A DNA stretch of 63,996 nucleotides, the filler included, from Perkinsus olseni (Eukaryota), in the NCBI GenBank assembly GCA_013115125.1. It is 3 parts of 3 records of this genome, joined end to end, with 100 filler letters (N's around TTAATTAATTAA, not from the genome) between each part and the next. Parts side by side here need not be neighbours in the genome. Positions count along the whole stretch, not along the records: positions 1 to 22,320 come from JABANN010000542.1; positions 22,421 to 44,697 come from JABANN010000543.1; positions 44,798 to 63,996 come from JABANN010000602.1. One strand, written 5' to 3'. Position 1 is the first letter of the stretch, and the number at the start of each line of letters is the position of its first letter. Below, piece after piece: positions 1 through 63,996 of the stretch. Under the pieces are notes generated by a model. The model was not told the DNA's origin, searched no databases, and was given only the letters and a program-made list of their open reading frames with translations. Position numbers and translations under genes: made by a program.

Positions 1-235
1 CATCAGCCGAGACCGATGCTAGCTGCGGGCCAACGCTGAACGAGGCAACTCGCTCCTCGTCCACCTTAACCCAGTAGGCTTCTAGCGCCTTCAAGGCATT
101 GATCAGCTCTGGTGTCACCTCCCAATCATGGATATTAGCAGACGGGAGGCGTCCCGGGAAGTTCTCGAGGCTGCTCACGATTGCTTCGGCGAGTGGAAGG
201 AGAGCTAGAAGGGCGACGGACCAACTGACGAGCAT
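1..235 (-). CDS. Secreted hypothetical protein, N-terminal part (runs off the window)
   Basis: Manual minus-strand translation from the ATG at 235 gives MLVSWSVALLALLPLAEAIVSSLENFPGRLPSANIHDWEVTPELINALKALEAYW..., open to the window edge. It has a signal-peptide-like start ending AEA. Confidence 0.6.
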   Translation of the reverse strand, partial: MLVSWSVALLALLPLAEAIVSSLENFPGRLPSANIHDWEVTPELINALKALEAYWVKVDEERVASFSVGPQLASVSAD

Positions 236-582
236 CTTTGAGGATTTGTGGAAACCTTAAAAAGGGGTAACTGAGGATATCCTCGCTGGCTGGCGATAAT
301 ACAACTCATAACTGAGTACAGCGCTATGGGATAACGTGAGCTATGGCGTGATGTGTAGCGTTGTCTAGCACGTATAGTTTTGCCCGCGAGTGCAAGATGC
401 GTGCGCTATATTGACGACTGCACGCTACTGTATGCGCAGGCCGCCACTTGGTTCAGTACTACTCAGCCGTCAGACTTTCATCAGTGTAATTACCTTCACT
501 GCTACTGCATATCATTACTTATAGAGCGCAGTAGCAATGATTCATCAGTCGTAGATAACCATCTGACTTCGTTGTACGCCTT

Positions 583-1122
583 ACGCTCGCGTGCATTAGT
601 ATGCGTTCTACGCTAGAACATGCGCTAGGCTAGAACTAACGATAGACCAAAACAGTTTTGGCAAAACTTACGTAAGGCTGGAACTCACGACCACAGCTCC
701 GCTGAACTTACGGAGTTATCGAACGACCGTCGTGTAACTGCGCGTGGTAATGTGTATGTGAGCCTTATTTTACGCGGCTCAACGCGCATATTGCGCGTCA
801 AGGGTGCTCGAACCGAAACGCGTTTTACACGTGACATTGCGCGTACTACCCATCAAGACGCGTATCAGCTCCACGTGATCACGCGTAATGGCGCACTTCG
901 TATGCGGTCATAGCGAGGTGTATTTCGTGCGCTTCACTTTGTGTTTTGCAATGGAGTGAAACCGTTCTACGCGTAGAATTTCTACGCGTAGTCCAGTTGC
1001 ATCCCCACTGTACTGAGTTATAGTGCACTGCACTAAGTGCGGTAGTGATACTACCACTGTGGTACTACACTCGCGTGCATGAGTATGCGTCCTAGGCTAG
1101 AACGTACGCTGCGCTAGATTAC
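583..1122. repeat. Degenerate direct repeat pair (~583-636 and ~1067-1122) flanking an ACGCG-rich tract
   Basis: ACGCTCGCGTGCATTAGTATGCGTTCTACGCTAGAAC versus ACACTCGCGTGCATGAGTATGCGTCCTAGGCTAGAAC. A third, inverted copy of the core lies at 15856-15877. Confidence 0.7.
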
Positions 1123-1471
1123 GCTATGGAATCTCATCACCGAGCAACTCCCTCCGAGTCTGCTTCCACCACTCTTTGAGCTCCGTCTTGAATAGCCACA
1201 CTGTACTGCGTTAAAGTGCACACCGACTGAAAGAAGTTAATGGTTGTTAGCAAGCAGTGAAGGTGGTTGTAACTACAGTGCATGAACGCCGTACACGCAC
1301 ACGTGCTACTCTCAAAGCGAACAAACTCCTAGCGCCGTGAAAACGGAAGCGGGGCGGCCGGATTGACGTTTGACCAGTTTTTGGCGTTGATTCGAGCTTA
1401 CCCTCGAGCCTGTTCGTCACAGTATGCAAATCTCTTTCTGTTGATTGCTAATGGCCCGCTCACTTGCATGC

Positions 1472-4400
1472 ATGAACCCTATCATCGTCCTCTTCGTCAC
1501 CCTCGTAGCACAACTTGCTGCACAAGCATCATCATCTCCACTCGATGCCATAAGTACGGCAACTCTATTGATTACTGTGGCCCGACAGTTCCATCAGATA
1601 CTTGCCCGACAGCGATTTCCTCGTGGCCCCTACTATACCATCAAAGGCCGAACTCCTATTTGGTTGCTCATCATCCTTCTAACGGCAGTGCCCTCCCTAC
1701 TGTGAGGCCCATGACTCTCGCTCGTATGGAACGACTCCTAAGTTTTCGTTCTGTCAGCTGACAACTTCGCATCTACGTAGCCTGTCAGTGATGAGTCTGC
1801 GTCAGAGTACTCAACCAGTGGTATTGGACGCTGTTTGAACTTCGCACTTGCGGGCTGATCGTCCTCGGCGAGAACTCTGTTTTTTGCAAACTCCCCCGGA
1901 ACTGAGCACAGAGGAAATCAGATTTACCAAAACTCAACCAAATCAACACTTTCATGAGTATATAAGCTTCTTCTCTGGCCACACGTTCAGCGATATAGTC
2001 GTTCAATGGTGGTCGCTGCGACCACCATCCGCCCCTTGCCATTCGCCCTTCCCCTGTAGTAAAGGGCCTGTACCGGAAGTATTTGTTTTCTTCTAGATTC
2101 TGTACATCGGGGTGCATTACACGTTCCACCTCGAGCTTTTGGTCATCTCATCATCACTACAACCTGCGATCATGACGAAGCCGATCGCGATGGAAGTCGA
2201 GTTCCACGCGATCGGCTATGAGGTGATGGTCATCGCGATGGCTACCTTGGCTGTACCACCTGTGCATTATCTCTTCGTTTGGGAATGTGGTAGTAGACCA
2301 CAACGTAAGTAGACTGAGCTATCTTAGCTCTAACGAGATAGAGCGGAAAGAGTGAGGAGTAGTCCACCAGCAGGTGACACTGTACTTGACGTAAAGTGGT
2401 ATGCTTTCGAGGAGTGAGTATTGTAGTTGATGACGCGACGCTAGTATGAATCGTACTAGCGTCGTTTCATCAACAAATCATACTGTATGATGAAAGTTAG
2501 TCAACACACAGTTCAATTGTGCTTGCCTAGCACTGCTAGGTAGACAGGCCACCTCTCAGTATTCATACAACGTGACGACGCTGGAGTCATCCGTCCGAGG
2601 GAGGGACATCAGTAATGATGACGATGCAGCCTTCAGTATGGAGGACGCTACTGAGATTTACGAAGAGTATGGTATGAATACACACGCAACCGTGACGGCC
2701 TACCCGCAAGGGGACCCTCGGATACCGGTGAACAGTTCTGCCATCGTGTGGAGAGGAAACTTTTATCTACCATACCACTACTACGAGGTAGGCCCCTGGT
2801 GGATGCTGGCCACCACGCGACATCGCAGGTCAACTTCATCCCTCTGCGGACTGGCGTTTATCATCTTAAAGTGATGTGCATCGAAGAGGACGGGCACTCT
2901 CAAAGGGCACTTGTTCTATCACCAAACACAACCACGCCTCTCGCGCTCACGACGGATGAGGAGGAGTTCCTCAGTAACTTAACTCACACTCTGACGCAGC
3001 ATCATGGATACGCCGACGAGGTACAGTAGCAGAGACATCCAGGCTGCGAGGGCTCGCTTCGCAACATCGTGCCATCTCTCCTCTAGACACGCTCGCCATC
3101 GGTGTATGGACAAGAATCTCTCACAGGGCGCTACGGTGTCGCCCTGTCGGATAGAACAGCTTTCGGCTTCTTAGGGACTTCTGAATTTGCTGATGTTCAA
3201 GACGATATCGACTGTCAACGCTACAGCTACCCTGTCAATGCCATCGGGAAAGAATTCCCTCCTTCTTCTCATCCCTTCGCACAGCGGTTCCTTTCGGGCT
3301 GGCCAAAACATCGTTTTCGAAATTGTAAGTATTGGTATAACTTCAGCGACCACCGTTGGTCGCAGTTACTGCGAGACGCCTTCTATAACGATCTCGACGC
3401 CAATACTGCTGTACCGCCTCTTCTAGCAAATCCCGATAACGACGAAGTCCTCGGCTCCGTCGTGATTATACGACTTTTCAATCAGTCTTCGCCAGAAGTG
3501 ACTCAGCCCTTCAGTGGCAGTTGCATTCATCGATCCCTACCGCGGGTACCAGCTCCATCATCAATAAGATCGAAACGAGATGAGCATCAGATACGGTGCT
3601 CGGTCGTTCCTGTTGGTTGGGCTAGTTCAAGTATGATGATGAGTCTGAAGGTTATGAGCGAGGAGATCGCTCGACTACATCACAAGTATCCAACACTGGA
3701 CGCTCACACAGTAAAGCTCCGCGGTCAACTTCAAAGCGGCGCATTTCTTTCACCAGCGTAACGAGCACGGTGGATACTCAACATGGGCCGAGCAGGGACC
3801 TTTTCCGATGCCAATACGCCCCGGCACCATTGAACCTTCAAGGTGGCTCGAGTGACGCTTTCGCTTCTTTTTCAACGGCGGTATCAGGTGCCGAGCTACC
3901 TGGCCTGTCGATGACGTGCCAGCGACAGTTACTGCTGGTGAGTACGAAAAGTTTGTTATTGTCGATTTATTTGACGCATACGGTAACCGGCATGAAGATA
4001 CCAGTGAGGTGAACAGTATAGCGGCCTACCTACAGCTCCAGGAGGGTTTCTCCTGCTCAATCCCCAATGATAAAATCTACCCCTCGACGTCCTCATTTAC
4101 CATCTACCTCGGTTGCACCACCGCCTCTTCGAGCGCACAACTCGAAGTCATCATCAATGGCCAGCCCATTGATGTCAGCAGCATCACCCCATTCCCGATC
4201 AACCCATCAACAGTGGACAGGCTGACGACTGGGTGCGCTCCTACTCCGGGCGGCTCGGCTTGGTCGTCGAACACCCAATACAATTGGACTTGCACGATGA
4301 AAGATTCCTACGGCAACCCGATTAGTCGCGACACCCTGGTCGGTCGAGCCATAGCGACGGTTATCGGTGCGAGTCTTCATATGAGAGCGATGCTGCACTC

Positions 4401-5487
4401 ACAGTTCTTACCATTACAATACAGTAACAGCAGCAACGCCACCAGCAGGTGACACTGTACTTGACGTAAAGTGGTATTATACCACTGGTATACTTTCGAT
4501 AGGTGCACGGAAGGCGTGGTTGAGTCCTCCGGCATCTCGACAACAGGGGTCCACTTAAACGGTGAGTTTCTCTTCACGCCCAAGTTCACCGAGATCGGCA
4601 ACTATTCCGTTGCGGTGTGGCTCCGCCAAAGGAGAGGTCTGCTTGCTCAGTAAAACTCGGCATGTGTTGTTCTCTCATCTTCATCTCCGGCCATCACTCT
4701 GAGTCATCAGGTACTTTCGCAACTCTGATTTCACCTCCTTAGTGCATCGTCGGTCACTCGTACGACACAGAACCTTCACACCGATACCATACACGACCGT
4801 AGCCTACAATGATGTCTACGGTACGCCGGGTGTGAGCCTCAGCGACGACGTGGAAGCGACAAAAGCTAGAAGTGTCAGAATGATAGGCTCTGTGGAGCTT
4901 CGGGTAGAGTCAACTTCACCCGTTGAGATGAGAGTGCAACTGGCCCACCCCGGTGGCTTCGGAGTGAGAGTAAAGGTCGGGCCACTTGGGAGTACACTCC
5001 TGATGAGGACGGGTCTCACTCCGTCTACTGGGAACTCTTCCCCCTGCGACAGTTCCCTGATAACTGTCATAAACTCGGATGAAGCTGGCGCTGACGATGA
5101 TGGCAGGTTCGAAGGTATCATCACTTATGACGATTTGAGTACGTTGCAGACTAACGCTGGTGACCAGCCGTCGGTGTCGGCGCCCGATCTGTCCGCATAC
5201 TCTGGCTACATGCTTGATATAGTGCTTGAGTACTGGACTGAGGCTTCTTCCGAGGTTGCTGATGATGACCGTCTGATGATACTGTGGTGCACAAGTACAT
5301 CAAACTGCACGGACTCGTCATCGTGGCAGGCGATCCCCTCACTATGCGCCTTCTACCCCACAAACGTTGCAGCATTTGCAGCGGCAGCGTCTCCGGTTGA
5401 CATCATTCCCTTGGTTACGATACTCTGAGGCTTCAACATACGATGATCATCATTGCTCAGATCGCAGTGGATTCTAGATTCTACTGA
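1472..5487 (+). CDS. Large multi-exon secreted protein with Ig/filamin-like and PA14-like segments
   Basis: Signal peptide MNPIIVLFVTLVAQLAAQA. ORF pieces can be joined by GT-AG introns. Filamin/Ig-like motifs (VTAGE..F.IVD.FDAYGN, CTMKDSYGNPI, FTPKFTEIGNYSVAV) and a PA14-like start GLLAQ/YFRNSDFT. Exon structure is approximate. Confidence 0.55.
2364..2410 (+). repeat. Duplicate of the exon/intron junction at 4439-4499
   Basis: 39 identical nt CCACCAGCAGGTGACACTGTACTTGACGTAAAGTGGTAT at 2364-2402 and 4439-4477. Similarity resumes (CTTTCGA) after a 14-nt indel. Confidence 0.9.
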
Positions 5488-5676
5488 GTAGAGCTATAGA
5501 GCGGTGAAACCATGTATCACTTTGCGATTTGTTATCATGCACGAAGAAGTAGTCACGCTTCCCCGTACAAATCATTGTTTGACTTCCAAGTACCTGGAGG
5601 GATAGTGTTGCTACGTCATGAGCGACGCCGGCTTCCGCTGAGTTTTATTCCTAGTTTTCTTCCGAGTTGAGTTGGG

Positions 5677-7506
5677 ATGGAGCTCAGCAGTCATCCAATC
5701 TTCGTTTACGGAACGCTCATGTCGGCGGAGGTCCGGTCGAGTCTAGCCACCGCCACGTCATCGTCTGTGGTGTTTCAGCTGCGTTCGGCGTTACTTGGTC
5801 GCGAAGTCCCTTGTTGCACAGCGGTACTCCCAGCCTCAGCGGGTTATCGGAGGTCAGTCCGTGATTTGAGCTCCGCGTGAAATAGTGGAAATCCACACAA
5901 ACTCCGTTCTTCCTGACATAGTGGCCGCACCCACGCAAAAGAGTCATTTTCTCGCGAGTTGCTTCAACTGAATCCCACGCTGTTAGAAATGGGTGTATCA
6001 CTACGCGAAAGATCATGAAGCTTCATCCTTATTATGCCGGGTTCTATATTACGATTATATGAATCAATGATTCATGAAAAATGATCTGATAATGGATGGT
6101 CGATCATATGATATGATCGACCATCCATTATCAGATTATTTTTGGGTCGTATAGTCTTCTCGCGTACTACACTTCTTCTCGCGATCAGATTAACTGTCAA
6201 CGAAGAAAGGTATCCGGCATTGATCAGAGACACGGATGGCGAAGGGCAGGCAATAGTCGGTCAGTTGCTGAGTACTCTCACTGCAGACGATTTGAAGCTT
6301 ATTGTCGAGTACGAAGGCGACGAGTAAGCCCCCACTTGAACGACTCTTCGGATGCTTCCGCAAGCTGTTGCCGGTAGTCTCTGTGACAATCTCATCGCTT
6401 TACCTTTTCTTATAAGCTCCTCCTCTTGTGTTACAGTCCTACTCTCCAGTACACGTTCAGATCTTCCTCATCCTCACGACTGGCTGAGACTTGGTTCCTC
6501 CGTTTTGCGAACAGGTACTTCGTTTCGACGCTTAAGGTGATGGGCAGTGAATCGATAGAAGTCGAAGCTGCAGTTTTTTTGTGGAAGGAGGATTTACGCT
6601 CTCGATTGGGCCACAAGGGTAAGTCGACCACAGAGAACGTCTGGAAAAGGTTTGCTAATTCGAGTTCCCCACTAGAGAGTAAGGGCGTGTTCAATAAACC
6701 GACCGCATTTCACGTGTGGAAAACAATTCTCGAATCTATCCACGGTTTCAAAATTGGTTTATTGATCGGGGGTTCAACCATGCATGAGTTTCGAGTGACC
6801 TCGCTGATTTGCTCCAAGATGGGCGGTGCTGTGGGCCTTCATTCACATTGTCTCTCTGACTCCCCTTGGACTGAACGCTAGACAGTGTCTGGTAGACACA
6901 GTTGACATAATACAACTATCACAGTTAGGCTAACTTAGTTAGCAGCAACAGAGAGAGATAACAATGAGAACACCGTTGGCTGCAAGCTGCAGCCCTCAGC
7001 TATAATCGATCAAGCCGCGCAAGATACGGCGAATGAATGGTCATGGCGACTGCAGCGAGGCATCGCTTGCAGCTGTCAACGATTGATGCGTTACGAGCCC
7101 TGTCTTTGACTCCCAGTCTCATCGGTGGGTGAATCAAGGTTATCGTATGGTCACTGCACCCTTACAAGCTCTTTTAAACCCTCAGGCATACCATGGGACT
7201 TCTCTGAATGGCTCACGATGGGTTTGGAAGAGGCCGTCGCCGAAGCACGTTCTGTTGGCTCCAAGCATGTAACTGACAAGGCGGTGAGTTCTATCTGCGT
7301 TGACTGGCGAGCTAGAGCGGAGTTCGATTCCTCAGGAGCAGCGTTCACGCTTGGCGGCCAGAGTTGATGATGAGATCGGAGAAGTTATCAATGCGGACTC
7401 AGGAAAGCCAGCTTGGGACGACGAGGACTACCTCCTGCTTTCCCGGATAGCCCTGGCACGCGAGAGAGATCCAGACTCTCGAGTCCGGAACTATACCAAA
7501 CTGTGA
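5677..7506 (+). CDS. Gamma-glutamylcyclotransferase / AIG2-like protein (spliced)
   Basis: Motifs IFVYGTLM, YPALI, IVGQLL, LIVEYEGDEY, AVFLW and WDFSEW join in frame through GT-AG introns, e.g. 5853-6188, 6324-6514 and 6619-7185. Confidence 0.8.
6077..6143. repeat. Long palindrome, 33-bp arms, single G spacer
   Basis: Arms 6077-6109 and 6111-6143 are reverse complements with one mismatch. Confidence 0.95.
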
Positions 7507-7691
7507 AGGAAGCGATGTTTCCCAATACCGACTCTCATTAAAAGTCTTTCAAGTTCTCTCAAGAGGTGTCGAGTTCTTGTGACACACAAATCCCAGTGTT
7601 GGTGATGAAGATTCCCTCGCGAATCCAACGACGAATGAGATGTTGAAACCTCTGATCTGCGAGTTAAGCTCGCCGAGTTTGGGAGGGGAAG

Positions 7692-7765
7692 AAGTCGCTG
7701 GCCATAGGACGCAGCCCGAAACACGAGTATGTATAGCGGCGGCATAGAAACCACCAGCACGATGG
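7692..7765. repeat. 74-bp dispersed repeat, copy 1
   Basis: Matches 19703-19776 with 3 mismatches, same orientation. Confidence 0.9.
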
Positions 7766-9102
7766 TTGGTATAGTAGAGTTGGTAGGGCTCCCGTTTTTC
7801 ATGACGATGGCCGCAGGTTCAAGTCTACAGTAGACAATACAACCGGTCAAACCCCACACAATTCGCTTTGCATGACGAACTACACGAAGCCCGCGCAATG
7901 TAGAGTGGTGCAAATACGGAGACGAAGCAAGCGCTCGCCTGCGGCGCTAGTGCCGACGCTTACGTACCTGCAAGCTGCACCAGAGGATGGAGTTGATGAG
8001 CATTCTGATAATGTCGATATTATTGATCGTTTTCGACTCCCAACTGGTTGAGCGTGTATAGGAGTCGCGGGTTTTCTTTTGCCACCCTCAGCCACCTGGG
8101 GGTTTTGTTTGGTATTGGACTTACTCGTTCTGTGCATTGCTGTTGCCTCGTAGTCCAATAGCCACAGCTATCATCGACAGGGCGGGACGAGTCGAGTTAG
8201 ACGAGTTTAGGGTGGGTCGTGTGCATCGGAGCAGGATTTGCACTTCGCTGAACACGGCCTTGCCATTTTGCCGATTGTCTCGACGCTTTGGGCGTTGGAT
8301 ACTACGTTATCGCCGAGCTTCTGCGTAGCAGCATCACAGGTGGAAAGAAGCGACACTCAGTGAGATTCTGTCAAGCCGTTCGTCCTGGAGGCGACATCAC
8401 ACGCGAGAAGAAAACGCCGTCTGAGTGGATTCTGAAGGGTCATCTTATCCTTCCTTTGCCTGTGACCACCAAAAGGTTCAACCTTTAAGGTTGCCGAGGG
8501 GTCATTCACGCATGACTGAGGAGTCGTTCGTTAGGTCGGAACCTTGCAATTTCAGTCTTGAAGAATACAATCCTCCTTAGGTTGGTCTCTTCAGGATTTT
8601 GCTGTACTCCTGTCTTCTCTATCGGGCCTCAATTAAGGAAAGGGTAGAATGCGTTGGAATGTTGCGCACTTGTATGTATGCGTGCTTAACCAGATCTACA
8701 CCTAATAAGCGCTCGCTGACCACTTAAGCTATGGCCCCTCACGGTTGTGTTAACTTAATCTGAGCACTAGAGTTGCCACTCGCTCACACCCGACACAAAC
8801 CCTACGACAGGCTCTTTGATAAACTCGTCTAAACTCCCACCGACCTAAACCCCCTACAGTAGAGGTACAGTAGAGCAGTAACTGCTCTTTGATCAAGTTG
8901 ACTAGTAAGACGGCCATTGCCCGGCCCGGGCAAAACACGCGTGCACCGCAGTATCACGCGAACACATGGAGTGCTGAAGGAGGCAGATTTGTGTCGGTCA
9001 CCGTTGGTCATCTACGTTCAGAATCGATCATTGTCAAGAATAATAGACTGAAGCACATTATGAAGACTTCACGGTGAAGTACTCAGTCATCGTGATGACC
9101 CC

Positions 9103-9600
9103 TCACGCTCGGCACAATGGTGGGCACGAGGTGGGCACATAGGGACCGCTAGGGGCACCGTTTCCACCGTTACCCCCATTGCCACCGCCGTCGCTGCCAC
9201 CGTTACCACCAGGACCTCCATTCCCGCCAGCACTATTGGCGTTACCTCTCCCGCCATTACCGCCAGCGCCACCATTGCCGCCAGGACCGAAGTGACCGCC
9301 ATCACCGCCATTACCACCAGCACCACCATTGCCGCCTTGAAGGAGGCGAAGCATATCGCTTGACAGAAAACGGCCGGTAGAGTGATGTAGAGCACCGACG
9401 GCGGAATCGTCATCTACCAAGTAGCCCTTTCGCCTGTGTCGCCTGTAGCCCATCAGGACATCGCTATTCCTCGCGTCGCCATCCTGGACAACTAGGGAGC
9501 TAAATTTTCCCACAGCGATGTCCTGATGATAATCGTCTTGAATGGCAATGGCAAGAGAGATGATTTGCAGCACAGCCACGAAGGGGGAGTTTATCTGCAT
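9103..9600 (-). CDS. Secreted glycine-rich (GGNGG-repeat) protein, about 165 aa
   Basis: ATG at 9600, signal-like MQINSPFVAVLQIISLAIA, a C-terminal GGNGGAGGNGG array and a final CPPLC. Intronless. Confidence 0.75.
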   Translation of the reverse strand: MQINSPFVAVLQIISLAIAIQDDYHQDIAVGKFSSLVVQDGDARNSDVLMGYRRHRRKGYLVDDDSAVGALHHSTGRFLSSDMLRLLQGGNGGAGGNGGDGGHFGPGGNGGAGGNGGRGNANSAGGNGGPGGNGGSDGGGNGGNGGNGAPSGPYVPTSCPPLCRA

Positions 9601-11311
9601 GTAAAAATCCAGAACCTGATAGTATAATCGCCAAAACCCTAGTGAAGTTAGAGGTTTAATCAGTTCCTGAGCGATTGGAGACTCCAGGTTGGAGGTAATT
9701 CCAGGTACATGAGAATGGACCGTAGCGGGAGTGGCACTATGTACCGTACGTAATGTAGTACATTGAATGTACGTACTCGACAAAATGTGTACCTGTCGTT
9801 CGATAGATATCAGACCGAGACCTCTTCTTGAAGTGGGAAAGAGGAAACCTACATGCCGAGGATTGGCTCGTTCCAACCTCCGTTGAATAGATCACGGCAC
9901 GCTATACTATAGCGCCTTTAGCCTGTCTATGACGGCTATAGACAGGGCACGCATATGCACTCGGCGCAACTGGTCACAGCGTCGACGTCTTAACCGAAAC
10001 GATTTTTTGATGATTTAAAGCGATATGAGATGGTCCTAATGCAATGCCGAGAGCATGAGAGGGCGGTGCGTGCAGCACTTGCTGCTCGAAATAGCGAACA
10101 TGGTAACACTGGGAGACACCGGTAAGCCACGCTATGGGACACTGCTAGCCTAGCAGTGCTAGGCTAGTGGTACTAGCCCCGTTCGCCTACAGGATATCTG
10201 GCCCAGGCTCATCGGGGGTCTCAAATTATCCACATCGACTCTTATTCTCAGGCAAGCTCAGTACCACTACCACTGCGACGCAAGTAGACGAGACCGCGAG
10301 CTGGAGCACTGATCGAAGACCAATGTACGACCGGAAAAGCAGGAAGGTTGTCCCCGGGACATCGCCCTCGACCAGCTTCGTCACCGTGCGACCCGTACAA
10401 ACCCTGCCCAAGTGGCACACGGTGTGGTGGAGTGAAGAGTAACGTGGAGGCGATGGATCACTTCGTCGCCGGTAACTAAGTATCCGAGAACACACAATAG
10501 ATTACTAATTGATTCGAAACAGGAACCTGGAGCTGACTCGGTGCAAATTGGGCCTGCTCTGTGGCGTTGAGTGTTATAGTTACAATTTGTGTACTGTAGC
10601 AGGCGTGCACGAAAAGTCCCGTGCTCACTATTGCTATGTATATGCCTGTCACTAAGGTCAAACAATCGGCGCAACAGAGCGGGGTCGGGTTCGAAGAAGC
10701 CTCAAGCGACGGTGCGCTACTCTCGTCGCGCGCTATCTCCTTGTGAGAGCCCGGGCTCGTGATTGTATAAAATCTCTCTCGTTTGCGTTGTGGAGATATC
10801 ATTAAGCATATTCTTGGATTAACTGCCCCTGTAAGAAATAATCGCCTACGAAACTGGTTATGGCCGAAAAAAAGCAGACCGAAACACAATTCGGTGGACC
10901 AGAATTCGAACCGCAATTTGGACGAAACAATATAAGGAGCGTGCATTTTTCTTAGGCAAATCCGGGAAACGAAGGTTATCTCGTTCCCAAAGAGCGTTTG
11001 AATTTGAAAGTTGGGCGGCATATACATTTTGAAGCGTGGAATGTATTGATATATAGATCAACCGTTTCATCGACCGTTTCAGCGCCATAGGGCGCGCGAC
11101 GTAAATTTCGCGCGTCTGAGATGTGCAAATTTCTTACACCCAAGCGATTTGGGCCAAATCGCCGCGATTTGATCGCCGATCGCGACTCCCACTGCACGAA
11201 AGGCCGTAATTCACCGTGAATTTTTCACGTGATCCGATCCCCTTCCACGCTCCATGCAGAGTTGTATCGTGAATATGAGCAGTTATTGCGCTGAAGCGCG
11301 ATCGATATAAT

Positions 11312-12158
11312 GGAGATGCACCCGTGTTGTGTAAAACGCGGGTGTTTCACGCGTTACGAAGAACACAACGCGTTATGAGCATAAATTTAGGGTATAACGC
11401 GTGAAACGCGAAATGGGCTCATAACGCGGTATGTGTAACGTGTTATGATAACGCCAAGCGTGATGCTGAGCACTGAACATGGAACACAACCGGAAGGTAT
11501 CGACGTACGAGAAACTATCAAGGAGCGACACCAATACCAGTCTGTTGATGACATAGGAAGTCGAAATTAACGATAATTATACACGCACAGACCGCTCTGG
11601 GAGGCCTGTTGTCGGCTCTTTCTCCCGGAGAACTCCCGGGTTTCCAACACCCTCGAGCCGGACACTCAGGTCGATGACGGTGATCAGGTTGAATCCATGA
11701 TGTCGGAATCGGATGCTGGGGGTCAAACAAGCGAGCCTGCGCCCACTCTTCAGGAACAAAAGGAGAAGCTCCGAGAGGAGAGGGCGGGTAGAAAGCGTCC
11801 CGCGCCAAAAGCCAAGGCTGCTGCGGCCAAGCCGAAGCCGAAGAGAGAAAAACGAAAGTGGCTCAGTCACTAGGGCTATGGTGAGTGCATGGTGCAACGC
11901 GTATGTGCTGTTTCTGAGTCACGCGAGTGCGCTGAGCTGTTTTTAAGCTAATCACGGATTCGGTAGTGCGATGATAGATGTGAACCGCCGCACCGCGTTG
12001 TGTTATACGCGTTTTCTTACCGCGATAACGCGTAGTACGCGTTATGGCGTTAAACGCGCGCGTTATACCGCGGAGTGGTATCACTACACAACACATCGCG
12101 TTTTACGCGTGAAACACTTCGCGCAAAACTGTTTTACGCGTTTTACGGGTGCATCTCC
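11312..12158. mobile_element. Non-autonomous DNA transposon (MITE-like), 847 bp
   Basis: Perfect 14-bp terminal inverted repeats GGAGATGCACCCGT (11312-11325 and 12145-12158), AAT on both sides (11309-11311, 12159-12161), and subterminal ACGCG arrays including an inverted GTGTTTCACGCGT. Confidence 0.8.
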
Positions 12159-12865
12159 AATGAGCTACAAGCTCATTGATAATTGGACAGATCGTCTATA
12201 GCAGATGATACAGATCCCGGAGGCTTAGAGTAGTCAGCCTGCTGGAGACACAGACTATACGTTAGAGTTGACTCAGACAGGGAATATATTCAGTTGTGTT
12301 CGATCGATCAACGGTAGTCTCTCACGGATAGGCCGTCGGACGAACCTCACATATTTGCCTTGATGGATGCATAGCAACCCGATGAGAGTGTCGTGAGATT
12401 GCATTAGTAATGAAGCATTACAGTTCCACAGTGTAACTTCCACTGGAATAATTTCAATATTACGCTGTAGCTTTTGCGTTGCCGGCAACACTACTACTGT
12501 TGAAAGGCTTCCCTTGGGGGTACTACAGATCGAGATTCCCGCTCTTGGCACTCCTTTTAGTAGTAAACCAGCAATCTCTTGCCAACAATTGCTTAGTCAT
12601 TCCCTGGTGGAAAGAACGAGCCGCGCAAGGACCGCTCAAACGGAGATTGGGCCGCCCAATTTGGGCGCCGGGGCTTCCGCGACGCGCGTGCTCGAGGACC
12701 AAGATCGTACATGTTTCCGTTATTTTCGACCCGCCATGGTCAGCGGCTTCAATGCCGCCATGTTTTCAAGCAGTATGTCGGGCAGCTTGCAGCACAAGGC
12801 GAACCTTACTTCTTGGTACATTGGGTTCAGTTGCGACTGGATTGGTTCAGTTTGAGATTCAGAGA

Positions 12866-14314
12866 ATGCATCTTCATTCGCCTCCCGTCCTGAGCATCTT
12901 CTTTTCACCCGCGGTACTCTCGACAAAGCTCAACACAGCAGTTGTGATCATAGAGGATTCTAACGGCAATCAAATCAGTGTTGAAGACGCTTTCCACCAA
13001 CACCGCAACTGCCTTGTAGAGAATCAAGGGAAACTTGATCGATTATCGAAGTGCTTCGAAGAGGGGAGTAGATCGACTGTGATAGAAGATTTGAGCATAA
13101 CCGGTATACAAATAGTCCACGTTGGCAGCGAGGAATGCCCAGCAACCCCCGAAGACGTTTGTGACTTCGTCAAGTCTATCAAGCTTCATTCGAATCACAG
13201 GATAGCCCTATGTGCTGAGGTCTCGCGGCCGAGCTCGCGGCCCCTCAGCCAGCCTCGACGAGGCTCCTCACTCGGCGCAGGAGTAAGTAGAAAGCGGTTG
13301 GACTCGAATAGATCGGAGTACCCGCCGAATGATCCGGTTTTCTTGAAACAGAAAACATTCCTCGATTCGCTGAGAATTCAGGAGGTTTGGAATGAGGTTA
13401 GAGAGTCTGGGCTATCAAGGGAGGACGTCGTGGTGGCCATCATAGACACCGGCGTAGCACCTGACCATCCTGATCTCGAGGGGAAGCTACTGGAAGGATA
13501 TGATGCTTCTGGAGCGCGAGAGAAGTCGCTCGCCGATAATCATGGTCACGGCACGTTGATGGCTGGTATCCTCGCGTCGACCATCAACAACCGAATCGGT
13601 ATCGCTGGCATCGCTGATAAGGTTAAAATCCACCCGATCAGGGTGACAGAAAGCCAGACGGGGTGGGCTCCGGTGTCCCAGATCTCGAGGGCTTGGGAGC
13701 GAGCGCTGCTGTTCAAGGACACCAACATAGTTGTGTTTGCTCACGGTGATGAGTTCACCGAGCTAAACGAATTTGTTTACATGCGTTTGCTGGAGAAATC
13801 AGCGGAACAGGGTGTCTTTGTAGTTACTGCTGCCTCCAACTCTGAGGGAGCGGACGGCTCTGAGGAGACGCCGTTGCCGTGGTCTCTGGCTGATGATATT
13901 CCTGGAGTTGTCTCCGTCGCGGCAACATACGCGACGAATCCTACGCTTCTCCTAGCGAACCACCCGAAGCTTGCCAGTTTTGGAGCGCCTGGCACGGACG
14001 CCTGGTCGCCGAGACCGAAACGTGTGGAGGGCGAATGGCTGTATTGGGACAGATGGGGCTCATCAGTAGCTGCCGCAGCCACTAGCGGTGTGGTGGCGTT
14101 GATGATGAGCTTCAAGAATTTCAAGCCGCTGGAGATCGAGAGAATGTTGCTGAACTCTACCGAGGATAGAGTACGAACGAAATGGGGGCATGAGATGCCT
14201 TATGGTGTTCTTCGACCTGACCTCGCTGTCAAACAGGCGATAGCGGAGACTAGGCAGTCCCAACCCGATGAGTCGAGCACGGCTCGAGGAAAAGAGCGGA
14301 AGGCAAATAGTTAG
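12866..14314 (+). CDS. Subtilisin-like serine protease (family S8), intronless
   Basis: Catalytic motifs VAIIDTG (Asp), HGHGT (His), AASN (oxyanion Asn) and GSSVAAAATSGVVAL (Ser). Probable start at ATG 12866, followed by a hydrophobic leader. Confidence 0.9.
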   Translation: MHLHSPPVLSIFFSPAVLSTKLNTAVVIIEDSNGNQISVEDAFHQHRNCLVENQGKLDRLSKCFEEGSRSTVIEDLSITGIQIVHVGSEECPATPEDVCDFVKSIKLHSNHRIALCAEVSRPSSRPLSQPRRGSSLGAGVSRKRLDSNRSEYPPNDPVFLKQKTFLDSLRIQEVWNEVRESGLSREDVVVAIIDTGVAPDHPDLEGKLLEGYDASGAREKSLADNHGHGTLMAGILASTINNRIGIAGIADKVKIHPIRVTESQTGWAPVSQISRAWERALLFKDTNIVVFAHGDEFTELNEFVYMRLLEKSAEQGVFVVTAASNSEGADGSEETPLPWSLADDIPGVVSVAATYATNPTLLLANHPKLASFGAPGTDAWSPRPKRVEGEWLYWDRWGSSVAAAATSGVVALMMSFKNFKPLEIERMLLNSTEDRVRTKWGHEMPYGVLRPDLAVKQAIAETRQSQPDESSTARGKERKANS

Positions 14315-16391
14315 CCTCAACAGCCTGAGTCTCATGGCCACTTGGATACTACTGCATCGTTCATCGTTTGTTGTGTGGCTTATGCCGATAACAGTTGTGT
14401 TCAGCTACTTGCGTGGAAGGGCCTCTCGCGTTATCTTGTCGAGAACTTCTTGCGTAACGATGAGGATAACACAGCTCGGGATGGTTACCAGAAAAAAAGA
14501 AATGCAGTAGTGCGACTACTGTAGTTGCAGTAGACACCTATTCCTTGATCAATTTTATGGCTTAAGAAGCTCAATAAGGCTTTTTAAGGTATATGAAGTC
14601 AGCATTAAAGAAGGAAAATCTTTTGAAACAGGCTGTGCTTCTCCCGCGCGCCCGGTGACTTGCTCTATCGCCGATTTCGTTGGATATGAGAAGGTTAGCC
14701 GTATGGTTTAAGGGTTGGGCACGTAAGCATCTGTTCGAGGGTTCAATCCTAAGATACCCCACATTTATTCGGTATTGCTGTTGTAACTCGCAGTCTCCTT
14801 GAGTTGTAATAGCTGGTCGATAAGATTGTAACCGACTCAGAGTTATCTTTGTCCTACTTCTCTGAATACCTTTCGCTGTTGAGTTGTTTAGCCACGATTG
14901 GCGAGTCGTCTAAGCGAAGCTGCTGCAGCTTAGCTGCATTTCTGAAATGCCGATTCACCCCTGGGGGTTAATAGGAGTTTCAGGCGCGCGCGAAGCCGCT
15001 TCGCCGGAGCGGTAGAAGAAAATATCAAGGTATGCATGATTCGCAAGAATTCCGCCTTGTACCGAGTTAGAAGTTGGTATGGTGTAGCGAGTGGTATTCA
15101 TCCGGAGTACCGCTCAGGGTGAGTATGCGTAATTAGACCATCCGGTACGAATGGTCCCATTGAGTACCCATCGGATTTATTCCCATTGAGGACCATTAAT
15201 GCCTCAATGGCTTTAAGTAGGTCGAACCTAAACAACGCCAAGGGTAGGCGCGCAGCACAGGTTTCTAAGAAACCGTTTCTCCCTGGTGTTCTCGATGTTA
15301 CCTCGGCGGACTATTTACCCCGCAAGAAATGCGAGGCAGGCTAGGCAACTTCACTCGTACTGGCTTCTGTGATGAAGCGGGTCGAGAGGTATGACGGAGA
15401 TTTTGCCTTCTGACGACGCGCATAGCGGATACTCGCAAGAGAGCTGGCCCCATCCCTAGAGAGGAAGCTGCGATGCCGAACGCGTTTTTCGGCGCGCGGA
15501 GCGCGCTAAAAAATACAAGATATGCAGGAGTGACTGAACGGCTTTTCCCGAAGCATCATTCATCTCGTAGACCCCCAATATAAACCCCCCCCAAAAAAAT
15601 CACAGAATAACTCCCCGGGCCCCGAGGGGAGTTATAGAACAACCCCCCAAAACCGATCACCCTAAGTCATAGCCGCAGGAATCACGGTGGTTGGTCTGCG
15701 CCTCGCCATAGAGGACATCGTGACTAGCCCCGACTCCCCTCTCGTTGCACTCTCTTTGGTCTTCTTCTCTCTTCGTGACAGCTCACTACGCGAAGCTTAG
15801 TGTAACACGTATTCTACGTGCAAGAGTATACGTGCATTATACATTAGTATATGTAACGCATACTCATGCACCCGAGTACGAGGCGCATAATAAGGTCAGA
15901 TGGTTGTCTGAGACTAATGGTACGCAGTAGCAGAAGGTTATTGGCAATAACTTATTGCAGCGATGATAGTCTAACAGCTGAATAATACTGAACCAGGCTG
16001 TAGCTGTTACATAAGTTATGTAACATAACGTACACTATAGCTGTCACCATGGTGTCGACTCAGTGCACTCGCTGGCGGAGACAGGCTCTCACACTAGCGC
16101 TAGCTGATGTCCCACCGATGCACCTGTGTGTCGAATGTCTCCAAGCGGCCGGCTTCACTGACGGTATGTGACTCGGCCCGGTCGCGGCCTTCCACCGGCC
16201 GCCGATGCTTGCAATGACTGTTACAGTCATTGCAATCTTACAGTAAGCGTACACAGCATTGTGAATTGGGCGTGGCAAGAGCTTTGAACCGCGGGGTTCG
16301 AACTGTGACGCTATGAAGCGCCAATGGCTGTGACGCTATGGCATGGCGTCACTATGGCGCTATGGCACCGACGTACTATCGACCTTCGTAG

Positions 16392-16434
16392 TACTCAATA
16401 CGTCCGTACGAAGTTCGTACGGACGTATTGAGTA
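16392..16434. repeat. Perfect palindrome, 21-bp arms, single G spacer
   Basis: TACTCAATACGTCCGTACGAA-G-TTCGTACGGACGTATTGAGTA. Confidence 0.95.
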
Positions 16435-18341
16435 TGACAGGTTAGGTTTCCCGAGAATGAAACCTTGGATTCGTCTCAGCCGATGCGACCCTACACCAAA
16501 GTGTTACAACTGCTGCCACTCACAGCTGGGACTTCCGATCATCTAACAGTTGCCAACCAGGAAATGCGAGACAACGGCTGGTGAAGAACGCGGCGATCCG
16601 GCTAGCTCAAGAAAAGTCGCCCGCGCTCGAGCCATAAATGTAATGGATCATCCCGGATGATTCATCCGCATCATCCATTGAATGGATTCCATTCATTGCT
16701 CGTCACCGTTTCTACCTGCGCCCCTCAGTGTCCTGAGGACACTATCCTCTCGGGTACCTTAGATCAGCTCCTACCAAGGGTGAAACAGGTCTGCCCAAAC
16801 AAAGAGTTGGAGTTTATCGACCTCACGAACATCATCGCTGTCTCCGATCAAAAGATATATGTACCACTCAAAGGAAACCGTATTGCTCTAACCAGATCTC
16901 AATGTTGAAGAGTGGATCATCTTATGTAGACCATGCAGTATGAACCACTCTTATCGCTTCTCAGAAGAGGCTTCTGTTCTAGCTATGGCTCTTCTACTTA
17001 TTATATTTTGCTACATGAAGCACCTCACTCGCACTCACCGGCAGCCGATGATCGGCTCCTGCTCGTTTTCGTGCGTCAGTGAGAACCTTCGCATTCTTAG
17101 GTAGTCCTATTACGCAGTCTCTTTGTGATACTGTACGATGCTCATTATCTTCGGGGGGCTTTATGCCCAGCTGAGTGCTGAGAGGGTTCACCTATTGTCA
17201 TTTCGTTTTCATATCGGTCATTTCTGATTCTCCCTTCTCATTGTCAAGTAGTATTGCTTCAGGTTGAAACTCACAGCAGATACTTGTGACTCTTCGCAGA
17301 GGTGGTCAGTTTTTGGTCGTATTTCGTCGCTACGGCGTCGGCCTTCGCCAAGTCCATCATGACTCATCATCATGATGAATCCCACCCGAAGATGCGAGCT
17401 TAGTGTTGGGTTGTTAGAGTGACAATTACCACTCATCAGTGGTGAGTCACCACTGCGAACGGCCGAACATACAGACTAAGATCAAGATTGTTCAGTAGAT
17501 TTCGATTTGCCACGGCCGGGTGGCGGTCAGTGGCAGCCACAGTATACCTCAAGAGTATACCAGTACAGTATACCTATACCACGGGATCCTGTAGCAGGAA
17601 AGGACCGTTACTTACGATCCCTTAGGTCCCCAATGAGAAAGCCTTCCACATGGGCAGATTAGGAGCGTTAGTTTGTTTAAGAAAACCCAAATTGCTTCCT
17701 AGTAAGCCCTAGGCGAGGAACTCCGATGATAGCTACGCCGCGATTACCGGGTAGATACACGGTATATCCTAATTGGTATATCATATACCAATTCTGACAT
17801 CTGAATGAAGTCTCGGCGCACACTTCTCCATGGTGCTGTACTGAACTTCCCCAGCACGGGTCAAGGCAAGACATAGGCCAATTGTGATGATCCAAGGACT
17901 GACGGCGATTCACTGGCCATACCGACACTCATGCGTCCGACATCAGACTCATAGTGACCAAGGAAGGGTGAGGGTTAGTCCTGAGAATTGCAGCCTGCTC
18001 CGCGTTACTATATTTCGCCGAAGCCAGTCGTAACTGCTACGACGTAGCAGCTGCACGAAGGAGAAGGGAATGATAGTATGTAGTAGATGCAGTAGTCGAG
18101 CCCAAGTAACCTTTGAAGGCTATTCACCACAGTTGGCTGTCACCTTGCCTGTGTCATGGTCGCCTTCGACAAGTTGTTTATCCCCCAGTGGGGACTTCCC
18201 CCGCATAGAGGGGTTTTTATACTCCTTCACACTACGTCGTAGCTGCAATAGAATTGAATTGCGAATTGCTTTTGCCGGTGAGTTTGAAATATATGCTCAA
18301 CTCCCAACTCAGCGCAACATCATAGATGCAGACGAACGACA

Positions 18342-19541
18342 CTACTGATCCATCGTCATGTTAACATAGTCACGATAATTGAAGCGACCATCTGTATGGT
18401 CCAGATGTGAACACAGCTCCCGAGCCTCCTCTTCGCTCAGTCTGTCTTCACCGTGGCTCTGGTGAGGCGAATCTCGTTCGTGTAGGTACCTCGGAAGAGC
18501 TCACCATCAGAGCATGCTGCAAGTCCTTTAGTGTGATAGTTCCATCAGGGCCGTCTGGCCCCGCGAACAGCTTGAACGCTGCTTTAACTTCCTCTGGCGA
18601 GTGATCGCCGCTGGTCTTCCGACACATGACCTGCAACTCTGACGTCCCAGCTGAGTGATTCGCGCAGTTCTCACCTGTACAAACTCGTCGAAGTCGATCT
18701 CACCATTCCCATTCTCATCAACGTCGGCTACCATCGCCTCGAGCTCATCGGGTGTCACTTTAACGCCGAGAGTCTCCATCAGAGTTCCGAGCTCCTGAAG
18801 AAAAGCAGATTACATTGCGGTGAAGATGGCACGAAGAAGATCCTGATGCCGGTGGCGCACAGCTAACTTCAACAGGAGTGCCCCTTTCCGGCTGTTTAAT
18901 TCGCGAGTTGAATGTTGTGCGAGTGCGCGGAGGGAAGGCCGGGATTTCCTTGAACACAATTCATTCGACCAATGGCTGCACCTCCTGCGCTCTCACATTC
19001 ATTGTGTGTTTTTCCATTTTTGCCGTGTTTTTTCCACGAGCAAAGCGAGATGTGATGATGCTCATCTATTGAGGTCACTGGTAACAACCCTCGCCGGTAA
19101 TATCACTAATATCTTCTACGTTCACCTTCACTGACCAGCTCTCATTCTGTTCTACCCCGTACACCATGAGCCAATCCGATCAATGATCGGCGACCATTAC
19201 TCTTTCTATCGTTACGTCAGCGACAGCACTCGCAGACTCAATACTGCTCAGTACTTCAGTCTACTTACTTCAGTGCTGATACTTCCGCCTCTGTCGATGT
19301 CGACTAGGCTGAAAACCTGCAAATCGACCCCTTCTGTTGTGGCGAGCAGAGTTATTCTCTGTGCGAGGATCAACCTCACCTCCCTGAACTCCTCCAAATC
19401 CTGCACTGGCAGGTTCATTCTCTCGGCGAGCTCGATCAGCTCGGGGTCCGCGTTATACTCGGGAGTATCTTTCCTGTCAGAATCAGCTGACAGAATTGAG
19501 TCTCTTCTGTTGTCGTTCGACGATTCGGAACGGCAGCTCAT
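18342..19541 (-). CDS. Calmodulin-like EF-hand protein (5 exons)
   Basis: Spliced reading EEFRE/VFSLVDIDRGGSISTE/ELGTLMETLG..MVADVDENGNGEIDFDEFVQ/VMCRK..EEVKAAFKLF..DGTITLKDLQHALM/SHGEDRLSEEEARELCSHLDHTDGRFNYRDYVNMTMDQ*. EF1 and EF2 are canonical; EF3 and EF4 are degenerate. Confidence 0.85.
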
Positions 19542-19702
19542 TGCTATGTGAGGAAGTCGCTAGAAATTGGAGGCAGCAGTATATTAAGCATCAATGTGGG
19601 CCTTGAAACCAATATTCACCTTAGTCGTGAGGGTGATCTCGTAATACTAGCAATTACGATTTGTTTAACGTGTTTTGTAACATTCATCCCTCGGTTCTGC
19701 CA

Positions 19703-19776
19703 AAGTCGCTGGCCATAGGACGCAGCCCGAAACACGAGTGTGTATAGCGGCGGCATAGAAACCACCAACACGGTGG
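19703..19776. repeat. 74-bp dispersed repeat, copy 2
   Basis: Matches 7692-7765 with 3 mismatches. Confidence 0.9.
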
Positions 19777-22320
19777 CCACATCAACGTCCCTGGTCCTCC
19801 TGGTCTCAATCGGGCCTTCAAACCACTGTGAGTGTACGCACATCAATGCTAAGGTATGCAAGTGAGCGCAAGATAGCAAGATATAGTTGTGACCAGTCCG
19901 TTGGTTTGCACTCGAGCTAAGTTGCTCACCGCCAGCGATTCAGGTCGAACTCGAGCAGGCAGCTGTCGGGCAATGACCACCGTGTTTGAAATGAGCACTC
20001 AATCTATGCTTGACTGCGAGTCATCGAGGTTATCAGCAGCGCCGAAGACAGAACCGTCCGTTATAGAGCAGGCCAGACTCTCCGTCAAGCTCTTGTCGAA
20101 TTCTTCCTTGAAATGAGCGACTGACAGGTATCAGCTCGGCTCCTCAGGTTGCAGGCAAGGCCTCCAACTCTGGGGCTCCAAGAAACGATGGATACTTCAG
20201 TGCGTTCGAAGTCTTCAAGCCGTGAGCTTCGACGGTGATTCCGGGAGTGACAAGAGCGGAGATGGATCGGGAACCGGCAGTTGCCGAACACCCACTCAAG
20301 TCTCGCTCGGCTTCCCTCATCAACACTTTCTCGTCGGCGATTGGATTGAGATCACGATAGGCTTCAAGATGCCGCAGTCTGAGCCACGAACAGCTATTGT
20401 GTGCAGCTAGCTGATGAGAGCTCAAAAGTGTCCCTCGCTTCACCAAACATATATTTAGGAGCGTACAATAGTGAGACTACTCACAATGCCCCTCTCCCCA
20501 GAGGTGAACGAAGGAAGTCCCGAGCTGCTTTTCTTGAGAAATCAGCGGTGTTCGTCGGCGGTTGTTCCTGACAACCGGATTCTAACAGTCTGGTGCTTCC
20601 CAGCTTGTCAACGCGCGCGCCGAACAGTGCCGCTGAGTCAGCGGCGCTGACTCGATAAGATTCAATGAAATTACTGTTGAGCTATACAGCTAGCTCGAAT
20701 GATGCCGCAGCTGCTGCGGCACAGCGAGCAGATGAAACGGACCAGACCATCTTATTCCTCGTATCAATGTTGAACGGATTTCTGTCGTCCGAGGCGTCTC
20801 TACACACCGAGGTCGACTATTCAAACGAAACGTTACAGAGGTTGTCACCTCATCTCCCTCGTGAGCAACGGGTGATGGGGATTCTGATGGACAGATTTCT
20901 GAAACGAGACATGGGAGATAACTACGACCGATGAAGGCTTCACCTTCAGTCTCAGTCCCGCACTCTGTCGGGACACTCGAGTCACCTCTGCAGCTAGTTT
21001 GGTCCACGCTCTGACTATGACCCTGAGAACGATTGCGCTAGCCATAATCAGTACAGAATTTTTCGATAGGGAAAAATTCGAGATATCTGAGCAGATTCAC
21101 TTCCGCTGGTAGCCTGATCGTCGCGATTCTCGCGATGGGAATGCGGTAATGCCATTACCGTAATGGAGAAGAACGCCGGACCTACCCTTGGAGCTTTCCG
21201 GAAGTCTGTTGACTTCATTGGCCGGAACGAACACTGCGCTAACTGAGACAGAAACAACGATGAACAGAGTCGAGCAACCCAACCCAATCGCGTGGACTAG
21301 TAGCGGACCTCCTCAACTTCTCTGTTCCTGGCAGCACGGCGCTTCTCTTCTTCACGACGCCGTCGTCTCCGCTCTCTCGAGCGCAACTGTTCATCCAGCT
21401 CCGCTCGAAATCGCGAGAGGTCGAGCGTCCTGCTTCGGAAGACAACAAGATGCCGACAGTAGCGATGACAGTATTGTCCCTTTTCATTAGCGAAATTGAG
21501 CGGGGCAAGGATCCATCGGCGACGGCGATGCGGCGCTCTCAAACTATTACTAATAGCTATTGACTAGTAACATAACTGTTTCTTGGCTCTTACTTGGACG
21601 GGTCGGCTGTAGTTCTCCGCATCTGAGCTAGCTCCGCGTCTTCACAAGCTTGCTTGGCTCGAACGAGTGCACTGCTATATATAATAATACCACAACTTCA
21701 GCAAATCAGGTCACATCAATCGCTCTTGTCTATTTCTGTGATCATCGTAAAGCTTCTCGAATCGTTCACTGATTTTGGTCGGTTGCCTGCGGCTTCTCGA
21801 AGTATCGACGATGCTTGAACTTAGGGATACAGACGACGCAAGCGGCGAGGGAGGGTCATCCGTCCAACTGAGATCGTGCTTAGAGTTTCGGCGATTGGGG
21901 AATCAAATTGACGATACTCTCGTATACTGATAAATGAAAATATATGTCAGTGAATATTCATGAATGAAAATTATCGAGCGATGCACCATTTACGGCGTCA
22001 ATCGAGCTGAAGTTGCCGGACTCAGAAAGAAGCACCTGGCCCGATGGTTCTCATCGGCACGGAACTCGAGAGGGAACCCGGAAGCCCGATTCCGGGTTGA
22101 TCGCAGCACCCGTACCGTAGCTGATCACGAACAGTGCATTCGGTTTTGATATGCAAGTTGACTAAAATGCTGTAACTCGGGTATGAATGAACAACTCAGA
22201 ACGAGGAACTATACCATTCAGAAATCTATTTGGCGGATAAGGCCGTTGCCTATTTGGGGGTCGAGGATTTCACGTTAGCGTTTGGAGAAAGCAAATTGGC
22301 GGTAGGGTCGAGATGGGGGG

Positions 22321-22420
22321 NNNNNNNNNNNNNNNNNNNNNNNNNNNNNNNNNNNNNNNNNNNNTTAATTAATTAANNNNNNNNNNNNNNNNNNNNNNNN
22401 NNNNNNNNNNNNNNNNNNNN
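22321..22420. other. Scaffold gap with artificial linker
   Basis: N run, TTAATTAATTAA (stops in all six frames), N run; 100 nt in total. Confidence 0.95.
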
Positions 22421-23557
22421 TTGGCAGAACCTGCGTTCATCACGAAAACGCCAAAATGTCCAAATCTGCCGACCCCAACTCTAACGGCGAAACCCGGCGG
22501 GGACATTGATTTCAAACAACGATTTCACTTCGCCAACAAAGTCAGGAATCCGCGGAAATATTTTGTCATGTCTGTTCCCATTCAGAGGGCGCCAAGTTGG
22601 CCTTCTCCGGTCTCTACCACCGTATTCCGCCTAAAAATTATACTTGTGCCCCTGGAAATCCGGTTGGCAACGATTTGGTGGAATTTGACTTGGCGAAACC
22701 TGTTACACCCCGTGATGGCCGAATTGAGTTAGCGCTCGCCATTGTGAGCGATTGCCTCCCTTAATGAAAAAATACCAACTTCGGTTCGGTCTTGGTAATC
22801 CGCAGACCTAATGGCCGATGGGGGCATGAGACAGCCAATGCAGTGGTGAACCTGCTCCCCACTCCTCCTCCCGCCCGACTGTTTCCGCTCGAGGCTGTAT
22901 TGCTACGTTGGACGGCGAATCGCCGACAGCAGAATCATGCGCGTTTTTTCATCAATCTGCCCAGTGTTCACGTAAAATGCGCAATGGTACCCTTCGCAGC
23001 TCTACTGCGGCAGGTGGTAGTTGGATTGAAGAGTTCTAAGTCTGAGACGCGAGAAGTGGGATGTCGCTGGCGTGAACCAACTCACCTGCTTCGTTTCGTA
23101 ACGCCACTCGCTTGTCGATGACCTTGCATACCACATCTCCGCGACCTCTACGTGGATCTTGCCAGAGCGAGCGGTGCCAGTGTAGCAGGCTCCCGCCCAT
23201 CGCATGCTCCTTGAGGATCGCTACGCCTATGAACCGCTAAAAACCGGTCTCGCCTATCTCGGCGTCGGAATAGGATCCCACGAACCCTTCGGTTGCCTGA
23301 AGCTTGCTCGTTAATGAGGATACCCCCTAGGGCATATCGGGGGCATCGTTCGGGCTGTCGGACTTTCTCCAGCTCGGGCTGCTCTTCGGGTAACACTGTA
23401 GTGGAATCATTACGCGTGTTAGTTCATGCTCCAGGTCTTTATAGTCCTTTCCTGCTTGGTTGATTTCTCATTGATGCGCACAGTAAAGGGTGGTTGAGGG
23501 TTCCGACTGTATCACGGCGTTGCTTCTTGCTAAGTTTCTCCTGTTTCTCTCCTTTTC

Positions 23558-25297
23558 ATGCGGGCCATTCACCGAATTATAGGCCTCCTCGCCTCAGGAG
23601 CGTCCGCGGCTGCTGCCGATTCTTGCTCGGCTATTTGTTCCTCGATTTCAGGATGCTCCTCATCCTACTGCGCGACGTGGGGCAGTCCGCCCGTCTGTCA
23701 TGGTCTTGTCAAGATGGCTGACGGCTCTATTTGTTCTGCCGGTGCTCCCTCCTGCACCGGTGCCCCTCTTCTGTGTTCAGAGTCTCCAATTCCTTCAACT
23801 ACGACTTCTCACGAGACCTTACCAAGCCCCGTCGCTACTACAACCACAGAAGCCTCCTCACCAACTACTTCCCTTCGTGGTAGCACTAGCACCACCGAGA
23901 GTCGCTTCACGACCAGACCGCCGGTGACAACTCAGTCTCCTGTCAGTGTCGACTGCCCTGCTATTTGTGAATCCTTGATGGGTTGCTCGTCCTCCTACTG
24001 TACTGACTGGACATCTCCTGCTGTCTGCCACGGTCTTGGTACCACCGTAGACGGCTCTCCTTGCGTGCTAGGGGACGCTTCTTGCACGGGAAGACCGGTC
24101 CTCTGCGGCTCCAGCGCTCACAGTACCACCCGGGTGGCAACTACTGGTGAAATCAGTACTGCTACTCGAATGAACCCACCTACAGTACTTCCTACGACCG
24201 CCACTACTCAGCATGAGACTAGCACCAGTCAGGACTCTACCGCGTCGATCGCGTCATCCACCTCCGAAAGCAGTCCACATTCAGGCTGTCCTGCTGTACT
24301 TCCTGAATCTGATGTTTTTTGGTGGATCGAGTGGCCCTCTATGGATCCCTCAGTTGATGCCTGGACTACGTACTACCACCGCATATTCGACCTTCTCACC
24401 ACCAACTGTGCCTACATGCGCGTGACAAAGCTTTTGCTTCGCGTTCTGGATCCCGAGTATCCTTCTGGTTCGGATGCTTCTCACCGAGTGTGGTATCCTA
24501 ATAATGACGTTACTCAGAGCGTCATGTACAAGGAGTTGCTGTCCAAGCTAGATCAGACATCCGTTCGTGAAGTGGAGATGATGCCCTATGTTTTTGACGA
24601 GCCCTCGCGCCAAACTTGGTTGAAGTGGGCTCCCGAGAACGGCGGCCCTATGTCGGGTGCCTATGCTTTTGCCGCTGAGTTCAACAAGCATCTTACTGGC
24701 GTCAAGTTTACTGGCCTCACCACGGACTACGAGGAGCTCAACCAATCCAAAAGTGACTATGCGCTCCTCACTGACCCTGAGGGTGAATCTGCCTTCAAGG
24801 GTGGGCACCTTGAGCTCGACTTCGGTATTGGTCTCGGCTACTACCAATGGTCTAGGTTCCCCCTCTACACCTGGACGCAGCATTTCTACATGGAGGTCTA
24901 CGACATCGTCACGCCCTTCGGAGGAGTGGATAGTTCCGATCAATCCCGTTTCTTGCTCTACAAGGATGATCCTGAAGCTATGGTCAACTACATCGTGAAT
25001 GAAGTGTTGGATTCTAATACCAAAGCTGCTTATTCACAATACAGTGATGGAGCCCATCTGATGTGGTCTATACAGTCAATGGGTCTTCCTTGCCAATACC
25101 CGTTGAATGACGGTAATTGCGGAGCTAACCACGAGTTTGGTGAATGGTCGTCTCAAGCTTTCAATCAGTTTCTCCAACTCATCTTGCCTGCTCTGGGCAC
25201 GGGACAACAGCAAGGTGTCTACCAGATAGACTACCTTCCCTATCAAATGATGCCTGCGAACATGCGCCACTGTCTTAGTTTCGGCTGTGATCAGTAA
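23558..25297 (+). CDS. Secreted modular protein: two Cys-rich repeats, Ser/Thr linkers, C-terminal globular domain (possibly glycoside hydrolase-like)
   Basis: 579-aa intronless ORF with a leader, two CxxIC..GCSSSYC..W.SP.VCHGL...DGS.C repeats, T/S-rich spacers and an aromatic-rich domain containing FTGLTTDYEE. Confidence 0.8.
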   Translation: MRAIHRIIGLLASGASAAAADSCSAICSSISGCSSSYCATWGSPPVCHGLVKMADGSICSAGAPSCTGAPLLCSESPIPSTTTSHETLPSPVATTTTEASSPTTSLRGSTSTTESRFTTRPPVTTQSPVSVDCPAICESLMGCSSSYCTDWTSPAVCHGLGTTVDGSPCVLGDASCTGRPVLCGSSAHSTTRVATTGEISTATRMNPPTVLPTTATTQHETSTSQDSTASIASSTSESSPHSGCPAVLPESDVFWWIEWPSMDPSVDAWTTYYHRIFDLLTTNCAYMRVTKLLLRVLDPEYPSGSDASHRVWYPNNDVTQSVMYKELLSKLDQTSVREVEMMPYVFDEPSRQTWLKWAPENGGPMSGAYAFAAEFNKHLTGVKFTGLTTDYEELNQSKSDYALLTDPEGESAFKGGHLELDFGIGLGYYQWSRFPLYTWTQHFYMEVYDIVTPFGGVDSSDQSRFLLYKDDPEAMVNYIVNEVLDSNTKAAYSQYSDGAHLMWSIQSMGLPCQYPLNDGNCGANHEFGEWSSQAFNQFLQLILPALGTGQQQGVYQIDYLPYQMMPANMRHCLSFGCDQ

Positions 25298-26138
25298 CGC
25301 TGACTGTTTCTACTCCGTCTCGTTCTCCAGTGTCTTCGTTAAGTAGGAACAATCTTGTGCCTGTCCGCCGTTATTTACGCGCAGGTTCACTGCGGTTCGA
25401 CCAGAGGTATTTTGACAATTGTCTTCGTCCCTGTGAATCTGCTCGTCTTGGCTGCTATGCCGCCCTATTGCGTGTTCAGCAGCATCATCTATGAATGTGA
25501 ATACTCTTTTCTCTCTACGTCTTATCCTTGTGCTGGTCCCAGTGAGGAGCAGAACTTCTTCTTCCATCGCTACCGAGATTTGCGTCCAGTTACTGGTGAT
25601 GCGAGGGGTAGGTTCCCCGGACAGCCAAACCTGTCCTGAGCTTAGAGGCTACGTCACGACGACGCAAACTAGATGAATCAATCGTCTGACGCATGTACAC
25701 GCACGTTGCGCTCAGGATTGCGGCGCTCGCTTGAGTCTGTCCCGGTCGCCAGGCGAAAACTTTTCGCCGGAAAGTCAGCATCGGCTCGCTAGACCAGCAG
25801 TGATTGGTCAAACAGAGCCGGTTCACACAAAGCCGAGCCATGTTACTTCACCGTAACTGCCACTTGCAGTCTGTCTTGCAGCCTGCAAGACGCGCCATAA
25901 GGGGCGGACTGGAGTGCAAGGGATCCTACTACATCCTTGAGTATGCGTGCGACGTAGCTAAGTTGTGCTTGAGTTGGCGTTCCCCAAGCGAACTCAACTT
26001 TTGCGAACATTAGCGCTTGCTCCGACAGAAATGCTTTCAGAGAATCTTTATTTCATCGACCCACGTGGACGGAGCAATAGGACATCTCTTGCCTCATGTA
26101 CTGGTCTTATTGAAGTTAACTTTCACCACTTGTCGTGA

Positions 26139-26549
26139 ATGTTTCTTCGCTCCGTCGTTCTGACATCGGTACTCGGCATCGCCCTATCCCAATTCTGCCA
26201 GGATATCTGCGACAATCTTCCGGCGTGTGCTGACTCTAGATTCGGCTCCTACTGCAAGGACAACGGTGTGTGCTTCGGGCTGTACCACAAGGACGGGGGA
26301 TACTGCTTCCAGCCAACTGAGCAGGACACCTGTGATGACTCCGTCCTGAAGCCTGTGTCGTGCGCTGGGTCCTGCCAAGCGGCTTGCGACAGCCTGCCGC
26401 AGTGCAAGGGCTCCAAGTGGGGCAGCTACTGTAAGACCTGGCAGCACCCCGCGGTTTGCTTCGGTATTATCACCAAGGCAGATGGGTCTACCTGTTACGC
26501 GCCGACGGACGACGACTGTGTCGGGGAGCCCTACCCCTGTACGGCTTAG
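26139..26549 (+). CDS. Small secreted Cys-rich protein with two tandem repeats
   Basis: Signal MFLRSVVLTSVLGIALS, then two CQ..CD.LP.C..S..GSYCK....VCFG repeats related to those in 23558-25297. Confidence 0.85.
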   Translation: MFLRSVVLTSVLGIALSQFCQDICDNLPACADSRFGSYCKDNGVCFGLYHKDGGYCFQPTEQDTCDDSVLKPVSCAGSCQAACDSLPQCKGSKWGSYCKTWQHPAVCFGIITKADGSTCYAPTDDDCVGEPYPCTA

Positions 26550-27326
26550 GCCTGGGTGAGGCACCCTGTAGGGCATCAACTCTCCCCTATAATTTTATAG
26601 TGACCGCCAACCTCCGCCGTTCTTCTGCTTGTGAGGGGGTCTGAACGCTGTTTCTTTTATACAACTTTTCTGGAAATGCGTGACACTATTGAGGGCCCCT
26701 CAGGGATTCGATTCAGAGGACTGCATCGTCTCTCTGCGAGCACAATAATATTCGGCCGGAGTTGTGCAAAGGAAGTGTGCAGGATGACCGGAGTCACATA
26801 ATACTTTATCCACAACATGTTAACATTATACCTCGTCGGAGTGCCTCGGTGCACGTCAGTCGTCTGCAGCATAGCTGCTGTTAGATGGAGCCGTTGAAGG
26901 CTTAGTTAGCATAAGTGCTTAAGCTACTGAGTATTGCTGCTTTGATGTTTCTTATGCATGATAATGCTGAGGGCTGAGAATGGCATCCTCAGTGTCGTCT
27001 CCGCAGTTGCTCTGCTTTGCCATTGGCTTTGCTGCCTACACAGTTGCGCCCATACTCAAGGCTGTCTTGGTGCCTCCCTTCAAACTTGTGTTAGAGTCAA
27101 CTGAGGCTCATAATATTGTTGTCAAAGTTTTAACGTCTCCGTCGTTGGTAGGCGACCATGTGCCTTAGTAATTGTTTGAAGGTCCAGAGGCTGCTTTTCC
27201 GGGGTAGTGTTGTGAATTGGCGGCTGGCGCTTGTAGCACTGTGCTCGGTGAGAACTAACAATCACATAATGATATGCTTACACGAAACTAGATAGCATCA
27301 GAAACACAGCTAGGCATGTCGCAACG

Positions 27327-28553
27327 TCAGACAGAGGAATTTGTGCCCGTATAAAACCGACCGAGTACTGCCTCGGCTCTGACGCTAAACCTCGTAGCTT
27401 CATCGTTACCCTCTGCACCAGCGTTCAAGAGAGCCTTCACAAAGCCAGGATGGAATATTGGCTGATTGTCGAGGGAACCTGCGCGCAATTGGTGAAGCGA
27501 GACCCCCCATCTATGAGTCGGATACGGGCGCTTAGCGACCAAGCTCACCTATCCTTCTAGCTTCCTTCATCGCCTTCTCTGCTTGATGTACCCAACCTCC
27601 ATCTCCCACAGCAAACTTGATCCAAGCCTGTGCAGCCAGGCATCTTGCCGGCGGCCGCATACCAGCAAGTGAGAGGCCTTTTCGCTCAACTTCTTTAGCA
27701 AGTTCAACATCCCCATTAGTCAGGACACAGGTGATGACATTGACATGAGCTTGCCAGGGCAAAACGATACCCATTGTATCCGTAGCATCAGCCCAAATGA
27801 GCGCCAACTCGTCCGATCGCCCCGATGCACAGAAGGCCTCGATGGCCATCTCATAAGGAATGCTGGTGAGGTCCATAGCCCAGTTAGAGCGAATAGCCTA
27901 GAGCAGAACTGGCTCCTCCGGGACATAGTAGGTGGCATTGGCAAACTCCAACTCACCGCTAAGATCTCTCGCGTTGCATATGCATCGTCTAAGGCATTTA
28001 AGCCGATCATCAAAGCATGAAGCAGTTTGGGGTTCGGAGGATGCCGAAGCCATTTCTGCCTGACTACTCCGATAGATGACGTGTGATGTAGGAAATGCCT
28101 ACCATGCCTTTGTTAGCTCTAGGGCTTGGTCCTTCCGTTTAAGCTTGATAGCACAGGCTAGCAACTTGGTGGTAAGGACGGGGTCTCTCAGGTCCACCCC
28201 GAGGTTATAATAACGATTGAGTGTCACCATACAGGTACCGTACTCGAGGGGGCTGATGATGCAAGGATGGTATCGCTAGGAGCCACACGACACTGTTTCA
28301 GACACTACGTTTCCGCAAGTCTTATGACTTCATACAGTCCATCTATCCCAACTTTCTTGTGATTAAAGTGACCTGCCATTAGCTGTATCAACAATCAGGT
28401 ATTCAATAAAGCGCTCGCTGGCGGTTGCCCCCAGTCATTGGGGGCCCACTGGGCCGAGCGTCCGCATCTGCGACTTTCTATTACCGCTTTTCCCACAGGC
28501 TTGGTCAATCTCGTTGGCCTTGATCTCGCTCTTGAGTAGAGGTCGCTCAACAT
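27327..28553 (-). CDS. Hypothetical protein, probably mitochondrial and helical-repeat (PPR-like)
   Basis: Arg/Ser-rich N-terminus MLSDLYSRARSRPTRLTK. Exons include LMAGHFNHKKVGIDGLYEVIRL and YEMAIEAFCASGRSDELALIW (PPR-like). The splice model is uncertain and may need a GC donor. Confidence 0.5.
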
Positions 28554-28699
28554 TGATACGGTCCGGCGCGAAGGCCAGTCGAGGTCGAATGGTTCTCACT
28601 CGAAACATGGCTGGCAGGAACACCGACCAACCCATCATTCCATGCTAGTCAGCGGCAACATAACAGGAAAAGTTGAGAAACGTTTCGGAAACATGTGCG

Positions 28700-31378
28700 C
28701 TATGTCCGGGGTCGTGGGAGTTTTCTGCCTTTCCCGCCGGACTTGCTCGACTTGAATGATTGGGAGACCGCTTCAGACTCTCCGAAGCTGTCAAAGCCCT
28801 TGAGAATGCGGAGGTCGGGTTCATTAAGCATACCCAACTTCTGGGCCAAATCCTCAGGCACGCCAGGCACTGTACTCATGCCAGTGGACCGGACGACGCC
28901 ACTGGCGATGGCTATTATCTGGAGAGAGGACAAATGAATGGCACACCACCCGTGAAATCAGGAAAGAATATCATCAGTCCCCGCACTGCTACAAAGGTAA
29001 TCTTGATACTATACCTCAGACAGAGACGGAACCCACGAGAGGTCTGCTGCCGAAATGAGACTCCATCGTCGGGCGCCCTGTTGCTACCTGGCTGTTTCGT
29101 AGCTTAGCTCGGCTGGACTTGAGATGGGCCAGGAGGGAGCTGAACATAGTCTCCGCCTGATGAAGCATAGACCCGTTACTAGATGCCCATCCGCCTGACA
29201 CAACGAAGACACTCTTCTGCAGCAGGTGGCTCATCCTCCACCTTACCCGTAAGTGCTGTTGCTGTGAGATCGTTGGTATTGAGGAGCCATTGAGGGTCCT
29301 GCAGGGCTCGAGGGAGGGGCTTGAGCGGGATTGATTGTCGCGTGAGCTCGGACGCGAAGTTGCTCTCTTCTCTAAGGAAGGGCGCTCCGCTAACGACCGA
29401 GATCAGAAGGCACTACTCGGGCAGGAGGAGGACTGCCGTACCCTCCTTCCCTGCTCGAGCTGTACGGCCTACCCGGTGGACGTAGGAGTCCACATGGCTT
29501 GGTGCCATCACCTGAAGACCATAGATGCGACTGGAGGTACGTGAGGGAGCAGGACCTGTATGACAGAGGAGACGTCCGAGTAGTCCATGCCTCTGCTAGA
29601 GACATCACTGGTGAACATGATAGCCGATTCAGATGTCTGGAACTGCGCCGAGGCCAGAGTTCCTGCGACAGCCAGTGACTATGTTGGCCGTACTCTCGAG
29701 GCCGGCGCTACTCACGTTCGTGCTGGTCCCTCTTCTTGTGCATCTCAATAACTGGCATGCGGAATTGACGGTTGAAGAGAGTCGAGAAAAAGGCCGTCAT
29801 CCGAGCGGTAGGGAAGAAGACCATTACTTTATGGTCATAGGGCGACCTCCTGTGAAGGTGCAATCACAGTGTGGCTACTGCTCTCTATGGCAGCTGTGAA
29901 GGACCCGTGCTCAGCACCACCACAAATGCTGGCGGAGTCTCGTCTATAGTGCGCTAACTACAGTGAAGGACGCCACCTACGTTATCTCGTCCTGGAGTAT
30001 GTTATGGAGGGCTGTGACGATCTTGTCAGCTGGGCAGGTTACGTAAAACTGTTTGTCATTCATCGACTCCGGTGTCACCACTCCCATGCTGTCTGGAGTG
30101 GGAGTACTGTACTCCGAATCGCCTTCACACGAGGATGTGTCTCCTATGCAGTCCACGAAAGCGTACCTGCAAAACAACAGGAAGCAGCAGCTTGTCGTCG
30201 GACCAAGCGTCGTGGTGGACCCGAGTAGAACCGAAGGGCGATGGAGGGACAGGAAAACCAGCACGAAGAAGAGGCAGGCAAGTGCGTTGGAGCTACTGCC
30301 ATACAGCAGTCCATAGCTTCAGCGCTGACTATGAGCAGATCCGTGCGCGCCGGTGATATGAAGCGAGCCTGGTCGACTTACCCTCTATGGCACCAGCTCT
30401 GAGCCTTCCCTAGCAGGACTTCCGGCATAGTTGCCGAGCACAGGACAGTCCGACGATTCCGAGGCATTACACCATCCACGATGTCTAGGGTTTCGGCGAA
30501 GCTGAGCTCTAGCAGACGGTCAGCTTCGTCCAGCACCAGCCACTACAGCGGAGACGAGCTTGCCCAACTACACCGACCATCGCACGCCCACCTGGAGCTT
30601 TTCGAATAGGGTGTGGAACATGAAGGTGCCCTCAATGTGGTCACCGATCCTCCCCGGGGTACCAACGATGATCTTTGGACGCCGCTTGCGGAGCATCTGA
30701 CAGCCTTCCTCACGCATCCATCATGACGAAGCTGACTAACCTCAAGATCGTGTCGTCTGGGCACACCACCAACCAGTGCTACTGCCGACAACTCCTTGTC
30801 ATGATGAGCCAACAGCCGGTCTAACTCCGTGCACGTCTGCAGCCCCAACTCGCGTGTAGGGCAGAGCTGATACAGCGAAGGATCATGGCCCAGCGAGGTG
30901 AAGCCTCCCATTCTACTATCAGAGCCAGGACGCCTCCGTGAGCTTTCCAGTTGGGCGTGTTGACTATAGCCTCTACAATCGGTAGGAGGAAGGTGAGCGT
31001 CTTCCCTGTACCGGTCCTACAGACACCACAGTCGACCATAGGGCCGTCACCCCGCCGCTTACCTAGCTTTGATCAGCACGTCGCAATCGTCCGCCATAAG
31101 CTTCGGCAAAGACCGCCTCTGAGTAGCCGTTAGAGTATTCAACTTCATCACCTGCACGGCGCTTTCAGCCTGGGATCGTTCTCGAACTCTACCTCTGCAA
31201 TTCCCCTGGCGGTATTGCTCGTCAAATTAAGATCAGTGAATTTGGTAGGTGCTGATGGCATCACCATCCTCTCCTCTACCGCCGCTGCCTCGGTGTGCAG
31301 CCACCTCATCTCACAGCGGTGAAGTCGTGTGGGAGGCATCCGCACCACGAGACTCGTCCACGCGGGCAGACGGTGCAT
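28700..31378 (-). CDS. DEAD-box RNA helicase, Mss116-like, probably mitochondrial
   Basis: Motifs across exons: KFTDLNL (Q-motif region), TGTGKTLTF, CPTRELG, GTPGR, LVLDEADR, YVHRVGRTARAG and C-terminal AQKLGM. Arg-rich presequence-like start. Confidence 0.85.
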
Positions 31379-31508
31379 CAAAAGCAGCAGCTATCAGACA
31401 GAAAAGGAAGGAATGGTGCTTAGCAGGAGGCAACTCGACTCATCCCCTTCGGTCAGTGCAAAAACATTATTGAGATTCATCGTAGTCAGGGTTGTTGCAA
31501 CGGATTCA

Positions 31509-33438
31509 TCACGACGGCCCTCCTGTGGTGCATGTGAGCTTCGACAAACGTCTGGCCTCGGCCACTGAGTGGGCCATGTTACTGATGTAATTCACCCATC
31601 GTCCCTGAGGCAGGGTAGGGAGTCTACGGTGCTGCTTGAAGCCACCGACGCTACCTGGAGGATATCTTTCACTACTGCCTTCTGCTGGTCTGGCTCGAGC
31701 TCGATGAAGTCCTCGGGGAAGTCAGGATCGCTAACATAGGAAGAGGGTATCTTATACTCAACTTTATGGCCATCAACTTACTCAGGCGTACAGTACTTCC
31801 TCTGCCTCTGTTTATAAGCCAATCTCTCCGCGGCAAGGGCCTTCGACTCCTTCCTGGACAGGTGCTCAACGCTAGGAGAACACGCAGCTGGGTAATGGTT
31901 GACAGCGAACTGAAACAACCCGCGACTCTCCCAGAGGACAAGCAGACGAGCGACTCACCCATTCGAGCTCTGTTATACGCTTGGCAAAGCTGACGGGAAT
32001 CTTGAGCATCGCGGCAACGGCCAACGGGTCACGGCGTTTATCCTCAGGTAAGGGCTCAGGGAAGGCTTTATAGCACAACGCTAGAGTGACGACCTCCCTG
32101 AGGCTCTGCATACCTGTCAGATGGCCTCATAGATACATGCGTGGTACCACTCACCTGGGCTGGGGTCCTCGAAGGTGATTTCATCAACTTCATCAGCAGC
32201 TATAGCTTCTGTTGCTATATGACGATAAAGCACGCCGCCATAACCCTGTTCAAGGCTCATTACCCGAGAGCCCAGAGTTAGTCACTACTTTACCTTCTTT
32301 TGTTGGTTTGGTATTGTCAGGAACTGAGCCACCCGTACACGCCTTTTCCCGTCCTTAACGAGGGAAGGGAAGCCGTAGACAGACGCACAGCTCATCATCT
32401 GCTTCGTTACGCTGTCACGTAAGAGATAGAGAATCCATCTGAGAGATGCATAGATGAAGCAACGAAATGAAGCCGGCCCAGACCTGCCGCCGATGCTGCT
32501 GCCCTTCTGCTGTTCCTCGTCAGTCTCCGTGCACGGCAAATCAATAGTACCGCTGGCGTCGATAAACCAGAGCATGAGCCACTCCACCCGCCGCCAAAAG
32601 TCGTAAAGGCTATCTGGTACCTGAAGACGATACCATGATCGGCATTTTGACGGGGTCTACGGGGTAACCCTGCTTTACAGTAACAAGCTCCAACGATGTT
32701 GGTATGGCTGGGTCGTCTCCTGCTGAACGCAAACCGTCCTTGAGCTTCTTCAACAGGTTATTGTCTTTACCATTCATACCCAATCGGAACGCCTTACAAC
32801 CACCATAGAAAGGCTTCAATGTCTGAAACAGGAGCCTACCCAAAAGTGCCCATGGCGGACTAGAGATTCGTACGAGAGGCGAAAAGCGAGCCGTGTGCAT
32901 GCGTGCAAGAAGAGTATCACAATGCCGCTTGTAGGCCGCCTTCATAAGCTTCTCGTTAGGCATCTGGAAGACAGCCTGTGAGGACTTCTTCACACTGATG
33001 CCTTCCTACCTTGGGATGGTCAAATCTGATACCAACACTCAAGTCGCGAGTGTCAACATCGATACGGATGGTGAAGGGAGTGAGCGCTTTCAGCCACACG
33101 AAGGACTCAGCTTCGTCGAATGATTGATGCGCCTGCAATTCATCTACGCAATGGTATCATGGATAGCAGCAGACCAGTCTACATAAGTCGGAGGGATGCC
33201 CTCCTCTGCACCATCGAAGTGGAAGCGCACCACTTCGACCACTTCTAACTCGCATACCTGCCGAAGGATGGCTCTATCTCCGCGCATCTCTGGCGGCGAG
33301 GGTGGGTGTAATACCACTCACCTCAGTGCTAGACTCAGCTTCCCCCACATCTTTATGCAGGATCTCACTACTAACTCGTCTCTTCTTGTTTGCCGGGCTG
33401 GCACCAGTGACTCTCTGTTTCTTAGTCGGCGCTAGCAT
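31509..33438 (-). CDS. HAT1: Histone acetyltransferase type B catalytic subunit (HAT1-like)
   Basis: LMLWFIDASGTID, RVRVAQFLTIPNQQKK/GYG (acetyl-CoA motif A) and EITFEDPSP..QSLRE; basic NLS-like N-terminus. Confidence 0.8.
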
Positions 33439-33895
33439 AGTGACCTTCAACGACTCAAACTGATGACAACAGCAATATCCCAGCCATCTACGCATCTTCA
33501 TCAGGCGGGAGCCTTCTTGATTGTTCTGGCCAACGTTAGACTACTCTGATGCATGGAGTAAGCGATGGTATAGTAAGCCCATCATAGGCGCAGAAAAAAG
33601 TAATGTTCGCCATAATCCGCGTATCATGATCAGCTAAGGCGGACACCGCGCTGAAGCCACATGGCGTTGAAGGGAATATACGATGAATGCCCTACCGCCC
33701 ACTTCATTGAGGGATCTACAACGCAGCGCCACTAAGAATACATCATCAGAAACAAGATAGCCACCAATGTTGACGGTGGCATCATCTGAAACGATCATCA
33801 TCATGCTTACTATTGAAAGGGAGGCACAGTTGAATGAAGTAGATAATGCACGAGTTGAATTGCAAGGTGACCAAAGTGTTCAGGCAGCAGCGGAA

Positions 33896-36800
33896 TCAAT
33901 CGAAGAAGAAGGCAGACTCTTTAACCCTGTCTAATTGGAGATTGCCCCGCCCAGGCAACTCAGGCAACAGGAAGGAGTTGACGCCGAGCATGATGCTGAG
34001 GTCACGGTAAAGGTTGTCCAGGATCGGCTCACTATGCAGCCTGACGAACATGTCTCGTATCAGCACATTCATCTCATCAACATCACAGGCGTGCGTCCAG
34101 TAACTATCGTGTACGGCAGCGAAGGCAAGACCGTGCTTGGCGCACTCTTCCGCAGTTAGCAGCATATGAGTGCCATCGAGACTATGCACGAAGTTAGGAG
34201 GGAAGCCCATCCGTTGCTTTGTCTTGGACACCGGCATATCATCCGACTCGACATTAACCTGAACAACTTTCTGGAAAGAAGGCGCGCGAAGACGAAATCG
34301 AATCGAATCGAATCTCACTTTGACGTAACGTTGCATGGTACCATTCGTGCCTGTTACAGCAGAGGTCTGCAGAGAGACATCCACGGACGCCTGGGCCCTG
34401 TAGGGCTGTCGACAGGGCATTCCCAACACTGGGGTCGACCAGCACACAGGCAAACCGTGGGCTGTGAGGACTCGCGATGCAACATCAAACCACTTCTTGA
34501 TCTTCATGGCTTGCTCGAAGACCTCGTCGATTGATGTAAGGACTAGCTGACTAAGATACTTTGCCATCTGCATCAGCTCATCAGCGTCGAGGGTATCCCC
34601 TACGAAGTCTTCCAACTGCTTCTTGACCTGGTCTCGGGCACCTACCATCAGTGGTGAGATAGCCCCAACCACAAAGCAGCCTACCCAAGCTGGTGACACC
34701 ATAGCAAATCGTCATAACCGTCTGCTTCACCACTTTTCTCTTGAGGACCCCTAACTCTATCGCCTGCCTCGCCAAGGCATGGCCCTGGTCAGCATGCCGT
34801 TCAACCTTCTCCTTGACGATATTCAACACGATCATGTACACATCTTGAACCTAGCAGGTCATCCGAGGTGTCGCTATACCCGATGCCGTCGTAAAGTCGT
34901 TGCACTTACCTCAGTATTGGGCAGAACATTCACCGCTTTTGCTCCCCATTCGTCCCTCCCGAGGGCGGCATAGTGCTGCAGACCGTTGCAAGAGCCATCC
35001 TGATGTACTGAGATACCCGTCGCGTACTCCTCCGGGCCTTCAGGGTATCTCAAGGCCTCTGCCACCTACCGGGAGGGCAGCACGTGCAACGCGCGATGAC
35101 GGCTCTGGACAAACCTCAAATATGACGGCTAAGGCTTGCCAAGGGTCGTCCGCTGCCAGCCAGAATTCTGCGTTACCCAGCGGGTCCTCTGCTGCAGCCA
35201 AGATACTCTCCGTCTGGGTGTCAGTCCAGTCAACACGATCCTGCCACAACCTGCCGCGTCCCCTCTCCTTCCCTCCTCCAAGCAGCCCACCTGTAGCTTG
35301 AGCTTATCATGGCCGAACAGGTTTGCCAAGTGCAACCGAAGCCACCACCAACCACGCTCGCCGAGACGCTTCTTCTCACTGACACCCAAGTGCTCTCCTC
35401 GCTAGCGTTCACCACTGCTATCTTACTTGAACATGAGCAGTCCACGACAAAGGTCATCCCCTTGGTGTTGAAGGTGCGGTGGCAGGGGATAGCATCGGCC
35501 ACGGAAGTCTAGGTTATGCGGGAAGTACCTTCCGGCGGGTTCGAGGCAGCAAGGTGAGATGCCCCATCCTAGCCCGAAACCTACAGTCCGGTGGAGATGT
35601 TCCGGAATGCCCTAGCGCTCTTCAACTTGAGCAGGAAGGTCGGGCGGACCGACGCCAGCTTCTCGTTCTCCTTGTATGCCTTCATCACAGCCAACTTGGC
35701 TGACTTCATCGCCTTCTCGGTCAGGCCATCGCACTCTCCAGGTAAGCTGGGTATACTTAAATCGATTCTAGGAGGTATATCCCCTATTCTAAGGTCCCTT
35801 CGCCATACCTCCTCCACCACATCCAGTACCTGCATCAGCAACCACACTACCCTCTCCCTCCCCGATGGAAAATTAGGTCTCTGTAGTTATCCGACCGCGC
35901 GAGTGGAATGCGGAGATCAGTGTCTTCTGGTATAACTTCGGTCTGATTCCGTTGAGAAGTCACAGCTTGATACATGTCAAGATGGCTGCATGCTTCTGAC
36001 TGTTGTCGCCCCTCATACAACTTCACAGGCATTACTCTCTCATTGATCTTGAAGGGAGTCGATCCGAGGTAGTCCAAGATACGCTGAACTCTCGTCAAAT
36101 CCACATGCCGGATGTCACGGGAGGTGACTCTACTCCCTGCAAAGGACGAATTCGAAGGAAAGCACCGAAGCATGGCAATTATCCCATACCCGTGAAGCGT
36201 ATGAAAGGAGTCCTGTGCGTAAGGTAACCTCCTTCCCAAAACCCCTGCCAAGGATTGGGCTTGCACACTAATGGCTGGAGCTTCGTCGCCAGTAGATGAG
36301 CCGGGGATCCTTCCCTCTGGTTGGACGACGACATCGTATCATTTCCCTGATGTACAGCAGCAGCAATACTACAGTGACTAGCTCCACTCAATCTATCAAA
36401 CTCGGTAATATCCCCCCCCACCACGCAACCCTCCTAACTTACCGTCCGAAGTAGCGCATCAGCAGCCACCTTCCTGAGGCACAGCTCCCCCTGTACTTTA
36501 CTTTGTCGACGCACTAGACGATGGCGGAAGGCGCGGACGAGGACCTCCAGCCGGACAACAGTCTCCCCTCTACTGGCGTCCATGCTACTACTCACCTTGC
36601 TGTGATCACCTCCGGCATGCTTACTCTTGTAGATGTTGTATCGCTGGTTGGGCTTGGTCGTACCCTCGCCCACCAGATGGCCGAATGCTGACGACGGGTT
36701 CCTCGCGACGTCCACGATCCCAGAAGGCATGACTGGTCCTGCTGTCGGGTTGCTACCGTTGGGGGGTGTGGGGAGGTCCTGAGTGGAGGAACGAAGGTTT

Positions 36801-38794
36801 GACAAGGCCTCTGCCACGACGCTCTAGCGGAGTGCAAGTAGTATTCTAAGGGAGCATAAACCCCAGTCCGCTAGTAACACTTGAATCACCTTATTCTTTG
36901 AAGCTTCACAGTTAGCATCTCCGACCCAGCGCCTCAGCGCAAGTTAATCGGCGTGTTCGATTCAGTTCATTTGCTACACTCCCCGGGAAAAGAGGCACTA
37001 TTTTCGGTAAAGAGGCAAGTACCACGACGATCCTCTGTTGCTGTTGAGAAAATTCACCACCAGAGTGGACCGATAATCTGGCTGACCAGTTCTTACCGTT
37101 AAAGCCGACAATTCATCGTAGTCTTCTTGCCCATCTTCATCCACTTGCTCTTCCTCAACGATAGTTATGCTATTGAATGATTGGTCGGCAGAAAACGCCG
37201 CTGTGGCCGACTCAGCCTCAGTAGCGGACCCATGCCTCATCGCTGTCTGCCACCCAAGCATGCACATCCCGAGCAGCCCTATCTCACTACCTTATCCATG
37301 CGTGCCTCCTCACTGAGCTCCATCTTACAAGCATGGTAATCTCCATGCACGAATGCTTCAGCCATTAAAGTGCGCACCAACACTACTCCGACACGGACCT
37401 GCTCGCCGGAAGGATAGCTTATCGTAGGGCATGGTCCAGTACACAGCCCTGCTGACTGACCTTTTCGATGGTATCCCAGTCTTGATCGGGCCCCAGCTTG
37501 GACTCCATCATCCTTTGCAGCTGTCGTGTTTGGCTGAGAACTGGCCTGCCATCAGCCGCTGCTGCCTCGTTGCTAGCCTCGAGTAGCCTCCGCATACGGA
37601 GTTCTGAGGACACACTCAAATTCGCCAAGTTTACAGCAGACAAGTACAGCGAAAACACCAAGGAAAAGGGAGACGTGCACATTGCACAGTACAACGTAAG
37701 TTATCCCGAAGCGGCGGCAGCGAGTGCCTTGCGCCGGCCCCCCTTTATCAACCCCCTACTTCCGTGTAGGTTCTCCAGTCTCCGGCGGTTGAGTTCGAAA
37801 TTGACTTGACTTCCCACTTGAGAGCACACATTAGTGACGGGGCAGGAATACACTCGTACAGGAAGCTCTTCTACCTTCCCCGCACGAGCGTTCCAATGCC
37901 TATCAAACCAGCAAGTGTTTGGCAATGGCCCCAAGAACATCAAGAGAAGCCCTACCGTAATGTCTCTGTGGCGCGGTCATGCGCCTCTTGTACGACACCA
38001 TCAGAGCCTCGAGGAGCGGCAAAGGGATGGCGACCACTGCTTGGGGTACACAGCATGCTGATGACGTTGCGTACGGTAACCACAGAGACCAAGCTCAGCT
38101 CTTCAGAGCTCAGAGTTGATAGAAAAGGGTGCAAATCCCTAGATTTGCCCAGCCTATTAGCCAGAAGCCGACACCATGACATCCACACTGACTTGTCCGT
38201 CAGAGAATCGGTCACCTTCCCCTGCTTGCTCAGTTGACTGATATAATCCTCATATTCAGCCATTGCCTGCCTAGTGGTCTCGTACTCGATCACTGCTTGC
38301 CGTCTCCTCAATACACACTCGTATGTATCGACATAGCCCGGTTGAGCTCGAACACAGTACTGAGCACCCTCACCGTATAGCGTGTCCCTGACAGCTCTCA
38401 GCCAGCCAGCTTCATCCGGCTCATCAGCGGACATGGGAGGCAGGCCATCCACCAGCAAGAGACCATCATCGTTCGGTTCTGCCAAAATGTCTTCGAAAAG
38501 TATACCGTTTTTACATAGGAAATCGTCAGCTTCCAGTATCGACTCGGTTAGTCTCAGCACATCAGCTGGGCCAGGGGAGTCCAGTACAGGCAGCGCCCGG
38601 CCAGACTTCAATTCCTGCATCGCTGCAAACTGGTCACGACAGTCTAGCAAATCGTCCAAGGCCGCCGAGAGGATGTCGGGCACTCGAGGCTTGTGGGCCC
38701 TCATGGACAGCCATCGCCTCGACAATGCAATCGCTGAGCCTCGTGTTAGCGATACTAGGCGGTTCGGAAGGGGAGTGTGAATTATAAGAGCCAT
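33896..38794 (-). CDS. Mitochondrial single-subunit (T7-type) RNA polymerase, POLRMT/Rpo41-like
   Basis: Motif [16 protein letters not shown], motif [27 protein letters not shown], motif C VHDSYWTH and terminal FFD. Many short introns. Confidence 0.95.
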
Positions 38795-40115
38795 TAACAG
38801 GCACGTAAAACGCAACTGAGCTGATGGGTAGACGGTCTTTTCGCCTCCAAGCTTCACCGCCTCGATGTTATCTCAAATTGATCACGTCGTGGGCGAGCGC
38901 GCTTGACGAAAGGCTTTGCGTTCGCCCCAGTAATCGATAGAGCAACATGGTCGTTGCAGATATAACTCGTTTAAGTTCCCCAATCCTTCCCATCCTGAAT
39001 GGGCAGTCCCACCAAGATGCCATGGCATGTTTTCGTTCTTTTCAGCCCAGCCCAACGACGGCAAGAGCCTGGTGTAGACGGACTTAGGCTGAACGGTAGC
39101 TGGGCAACAACTCATTGTTTCACAGTTTGCACGCTTCAAGGCAGTGCCCTATCCGGCGTGCCCTTTGGCGGAGAATGGACCCTTCTTTCCGCAGCTGTCT
39201 TAGTCTAAGACTCTTAGAGAAGATCCGCTCCCGCCTCCCTCGAAGTGCATCGGTAGTGTTCTGGCTTAGGATTGATGCGGGGAAAGTTCATCCTCTCTCG
39301 AGTGGGCATGGGAGCTGGATTGAGTCTACTTGTAGTACGAGGTGTAATCGGATTGCATGTCGACAAGTACGTTCTCTTTGGCGTCCGGAAGATTCTCTTT
39401 TCTGCCATGGTCGGATAAAGGAGTACCACATTCTCGACATCTCGTACGCCCGCTGTTATCCGCGCATATAGTAATATAGAGATCGTAGATCTGTTGACGT
39501 CACGGCCAGCGGCACTCTCGTCGTGCTTGGTCATACTCTCGGATGGTAGTACAGGTGAAACGCTGCAACGACTCAGTGGAAGTAAATGAACGTAATTTAA
39601 TCACGGCCGGAAGTGCGGGGGTGACGTATACGCCACTCCTCTGGCATTCATTGTGTTGACGGTCATACCGCACCAACCGAAATTCAGGGGTCCTTGCCGC
39701 GTGTAATATTGATTGATACGTCGGCCAAGGTCTGGTACTCCCAGGCCCTACTCAGCGCCGTGGCGGGTTCCGAACTGTCTCCATACAATAAGTTCTGACG
39801 TGCTCACGGTTCAGCATCGGCATCTCGAGGCTGCGGTGACCTTACATCGCCGCCCACTGGGGGGACTGGCCTACAAAGGCAATTTAACGCACTTCACTTC
39901 CCTAAGTCCGTGTATAGCTACCAGTCGCTGTATCCGAGGTGCTCACAACCTTCCCCGCGCTAACCCACATCGTGTAAGCCAGTGAAAGTACTGTCTCTGG
40001 AGCGACCTCGGTATGCACTGGCGTTAGTCACAACCTGCTAGGTGGTATACGACCCCTCTCGGAACATGGATCCTAATATATCTACTTAGCAGTGTTTTAA
40101 TGGCTCTGGCCTTCC

Positions 40116-43100
40116 ATGCCACCACCCCTATCGCCCGGCAGTAGTAGGGGATCTCGTTCCCGCTCGCCTTCCAATACACCTTCGATTAAACGTCGAAGAA
40201 GAGGTGGTACCAGCAGTAGTGATGACGCAGGGAGCGCTTCCAGTCCTAATCCAGCGACTACCAACTCAGGAGTCACTCATACCATCGGGGTAGTAGTGGT
40301 AGTGGTTAGTAGTTGGGATAGTAATAGTAGTAGTACCGGCAATGATATTAGTGATGAGTATCGGCGACCCGTTGCGGCAGTCCGGGTTTTCCTGGCCTAG
40401 CATCGGCTTAGATCGTTCGCTGGACGTTCTCCGTAGATGTCTTTTGCTCGCAGGCCGGTGGTGTAGTTATCGAGTCCCGCGACAGCATCATGGAAGATAG
40501 CTTGACTCCGCAGATCCTATTGAGAATGGTACGAGTGTAGGCATCACGACATCACGGCCTTTCATCTGTCCTCTCCCAATAGAACTCCCAGTTGAAAACA
40601 AGGCTCATCCAGCATCGGCAGGATTATAGTAAATTAGAGAAGACCTGCAAGCAGATGGAAGAGGAGCTGGCCAACGCTAGTGTGTTGAAGAACGTGTAAG
40701 GGCGAGTCAGGAGTGATACCCTATAGCAACTCGTTCTAGATGGCTGCGTGTTGCCAAAGCCTTCGATATCGAGGCAGATGAAGCCCAACTGCTGGTGTCA
40801 AGTGATCTTATTGATGAGGTAGTATGCTCAGAGTCAGGAGGGCTCTCCGACCCTCGACGACTATAGTTTATCAGCACTATGGTAGCTTCGGTAGCAGTAG
40901 GCTTGGAATCCTGCGTTCTTTTATCGGCTACATGAAGTGGCTAGTGATGGCCCACCCTCAGGTTATTGGTCAACTCCGATCGCATGCCGGATCATCCGCA
41001 GTAGTGAGGTCGTCCAAGCTCGAGGCTAAGGCGGATACGGAGAAGGATAGAGCTGATAAATTAGAGAACGAACTGGAGGATGCACAATTCGAGAAGAATG
41101 TGATACGACGTTGCAGTCGATCGTTGGGTGGCCCAGGAGCAACACTGACGGCTCACTTGCTTGGAGAGCATCGCCAATAGCTGCCATCAATGTAGTTACT
41201 AGTGAAGCAAGTAGTGCGGCTAAGACATCAACTCAATCCGGACCGTATGAATATATTGAACCCTGAGGAGGGGTCAGCAGAGGAAGGTAGTAGGGATGGC
41301 GGGGTGCGGACCAGGGATGAGGCCTATCGACGATCTCTGGCCAAAGCTCGGTCCTACGTTCGTCTTTCTCCTCTCTCTTCAAACGTGCTTATCTCGAGTG
41401 TCTCGGGTTCGTGCTCGCATCTTCGAGCGTCATTCAGCGGCCGTACCGGCGTTGGCGAGGTCGGAGAGGGAACGGCGAGAGTTGATGGATGAAGTGGATC
41501 GTCTGAGGACACAGCTAACGGTAGTCCGCAGGCTGTGCCATCAATAATCCCACCAAGTACACATTAGATGCTTTCTGCCCGAGAGTCGACCTCATGCACG
41601 GCCCTGCAGGATTCCCTCAGTGCTGTAATACGGCGCTACTACGTATTCTTCTGTCACGTCCGTCGTTCTCCCTCCAGATGAAGCGTGATCGAGACGTCTG
41701 GCGGGACAGGGCGGCCAAACTAGAGACTGACCATAATGTAGTGTCTGGTTCGGGCGTGAGCCGCGATAGAAAGTCTTTCTATGCCAGTCGAAAATCGAGC
41801 ACCTCCAACAGAAGTTGAACGATGCACAGAAGATCGGCAACTCTTGTTCAGGTGGGGTGTGAAGGCGAGAAAAGTAAACTGTAGTCGAGGGGTATGACAC
41901 TTTCTTCTTGTCAGATGTCATGCAGGAGAGGCTCATGCGAGCAGCGTCTGAGGTCGGCAATCTGAAGGCAGAAGTGACCAAGTTGAAAGCAGGTTCGCCG
42001 CCCGAGTTGCTGTTATCGTTTTTCTCACCTGGTTATTTCCTGTCAGATTGTGATGCATCGGTTGCAGTCAATAAGGCCCGCGAAGAACGTTATAAAGTCA
42101 TGGAGGAGTTTTTCTCGACGTAGTTGTGCGCGGGCCTATACACCCGAAGATGGTCGCTTACTTATAGGTATCAGACTGACCTTGACGCGCGGCAAGAAGA
42201 GAGTCGGAACCTTCATGACGCTGAGAAGGAGGCGACCGCTAAAGCGCAGAAGATGGAGGAGGAGCGGCGAGAAGATATGCGGAAGGTAGTTGAAGGAAGT
42301 TGACCGGACCTCGGGAGAAGATGAATCACAGATTGAACGCCTTGAGGAGGAAAGAGCTGTCCTTAAGGAACAGAAGCAGTGCCGATGCGTAGCATCCAAT
42401 GAGTCACTCAAAAGCATTTGTCACAAGATGGCCAGCTCTCTGGTCAAGACGCAAGTCGATCTCGAAGTAGGCCATGCTGCTTGAGCGGATTTCGTTTGCA
42501 TGTCGTCATGGTTACCAGTATAAGACTAGCGAGTTGGACCGGATACAGCAGTTGTTGGATACCGAACAGAAGCACAACAATAAGCTGAAGGAGAGGATGG
42601 CGACTCTGCGGAAGCAGGTTGATGTGAGGCTTCGGATGCCACTTGCAATTTGTGAGCTTGCGAGTCGCGAGATCAACAGCGAATCCATCTCAGACTGTCG
42701 TTTCGGGCGTTGACGATCACAAGTCTGAGTTTTCTCGATTGTCTCAAGCGGCCAAGGTGAGGGCGTTGGCAACTGTGACGGGTGAAGTTCGGATGGATCA
42801 GGTGCAAGAGCTCCAGAACGCTCGTGTTGTGGATAACTACTGGGACGCTCTTCGGCAGAAAAATGAGAGCTTGGGGATTATTCAACGGCTGGTAGGGCAA
42901 CTCTGTGTGGAATGTCGAAGCTATCCGCTCAGACGGAAGAAAGAGACGCCTTGCGGAAGCATGTACAGGTTTTGGAGTCGGCCCACAGGCAGGCTACTGG
43001 GGCCTCAATGCAAGAGGCTCAGCTGGTAGTATAATCTGGTGAATCAACACGGCCTCGGCTGGATGGGGTTCAACAGGCACAGCAGAGTAACAACAATAGT

Positions 43101-43987
43101 TTAGCGGCTATGGGGCAATGCAGGATGCAACTCGAGGTAGTACAGGAATGCTCGACGCAGTGGCCTCGGGTAAAGTGTGCTCCTATAGACCATAGTGGCC
43201 GAGCAGAAGGAGAAAATGGAGTCCTTCAAGAGCACCATAACGATGTTGAAGGGTGAGCGAAGGAGGGTAATCCTCGTCAAAGTGACCATACAAGCTTCCA
43301 TTCCAAGGTGTCGCTGATAAGTGCCAAGCCGACTGCCGAGAGAAGAACAAGAGGATCCTGGAGGTGGAGAAAACGAACATCCGATTAACTCGGCAGCTCG
43401 AAAAAGTAGCAATGCCGCTGACACTTGGGGATGAGAAGTCGTTTTTTTGCGCTGTTGCTAGGCACGATCGTCGAGTGGCCATGGGGCCGGGTTAGAAGGT
43501 ACCATTTCGACAGTTTTCTCCAATTTTCGTTATCATTCGCCACAGCCTCAGGGACTGTACAATCGCCTTCCCCGGGTGCTGGTGTTGACGACAAGTCTCA
43601 GGCGATGTCTATCATAGAGCAGGAGGAAATTCGAGCGTATCGAGTGAGTGACCGAAAACGAGGAGTAACGTGACATGTTTTTGTTGTTGATTCAGCTGAA
43701 GGTGAAGTGCTCGATCTGCCAGCAGAATGACAAGCAAGTTGCGCTGCAGAAGTGCATGCATTGTTTCTGCAGAACATGTGTCAACGAGACCATGGTAGGA
43801 GTTGCTCTTGGGTGAGAGATTATTACGTACACTACGCCACTGCCAGATTCAAGCTCGCAACCGAAAATGTCCCCTGTGTGGCCAGAGGTTCTCCGAATCG
43901 GATATTCGAACGGTGAGCCATCCGTTGTCGTGTGGGCGGCTGATTTCGTCGTGTCTGCAGATACATCTCTTGGAAGTCGGTGAGTAG
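40116..43987 (+). CDS. BRE1: BRE1-like E3 ubiquitin ligase (coiled coil plus C-terminal C3HC4 RING)
   Basis: Coiled-coil exons, then spliced LKVKCSICQQNDKQVALQKCMHCFCRTCV..IQARNRKCPLCGQRFSESDIRTIHL. Confidence 0.8.
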
Positions 43988-44481
43988 CGAATCTGACGAT
44001 GCGCCTCGTCACAACAGTATCAGCTGTATTATGTGTATATTTCTGCCAGCAAACGTTTCCGGATTCCATCAACTCTCTTGTTACAATCATCAACTCGGGT
44101 TGGAAAAGTTGACCTTGGTAATCCCGCCCCGAAATCGAGCAACCTGCGAATCACACTACGCTAGAACTACACTAGAATCTGTCATACAAATTATGGGCAG
44201 AAGAATGGACATCTCTTTTGCAGAATAAATGAATCGGGAAATGGCATTTCTGGGTCCACGCGGACCTTAAGGAGAGCCAACATATGAGTGTAATAGGCCC
44301 GTTGTGACATACCGTAATGTATCCGAGAAAATCACGTTGGCCAATGCATTGGAGTGCTCTCAGACAACGCATGTAGTGCATTAACGACTGTGTATCACAG
44401 TGAACACAACTGTGTCCTCACCACGGGTTACACGATCGCTTCATTGTACTTGACGCTTCGGACCACATGACCTAGCGTGAT

Positions 44482-44555
44482 TACTCTAGGCGGGACTTGA
44501 ACCCGCAACCTTTGGATTAGAAGTCCAACGCTCTATCCGATTGAGCCACCAGAGC
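44482..44555 (-). tRNA. tRNA-Arg(TCT)
   Basis: GCTCTGGTGGCTCAATCGGATAGAGCGTTGGACTTCTAATCCAAAGGTTGCGGGTTCAAGTCCCGCCTAGAGTA folds as a cloverleaf with anticodon TCT and intact A and B boxes. Confidence 0.95.
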
Positions 44556-44697
44556 TGTAAAAGTTTTTAAAATTCCGCAACCCGCAGTGATACTCATCAT
44601 ACGTTGAGCCCCATTGTGTGACGTTTTGGAAAGCACATGTGCTTGGAGGTACAGTTCGAGCCGGAGTCGTTACCTCACCTTGCTCGTCCCCTATTTT

Positions 44698-44797
44698 NNN
44701 NNNNNNNNNNNNNNNNNNNNNNNNNNNNNNNNNNNNNNNNNTTAATTAATTAANNNNNNNNNNNNNNNNNNNNNNNNNNNNNNNNNNNNNNNNNNNN
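44698..44797. other. Scaffold gap with artificial linker
   Basis: Same N-TTAATTAATTAA-N layout as 22321-22420. Confidence 0.95.
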
Positions 44798-45234
44798 TGA
44801 GAAGGCCTACAATAGGCTCTCAGCAGAAAAAACGCTCTGAGAGACAGGAAGCTCGAAATGCTCATAGAGGGATTCTATTTACACCGTCTCTGACGGTGAG
44901 AGTCCCTCCAGTCATGACGAAAACCTAGCAGGCATTGACCGACAAACTAGTCGTTTGTTGCAACGAAGAAGATTTACCGACTGATCGGTAACAGCGACGT
45001 TGCGTTCAGGAAGCAGTCTCAAGTGATAAGCAGTGAAAAGGAAACACGAAGCAGATTCAAAAAACACAGGACCACAGCACAACGCAACAAATTAAACAAG
45101 AGAAGCACTCATGACCGAAAAAATACAACCAGGGTGTCGAACAAGGACAACAACCTACGGTGGTCCACTTTTCCAACTATTCTGCGGGATAATATTATCC
45201 GAAAACGGAACTTTCCCAACCCAGTTGAGAATGA

Positions 45235-48200
45235 CTAGCAGAAATCACAACGGGGTTCAACACACGTTGACAAAGTACATTTACCCGCGCATCCACCTTC
45301 TCGCCTCATAGCTCTCCGGATCCCTGCCGCGATACTTGGTGAGGTTTGATCTGGTATAGCGATCCACACCACACTGTATGTCATAAGGCAGACCACCGAG
45401 AGATAGAGAAGGCCCGATCCCAGCGTGATGGCGTCCACCGATACTGCGTAAAAAGGTTCCTTACCTGCTCTGAGGAGGTTGTCTGGCGAAAGATCAGAGA
45501 TCCCCGCCCCTGACAGCCCCGGCAGTATCCTCCACTCTCGCTTGGCATTCTTCAGCTGACAGGTGACACACACTGCAAGCTCGTCATTCGCGAGTCTCCT
45601 CAGCGATGGCGCAAAGAAACCAAATTCTATTGCTCTTTCAACACTCGCATTTCGACTCGCATGCCGCAACTTCCTGTGTGCACTGCGAATGAGTAGACGC
45701 TTGAAGGCCATGCGCTTCTTTGGTACATAGTACGCCCAGCTGGTGGATCCATTAGCACTATTCACCAGATATCGCGCTATGCCAGCGTCGTCAATCCTGA
45801 TGCATGCCAGCGACCTGAGTGCCTTCGCATCCATTCCTTCCGCCCATCCCATCTGTAGAGACCGGGCGAAGGACGCTTTGTCTTCCTCCAGATATGTGTC
45901 TGGATACTGTAACTCGGCTGTGGGAAGGTCACCTGTGCTTTGCTTCCACCAGGTGAAAGCGAAACGCAGCGCCTTCCACGCATTTAATGCGGCATTCACA
46001 TCATACGATCTCAGTGATAACTCGTCCGCTAGACTCGGACTTCCAGTGTGCTTCCGGTATTCCGACGATACTTCATCTGGTATATAGCATAGTCGATCCT
46101 CTAACTCGTCCGGATAGCTCGGTATCTCTCCTATCCGAGATATTATATCGTCGATGACCGTTGCTACTTTGAGTGGTTCATCAAGATGCTCCTGTAGCAC
46201 ACGTCCTATCTGAATACCGTTGGCGCACCTGCGCTCCAGTAGACGTGACAAAGAGTCCGCTCGAGTATTCAGAGAGCCTTGAAGATGTGTGATGTCGACC
46301 GTTACATCACAACTATTTCTTATGAAACTAATTTCCGCTTTAATGGCATCAGCGAGCCTAACGATCGATCTCAATTCCAGCGCCTTGCAAGGGGGATTCT
46401 CATTGCACCAGCGGATCGAAGCGAAATTGTCCCCTTTGATCGATAGCCTACACGTGCCTTGTGTGCCGAGTCTGTGGTGTGAGCCCCTCCAATAATCTAG
46501 AAGCCTCGCTGTTCGGCTCACCCCCTCAAACATGGCTCGTAACTCTCTCCTATTTGAATGCCACGCCGCCTCCCTATTGGTCCACCTACCGGCCGCTCCC
46601 AAAATCTCAAAGCACTTTCCTTCCGCCTCCGAACAAAATTCCGCTACTCCCTCTTGCCTGGTCGCCCAAAGACTGAAACCCCAACCTAGTAGTGATGAAT
46701 CCGTTTCCAAAGTTAAAAAGATGCTCTCGCTTTCCAACCGTAGAGACGATGCATGTACACACTCCTGCGCAGGCTTCTTCTCTGATATCCATTTCCCGAT
46801 CTCCTCGAAGGCTGTCCTAACCCCATCCCCAAAATTATCGATCGTGAATGGTCGATCCCACGTCCAACTACTGAACGTCTTTCCTACTATAGCCCTAAGT
46901 ACATCTCCTATCAGCCTCAAAGTCGGATGGCCTTGGACACTATCATGGGCCAGGACCCCCGCACATGCGAATGTACTGCTTTTCGTCCAAGTCGTGGAGT
47001 TCAAAAACTCCGCAACCGCCGACCACCTCTGTGCCAATCTACAGTCCAATAGCATCCTCTCCTGCTCCATACAGACTCCTACTCCCAGCAAGGTACCCTC
47101 TGTGCTCAGCGGAACCACAACACCATATCCCTCACAGTACTGACGGAACTGCTCCTCGTTACCCGGCCTTACTACTGCCCACAACTTGTCGCACTGCGCC
47201 ACAAACCCCAGGATCCTCAGTATTGCAAATAGGAGAGCGAACGCCCGGACTATCCCCTCTACCTCAGCTTCCTGAATGACTATGTCATCCATGTAGTAAA
47301 GAATGAACAGTAATATCTGTTCCTCCGACAGTCCCTTCATCAGCTCTAACATGGTCATGATTATCTCCTTCACGGCTCCTTGTAGACAACCCGCTCCAAA
47401 GTGTAGCCCAAATACTACTCTATCCGACACAAACTCACCGATGGCTGTGGCCAGCAGCACCCATCGATCCACGAGTCTACATCTGTAGTATGCTTTTTGA
47501 AGATCCGCCACGATCAAGTCTCCTCCATTCAACCGTACTGCTATCAGAACATCCGATGTTGCTCTCCGTGACGACGACACTCCTCCCAGGCTCTGATTGA
47601 CCCCTCGACAATCTAGGACCAAACGCGGCTTCTTTTCCAGCTGCGCGAGAAAGATGGGGGATGCCGGTAAGCATTCCTTTCCTTCAGGATGCCCTTCTAC
47701 CTGCAACTCCGATTTCTTGACCCACCATCCTCGGTCTACAAATTCCTGCACCAGCTTCCTGTACACCGCTCTGTGCGCTTCCTCCAGCTTACTGTATGCT
47801 GCTCGCTCATATCTCGGTATACGCAGTTCTGTCGTCTCCTCGTCACCTTTCTTAGGGAGATCAATAAACACCGCAACCTCCTGTCCTTCACAGTCCCTTT
47901 GGCTGTGCTCCTCTAATCTTCTAAAAGACAGCCTATAGTCCGGAAGACCCTCAACCACCAGCTCTCCTTTGTCCACGAGTGTCGCGATCACTTTCCTGGC
48001 GACTTCCTGTTCTTGTCGTGGAAGTACTGGATATATCACCTTACCCTCTTCCTGAGGTGATGGTTGAGTTCCTACTCCTCGTCCTCCTCCTGGTTTGTCG
48101 ATGTATCTCATTACACTATCATGTACGTATCTTATCACATCAATGGCCTCTGCCGAGTCGTCCTCCACTTGTCTCCTCTCAGCGCAGAGTCCCCTCCTCG

Positions 48201-48771
48201 ACCGTGATACCGTGCCCGTTGCCAGGTCCAACTGCAAACCCACTCTACTGCCAATATCTCTGCCTATCAACAAGCCGACCTTATCTTCTACTTGCTCTGA
48301 GTACAACACCCGGACCATGTGAGGCCCTGCAGTTATCGCCTCTCCTTCGAGCCACAGAGTAAGGTATACTTCGGCCTCCTCAGTGATAGCCGTTCGACTT
48401 CCGTCTGCTAATTTCGCCCACTTGGCAACTCTTGTAGTTGGTATGCATTTCCTCGCCCCCTGATCTTTCGGCAAACATAGGTATGTACGTCCGGCCCCTG
48501 GGTCTATCGTGCCCTTCACTCCTTGAATTCTATACTTAGGATCTACAGCACTGACTACATCCGTTCTAACCTGTAATTCCACCGGTACTTCTAAATAGAT
48601 CAAACAAACCTTATCTTCTACTTCCTCACGAGCTACTCCTTTCTCCTCCTCTCTACTACACGAATTAAGGCCACCGTTCCCTTGGCGGCTCTCCTCATGT
48701 GATGTGGAGAAAGATGAATCTTCGGCCGAGATGCGCTCCCCACGAGTCACATCCGGCCCTTGTCGTTTCCC
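45235..48771 (-). CDS. pol: pol: aspartic protease, reverse transcriptase, RNase H, integrase (C-terminally truncated)
   Basis: Protease IDPGAGRT...LLIGRD; RT PRLVLDCRGVN, DLQKAYY, FGL, YMDD; RNase H TDSSLLGWG, HSNRRELRA, GDN, NTRADSLSR; integrase H-x4-H...CVTC and PFYAVSVD. The frame stays open upstream into the slippery site. Confidence 0.9.
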   Translation of the reverse strand, partial: GKRQGPDVTRGERISAEDSSFSTSHEESRQGNGGLNSCSREEEKGVAREEVEDKVCLIYLEVPVELQVRTDVVSAVDPKYRIQGVKGTIDPGAGRTYLCLPKDQGARKCIPTTRVAKWAKLADGSRTAITEEAEVYLTLWLEGEAITAGPHMVRVLYSEQVEDKVGLLIGRDIGSRVGLQLDLATGTVSRSRRGLCAERRQVEDDSAEAIDVIRYVHDSVMRYIDKPGGGRGVGTQPSPQEEGKVIYPVLPRQEQEVARKVIATLVDKGELVVEGLPDYRLSFRRLEEHSQRDCEGQEVAVFIDLPKKGDEETTELRIPRYERAAYSKLEEAHRAVYRKLVQEFVDRGWWVKKSELQVEGHPEGKECLPASPIFLAQLEKKPRLVLDCRGVNQSLGGVSSSRRATSDVLIAVRLNGGDLIVADLQKAYYRCRLVDRWVLLATAIGEFVSDRVVFGLHFGAGCLQGAVKEIIMTMLELMKGLSEEQILLFILYYMDDIVIQEAEVEGIVRAFALLFAILRILGFVAQCDKLWAVVRPGNEEQFRQYCEGYGVVVPLSTEGTLLGVGVCMEQERMLLDCRLAQRWSAVAEFLNSTTWTKSSTFACAGVLAHDSVQGHPTLRLIGDVLRAIVGKTFSSWTWDRPFTIDNFGDGVRTAFEEIGKWISEKKPAQECVHASSLRLESESIFLTLETDSSLLGWGFSLWATRQEGVAEFCSEAEGKCFEILGAAGRWTNREAAWHSNRRELRAMFEGVSRTARLLDYWRGSHHRLGTQGTCRLSIKGDNFASIRWCNENPPCKALELRSIVRLADAIKAEISFIRNSCDVTVDITHLQGSLNTRADSLSRLLERRCANGIQIGRVLQEHLDEPLKVATVIDDIISRIGEIPSYPDELEDRLCYIPDEVSSEYRKHTGSPSLADELSLRSYDVNAALNAWKALRFAFTWWKQSTGDLPTAELQYPDTYLEEDKASFARSLQMGWAEGMDAKALRSLACIRIDDAGIARYLVNSANGSTSWAYYVPKKRMAFKRLLIRSAHRKLRHASRNASVERAIEFGFFAPSLRRLANDELAVCVTCQLKNAKREWRILPGLSGAGISDLSPDNLLRAGKEPFYAVSVDAITLGSGLLYLSVVCLMTYSVVWIAIPDQTSPSIAAGIRRAMRREGGCAGKCTLSTCVEPRCDFC
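48704..48771 (-). promoter_or_regulatory. Programmed -1 ribosomal frameshift signal (G GGA AAC plus stem-loop/pseudoknot)
   Basis: The heptamer is in the correct phase in ORF1 and a -1 shift enters the pol frame. After a 6-nt spacer, stem GGCCG-GATGTG pairs with CGCATC-T-CGGCC, and loop GTGGGGAG can pair with downstream TTCTCCAC. Confidence 0.8.
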
Positions 48772-50582
48772 TGATCCTTGAAAGCAAAAGGCCTGACCCT
48801 GAACTTCTCCTTTAGTTGAGCGTCCTCACCCACCTTCGCTATCACTGCTTTGCCCTTGGCCTCGTCGTTATATCCCACAACAGCCCCTACGACCCTACCA
48901 AACCGTTGGTCCTGCCCTTTCCCTTTGCTGCGCAGAGGCTTCCAGTCATCTGGCTGGAAAGTCGATTTGATCTCCTGCTCATCAAGCTGTCGGACAGTGA
49001 CAACGAAAGAAGCTTTGAATCCCCTCGCCCACGACTCCAAGGACTGCTTTGGTGGTCTTGTCGAAGATGCTGCGCCCTTTCCTGGTGGTGCACCGCCGGT
49101 CCCAGAAACCTGCGAGTTCGTCGTCTGAGCTACCCAGGCCACCCTATCTGCCTCCCTCCGCGATGTGTCCTCCGCTGTTCGACTGACGTCCCGGATGATA
49201 TCCACTACTGTGATATCCCCGCCGCCTCCCTGCACCTCCGGGGAGAAAGACAGAAGTGTCTCCCAGTCCTCCTCGCCCACGTCCCTGTACGACCCCCGCT
49301 GCAACCGTGCTTCCCGTTTCACCTCCGATATGACCCTCTCTGCAATACCACTCGGCAATGTGTCTACTATCCCTCTGATGACCCTCCACGTTTCACTGTT
49401 GTCCCTGTACGCCGTGGCACAACGAAGAACAATGGACTCGGCCGCATCCAGGAACTGATCTACCTTCCCTGGACCCCCATAGCTGAGCTTTGCTAGGGAC
49501 TCCCTAATGTTGCTAATTATTGCCGATCTTTTACAGAATCTACACCGAAGCTGTTCCTTGACCCTCTCCCAACAGTATCTAGACCTCTGAGCGGCCCTCT
49601 TAGCGCAGTCCCTAACTGCGCCCGACGGGAGAGTTGTCAGCAACTTGCCAACACAGGCCATCCTGATGTCCTCACGCAAGACGAAAGTAAGCTGCCCCTC
49701 ATTCCCTTTTACATAGCTACCAGCTCCGGACTCCTCCAAAATGCCTTCTACTACCTCAAGGTGAGAGTCGAGGTCGAGGACATCCTCACACTCCGGCAAC
49801 GCTAACTTCGATACCCCTTGCGTGTTGATTCCCGACCTGACCCCCCTTCGTGTGTTCTCCCTCTGGCCCACACCCGCGTGCTCCCTAGCCTTATGTGTGT
49901 GACTCCGTGGCACTGGCATTTCAGCTAACGATCTAGGGGACGCCTTCACGACTACTACGCTAGCGCGCTGATCCTCCCCCTTACCTGGGACTGTCCTTGA
50001 GTCTCTCGTTTTATCCTTGTCCTCGTGCTCGTCGTCGTTTGCTTTCTGCTTGTCCTCGTGCTCGTCGTCCGACTGATTGGCTCCTCCATCTGATGCCAGC
50101 GATAGGTAACCTTCTGAGGTAGAGGTACCACCCCGAATACGGTCAGTAACCGAGAAAACAGACTTCGACGAACTGGAACGATACTGTTCCTTGCCTATCT
50201 TGGAAACGACTTCCTGCCGGAGCTGTTGAAGCTCCGCAATGTCCTGCTCTGCTCGTCGGAGCTGGTCGTGAAGTAGGCTCTCTTTCGTTTCCAATGCCTG
50301 CAGCTCGTCCGTAGTCTTCTGGCCCTCCGGTACTATGATACATTCCATAGCCGCCTGGACCTCTTGTATCTTGCCACGTAATCTGCCTCGTAGGACTCTC
50401 CTCTTCGTGAGCTCTTTCTTGTATGACTCCTCATCCTTTAGTAGTGCTCCCATGACACTGTCATCCGTGTCAGACTTGCCGTCCACATCCTCATTCTTGG
50501 GAGTTGGGTCGTCACCAGCTGTCACCATGTTGGGTTTGACCGACTCGTCGGTCTTGGACGGATCGTCAACGCGACTACTCAT
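48747..50582 (-). CDS. gag: gag-like ORF1
   Basis: 611-aa intronless ORF upstream of pol, with an N-terminal coiled coil and a capsid-like WERVKEQLRCRF segment. Confidence 0.75.
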   Translation of the reverse strand: MSSRVDDPSKTDESVKPNMVTAGDDPTPKNEDVDGKSDTDDSVMGALLKDEESYKKELTKRRVLRGRLRGKIQEVQAAMECIIVPEGQKTTDELQALETKESLLHDQLRRAEQDIAELQQLRQEVVSKIGKEQYRSSSSKSVFSVTDRIRGGTSTSEGYLSLASDGGANQSDDEHEDKQKANDDEHEDKDKTRDSRTVPGKGEDQRASVVVVKASPRSLAEMPVPRSHTHKAREHAGVGQRENTRRGVRSGINTQGVSKLALPECEDVLDLDSHLEVVEGILEESGAGSYVKGNEGQLTFVLREDIRMACVGKLLTTLPSGAVRDCAKRAAQRSRYCWERVKEQLRCRFCKRSAIISNIRESLAKLSYGGPGKVDQFLDAAESIVLRCATAYRDNSETWRVIRGIVDTLPSGIAERVISEVKREARLQRGSYRDVGEEDWETLLSFSPEVQGGGGDITVVDIIRDVSRTAEDTSRREADRVAWVAQTTNSQVSGTGGAPPGKGAASSTRPPKQSLESWARGFKASFVVTVRQLDEQEIKSTFQPDDWKPLRSKGKGQDQRFGRVVGAVVGYNDEAKGKAVIAKVGEDAQLKEKFRVRPFAFKDQGNDKGRM

Positions 50583-50610
50583 GAAGAGGGGAGAGCAAAA
50601 ACAGAATACA

Positions 50611-50632
50611 CTTGAGCCAAGATGGCTACGGT
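50611..50632 (-). other. Complete Perkinsus-type spliced-leader exon sequence (22 nt)
   Basis: The minus strand reads ACCGTAGCCATCTTGGCTCAAG and is followed by TGTATT, not by the GT donor of an SL RNA gene. Confidence 0.9.
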
Positions 50633-50894
50633 CCGCATTGCATGCTCCTAACTAATTAGCTACAATGGGAACTCAATCATATACTCTTAACATAATAGAT
50701 ATACTTCTCATGCTGGATCTCCTTGGAGCTTTTCGCGCACGCCCAAAAATAGCCTCATCATTCGGTGCCGCGACATAAGCGGAGCGAACCGTTGCACCAA
50801 TACAAGGCGGGCGAAGGTAACACCAGTTCCTTCCACATACGCTGTGAAGCCGCCAACTGCGCAAGATCTTTGTAGAGGTTGAGCCTTCCTGAAA

Positions 50895-53200
50895 ATGGCT
50901 GAGGCTCCCGCTAACACAACAGTCGAGTGGCTTCGAGATTATATCGTCCAGTGCATGCAGAGCCCTTCGTGGACGGTGGGAGGAGAGACGGTCGCGACAG
51001 GCTGAGTGGCAGGCTAAAGTCAGATACCTTTGGGCGAATTTATTGACGAGCACTGCATGAAGTTCGAAGATACTCCTGAGAATAAGCTAGAATACACTCA
51101 AATTCACAGTCAGTTCCGAGATCTGGTGGATAGACTGTTGGAGGAACATCTGGCGGAGCTCAGTAAGTTGTACCCGACTGCTGTTACATTCAGTGTCTCG
51201 GTAGGTATCAACAGAGATCTCTTCGCCCAGGTCTTTTTGGATGCGGTAGACGAGGACGATGACTGTGGGATAGTCCTTCGGAGGTACGAAAAATGCGGCC
51301 TCTACAAGAGTCTTTTGAGCATGTCTTTGGCACGGCGAAGTTATACTGACATAATGATGGAATGCTCGAGCGCTGGCGACAAAGGCGTATCAGCAATAAT
51401 CTGGGCAGTGCGGCGACGTTAGGGGGAGTGCAGCTCTGAGAACACGTCTTCTTAACGCCCACTGCTTCCCGTATGCTCGATGTTCTTGGCAGGCTGATAG
51501 CGTCTGAAGACTTCCTTCACTTCAAGGAGTTGATGTTGAGTCGAAGACGAGAGCTTGAACAGGGAGGTTCGGGTAGTGCTATGCCGTGGAGTACTGCTTC
51601 TTCCATGGAAGCCCTTCAGGAGTCCATCAAGGAATAACAGCGAGTACACCAGACGAACATTCTGCTAGGTGAGCCGTGCCCACAGTAATTTTCGATGTTA
51701 TATCGATATTATAAAGTATCATTATTATGCTAATCTAGTATTATTAGGTTTAATGATATATAGAATGTCATATCAGCTTATGTACACTATTGATGCCCTG
51801 TACTATTGATATGAACCATATTGCTAATCAGTGATATATTGTTCTATGAATTAAGGAAACTATTTTGGCACTTACCTGGCGAGCGGACTATCAGTGACTG
51901 CCGTGGAGTGGCTCATTAGTACTCGCGACGCTACGATGGGAGGCATAGTCTCGACTTCTGCTCTTCTTCACAGTGAAAATGATGACGGAGATGGCGCTGA
52001 CGACGAGGAAGACCAACTGCTCCAAGAAGCATTACGGGAGAGCCTTCGGCTGGCGGATCAAGAAGAGGGTAGACGGGGTCTATTACTAATAGGCTATGAG
52101 GCGCTGCGTCGTTGCTTGCGGTCCGGCAAAGGCAACCATTAAATACCAAATACAACAGATCCAATCGACCTTGTCTAAAAATTGAAGAACTTAGGGGGTG
52201 AGGCATTCATAATTCGATCAGTGGCATCTAATAGCTCGGGCCCTGCTGAGGGCGCTTCAGAGTTTTGCCGGAACTGCAACTCTTGAGTCTGTTAGATAAG
52301 TTGATTTTCTCGTGGCGCTGTGAAGGGAGAGAGTATAACCAAAGCGAATACTGATTGTGCGTCTACATCCAATGCTCCTCTTTTCATCAGGTTTGCACAC
52401 ATCGGAAGAACAGGAGATCCAACGAGCTATCGAATTAAGCTTGTTGGAGCACCAAAATAACACTATCGAGGATGGTAACGAGAGAAGCCCATTACCACCC
52501 CTCAAAGAAGTCCGGTCCAAGCGTGTAGTTCCTCCGGACCCTGGGGGTGACAGTAAGAGATTAGACGCCGGCGCCTTGCGATGATCGCTCGTGAAGGTAA
52601 TTTTCCGGCGTCCATCGAGCCCGATAGGAACGTGGTAGACGATGCATCTGAAGTGGAGCCCACGAATGACAGTGGAACACTCAGCCGCGGAAGGCCGACA
52701 AAAGAGGAGATCGAAGGTGGGATGAGTATAGCCGCTACTCGTGGCTCATGGGGATTCTCGATTCTGTTGAGTGCCTCTTTCGTGTCGACTGCCAATATTC
52801 TGTTATGCGGTGCAAGTGATACTCCATCGACTTTTGACCTCAGCCCGGGCGGAGCATCTGCGACGGCAACGAGAGCTCTTTAACGCCAGGATGGCGAGCG
52901 ACGGCCAGAGGTATGGACTACAGCGACGAAGTTGTTCTACTCGAACACTAGGCAGCAATTCATGGCAGGCATGATCGGTCGATACCAAACGTCGTTGATG
53001 CATCAGTTGCCGAGACTCATTCATCTCCGCCAAACGGCATAGGGGAGAACGCGGAAGTATTCATTCGCTCGGGTTTTGGTTCTGCGCTGTCGCGACGTAC
53101 GTTTCGAAGTCAGGCCGACGATGATGGTATGAGAGGCTCAGACTTCCGCAAGCAACTGACGTCGAGCCTTATGAAAGCGCGGAGTCGCCAAGGAGAGTGA
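50895..53200 (+). CDS. CFAP36: CFAP36/CCDC104-like protein (ARL2-binding BART domain plus UIM-like motifs)
   Basis: SPSW, FIDEHCMKFEDTPENKLEYTQIHSQFRDLVDRLLEEHLAEL; UIM-like EEDQLLQEALRESL and EEQEIQRAIELSL; C-terminal PTKEEIE/ARAEHLRRQRE. Confidence 0.75.
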
Positions 53201-53364
53201 CGATTCATCATGTTCTTAATTATGTTTTTGGGTCCTTAACGAACGAGCCATTGAGTACATCGTTCGTGTGGGACGGGTTGTACTTATCTTTGATTCCAGT
53301 CGGGTGACTGTAGATCCTGTTTCGCGATGTCCGCCGGTCATTGGAGTAGCTCCTTCGGGAGATC

Positions 53365-53927
53365 TCACAAGGGTGAGAGCTTCGCTTTCATCTCGACGGC
53401 AGCTCTAATACTCTCGACGGTTGCTTCAGGTGTCACGGCAACTGAGGGAGAAATAGAATCGAGTTGGGCAGCTCTACTGGTACGATTGCTCTGTTGCGTA
53501 TAAAGTACTGGAACCGAGAATCGAACTCGGGACCTACTGCGTGTTAGGCAGTCGTCATAACCAACTACACCATTCCAGCGAGCAGTGACTAGTGTGGTCA
53601 GGCTGTGCATTTTCTCCGCCCGAGTATACCAGCGGTGAAGCTCTTCTGTCTTTAGGCCTCTGAGGAAGAGTCCAATCGGGTCAGAGAGACACAACGTGAG
53701 TGCCTAATAGAGTAACCCAGATGACTGAGGGAGTGCCAGCGTCGATGCAGGTTGGTGTACTCGTCACCGCCATAAGAAAGGAAAGAGGATTCCTGCCGTC
53801 CCAGCACATCGAAGATCGTGTCCTCAGCTGATATCACAGCCGCTGGTATGTACAGTTCGCTCACTTCTTCCGGGGGCTTTGCGATTCCGTCTTGCGAGAA
53901 GACCCATTCCGGCGTGAACTCTGCCAT
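53365..53927 (-). CDS. Hypothetical spliced protein hosting tRNA-Val
   Basis: ATG at 53927 (MAEFTPEWVFSQDGIAKPPEE) followed by a GTGAG donor and further open frames on both sides of the tRNA. No family recognised. Confidence 0.4.
53506..53579 (-). tRNA. tRNA-Val(AAC)
   Basis: GCTGGAATGGTGTAGTTGGTTATGACGACTGCCTAACACGCAGTAGGTCCCGAGTTCGATTCTCGGTTCCAGTA folds as a cloverleaf with anticodon AAC. Confidence 0.93.
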
Positions 53928-54142
53928 TGGCCTCTAACTCTCATCAGAATGCAGCTGCTGACGACAGGCGATGTAGTGTGAAGGCAGACTTCCAGCAACG
54001 GGGTACCCTGAAAGCCGTGTGGAGGCGGAAGTTGTTTGCCCATGATATCGAGGAACCACCGGTAACAATATTTATCACGTTCTTCGCCTGCGGGCCGAAA
54101 CTCACAGCTCGGGTTTTTTAGTCGTGGGAAGCGACAACCGCG

Positions 54143-57100
54143 GTGGAAAAGGACCGATGGGACCCTCAGCCCTTCCGATTACCCCGGTTAGAAACCCTGA
54201 GGGCCACTCTCCCTCGCGAACTTGCGAGCACCGATCAGGGCTACCCAAACTCTGTGAGTCTCTCCTTCTCTCTGCTGTCTGATGTTGGCGGTAGGTACTG
54301 GGATACTATAAATCGGTTAAGAAACAGGGAGATGAGGTGGTCGAAGCAGCCGCTAGGAATCCTGATGTGAGAGCACCATTGGTGTAATGAGGAATGTGTT
54401 TCCCAAGATACTCCGAGCTGTTCGCACAGTCGATGAGAGTGTGGCCAATCTACAACAGCTATTGCGGATGGAGACTGCTCCTGGCCTCCCTCAAGCCCCC
54501 GATAGATCACTTACCAAAGGCCTTCCTATGACATTACAAACATACATTCACACTCGCATGGGGTGATGCTAGCTGTCAAGTGAACATCGTGTTGGGTTCA
54601 TATTGGTGTCAATGTCAACACAAGGGCGGGGTCCCTGCTTCAGCCACATCTGCCCTCTGTCGTCGCGGCCCAGTAATAAACACATGTCACCGGCAATCGT
54701 AGATGAGGAAAAGGTGCTGCTCGAGGCTTTGGGGCGAAGAAGGGTATTCCAAGAGTGCCCTGAAAAATGCAGCCCGGATGAGGCACTCCAACGCGCTGCC
54801 GATATAATTGTGATACCAGTTATTCGATGTTCGGAGATCGGTGGCTCATTCAGGACCGCGAAAATGAGCGTATTACCTTAGAGTGGGAGCAACTCATACG
54901 TGAACCCGCCCTCCTTACCAGAGAGAGGCTGGCTTCGGAATGCGACAGACTGATGGGCGAGGCCTGCGTCGTCATTGAATTTGTTTTCCAACGGTACGAG
55001 CTAGCCTCCGTCGCACCTCGACCGAGCGACAATGGATGCGGCTTTTCATTGCATGCCACCTCATCTCAGAGCTGTACCATCTCCCAGCCTTCGAGATAGC
55101 CTCCATCTTGGTGTATTGGCAGCATCGGCTATCGTGTGTCGCATCGCTACCTCCTCCTACGAACGCTCTGCGCCCTGTGTCGCGGTCAGACATCTAGCAT
55201 ACACAATACGGGCAGTGGAAGCATGTATACCATTGAGGGATACCAAGTGATGATGGATATTATACGATAGGGCCAACATCACTCAGAACCTCGGCATTCA
55301 CTGTAGATACATCTTCTGGCTAGTACAACTGTATAGCCTCCTGTGCGCTTGTGTGGAGGCAAGCCTCCAGGACGGCGGGGCTCAGGAATGTTATCAGAAT
55401 GCATTGAAAGTGGCCAAGGAGGGAATTGAAAGCATCAGTAAACATCCTTGGCGGGGCGCGGCTCAGGCAGTTGGTTATCAGGTCTACTCCAGAAATTGGA
55501 GAATATGGCCCCGCCGGTCCCTGAGGATCGCCAGCGACTTATCAATGAGGCGCTGTTCATCGTGAAAGGCCTCCGAGCTAAGTACCTTTCTAAGCGGATA
55601 TCTCCGATGAATGATTGATCGATTGGCAAGATATGAGTTCTGGACGAACAGCCTTCTGAGCGGGAGTATCAACCCTGACTGCTGCTCGGATTTACAAGCA
55701 CATTGCGGTATTGACGATGGCGATAACCCCGCTCCTGTGAGAAGCACAAGCGTTAGGGTTGGTAGACTGTTTTCGCAGTAGATTTCCACAATCGACTTGC
55801 TTTTGGAAGTGCTCAAAGTTCCATCGTCGCTACTGACACCCAATGACTCGGAGAGGCGGGAAGGTACATCTGCTTGTTAGAAGAGGTTGAAACTGCTCTC
55901 TCCGGATACTAGATACTACTGATGGTGAAGACGCGGAGCGAGAGACAGACTTACTGCAAAGGCTGAGAGTTGAGTTTTTGAGACAGGTTGGTAAACTCAT
56001 CTGAGCATTACCATATCCATAGCATAAAGATTCTTCCTCCTGAAGGTTATAGATTATGCGTCGGTTCCTCTTGGCGTGATAGCTGATGTTTGCAAGGAAT
56101 ACGAAGAATTGATAAGCTCCAAGGTGAGATACTCGTGAGTGACTCTTTACATGAGCCTCACTTGGAGGGCTTGTCATCTGTGCAGGCCATTGGTACTGAA
56201 GATTCCGCAAGCGCTGAGGATGAAGGGCAGCCCAAAAATGCCGAAGGCAGCAGTAAAAGGAGCGAGGCGGTAGTTGCGTTATTCACCATTGTATCTCATC
56301 ATACTCACCACGACTGGCTGGCAACAATGGTGAAAGACTTCATCGCTCAGGCAGCCGCGGCCGCCGCGCTATCTATCGGTGCTCACGCCAGCCTCTTAGA
56401 GTTGACCTTCCGACTGCAGCTCCAAGATAAGTTCGATGAACTGTTGGAAGTGTTCAACCAGAGGCTCAAAGTACGAAACGGTTTCTCCTATGACGCGATG
56501 GTGCGCCAAGGCGCTACCTCAGTATCGTCACCTCATCGATCCACCGCTAGTCGCTGTCGACTCTCTAGTGACTCGAGGAGAAGAGAAGCCGGTCCCTCCT
56601 GCAGGATGGACTATCCTTACTGGAGACCTCAACAGGTCTGCTTATCACAGTGTGCCTCTCTATACCGCCTATGGCGCATCGTGTGTGGTGCACTCTCGCT
56701 CATTGTCCCAGACTTGGCTGTTCAGTGCATCATTTAGGTTCTCCACCAAGTGGAAACTTGGCTCTCTTGAAGTCAAGAAAACTGCTGCGGGAGAAGTAGT
56801 GAAGTGGGAGAGTGGGCAGCGAATGCAGTAAACTCATCATGGGAGTCCTCAGAACTTTTTGCAACTTGAACCCCTACCCACCGATAAAGAGTCTTCACCC
56901 TCGAACGAGACACCGGTTCATGTGTACTTAATCGGCCAGTACCTCAACCTTTGGGAGCTCGATAATCCGGAGCCCGGCGAAGGTGAGTTCGCATACTGCA
57001 GTGTCTCTATCATGACCAATCGAACAGCACGAAAGCCTTTCCGCCCGGCCGTGGGTCGGATATCCTGGTATGGCCTGCCTATTATGAACATCATACCTTA

Positions 57101-59103
57101 CAGGTTCAATACGTCGGATATGCAACGTGGGACTTGTATTCAGTCGAGAGGCACCAATGGATAGCAATGGTGTTCTCACGGAGCAGAAGGAAATACACTA
57201 CCTCACAGGCGGTAAGGTCGTTCCCCACAATGGATACTTATGCTCCTACGCAGCCGTCTACACAATCATATAAATTTACAACGTCACGGTTAAACAGTAT
57301 ATCATTGCCTGTCTATGAGAGTGCTATGCTGCATTTGATATTATGAAATCTGTAATCGGATCTGAGCCATGTAGGCGAGAGCGAGAAACAACTGGACAGA
57401 ACTATCCTAGGCAACAAAACTGGTCCGGAGCGGTAGACATGTTTCCTGCGCGTGCTGTTCTATGGTTTTCAAGATACTTCGTCGGAGAGGACTGCTTCGG
57501 CGGCTCTGCGTTTTCATTGCTTGCCTCTGCCGATTGACCTCGCCTCGGCTGAGGAAGTAAGTTCCACTCATCCGCTGGTTCAGTGTGAAGATTCCCCTCG
57601 ATGGTCTTAGCATAAAATCGTATCGGCCGTTGATATATCGAAACCGTACCTCTTCGCCACTCTCAGAATGAGCTAGCACCTTTCCTCATCTATTCCACGT
57701 ATGATGAGCCGTCTTGTGCGCTGGGTAGAGGACCTAGCCTCCATGCTCTCGACGATCTCGAGCTTACCACGAGCCCAATATGGGCACTCACTGACTTCTC
57801 AACTGGTTCGTTGCCCTCCCCCGAAGCTTCAGCAGACTCTTCCGGCCAGTCATGGTAAGAGGAATGCTTAGTGCGATAAGTTTCTTTGTAAGCGTCACAT
57901 GTTGTTCAGGTGTCAGATGAACAGCATAATAAGAGTTGATTTGAGGATGAGCGCCGCCGAGCACGTCAACTCGCCATTCCACCACCCAATCTACCTCGGT
58001 GCACGAATTGATCTCGATTGCGCGGTAGTTCAGTACAGGCGTGTTCGTCTTCTGAGCCTCGTGGGGACTGTGGACGCACACCCTGAGCAGCTCCCGATGG
58101 CTACAATCCAGCTGGCACGGCTCTTGGAGGGTGATTGCGGTGATGCTCTGATAGATTTTCATGAGCAGCTCGTGCTGGATGCTGCCATGTTACTCTGGCA
58201 TCGGCATTGCGCTCCGCACCTCCAGGATCTGAAAATGCAGGGATCTCGAACCTACGAGCAAACCAGTATCGGAATTCCTTTGTTGACAAGACTAGTTCAA
58301 GTTCTCTGTGCCTTACCGAGAAGATTGGATGATATTGCGTCAACGGTGGCGGAGATATGTCTCAGAATCGACCAGCTTGCTCCCGAGCATCAAGTATCCA
58401 CGTCCAGAAAGTGCTACAGTGCTTTGCGCGGAGCTTATGATATTCTCGCTTGGAACAGCGGACGAAGGAGCATTGAGGCCCAGCTGCATCGGGAAGTTTG
58501 AGAATTCGCATGAGGACGAGTGCGTGTGAGCTTCGTCCGAACGGCAATATTGAGTTGCATTGATGAGGGCCTGGCCAATTTGATGGGTGCTGGGATATGG
58601 CCATCCGCTGACAACGCTTGCGTGTCAGTGATGCGTGATGTGCGCGAGTGTCAGGAGTTGCATGATAAGACGCGGGTTAACTTTGAGCATCCTATCCCAG
58701 CTTACTCGTTGTGCAGCGCCGTGAGAATAAAGATACGCAGCTCGGATTCTTCGAGTTCTTGTTTCTACCCCAGACGCTCTCTTGGGGCATCCAGAACAGA
58801 ACGGCCTAGTAATGACTAGGATGTAGTAACTACTGGTCACTCCTCTTCTTTAGAGTGATGCATAATAATAGCTGCTGACCATTGTGGTTGATGGACAAAA
58901 CTGATCACCAGGATGGTCATTTGGTAGGTCGTAGGACAGTGCGGAAATGCTCGATACAAAAGAGGATGCGGCGTGCCGCACGCCGCGTGGGCGAGAATGC
59001 TCATCGCTCTCTGGGTGACCCAGGCTGGGCCTCCATAGTGATTATTCGACACGCGCTCGACAACTCAAGTCTCGTAGAGGAAGATGAGATTCACCGGTAT
59101 TGA
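54143..59103 (+). CDS. CFAP54-like cilia/flagella protein, partial or interrupted
   Basis: Exon string AVEACIPLRDTK/YIFWLVQLYSLLCACVE..ALKVAKEGIESI/LLQKLENMAPPVP resembles my recollection of the CFAP54 N-terminal domain; later LDAAMLLWHRHC. Boundaries are uncertain. Confidence 0.5.
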
Positions 59104-60633
59104 GACCCGAACACTATTAGAGCGCACAATTCTGACGATAGAGCGCTTTATAGGTCATCCCCGGAACGATTCACTACGTCTCTAATCTCTACAAGCGTCT
59201 AGGTCAGCGACGCACGTCAACTTGCTGGAATGGCCTAGACTAGACCGTTACGTAGCTGTTGCAGGTTAATACTATTCCGGGCCGGAATTTCCGGCCTCTA
59301 TTCAATCGATAGAGAAGAAGCCAGACTGAAACCCCAGGGCAATCAAAGTTTGTTTGATTCGAATGGAACCCAAACCAAGTTAGTGAAATCCCAAAGGAAT
59401 TCAATGAAGTCCGAACCTAATTCTCGAGGCCTACAAGTAATTTAGTCGGCACATAAAACGCCTCCGGAGTCTGCCTTACCCGGGTCTGGCGTTTAAACTG
59501 CCAGGTGCTGCTTCTGGAATGTGTTAAAGAGATCGAGACCTTGAAACGTCATTTAAGAAACTTGTTCATAGGGGCCTCTATGTAAAAGGTTTTAAAATGA
59601 CGTCAAAACATCATACCCTCGTTGCGGGGCTGAGAGATATACGCAGCCGGAGCCTGAATTGGAATGCCTACAGAGGACGGGATACCATCAGAATTCTCCG
59701 AAGTGATCACTGGTATCGCCCAATTGCTATGTGCTGTAGGATGTACAGGTCCAGTACACAGGGTATCCCTTATCCTTAGCTACTGCTAGTAATGTATTGT
59801 TCTTTTTATTCCTTCTCCTGTTGGATGATATTTCCTCCAATAAGTTGCATACTAGTGTTGTATCAATGGTAAAGGGATCTGTGGACCACAGACTGTGGTG
59901 TCGACTGGCTCAAAGGGTGACCAGAAGCGAGCCGCTTCGGTATTGACAATACCGTATCGTAGAGAGGGTCATTAGATGATCTAATTAGATTCTAATTTAG
60001 ATCGCGGAGGTTAAACCTCCGAGGTTTTCGGCTTCGCGGTTGAGCCAACAGCCCTTCCGTTGCTGAACTGAGTTCATTGGTAACAACGTCTGCGTCACAT
60101 GCAATAGGTAGCGAGTGTTTGGCTCGCACCGTCATTCGAATTTCGAATTTCGAATTCGAATGCATTACATCATAAGCCGCGTTGGATTGCTATGGCGTCT
60201 TCTGGTGGCACAGTTTCTGGCACAAACTTGCTGGCGACAGATACCGAAGCACCCAAACCTCATCTATGATTTTTTTGTAAATGTGTGATCTAGTTGTATG
60301 ATTCTCCGAGAATCGACCTCGCCTGGGGTGCGAGAAGTCTCGAGATAGATTCTCGGCTCAGCCCACGATAAGTCATTTCCCTGCTGAGCACGGCCTATAT
60401 GGCAGACAGGCTTCTCAGACCGCGGAGGTTACCGGGACCACTGAATGAAATAGCTTATCAGCGCGCTGGAATGGTCCCAACATTATTAAATTCTTTGTAT
60501 GAGCGTTTCTATGATCTGCATACAGGGGGCGAGAAGAGCTTAGCCATCATCACACGTATGGCAGTGCAGCGGATGGAAGTTAAAAGATGAAGCCGAGAAG
60601 ACGGATAGGAGCTTCGGCTTACTCCTGTCCGGA

Positions 60634-62436
60634 ATGCGACGAGGCCGTAATGCGACGGAATGCGTCGGAATGCGTACGTACGGTAGCGACGAGGCCACGG
60701 TGGGTTTGGAAAGAGGGGTGCCGCAAGGCAGTGCCTTGGGCCCCTTCCTATTTCTGCTAAGCACCCTACCACTAGTCGATGCGTTCGCGGGTATGGAGGA
60801 GAAGGGCGTGCGCCTGACCCTCTATGCGGACGACACGACGGTAGTGGTGTCTGCCGGTACTGGCCCGTCGCTGGTGAAGAGGTGGCGGTCAGCAGAGGCT
60901 CTGCTTCTGGCTTGGGCTGCCAACGCGGGTGTGTCCTACGAGCCGGCCAAGAGCCAAGCGCTCCTGCCTAGGACCATCGGGGACAATATCCTGTCCCTTG
61001 ATGGAATACCCGTTGACATCGTCAAGGTTGTTCGGGTACTTGGTGTTTGGATCGATCACCGCCTATCGTTCCAACACCATATCAAGGTTAGATGTGCCGA
61101 AGCCAAAGCCAAGTTAGGCAGGCTGAGGCACTTGGGCTGGGCACGTGCTGGGATCACCGGAAAGAAAGTGATCAAAACCCACAAGGTGGCGATCGTTCCG
61201 GCCCTCAGTCACGCTGTCTCAGCATGGAAGGAAGGGCTGGAGTCAGCCACAGCAAAATCTGCCTTGCTGCAGGTTTCGGCTATGGTGGCGAGGATAGCCC
61301 TCCAGGCCCCACGGAGCAGCTCCAACGCGGCACTCTGTGTCGCGGCTGGCATCATGCCAGCAGACTTGGAGCTTGGTACCATCGCAGCCACCAGGCTCGC
61401 TGCACTTGGGTGTGCTAAGGCCCTAGACCAATCTCTCTCGGTCAAGGGCTTGACTCTCTTTGAGGGTCGCGATGGTGGTGATATGGTGCAGCGCTGGAGG
61501 GGTTTGCCCACTCAACCTTGGCACCCCTGGGTCACGACTACCATCTCGGAACGTGAGGAGGCCAAGAACTACGCGCTCGAGGCTCTCCAAACTAAGAATG
61601 CCATCTTCACGGATGGCTCGGTAGTCAAGAACGTCAAAACCGGCGCTGCTTTGGTCGTTTATCGTGAGGGCGTAGAGGTCTACTCCAATTTCTGGAAGCT
61701 CTCCCCTTACGCTACTATTACGGATTGCGAACTCCTAGGAGTTCTGGAAGCAGTCCGCTGGATTGTCTCGACAGCGGGTGACGAGGCCTGGGAGATCTTC
61801 ACGGACTCTCAGGCGGTACTCAAGATCCTGTCGTCCCGAGCATCCACGGCCCGGTGGGATAAGGCGAGACAGATCTATCTGTCATTGTCCGAAATCCCTG
61901 GTAGGGTATCCCTTCGATGGGTACCGGGGCACAGTTCCATCAGTGCCAACGAACGGGCCGATGAGCTGGCAGCCAAGGGTGCCTCCATGAGGGAAGTCTC
62001 TGCGGAGACGGAAATCAGTGTGAGGACTCTTCGGCGGTATCAAGGAGAAGCTGGCCGTCTGTCACTGCGCAAGTGGTGGTCAGACAAGAGAGCCAGCCTG
62101 GGCACTTCTGTCAACGACTTCTTTTACTGCGCTTCACACGCTCGTTTGTGGATCCGCGGGGAAGTCACGGCAGCTAGCAGTGCCGTTGTATTCGGAAGGG
62201 CCCCAACCCCAGCCCATCTCTATAGATGCGGGGTGGTCAACTCGCCAGAGTGTGACTGTGGGGCGCCGGTGGGGAACACGCGGCACTACCTCCTCTCCTG
62301 TCCGCTCCTGGAGCAGGCTAGGAATAGGGTCAAAGGTGGTGTCCCCTACCATTTATATAAACTAATTGTTGATTTGAAGCGACGCAAGTCCTTCAAGAAA
62401 GCATTCAGAAATTCTGAGGCCGTATGCGGATCCTGA
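60634..62436 (+). mobile_element. 5'-truncated non-LTR retrotransposon (LINE with RNase H and terminal Cys/His motif)
   Basis: RT GVPQGSALGP, YADD, LGVWID; RNase H FTDGS, E, FTDSQ, WVPGH, NERADE; C-terminal CDCG...HYLLSC. The upstream RT domains and the endonuclease are absent. Confidence 0.9.
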
Positions 62437-63818
62437 TGCTTGCAACACTAGTAGTGATTCACTACCCCTGGGTAAAATCACCCAATGATCCCGATGCGTG
62501 AGTAGAATCGGGCGGTGATGCTGAGTACGCAAGTCGGATTACATTACTCTGAGTAATATGCAAGATTCAAGATGCTGATTCCTGAGCTCTGAGAGAGAGT
62601 ATTGATTCACGATGGTGAATCAAACCCCCATGTCATGAACGATCTTAATCCGCGAATCACAGTGTGATTATCACACTAAATTTACACGAAAAACGCCCAG
62701 ATCCAGTACCGGGGGGTCCTCGCCGCGACCCTCATGGGGATGCTGATTCAGAACCCTGAGTAAAGTCTCGCAATCTTGAACTATCGTAATTTTCCATAGA
62801 ATTTGAAAGGTTAGGTCAAGTCGGAAAAGTTGGAAAAAAAGCTTGCACCAGTATTTAAAGTTCAAATTTTGAACCCGAGTCGAATTACTCGGGTTGTCAC
62901 GTAACGTGACTCACGTTGATGCGAGTGTGTAAGATGCTCCTAGGATAGAAGTTCTATCATAGAACCGGCGATCCCTCCGTGCATCGGAGTAGGTCGCTGA
63001 TTGCGATCAGGCCAGAATCGAAGTTCTCGATCATCCAAATCCAGTCGTTTCCGAGATGAATGGATTTTTTGGGCTGCGCTATCCACAAACGGAAGGAAAA
63101 ATAGATTTCTATTTTTCTTTCCCTTCGCAGGAAAAATAGGGAGGAATGAAAGAAAGAATGGAAATTTCAGCCACCAGTACAATAAGCCCCCGGGGCTTAT
63201 TGTAGTGCCGGGTAGGCACAACTTTTGGTTTTCCGCCTCTGTTTCGTACGAGGCCCACCATTGAATATTTGCTGGAAAAATATATATATAATAAATAGCA
63301 GCAGCTGGAGCAAGCGTCGGAGGACTGGCGACTGGGACGGTGACCGCGAGGATGAAGGAAGATGCAGATGAAGTCGGTCGAAGCCTTAGAGCAGGAAGAC
63401 GTGATGACTAATTCATGTATTGCTCGTTATTAAGGAACGTTTCAATCTGTCCGGAATGCAAGGCTCGCATAGTGACTTCCAAACCATGATAATGGAGCAA
63501 ATGTGTGTTATGGTTCGCCAACCGTTCATGACATGTTCTTGTTCCGGCGAGTGAGGAAGCTACTGGAAAGACTCGTTAGAGCCATTTGTCTGGCTAGAGA
63601 CACTTGCACAAACAAAAGACTTCCCGCGGGGATGAACATGGTTATCACGGATTACGACACGAAGAACCTTGCTCAACCCGACCTCTCTTGTTTCGCCTTC
63701 AACCACGTGTCGAAATTTCCGTCAGCGATGGGACAATACCAACTCCCTGACACTCCGTTGATTCGAGGTTTTCTATGCCCAGTGGTAGCTGTGCGTTCTT
63801 GCATGCAAGACATACAGC

Positions 63819-63884
63819 GCACCCTCTTAGCTTGGGCTTGTATCATACAAGCCCAAGCTAAGAGGGTGCATACAAGTTGTATGC
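63819..63884. repeat. Perfect palindrome (25-bp arms, C spacer) chained to a second one (8-bp arms, G spacer)
   Basis: GCACCCTCTTAGCTTGGGCTTGTAT-C-ATACAAGCCCAAGCTAAGAGGGTGC, then GCATACAA-G-TTGTATGC. Confidence 0.95.
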
Positions 63885-63920
63885 CCTCACTATCAGCATC
63901 CTCAACTTCATCCCTCTCCG

Positions 63921-63930
63921 CCCCCCCCCC

Positions 63931-63996
<66 letters not shown>
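63921..63996. repeat. Poly-C run followed by a long poly-G run
   Basis: 12 C, then G to the window end. Confidence 0.9.

Follow-up and report, generated by a model that had tools for sequence, protein, structure and literature searches.

The window analysed here is a 63,996-nt stretch of Perkinsus olseni DNA made up of three contigs, with N spacers at 22321-22420 and 44698-44797. A Pfam scan of 91 selected window ORFs identified subtilase, EF-hand, phage-type RNA polymerase, BART, RT and RNase H families and no transposase family. Rfam returned only two tRNAs in the window; therefore, nothing suggests that the palindromes described below are known RNA families. A sequence-only reading had proposed that the window holds a family of palindromes with one unpaired central base. 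This family is real: perfect inverted repeats with arms of at least 7 nt (window positions 1-63900) numbered 90 with a spacer of 1 nt, compared with five at spacer 0 and three to seven at each spacer from 2 to 12; in 20 runs of order-3 Markov simulation the mean was 3.25 palindromes and the highest count six (arm of at least 7 nt). The eight palindromes named in that reading were all found where it placed them. Those at 63819-63869, 16392-16434, 63178-63204, 10145-10167, 16005-16025 and 17437-17455 are without mismatch, 6077-6143 has one mismatch in 33, and 2426-2474, which had been called degenerate, has three in 24.

Many of these palindromes are the tips of a 22-nt structure, here called a scar, in which a local 8-mer is converted to its bases 1-7, its reverse complement and its bases 2-8, with a net gain of 14 nt. 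In each palindrome the central base is complementary to the base that this copy has lost, and the two tips lie 7 nt apart. With a unit of 8, the window has 19 exact matches to this model, 37 with up to one mismatch and 54 with up to two, compared with averages of 0, 0 and 0.4 in five shuffled controls; units of 6, 7, 9 and 10 gave no exact match in the window. Scar tips account for 62 of the 90 palindromes. Of 23 exact 6-mer triplications, 19 followed the centre-base rule at both tips and four at a single tip; there was no case in which neither tip obeyed it. Tip pairs were found 27 times at a distance of 7, whereas distances of 1 and 2 gave one and three pairs, with ∼1.1 expected per distance. 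Short footprints of the Ac/Ds type (tip distances 1 and 2) were therefore present at chance level only in the window, and so one repair outcome dominates. The 8-mers derive from local sequence and are mutually unrelated, and the scar sites have no sequence in common. Scar-rich DNA carries 1.7 and 2.4 scars per kb, and non-coding DNA ∼2 per kb.

Scars were mapped along the window, and all positions are given without strand. Exact scars occur at 647-668, 8472-8493, 10142-10163, 14917-14938, 20630-20651, 21145-21166, 59274-59295 and 62655-62676. Another lies at 4471-4492 within a short GT-AG intron, with exon positions taken from the match to P0008, and two more (15937-15958 and 16008-16029) lie within the same dispersed repeat. 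Two exact scars at 16647-16668 and 16673-16694 span 16647-16694, and those at 62896-62917 and 62944-62965 span 62896-62965. Two adjoining scars occupy 1021-1065 (1021-1042 with one mismatch and 1044-1065 with two), and three fall in 12400-12667 (12400-12421 and 12423-12444 with two mismatches each, and 12646-12667, which is exact). A cluster at 59878-60027 comprises exact scars at 59878-59899 and 60006-60027, a one-mismatch scar at 59939-59960 and nested tips at 59978-59996. Nine overlapping chains had been listed previously; seven of them are exact 22-nt scars (starting at 4471, 10142, 14917, 20630, 59274, 59878 and 62944) and the chain at 1021-1064 is the adjoining pair, but 63868-63884 is no chain: it represents the second tip of the long scar that has its first tip at 63844. 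Palindromes had also gone unnoticed in a gene block at 27-44 kb in that reading. Because the window strings together three contigs with N spacers between them, this block is on a separate contig. Scars are strongly depleted on this gene-dense middle contig, but it does hold one exact scar, at 39197-39218.

Three long palindromes also appear to fit the two-tip rule of the 22-nt scar, with longer fold-backs, and the cases at 16391/16413 and 63844/63876 are clear. In the scar at 2443-2491, tips 2450 and 2484 give one 8-mer, with fold-backs of 24 nt (three mismatches) on the left and 7 nt on the right; it includes the right arm of palindrome 2426-2474, and 2 nt are unexplained. At 16384-16434, tips 16391 and 16413 give one 8-mer, with fold-backs of 3 and 21 nt, a 3-nt overlap and a net gain of 29 nt. 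At 63819-63884, tips 63844 and 63876 again give one 8-mer, with fold-backs of 25 and 8 nt, a 2-nt overlap and a net gain of 39 nt. When the long-form test was run on the remaining palindromes, only three of 28 were rescued, compared with four of 28 in a 6-bp control. The region at 6056-6143 contains the palindrome with 33-nt arms (tip 6110), and a contig of run X7 over 5766-6234 spans this palindrome with one gap. Judged by eye, tip 6110 may be the right tip of a long-form scar with a left tip at 6063 (one mismatch) that is overlaid by palindrome 6059-6075; this pairing failed the scripted long-form test. For 25 palindromes no partner tip was found, including the single-tip palindrome at 63178-63204 (arm 13) and those at 967-991, 2006-2028, 16209-16235 and 17771-17793.

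Comparison with related copies indicated the direction of change. At the position of scar 4471-4492, the paralogous copy of the intron (2364-2410) is shorter by exactly 14 nt, and at that of scar 15937-15958 a copy of the dispersed repeat (∼390-600) is likewise shorter by exactly 14 nt. For scar 16008-16029, multiple alignment gave the +14 polarity, while the local aligner gave no clean gap; in addition, 14-20 repeat-family contigs per run depart from the window at 16013 and resume with sequence past this scar. In these alignments, the scars at 4471 and 15937 are derived +14 insertions relative to empty copies, and the same polarity is supported at 16008. Among the 16 listed pieces of the divergent runs X7 and X8, eight had a net indel of at least 5 nt in one direction (-8, +15, +14, +21, -28, +14, +35 and +21). 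Six of these eight are multiples of 7, where two pieces overlap and the indels are known as net lengths rather than letters. The indels of +21 and +35 are not accounted for by +14 alone, and the X8 contig over 12366-13004 is 28 nt shorter than the window. The earlier suggestion of a hairpin-based mutational process is supported and can be narrowed, although it overlooked the fixed geometry (8-bp unit, tips 7 nt apart and the centre-base rule). Its description of the process as active holds only in the sense of recent, as 19 of the 54 scars are unmutated and the net indels of the divergent runs are mostly multiples of 7, but no transposase was found.

We propose that the palindromes are probably empty-donor scars of a cut-and-paste transposon that makes 8-bp duplications and flank hairpins, most likely a hAT element, with the hairpins annealed to one another during repair. 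Insertion would duplicate an 8-mer. Excision would then nick one base into each flank and close a hairpin, so that the tip becomes the complement of the lost base; the geometry of this step is that of the window and its chemistry is taken from the hAT literature. A host nuclease is predicted to open both hairpins, leaving 3′ tails that carry the 8-mer and its reverse complement and are fully complementary. Annealing of the tails via these 8 nt, followed by gap filling, would give bases 1-7, the reverse complement and bases 2-8, with a net gain of 14 nt; this product is the one observed, and the pathway leading to it is putative. A hairpin opened further out and joined via 2-3 nt of microhomology would yield a long palindrome, while tails annealed in direct register would recreate the original site with no visible trace. 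Scars are presumably kept in introns, spacers and repeats because a gain of 14 nt shifts the reading frame. Because a single outcome dominates, repair may proceed by microhomology annealing and not by classical end joining. On the question of Ku70, Ku80 and ligase IV, the main text of PMC6635534 does not name Perkinsus.

The sequence-only reading had named hAT and Transib/RAG as hairpin-forming sources. The fixed geometry (8-bp unit and one-base tips 7 nt apart) points to excision of the hAT type with an 8-bp target. Since neither an element with an 8-bp duplication nor a transposase was found, we infer hAT membership from this geometry. No element of up to 12 kb bounded by terminal repeats and an 8-bp duplication was found in the window at 9-nt exact repeats or among the listed contig matches of four runs (20 kb). 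Eight weak candidates with 10-11 of 14 terminal matches were judged to be chance on inspection, and metagenome scans gave no match. The sole clear DNA element in the window, a high-copy element at 11312-12158, was ruled out as the scar maker, as its empty sites imply a 3-bp duplication; the tail of its ORF matches P0007, for which no family and no atlas hit were obtained. An ORF at 63476 has a motif that we took to resemble the hAT catalytic stretch, and it was rejected as a hAT transposase as it has no homologue among longer proteins. An ORF at 57872 gave weak atlas leads only, to helical-repeat proteins.

The scars resemble the footprints of known elements in part. The Ac/Ds footprints described from plants, Saccharomyces cerevisiae and Candida albicans are palindromic additions whose centre is complementary to the base adjoining the element, with microhomology at the joint and arms of up to ∼20 nt (up to 20 nt in yeast; PMC5873905, PMC1978519). 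However, the footprints in these accounts are varied and mostly short, whereas here one +14 product dominates and short forms are at chance level; moreover, the genome carries these scars as fixed features, ∼2 per kb, and their source element is a deduced one. Hermes and TcBuster share an 8-bp target duplication (PMC10368747 for Hermes), a hairpin in the flanking DNA and complementary insertions at the empty site (PMC10368747, PMC6900584, PMC3499496), where the 8-bp duplication here is deduced from scar geometry rather than seen around an element. In contrast to their targets as described there, the 54 inferred targets show no preference for nTnnnnAn (5/54) or a central TA (2/54). This preference is family-specific, and therefore its absence is compatible with a hAT element. 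TcBuster also differs in leaving, in the human-cell data cited, footprints of a few nt.

A flank-hairpin DDE family other than hAT with an 8-bp duplication (MULE-like, Merlin, Dada-related or undescribed) could have followed the same excision-and-anneal route, and we consider this unlikely. To our knowledge, flank hairpins are not described for Merlin. Relatives of Dada and Merlin are reported in P. marinus, we found no paper on hAT transposons in Perkinsus, and the inferred targets do not follow the Hermes consensus. Against this, Dada makes duplications of 6-7 bp and targets small-RNA genes, and the ends of Merlin in P. marinus are not identifiable. MULEs also make flank hairpins and duplications of 8-10 bp, and Muta1 is alike in its flank hairpin and 8-9 bp duplication, but the account of Muta1 gives a hairpin of 43+43 nt, which suggests no lost base, a variable duplication length and more than 90% precise excision (PMC5499845). 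Neither this footprint nor exact scars of units 9 and 10 were found in the window, where the unit is only 8 and the tip is always one base. Transib/RAG would be expected to duplicate 5 bp and to leave even palindromes in which no base is lost. This source finds no support, as there is no excess at spacer 0 (n = 5, arm of at least 7 nt) and unit 5 gave three exact matches compared with 1.2 in shuffles.

Two further explanations dispense with the transposon altogether, and no matching element was seen in the window. A host or domesticated nuclease could make an 8-nt staggered break that is filled in one base short, sealed by hairpins and rejoined. The very high scar density (1.7 and 2.4 per kb) is in keeping with such a source, and Kat1, a domesticated hAT transposase of yeast, does make hairpin-capped breaks; however, Kat1 is described as needing its own terminal sequences and cutting one locus (PMC4763223), whereas the scar sites share no sequence. 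A duplication and a hairpin are also both required on this route, and a transposon that inserts and is then excised provides the two by known chemistry; we regard the nuclease route as very improbable. We give slightly less credence to short-range template switching, in which a polymerase copies 8 nt off the opposite strand and then returns. Such switches make local inverted copies between inverted repeats and can also produce a pair of inverted repeats that enclose an inverted spacer (PMC5453318), but their lengths vary, and the model gives no reason for a constant fragment of 8 nt whose two switch points are each displaced by one base. In our own four-point mapping, the scar places the return point before the departure point, an order reported as unobserved in the human-chimpanzee data of PMC5453318; template switching, raised previously as an origin, thus fits poorly.

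Perfect palindromes can also arise as chimeras, which makes a library fold-back or assembly artefact conceivable. The comparison with contigs built from reads extends over 900-20899. There, run X2 of study P1 and run X5 of study P2 have contigs that carry the palindromes unchanged, with 0-1 differing letters, no gaps and single-copy depth, although one of these runs may be the read source of the assembly. The pieces covered include 900-7002, 8914-10961, 12134-14634 and 15107-20899. Together with the X7 contig that includes the 33-nt-arm palindrome and the decay of 35 of the 54 scars by one or two substitutions, this makes an artefact hardly credible.

For the proposed transposon scars, the excision chemistry is already known, while their uniformity and density were not found in the literature searched. 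No published report of the 22-nt scar was found under hAT footprints, tandem inversion duplications or Perkinsus, a search in which most subscription papers were outside the scope. DNA transposon excisions are normally hard to see afterwards. A self-identifying scar at ∼2 per kb would allow past jumps to be counted and dated, thousands of target sites to be read without the element, and the share of non-coding DNA left by departed transposons to be measured. More tentatively, and with clear doubt on our part, Perkinsus might mend hairpin-capped breaks almost solely by annealing opened hairpins, with an identical +14 mark after every imprecise excision. Its genome would thus be a countable and datable ledger of cut-and-paste events, which would rank as a main driver of the growth of introns and spacers in this lineage. 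In a bolder form, the cutter may be a flank-hairpin nuclease, domesticated or undescribed, that works across the genome with no element remaining. The scar would also report on break repair in a parasite lineage that sits at the base of the dinoflagellates and has received little study, in a host genome, that of a shellfish parasite, that would record both transposon traffic and the way the cell mends such breaks. At the scale of a single gene, one short intron in the window is ∼14 nt longer than its paralogue owing to a scar.

Perfect inverted repeats with arms of at least 7 nt were counted by spacer length across the three contigs of the window (1-22320, 22421-44697 and 44798-63996, with N spacers between). 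The contig end at 63921-63996, a C12 tract followed by a long G run that is probably a sequencing artefact, was excluded from these counts. The sequence-only reading had described a family of palindromes with one unpaired central base, and all eight that it listed were found in the window (six are perfect; the other two have 1 mismatch in 33 and 3 mismatches in 24). A count by spacer length, which it had proposed for the whole genome, bore this out in the window: there were 90 palindromes at spacer 1, compared with 5 at spacer 0, 3-7 at each of spacers 2-12, and a mean of 3.25 (maximum 6) in 20 order-3 Markov simulations. A library artefact had also been raised as a possible source. Contigs of four public runs were placed on positions 900-20899, and in this interval those of X2 and X5, runs from two studies that match the window (either of which may itself be the source of the assembly), crossed the palindromes with 0-1 other letters, no gaps and single-copy depth. 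Because the contigs of two studies agree and 35 of the 54 scars show decay, an artefact is very unlikely; the scar pattern is real.

Arm length was exactly 7 in 54 of the 90 spacer-1 palindromes, and many were paired with their centres 7 nt apart. Exact triplications of the form K-n-K'-n-K with one-base spacers had a core of 6 nt in 23 cases, 4 nt in five and 5 nt in two, with none at cores of 7-10 nt. In 19 of the 23 core-6 triplications, the base that follows the last copy is complementary to the first centre, and the base that precedes the first copy is complementary to the second; the remaining four obey this rule at one centre. Therefore, a local 8-mer has been replaced by three joined copies: bases 1-7, then all eight bases in reverse complement, then bases 2-8. 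With a unit of 8, this 22-nt model matched 19, 37 and 54 sites in the window at 0, at most 1 and at most 2 mismatches (averages of 0, 0 and 0.4 in five shuffles), and units of 6, 7, 9 and 10 gave zero exact matches in the window. The tips of these scars account for 62 of the 90 palindromes. There were 27 exact two-tip pairs at distance 7 (19 perfect, 8 with an altered middle). The short Ac-type forms would fall at distances 1 and 2, which had 1 pair and 3 pairs, with ∼1.1 expected per distance.

Some longer palindromes appear to follow the same scheme, with two tips bearing the same 8-mer and the interval tiled by flank fold-backs, which overlap by 3 nt at 16391/16413 and by 2 nt at 63844/63876. 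The pair at 2450/2484 also fits, although its 24-nt arm has decayed and 2 nt are unaccounted for, and the palindrome with its tip at 6110 fits by eye only. Against this reading, a scripted test for the long form accounted for 3 of the 28 palindromes that were left, and a 6-bp control for 4 of 28. Among the 25 left over, ∼3 are expected by chance and the rest may have lost their other side.

Three sites could be polarised. A gene that matches P0008 (an unnamed protein of 838 aa) has scar 4471-4492 within a short GT-AG intron; the 39-nt exon-intron stretch 4439-4477 is duplicated at 2364-2402, and the paralogous copy (2364-2410) lacks exactly 14 nt. This multi-exon gene (∼2870-7500) matches P0008 at 79-95% identity over the four stretches compared, and Pfam returned no family for P0008. 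The other two scars are in a dispersed repeat with copies at about 390-630, 1010-1220 and 15850-16100 and in 14-20 further contigs per run; an empty-site test is possible since these copies bear different scars. A paralogous copy aligned to scar 15937-15958 with a gap of exactly 14 nt. For scar 16008-16029, a multiple alignment gave a 14-column gap and local alignment gave no clean gap; contigs departing from the window at 16013 and resuming with sequence past the scar numbered 14, 16, 20 and 18 in the four runs. In the divergent runs X7 and X8, 8 of 16 listed pieces (with 2643 further pieces beyond the listing; two overlap; lengths only) had net one-directional indels of at least 5 nt (-8, +15, +14, +21, -28, +14, +35 and +21); three scars lie within the -28 piece. 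Six of these eight lengths are multiples of 7, some positive and some negative, which suggests, short of showing it, that scars were gained in both lineages after their split. In listings with the openings of abstracts, we found no paper that describes the scar, either for Perkinsus or as a pattern across a genome, and the portions seen of PMC8062965, PMC3499496 and PMC7789003 held nothing specific on it in Perkinsus. This window contributes the three polarised sites, ties the long palindromes to the 22-nt form and gives indel lengths from the divergent runs.

hAT elements are reported to form the hairpin on the flank and to duplicate 8 bp (PMC6900584, PMC10368747), and cleavage is located to the nucleotide next to the insertion (PMC1978519). 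Ac/Ds footprints are described as added palindromes whose central base complements the one adjacent to the element, with frequent microhomology and, in yeast, arms of up to 20 nt (PMC5873905). By our own derivation, hAT chemistry acting on both copies of an 8-bp duplication would leave two opened hairpins, one with the 8-mer in its 3′ tail and the other with the reverse complement; once these tails anneal and the gaps are filled, exactly the 22-nt scar would result. Classical end joining is reported to be commonly lost in parasitic protists (PMC6635534), in a paper whose main text does not name Perkinsus. In contrast to Ac/Ds, short Ac-type forms are near chance in the Perkinsus window and there is one uniform distance-7 outcome, a uniformity that would fit repair by microhomology annealing. 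The resemblance of the scar to hAT excision footprints in how it forms is strongly supported; that a hAT element made it is an inference.

Transib/RAG transposases, named by the sequence-only reading, are expected to leave even palindromes and a 5-bp unit. Neither was enriched in the window (5 palindromes at spacer 0), and this source is not supported. MULEs also form a flank hairpin, but excision of Muta1 is described as mostly precise, with a hairpin sized without a lost base (PMC5499845, in part). Template switching, also named by the sequence-only reading, fits poorly, as the model does not fix the fragment length and, when we map the scar onto its notation, the switch order required is among those reported as unobserved in the part seen of PMC5453318. 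A nuclease acting without any insertion is possible, with Kat1 as the closest precedent, but it requires more unshown steps and Kat1 is described as site-specific (PMC4763223, in part).

Against a hAT-type source, the window yielded no element flanked by an 8-bp duplication, and the 91 ORFs selected included no transposase. The 54 inferred 8-mer targets showed a weak T deficit at the first position and no other pattern; nTnnnnAn occurred in 5 and a central TA in 2. Dada and Merlin, reported in P. marinus, fit the scar poorly, judging from the sections seen of PMC3706591 and PMC8101967. The sole clear DNA element in the window is a non-autonomous one of 847 bp (11312-12158), nested in another repeat; its terminal inverted repeats are perfect over 14 bp, and its target duplication is apparently 3 bp long. 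Its depth is ∼12 times background, it has relatives with internal deletions, other copies show empty sites, and an ORF tail inside it shares 84% identity over 38 aa with the C-terminus of P0007, a P. olseni hypothetical protein.

Scars were unevenly distributed: the first contig has 38 (1.7 per kb), the middle contig, which is gene-dense, has 2, and the third has 1 in 44798-58500 compared with 13 in 58501-63900 (2.4 per kb; the 58500 boundary was chosen post hoc, with the data already seen). ORF 60544-62436, which encodes reverse transcriptase and RNase H domains and is likely a 5′-truncated non-LTR retrotransposon, has no scar at up to 2 mismatches, and both of its flanks are scar-rich. Also in the third contig, a 22-nt stretch on the minus strand (50611-50632), which we take to resemble the Perkinsus spliced leader and for which Rfam gave no match, lies directly upstream of a Gag-like ORF (50651-48747); a Pol-like ORF of 1196 aa (48825-45235), without a Pfam match, follows, and the locus may be a retroelement copied from trans-spliced RNA. 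The first contig carries a subtilase gene (12452-14314) and an unclassified high-copy repeat (7570-8236) with a summed contig depth ∼90 times background in X2. Gene fragments of a phage-type RNA polymerase, probably organellar, lie on the minus strand of the middle contig at 33896-38872 (Pfam RNA_pol match at 33899-34711), and tRNA-Arg and tRNA-Val genes are at 44482-44555 and 53505-53579. The P0007 match and one middle-contig protein place the host in Perkinsus, probably P. olseni; this middle-contig protein shares 79% identity with Perkinsus marinus and 36-40% with P. olseni and P. chesapeaki paralogues.

Follow-up and report, generated by a model that had tools for sequence, protein, structure and literature searches.

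The retroelement locus of Perkinsus olseni

The window analysed here is a stretch of 63,996 nt from Perkinsus olseni (assembly GCA_013115125.1), made of three joined parts, of which positions 44,798 to 63,996 come from JABANN010000602.1. On the minus strand of this last part lie two long open reading frames in the order gag-pol, preceded by a complete Perkinsus spliced leader (SL) that sits within a repeated unit of 248 nt. The features of the locus, in window coordinates, are as follows.

44698-44797: assembly linker (44 N, TTAATTAATTAA, 44 N); the 3' part of the element and its 3' LTR are not in the window
44798-45287: high-copy non-coding repeat, with no long ORF, in place of the remaining integrase and the element 3' end
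45235-48750, minus strand: ORF2 (pol), 1171 aa, with the order PR-RT-RNaseH-integrase
45544-45705, minus strand: HHCC zinc domain of the integrase (pol)
46693-46704, minus strand: RNase H motif TDSS (pol)
47284-47295, minus strand: RT motif YMDD (pol)
48490-48504, minus strand: protease motif DPGAG (pol)
48747-50582, minus strand: ORF1, 611 aa, uninterrupted, occupying the gag position, with codons 1-18 inside the candidate LTR
48765-48771, minus strand: slippery heptamer G_GGA_AAC, putative -1 frameshift site, 15 nt short of the gag stop, with an open pol frame across it
50515-50527, minus strand: putative primer-binding site (PBS), TGGTGACAGCTGG, directly after the candidate LTR; it encodes the M-V-T-A-G block of gag
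50528-50775, minus strand: candidate 5' LTR, 248 nt, TGTCGC...CCAACA, delimited by contigs of DNA runs, their depth and their loose ends
50528-50632, minus strand: proposed R-U5, 105 nt, from the first SL base (83 nt beyond the SL)
50583-50610, minus strand: leader of 28 nt between SL and gag ATG, homologous to the leader of published 'S-type SL-like' loci
50611-50632, minus strand: 22-nt L-type SL (PmaSL1), positions 144-165 of the candidate LTR and the proposed first bases of R
50633-50775, minus strand: proposed U3, 143 nt, GC 0.44, the part of the candidate LTR upstream of the SL
50776-50778, plus strand: TAA, candidate 3-bp target-site duplication adjoining the LTR (loose ends at 50527, 50778 and 50838/50840)

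The SL at 50611-50632 matches the 22-nt L-type leader with 0 mismatches and is identical to PmaSL1, the L-type SL (22 nt) that the available text of PMC3101222 gives for P. marinus. It occurs once in the window, where no other match is found even at up to 3 mismatches, and the chance expectation derived from 100 shuffles is 0.01 matches. A G directly precedes it, TG and not GT directly follows (the downstream sequence reads TGTATT), and 28 nt separate it from the gag ATG (50582-50580). The first-pass annotation, which described a full sense SL 28 nt before gag, preceded by G and without a following GT, was accurate in each of these details; one correction to it is that the feature lies on the minus strand. 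It also considered that the flank might belong to an SL RNA gene. The G|GTAG donor of the L-type SL RNA gene is not present after the SL, and when two L-type intron oligos were aligned with the downstream sequence, 213 and 281 of 300 shuffles scored equally well. The SL is genuine; with both the donor and the L-type intron missing, it does not belong to an SL RNA gene. An Rfam scan of 50300-51000 returned a sub-threshold snoRNA match and nothing else, and the folding of the 105 nt starting at the SL is unremarkable (z = -0.48). A metagenome scan for the SL end plus leader gave 7 loci, all attributable to chance as none of the 7 had the remaining SL upstream.

A spliced leader within a candidate LTR

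The SL had been described as standing in place of a 5' LTR, with no LTR or primer-binding site in sight. Neither statement is supported by a single alignment of contigs from public runs to the window (X1, X7, X8 and X10; loose ends of up to 30 letters), from which all the evidence for an LTR derives. In DNA run X1, a 179-nt unitig (50551-50729) has a depth of 303, compared with 115 for the 5299-nt contig of the element body and 83 for the flank; in DNA run X8, a 249-nt contig (50527-50775) has a depth of 52 compared with 18-20 for the body. The 248-nt unit is therefore about 2.6 times as deep as the body in both DNA runs. Contigs leave the window sequence at 50527/50528 (X1 with two contexts, X7 with one) and at 50775/50776 (X1 with two contigs, X8 with one), which gives the repeated unit sharp ends in three of the four runs aligned. 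At least two other sequence contexts downstream of the unit are not gag, and in other contexts the SL recurs at high identity along with the 143 nt that precede it. The unit has the termini TGT...ACA, with TGG directly after it. Since the repeated sequence covers 143 nt before the SL and 105 nt counted from its first base, the SL lies within an LTR-like unit and does not mark the end of a retrocopy.

Within the window, a repeat search (seed 14, minimum length 40) found no second copy of the unit and no LTR-type direct repeat, but two unrelated repeat families instead. Body, unit and flank are not joined in any one DNA contig; their contigs meet end to end and overlap by up to 30 nt. The segment 50778-50838 next to the unit is itself a repeat that is present elsewhere without the insertion. 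One contig joins a foreign flank ending in ...GCTTAA to the far end of the 248-nt unit, and in an RNA contig a near-identical flank (...GGCTTG) continues straight into the window sequence from position 50778 onward. Taken with ACA|TAA|GCGG in the window, these contigs point to an empty site plus a TAA duplication, so that the two loose-end contexts and the window together suggest a TAA on both sides of the insertion. Target-site duplications of LTR elements are usually 4-6 bp long, and the candidate, at 3 bp, is shorter. A 13-nt flank motif from reads had in the window only a match with 2 mismatches, which is at chance level.

The PBS-like TGGTGACAGCTGG did not match either of the two tRNAs in the window (7/18 and 9/18 positions). 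A G-rich, PPT-like context upstream of another copy of the unit comes from the consensus of two contigs that agree at only 0.57, and is weak. A bacterial promoter and terminator scan, whose models are not applicable to Perkinsus, gave 0 sites. On the strength of the contig evidence we consider the 248-nt unit to be a short LTR that carries the SL internally, at the expected U3/R border, with a probability of roughly 60%; the U3/R assignment and the PBS are putative.

Coding capacity and relationships of the element

The long uninterrupted ORFs reported at first reading are indeed both open, at 611 and 1171 aa. The first could not be assigned by its domains: no gag capsid or zinc-knuckle domain was recognised, with Pfam giving only MukE (E=0.0091, below its cut-off), comparison with solved structures (PDB) gave no relevant match, and the AlphaFold model (mean pLDDT 44) was too poor for a fold search. 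An alignment of the window protein with one P. olseni and two P. marinus paralogues (65-69% identity) is collinear and conserved across residue 18/19, which corresponds to the end of the 248-nt unit, in all four proteins. M19, T21, A22 and G23 are the same in all of them, with V or A at residue 20; the M-V-T-A-G codons over the PBS-like site form the most conserved block of the gag N-terminus. Residues 1-40 had 0 matches among shorter proteins in a word-indexed search, and no annotated short ORF was found that shares these residues and then diverges. Run X7 lacks 6 GT..AG introns of the neighbouring gene and is therefore RNA; in it, a 742-nt contig crosses the LTR/gag junction (49841-50580), and another contig ends at 50622, within the SL, with adapter after it.

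The pol product is highly divergent. Searched alone it gave only a weak Integrase_H2C2 match in Pfam and two matches in a word-indexed protein search, and IMG/VR scans with the window pol and with P0009 found 0 relatives. HMMER recovered 191 relatives at E<=1e-3; of the 10 looked up, 6 were named, and all 6 are from Perkinsus (two from P. chesapeaki, two plus one partial from P. marinus and one from P. olseni). A profile of 20 family members matches the PFV integrase (E=1.9e-23), a caulimovirus-type polyprotein (1.2e-21) and Ty3 Gag-Pol (8e-20), and also the MMLV and HIV RTs, and the family consensus contains DTGAG, F/YVDD, DAS, HHCC and D,D,E. These matches and the -1 slippery site bear out the original assignment to retroelements. 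The element shares with Ty3/gypsy LTR retrotransposons (Metaviridae-like, such as Ty3 and C. elegans Cer1) the order PR-RT-RNaseH-IN and the profile similarity to Ty3 Gag-Pol and to retroviral integrase, and the linkage of gag and pol by a -1 slippery site is a further likeness to elements of this type. It differs from them in being very divergent and in having an SL encoded inside its candidate LTR. We regard it as probably a divergent Ty3/gypsy-like LTR retrotransposon of Perkinsus, represented in the window by a 3'-truncated copy.

The first reading is to be corrected in that pol is not complete. Homology stops at residue 1155 (about 45286), past the zinc domain and the first D, so the D,D,E catalytic core, present in the family consensus, is incomplete in the window copy. 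The alignment ends at 45286-45295 for 6 of 6 family proteins that reach the integrase, and paralogue P0013 extends 319 aa beyond this point. The sequence that takes over is the high-copy repeat. Its depth is about 1900-2250, compared with 83 for the flank, loose ends fall at 45227 and 45287, and it reaches at least 450 nt further into the gap. What was first taken for a gap at 44698 is the assembly linker of N runs at 44698-44797. A recent insertion had been proposed from the unmutated SL and the long ORFs; the argument from the ORFs is weakened by the missing integrase core.

The SL before gag as a family trait

More than 100 genomic 'SL-like' loci have been described in P. marinus and considered to be non-functional SL-RNA-like sequences (PMC3101222, available text). 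Of six published oligos for 'S-type SL-like' loci, four (S-like-F3, S-like-F4, shortSL1 and shortSL2) align to the window leader, the ATG and the first codons, with only 0-4 of 300 shuffles scoring equally well; the other two (F1 and F2) match mainly the SL itself. Oligo shortSL2 encodes the M-S-T-S-R start of paralogues P0155 and P0156. The S-type loci targeted by these four oligos carry an SL-leader-ATG arrangement homologous to that of the window, which differs in having an L-type SL; the available text of PMC3101222 draws no connection to retroelements. According to the same text, most of the SL-like loci start with T and are tandem, so only some of them can be LTRs. The published loci were found by searching for the SL, and their intact SLs are therefore ascertained and not independent proof of maintenance.

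The conservation of the gag N-terminus across the LTR/body junction, combined with the alignment of the S-type oligos, indicates that the SL before gag is a family trait and not a one-off. Two origins had been offered for the arrangement. A single retrocopy is contradicted by an SL-leader-gag start conserved in other subfamilies. The best fit is the second, a family not yet described whose SL is linked to the 5' end of the element RNA or to strand transfer.

Alternative explanations

The 248-nt unit could be a 5' cassette of the family, composed of promoter, SL and leader, that spread by recombination or segmental duplication and whose extra copies are fragments. This would agree with the lack of a 3' copy in the window, the weak PPT evidence, a target-site duplication of only 3 bp and a PBS that is putative. 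We nevertheless consider it unlikely, as the family encodes a retroviral-type integrase, an enzyme whose substrates are LTR ends, the unit is bounded by TGT...ACA with TGG next to it, it occurs in at least two other, non-gag downstream contexts, an empty site is matched, and about 2.6 copies are present per body in two DNA runs. The LTR reading may also be combined with another origin of the SL, namely DNA-level capture of an SL RNA gene (promoter and exon), with U3 being the sequence upstream of the SL gene and serving as promoter. SL genes have exactly this build, with an SL exon at the transcription start. Uniform upstream regions are described for L-type SL RNA genes in the available text of PMC3101222. 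Against a capture, the G|GTAG donor is absent and what follows the SL bears no relation to the L-type intron; the capture would have had to stop exactly at the last exon base, and we see little chance of it.

The full sense SL just before gag, with a G preceding it, would also be produced by a one-off retrocopy of trans-spliced element RNA, with the SL forming the 5' end of an insert that lacks an LTR; dinoflagellates are known to carry relict SLs left by recycled mRNAs, and in the available text such relicts are also reported in P. marinus. This is improbable when the 143 nt before the SL are co-repeated with it, the boundary at 50775/6 recurs in two DNA runs, and the same SL-leader-gag start is found in other subfamilies. 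Insertion in or beside a functional SL RNA gene, in the manner of SLACS, CRE and NeSL in other phyla, would account for the conserved upstream sequence that flanks the SL. It is very improbable, for the published intron and donor are absent, the unit contains the gag start and first 18 codons, whose protein sequence is conserved across paralogues, and the element is of the integrase-bearing LTR type and not a non-LTR element. Finally, an artefact, either cDNA contamination or a chimeric join through a repeat, has to be weighed, as none of the short-read contigs extends over body, unit and flank together and the window is a scaffold with linkers. We give it hardly any credence: of the words sampled from 50300-50950, 93% are present in runs from two further studies, at both ends of the unit DNA contigs of X1 and X8 adjoin each other, contigs of X7 and X10 extend over the junction of gag and unit by 53 and 76 nt, and the flank contains introns and is therefore genomic DNA. 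The same data speak against the earlier concern that genomic reads might not support the junction.

Proposed replication cycle and comparison with known systems

An LTR element in a trans-splicing host has a problem, because SL addition removes the 5' R needed for reverse transcription. With the SL inside the LTR, the RNA of the Perkinsus element would start with the SL, either because transcription begins at its first base or because a longer precursor is trans-spliced at the AG ending the genomic SL, which would give the same sequence. The 3' LTR would contain the SL as well, making it part of the terminal redundancy (R), so that a trans-spliced RNA would still be able to make the first strand transfer and every new copy would regenerate U3-SL-R-U5 in both LTRs. 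Gag would begin 28 nt after the SL, still inside the LTR, with the PBS-like, TGG-initiated site next to the LTR. The routes by which the SL came into the LTR and is kept there are inferred. As a tentative extension, which we hold to be possible rather than probable, the SL may be the working core of R: genomic RNA would be trans-spliced at the AG ending the LTR-encoded SL, and the fresh SL would pair with the SL of the 3' LTR for first-strand transfer, so that the SL is rewritten in each cycle. Such rewriting would explain why subfamilies have an L-type or S-type SL before diverged leaders.

A gag ORF that starts inside the 5' LTR is found in yeast Ty1, where the PBS consequently lies within coding sequence, a layout resembling the one proposed for the window element; Ty1 is of the copia type, has a different domain order and lacks a spliced leader. 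Retroelements linked to SL sequence are likewise represented by SLACS, CRE, CZAR and NeSL, non-LTR retrotransposons that interrupt SL RNA genes. The window locus differs from these in having no SL RNA gene and a pol with a retroviral type of integrase. For Cer1, the available text of PMC3315495 states that SL1 is found only on a 2.4-kb spliced mRNA and is not trans-spliced to the full-length RNA of 8 kb; the solution of Cer1 is to leave its genomic RNA unspliced. Cer1 thus avoids the SL, whereas the Perkinsus family appears to have adopted it.

In the relict-SL retrogenes of dinoflagellates (the model of Slamovits and Keeling), as presented in the available text of PMC3229502, PMC3942190 and PMC6050394, the SL forms the 5' edge of a processed copy of a host gene, and SL relics are often truncated at an internal AG and then decay. 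Common to these retrogenes and the window is a genomic sense SL directly before coding sequence, and an origin by reverse transcription of trans-spliced RNA, as proposed for the retrogenes, is plausible here. The SL of the window differs in being full length, internal to a repeated terminal unit and part of the retroelement itself. No description of an SL inside an LTR was found in the literature searched, as far as the available article text goes (supplements and figures aside).

Concluding remarks

The arrangement described here suggests that the element family has made trans-splicing a part of its replication. A family encoding the SL at the start of R would represent a different and elegant solution to the loss of R and, if the tentative extension of the cycle is true, the first LTR retroelement lineage to depend on host SL trans-splicing for its replication. 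Under the LTR model, some of the more than 100 SL-like loci of P. marinus, so far puzzling, would receive a new explanation. As a natural promoter-plus-SL cassette, the unit is possibly useful for Perkinsus expression vectors. The available text of a 2018 perspective gives the type of element that mediates SL-mRNA recycling as unknown, and the family provides a concrete candidate for the source of reverse transcription behind this process. If the cycle operates in its extended form, the family would be a natural candidate engine for copying SL-capped host mRNAs into perkinsid, and perhaps dinoflagellate, genomes.

The Spliced Leader Copy and the gag-pol Element

The 22-nt spliced leader (SL) occurs once in the window, at 50611-50632 on the minus strand, with 0 mismatches; no other match was found there with up to 3 mismatches allowed (chance expectation 0.01 matches). 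It is identical to PmaSL1, the L-type SL of Perkinsus marinus, as given in section 6 of PMC3101222. Read on the minus strand, the SL has a G directly before it and TG after it, and an ATG at 50582 starts 28 nt past it, exactly as the first-pass annotation had placed a full SL relative to gag. This ATG opens the first of two overlapping frames:

48747-50582, minus strand: ORF1, in gag position, 611 aa
45235-48750, minus strand: ORF2, pol, 1171 aa, overlapping ORF1 in the -1 frame

Pfam gave no relevant match for ORF1 and Integrase_H2C2 alone for ORF2 (E=0.068). An exhaustive HMMER search retrieved 191 relatives at E<=1e-3; among the best 10, all 6 named ones come from Perkinsus (P. chesapeaki, P. 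marinus, P. olseni), and at least 3 of the 4 unnamed ones from metagenome collections. A 20-member family profile matched foamy-virus integrase (E=1.9e-23), a caulimovirus-type polyprotein (E=1.2e-21), Ty3 Gag-Pol (E=8e-20), and the MMLV and HIV RTs. The window pol carries, in this order, DPGAG, YMDD, TDSS and an HHCC zinc domain, and the heptamer G_GGA_AAC lies 15 nt ahead of the gag stop, with the pol frame open across it. The profile matches, the motif order and the -1 frameshift heptamer identify a divergent Ty3/gypsy-like gag-pol retroelement, which bears out the original call of a gag-pol element. ORF1 was assigned as gag from its position, the frameshift link and its conservation in the family; neither a solved-structure search nor a predicted model demonstrated a capsid fold.

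The window copy is not intact. Similarity to all family members reaching integrase ends at 45286-45295, while a pol paralogue, P0013, which shares 87% identity in the final 138 residues, continues for 319 residues further. At this breakpoint the reads show the onset of a non-coding repeat (44798-45287) at ~25x flank depth in the DNA run X1, leading into the assembly linker 44698-44797. Since similarity stops where the high-depth repeat cuts the integrase short, and this repeat continues to the linker, the integrase core and the 3' end of the element are absent from the window. In mode of action and in domain order the element is like a Ty3/gypsy LTR retrotransposon; the window copy lacks the integrase core, and an LTR pair is putative for it. 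A 763-nt contig carries the repeat at least 450 nt past the contig edge, and a second assembly linker lies at 22321-22420.

The Repeated Unit Around the SL

From a list of 13 sequencing runs, read contigs of four were compared with window 44798-52500. Run X7 is RNA, because its contig skips six introns of a plus-strand neighbour gene (50896-52400), which is transcribed divergently from the element. Features in the surroundings are as follows:

50975-51022, 51163-51204, 51282-51490, 51572-51618, 51667-51971, 52068-52389, plus strand: six GT..AG introns of the neighbour gene, removed in the X7 contig
44482-44555, minus strand: tRNA-Arg(TCT), flanking the element region
53505-53579, minus strand: tRNA-Val(AAC), flanking the element region
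9164-9349: coding-like repeat, 9-nt period, CCACC/GCC-rich
7692-7765 and 19703-19776: 74-nt direct repeat, 12 kb apart, 96% identity

Transposons of the Dada type that target tRNA genes are reported for P. marinus in PMC3706591.

In X1, the body of the element assembles into a single contig of 5299 nt (45258-50556, depth 115); the unique flank (50746-52500) has depth 83, and the 179-nt unitig with the SL (50551-50729) reaches 303. X8, a diverged DNA run, gives depth 52 for a contig of 249 nt (50527-50775) vs 18-20 for the body. Departures of contigs from the window sequence fall at 50527/50528, with two contexts in X1, one of which recurs in X7, and at 50775/50776, with two X1 contigs and one X8 contig. 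The repeated unit is therefore 50528-50775; 143 nt of it precede the SL, and 105 nt count from the first base of the SL onward. The SL had been read as the 5' end of a retrocopy, in place of a 5' LTR. This is contradicted by a repeat that continues 143 nt upstream, which likewise rules out a classic relict-SL retrocopy.

X8 has the same junction as the window in a copy that is broken. Its ORF substitutions are 18 synonymous and 18 non-synonymous among the 36 listed (139 further differences), with ~24% synonymous expected at random, which suggests past constraint followed by decay. In the diverged strain of X8, the same element copy is broken relative to the window by three changes (47055, 47461, 49533): an insertion of 14 nt, a W codon turned into a stop, and an insertion of 1 nt.

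The SL-Leader-gag Start as a Family Trait

The gag relatives comprise a P. olseni protein with 100% coverage of the window gag and a pair of P. marinus paralogues that are 65-69% identical to it. Nearer to the window gag is the P. olseni relative (P0003), which shows 94% identity in the columns aligned and an internal duplication of 26 residues. All four gag proteins begin M-(S)-[S/T/N]-S-R-V-[D/E]-[D/E]-P-S-K and are collinear over residue 18/19, which is the unit end; there an N-M-x-T-A-G block is invariant, and its codons form a sequence resembling a primer-binding site (PBS). Because the N-terminus is conserved and collinear across the unit end, the unit/body junction belongs to the element itself; it does not come from fusion to a host or SL gene.

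In P. marinus, more than 100 genomic SL copies lacking the intron were termed non-functional SL-RNA-like sequences in PMC3101222. Oligos for the "S-type SL-like" loci, from Table 1 of that paper, were aligned singly to the window. S-like-F3, S-like-F4, shortSL1 and shortSL2 match the window leader, ATG and first codons (0-4 of 300 shuffles as good), and shortSL2 encodes the M-S-T-S-R start of both P. marinus gag paralogues. The L1-like oligos did not match the window, nor did the two L-type intron oligos (213/300 and 281/300 shuffles as good). The element is not an SL RNA gene, nor is it an SL-gene-targeting non-LTR element. Evidently, 5' parts of this retroelement family that carry the SL account for some of the intron-less copies, although those loci were ascertained by SL search, and intact SLs with them. 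The SL-leader-gag start is thus a trait of the family.

The Unit as a Candidate LTR

We consider the unit to be a short LTR with a probability of about 0.6. On the element strand it runs TGTCGC...CCAACA, i.e., with TGT/ACA termini, and TGGTGACAGCTGG directly adjoins its end; LTRs are expected, since the family encodes integrase. The unit-to-body depth ratio of ~2.6 in both X1 and X8 is consistent with two LTRs in each element and additional solo copies. In one X1 contig, a foreign flank, ...GCTTAA, is attached to the far end of the unit; in an X7 contig, a flank almost identical to it, ...GGCTTG, continues straight into the window from 50778 onward; and the window junction is ...GCGACA/TAA/GCGG. 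Taken together, these are interpreted as a filled site whose TAA was duplicated, alongside an unfilled one in a different copy of the repeat around it. The 61 nt beside the candidate LTR (50778-50838; loose ends at 50778 and 50838/50840) occur at other places too, where the sequence to either side differs, so the element seems nested in an older repeat. Against the LTR reading, a repeat search found no second unit copy in the window, no single contig of the runs bridges all parts, the target duplication is 3 bp only, and the PBS-like site has no match among the two window tRNAs. Another upstream context is G-rich and resembles a polypurine tract; it comes from two contigs agreeing at only 0.57 and carries little weight.

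Proposed Replication Route

With a proposed U3 of 143 nt, the SL would fall at the expected U3/R border. Two routes would place the SL at the start of the element RNA and yield identical RNA: transcription could initiate there, or the RNA could be trans-spliced at the AG ending the encoded SL. One X7 RNA contig stops 10 nt into the SL, where adapter sequence begins, and a second one spans the LTR/gag junction; this agrees with, and does not prove, a transcript start near the SL. As this SL would also be present in the 3' LTR, trans-spliced RNA would retain terminal redundancy and could complete strand transfer, and the progeny would regain U3-SL-R-U5 at both ends. The SL could have entered the LTR by reverse transcription of trans-spliced RNA with imprecise strand transfer, or by capture from an SL gene.

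In the article text searched, no account of an LTR that contains an SL was found. The genomic RNA of Cer1 in C. elegans is reported in PMC3315495 to escape SL1 trans-splicing; whereas Cer1 avoids the SL, an LTR encoding it would represent the opposite strategy in this Perkinsus family.
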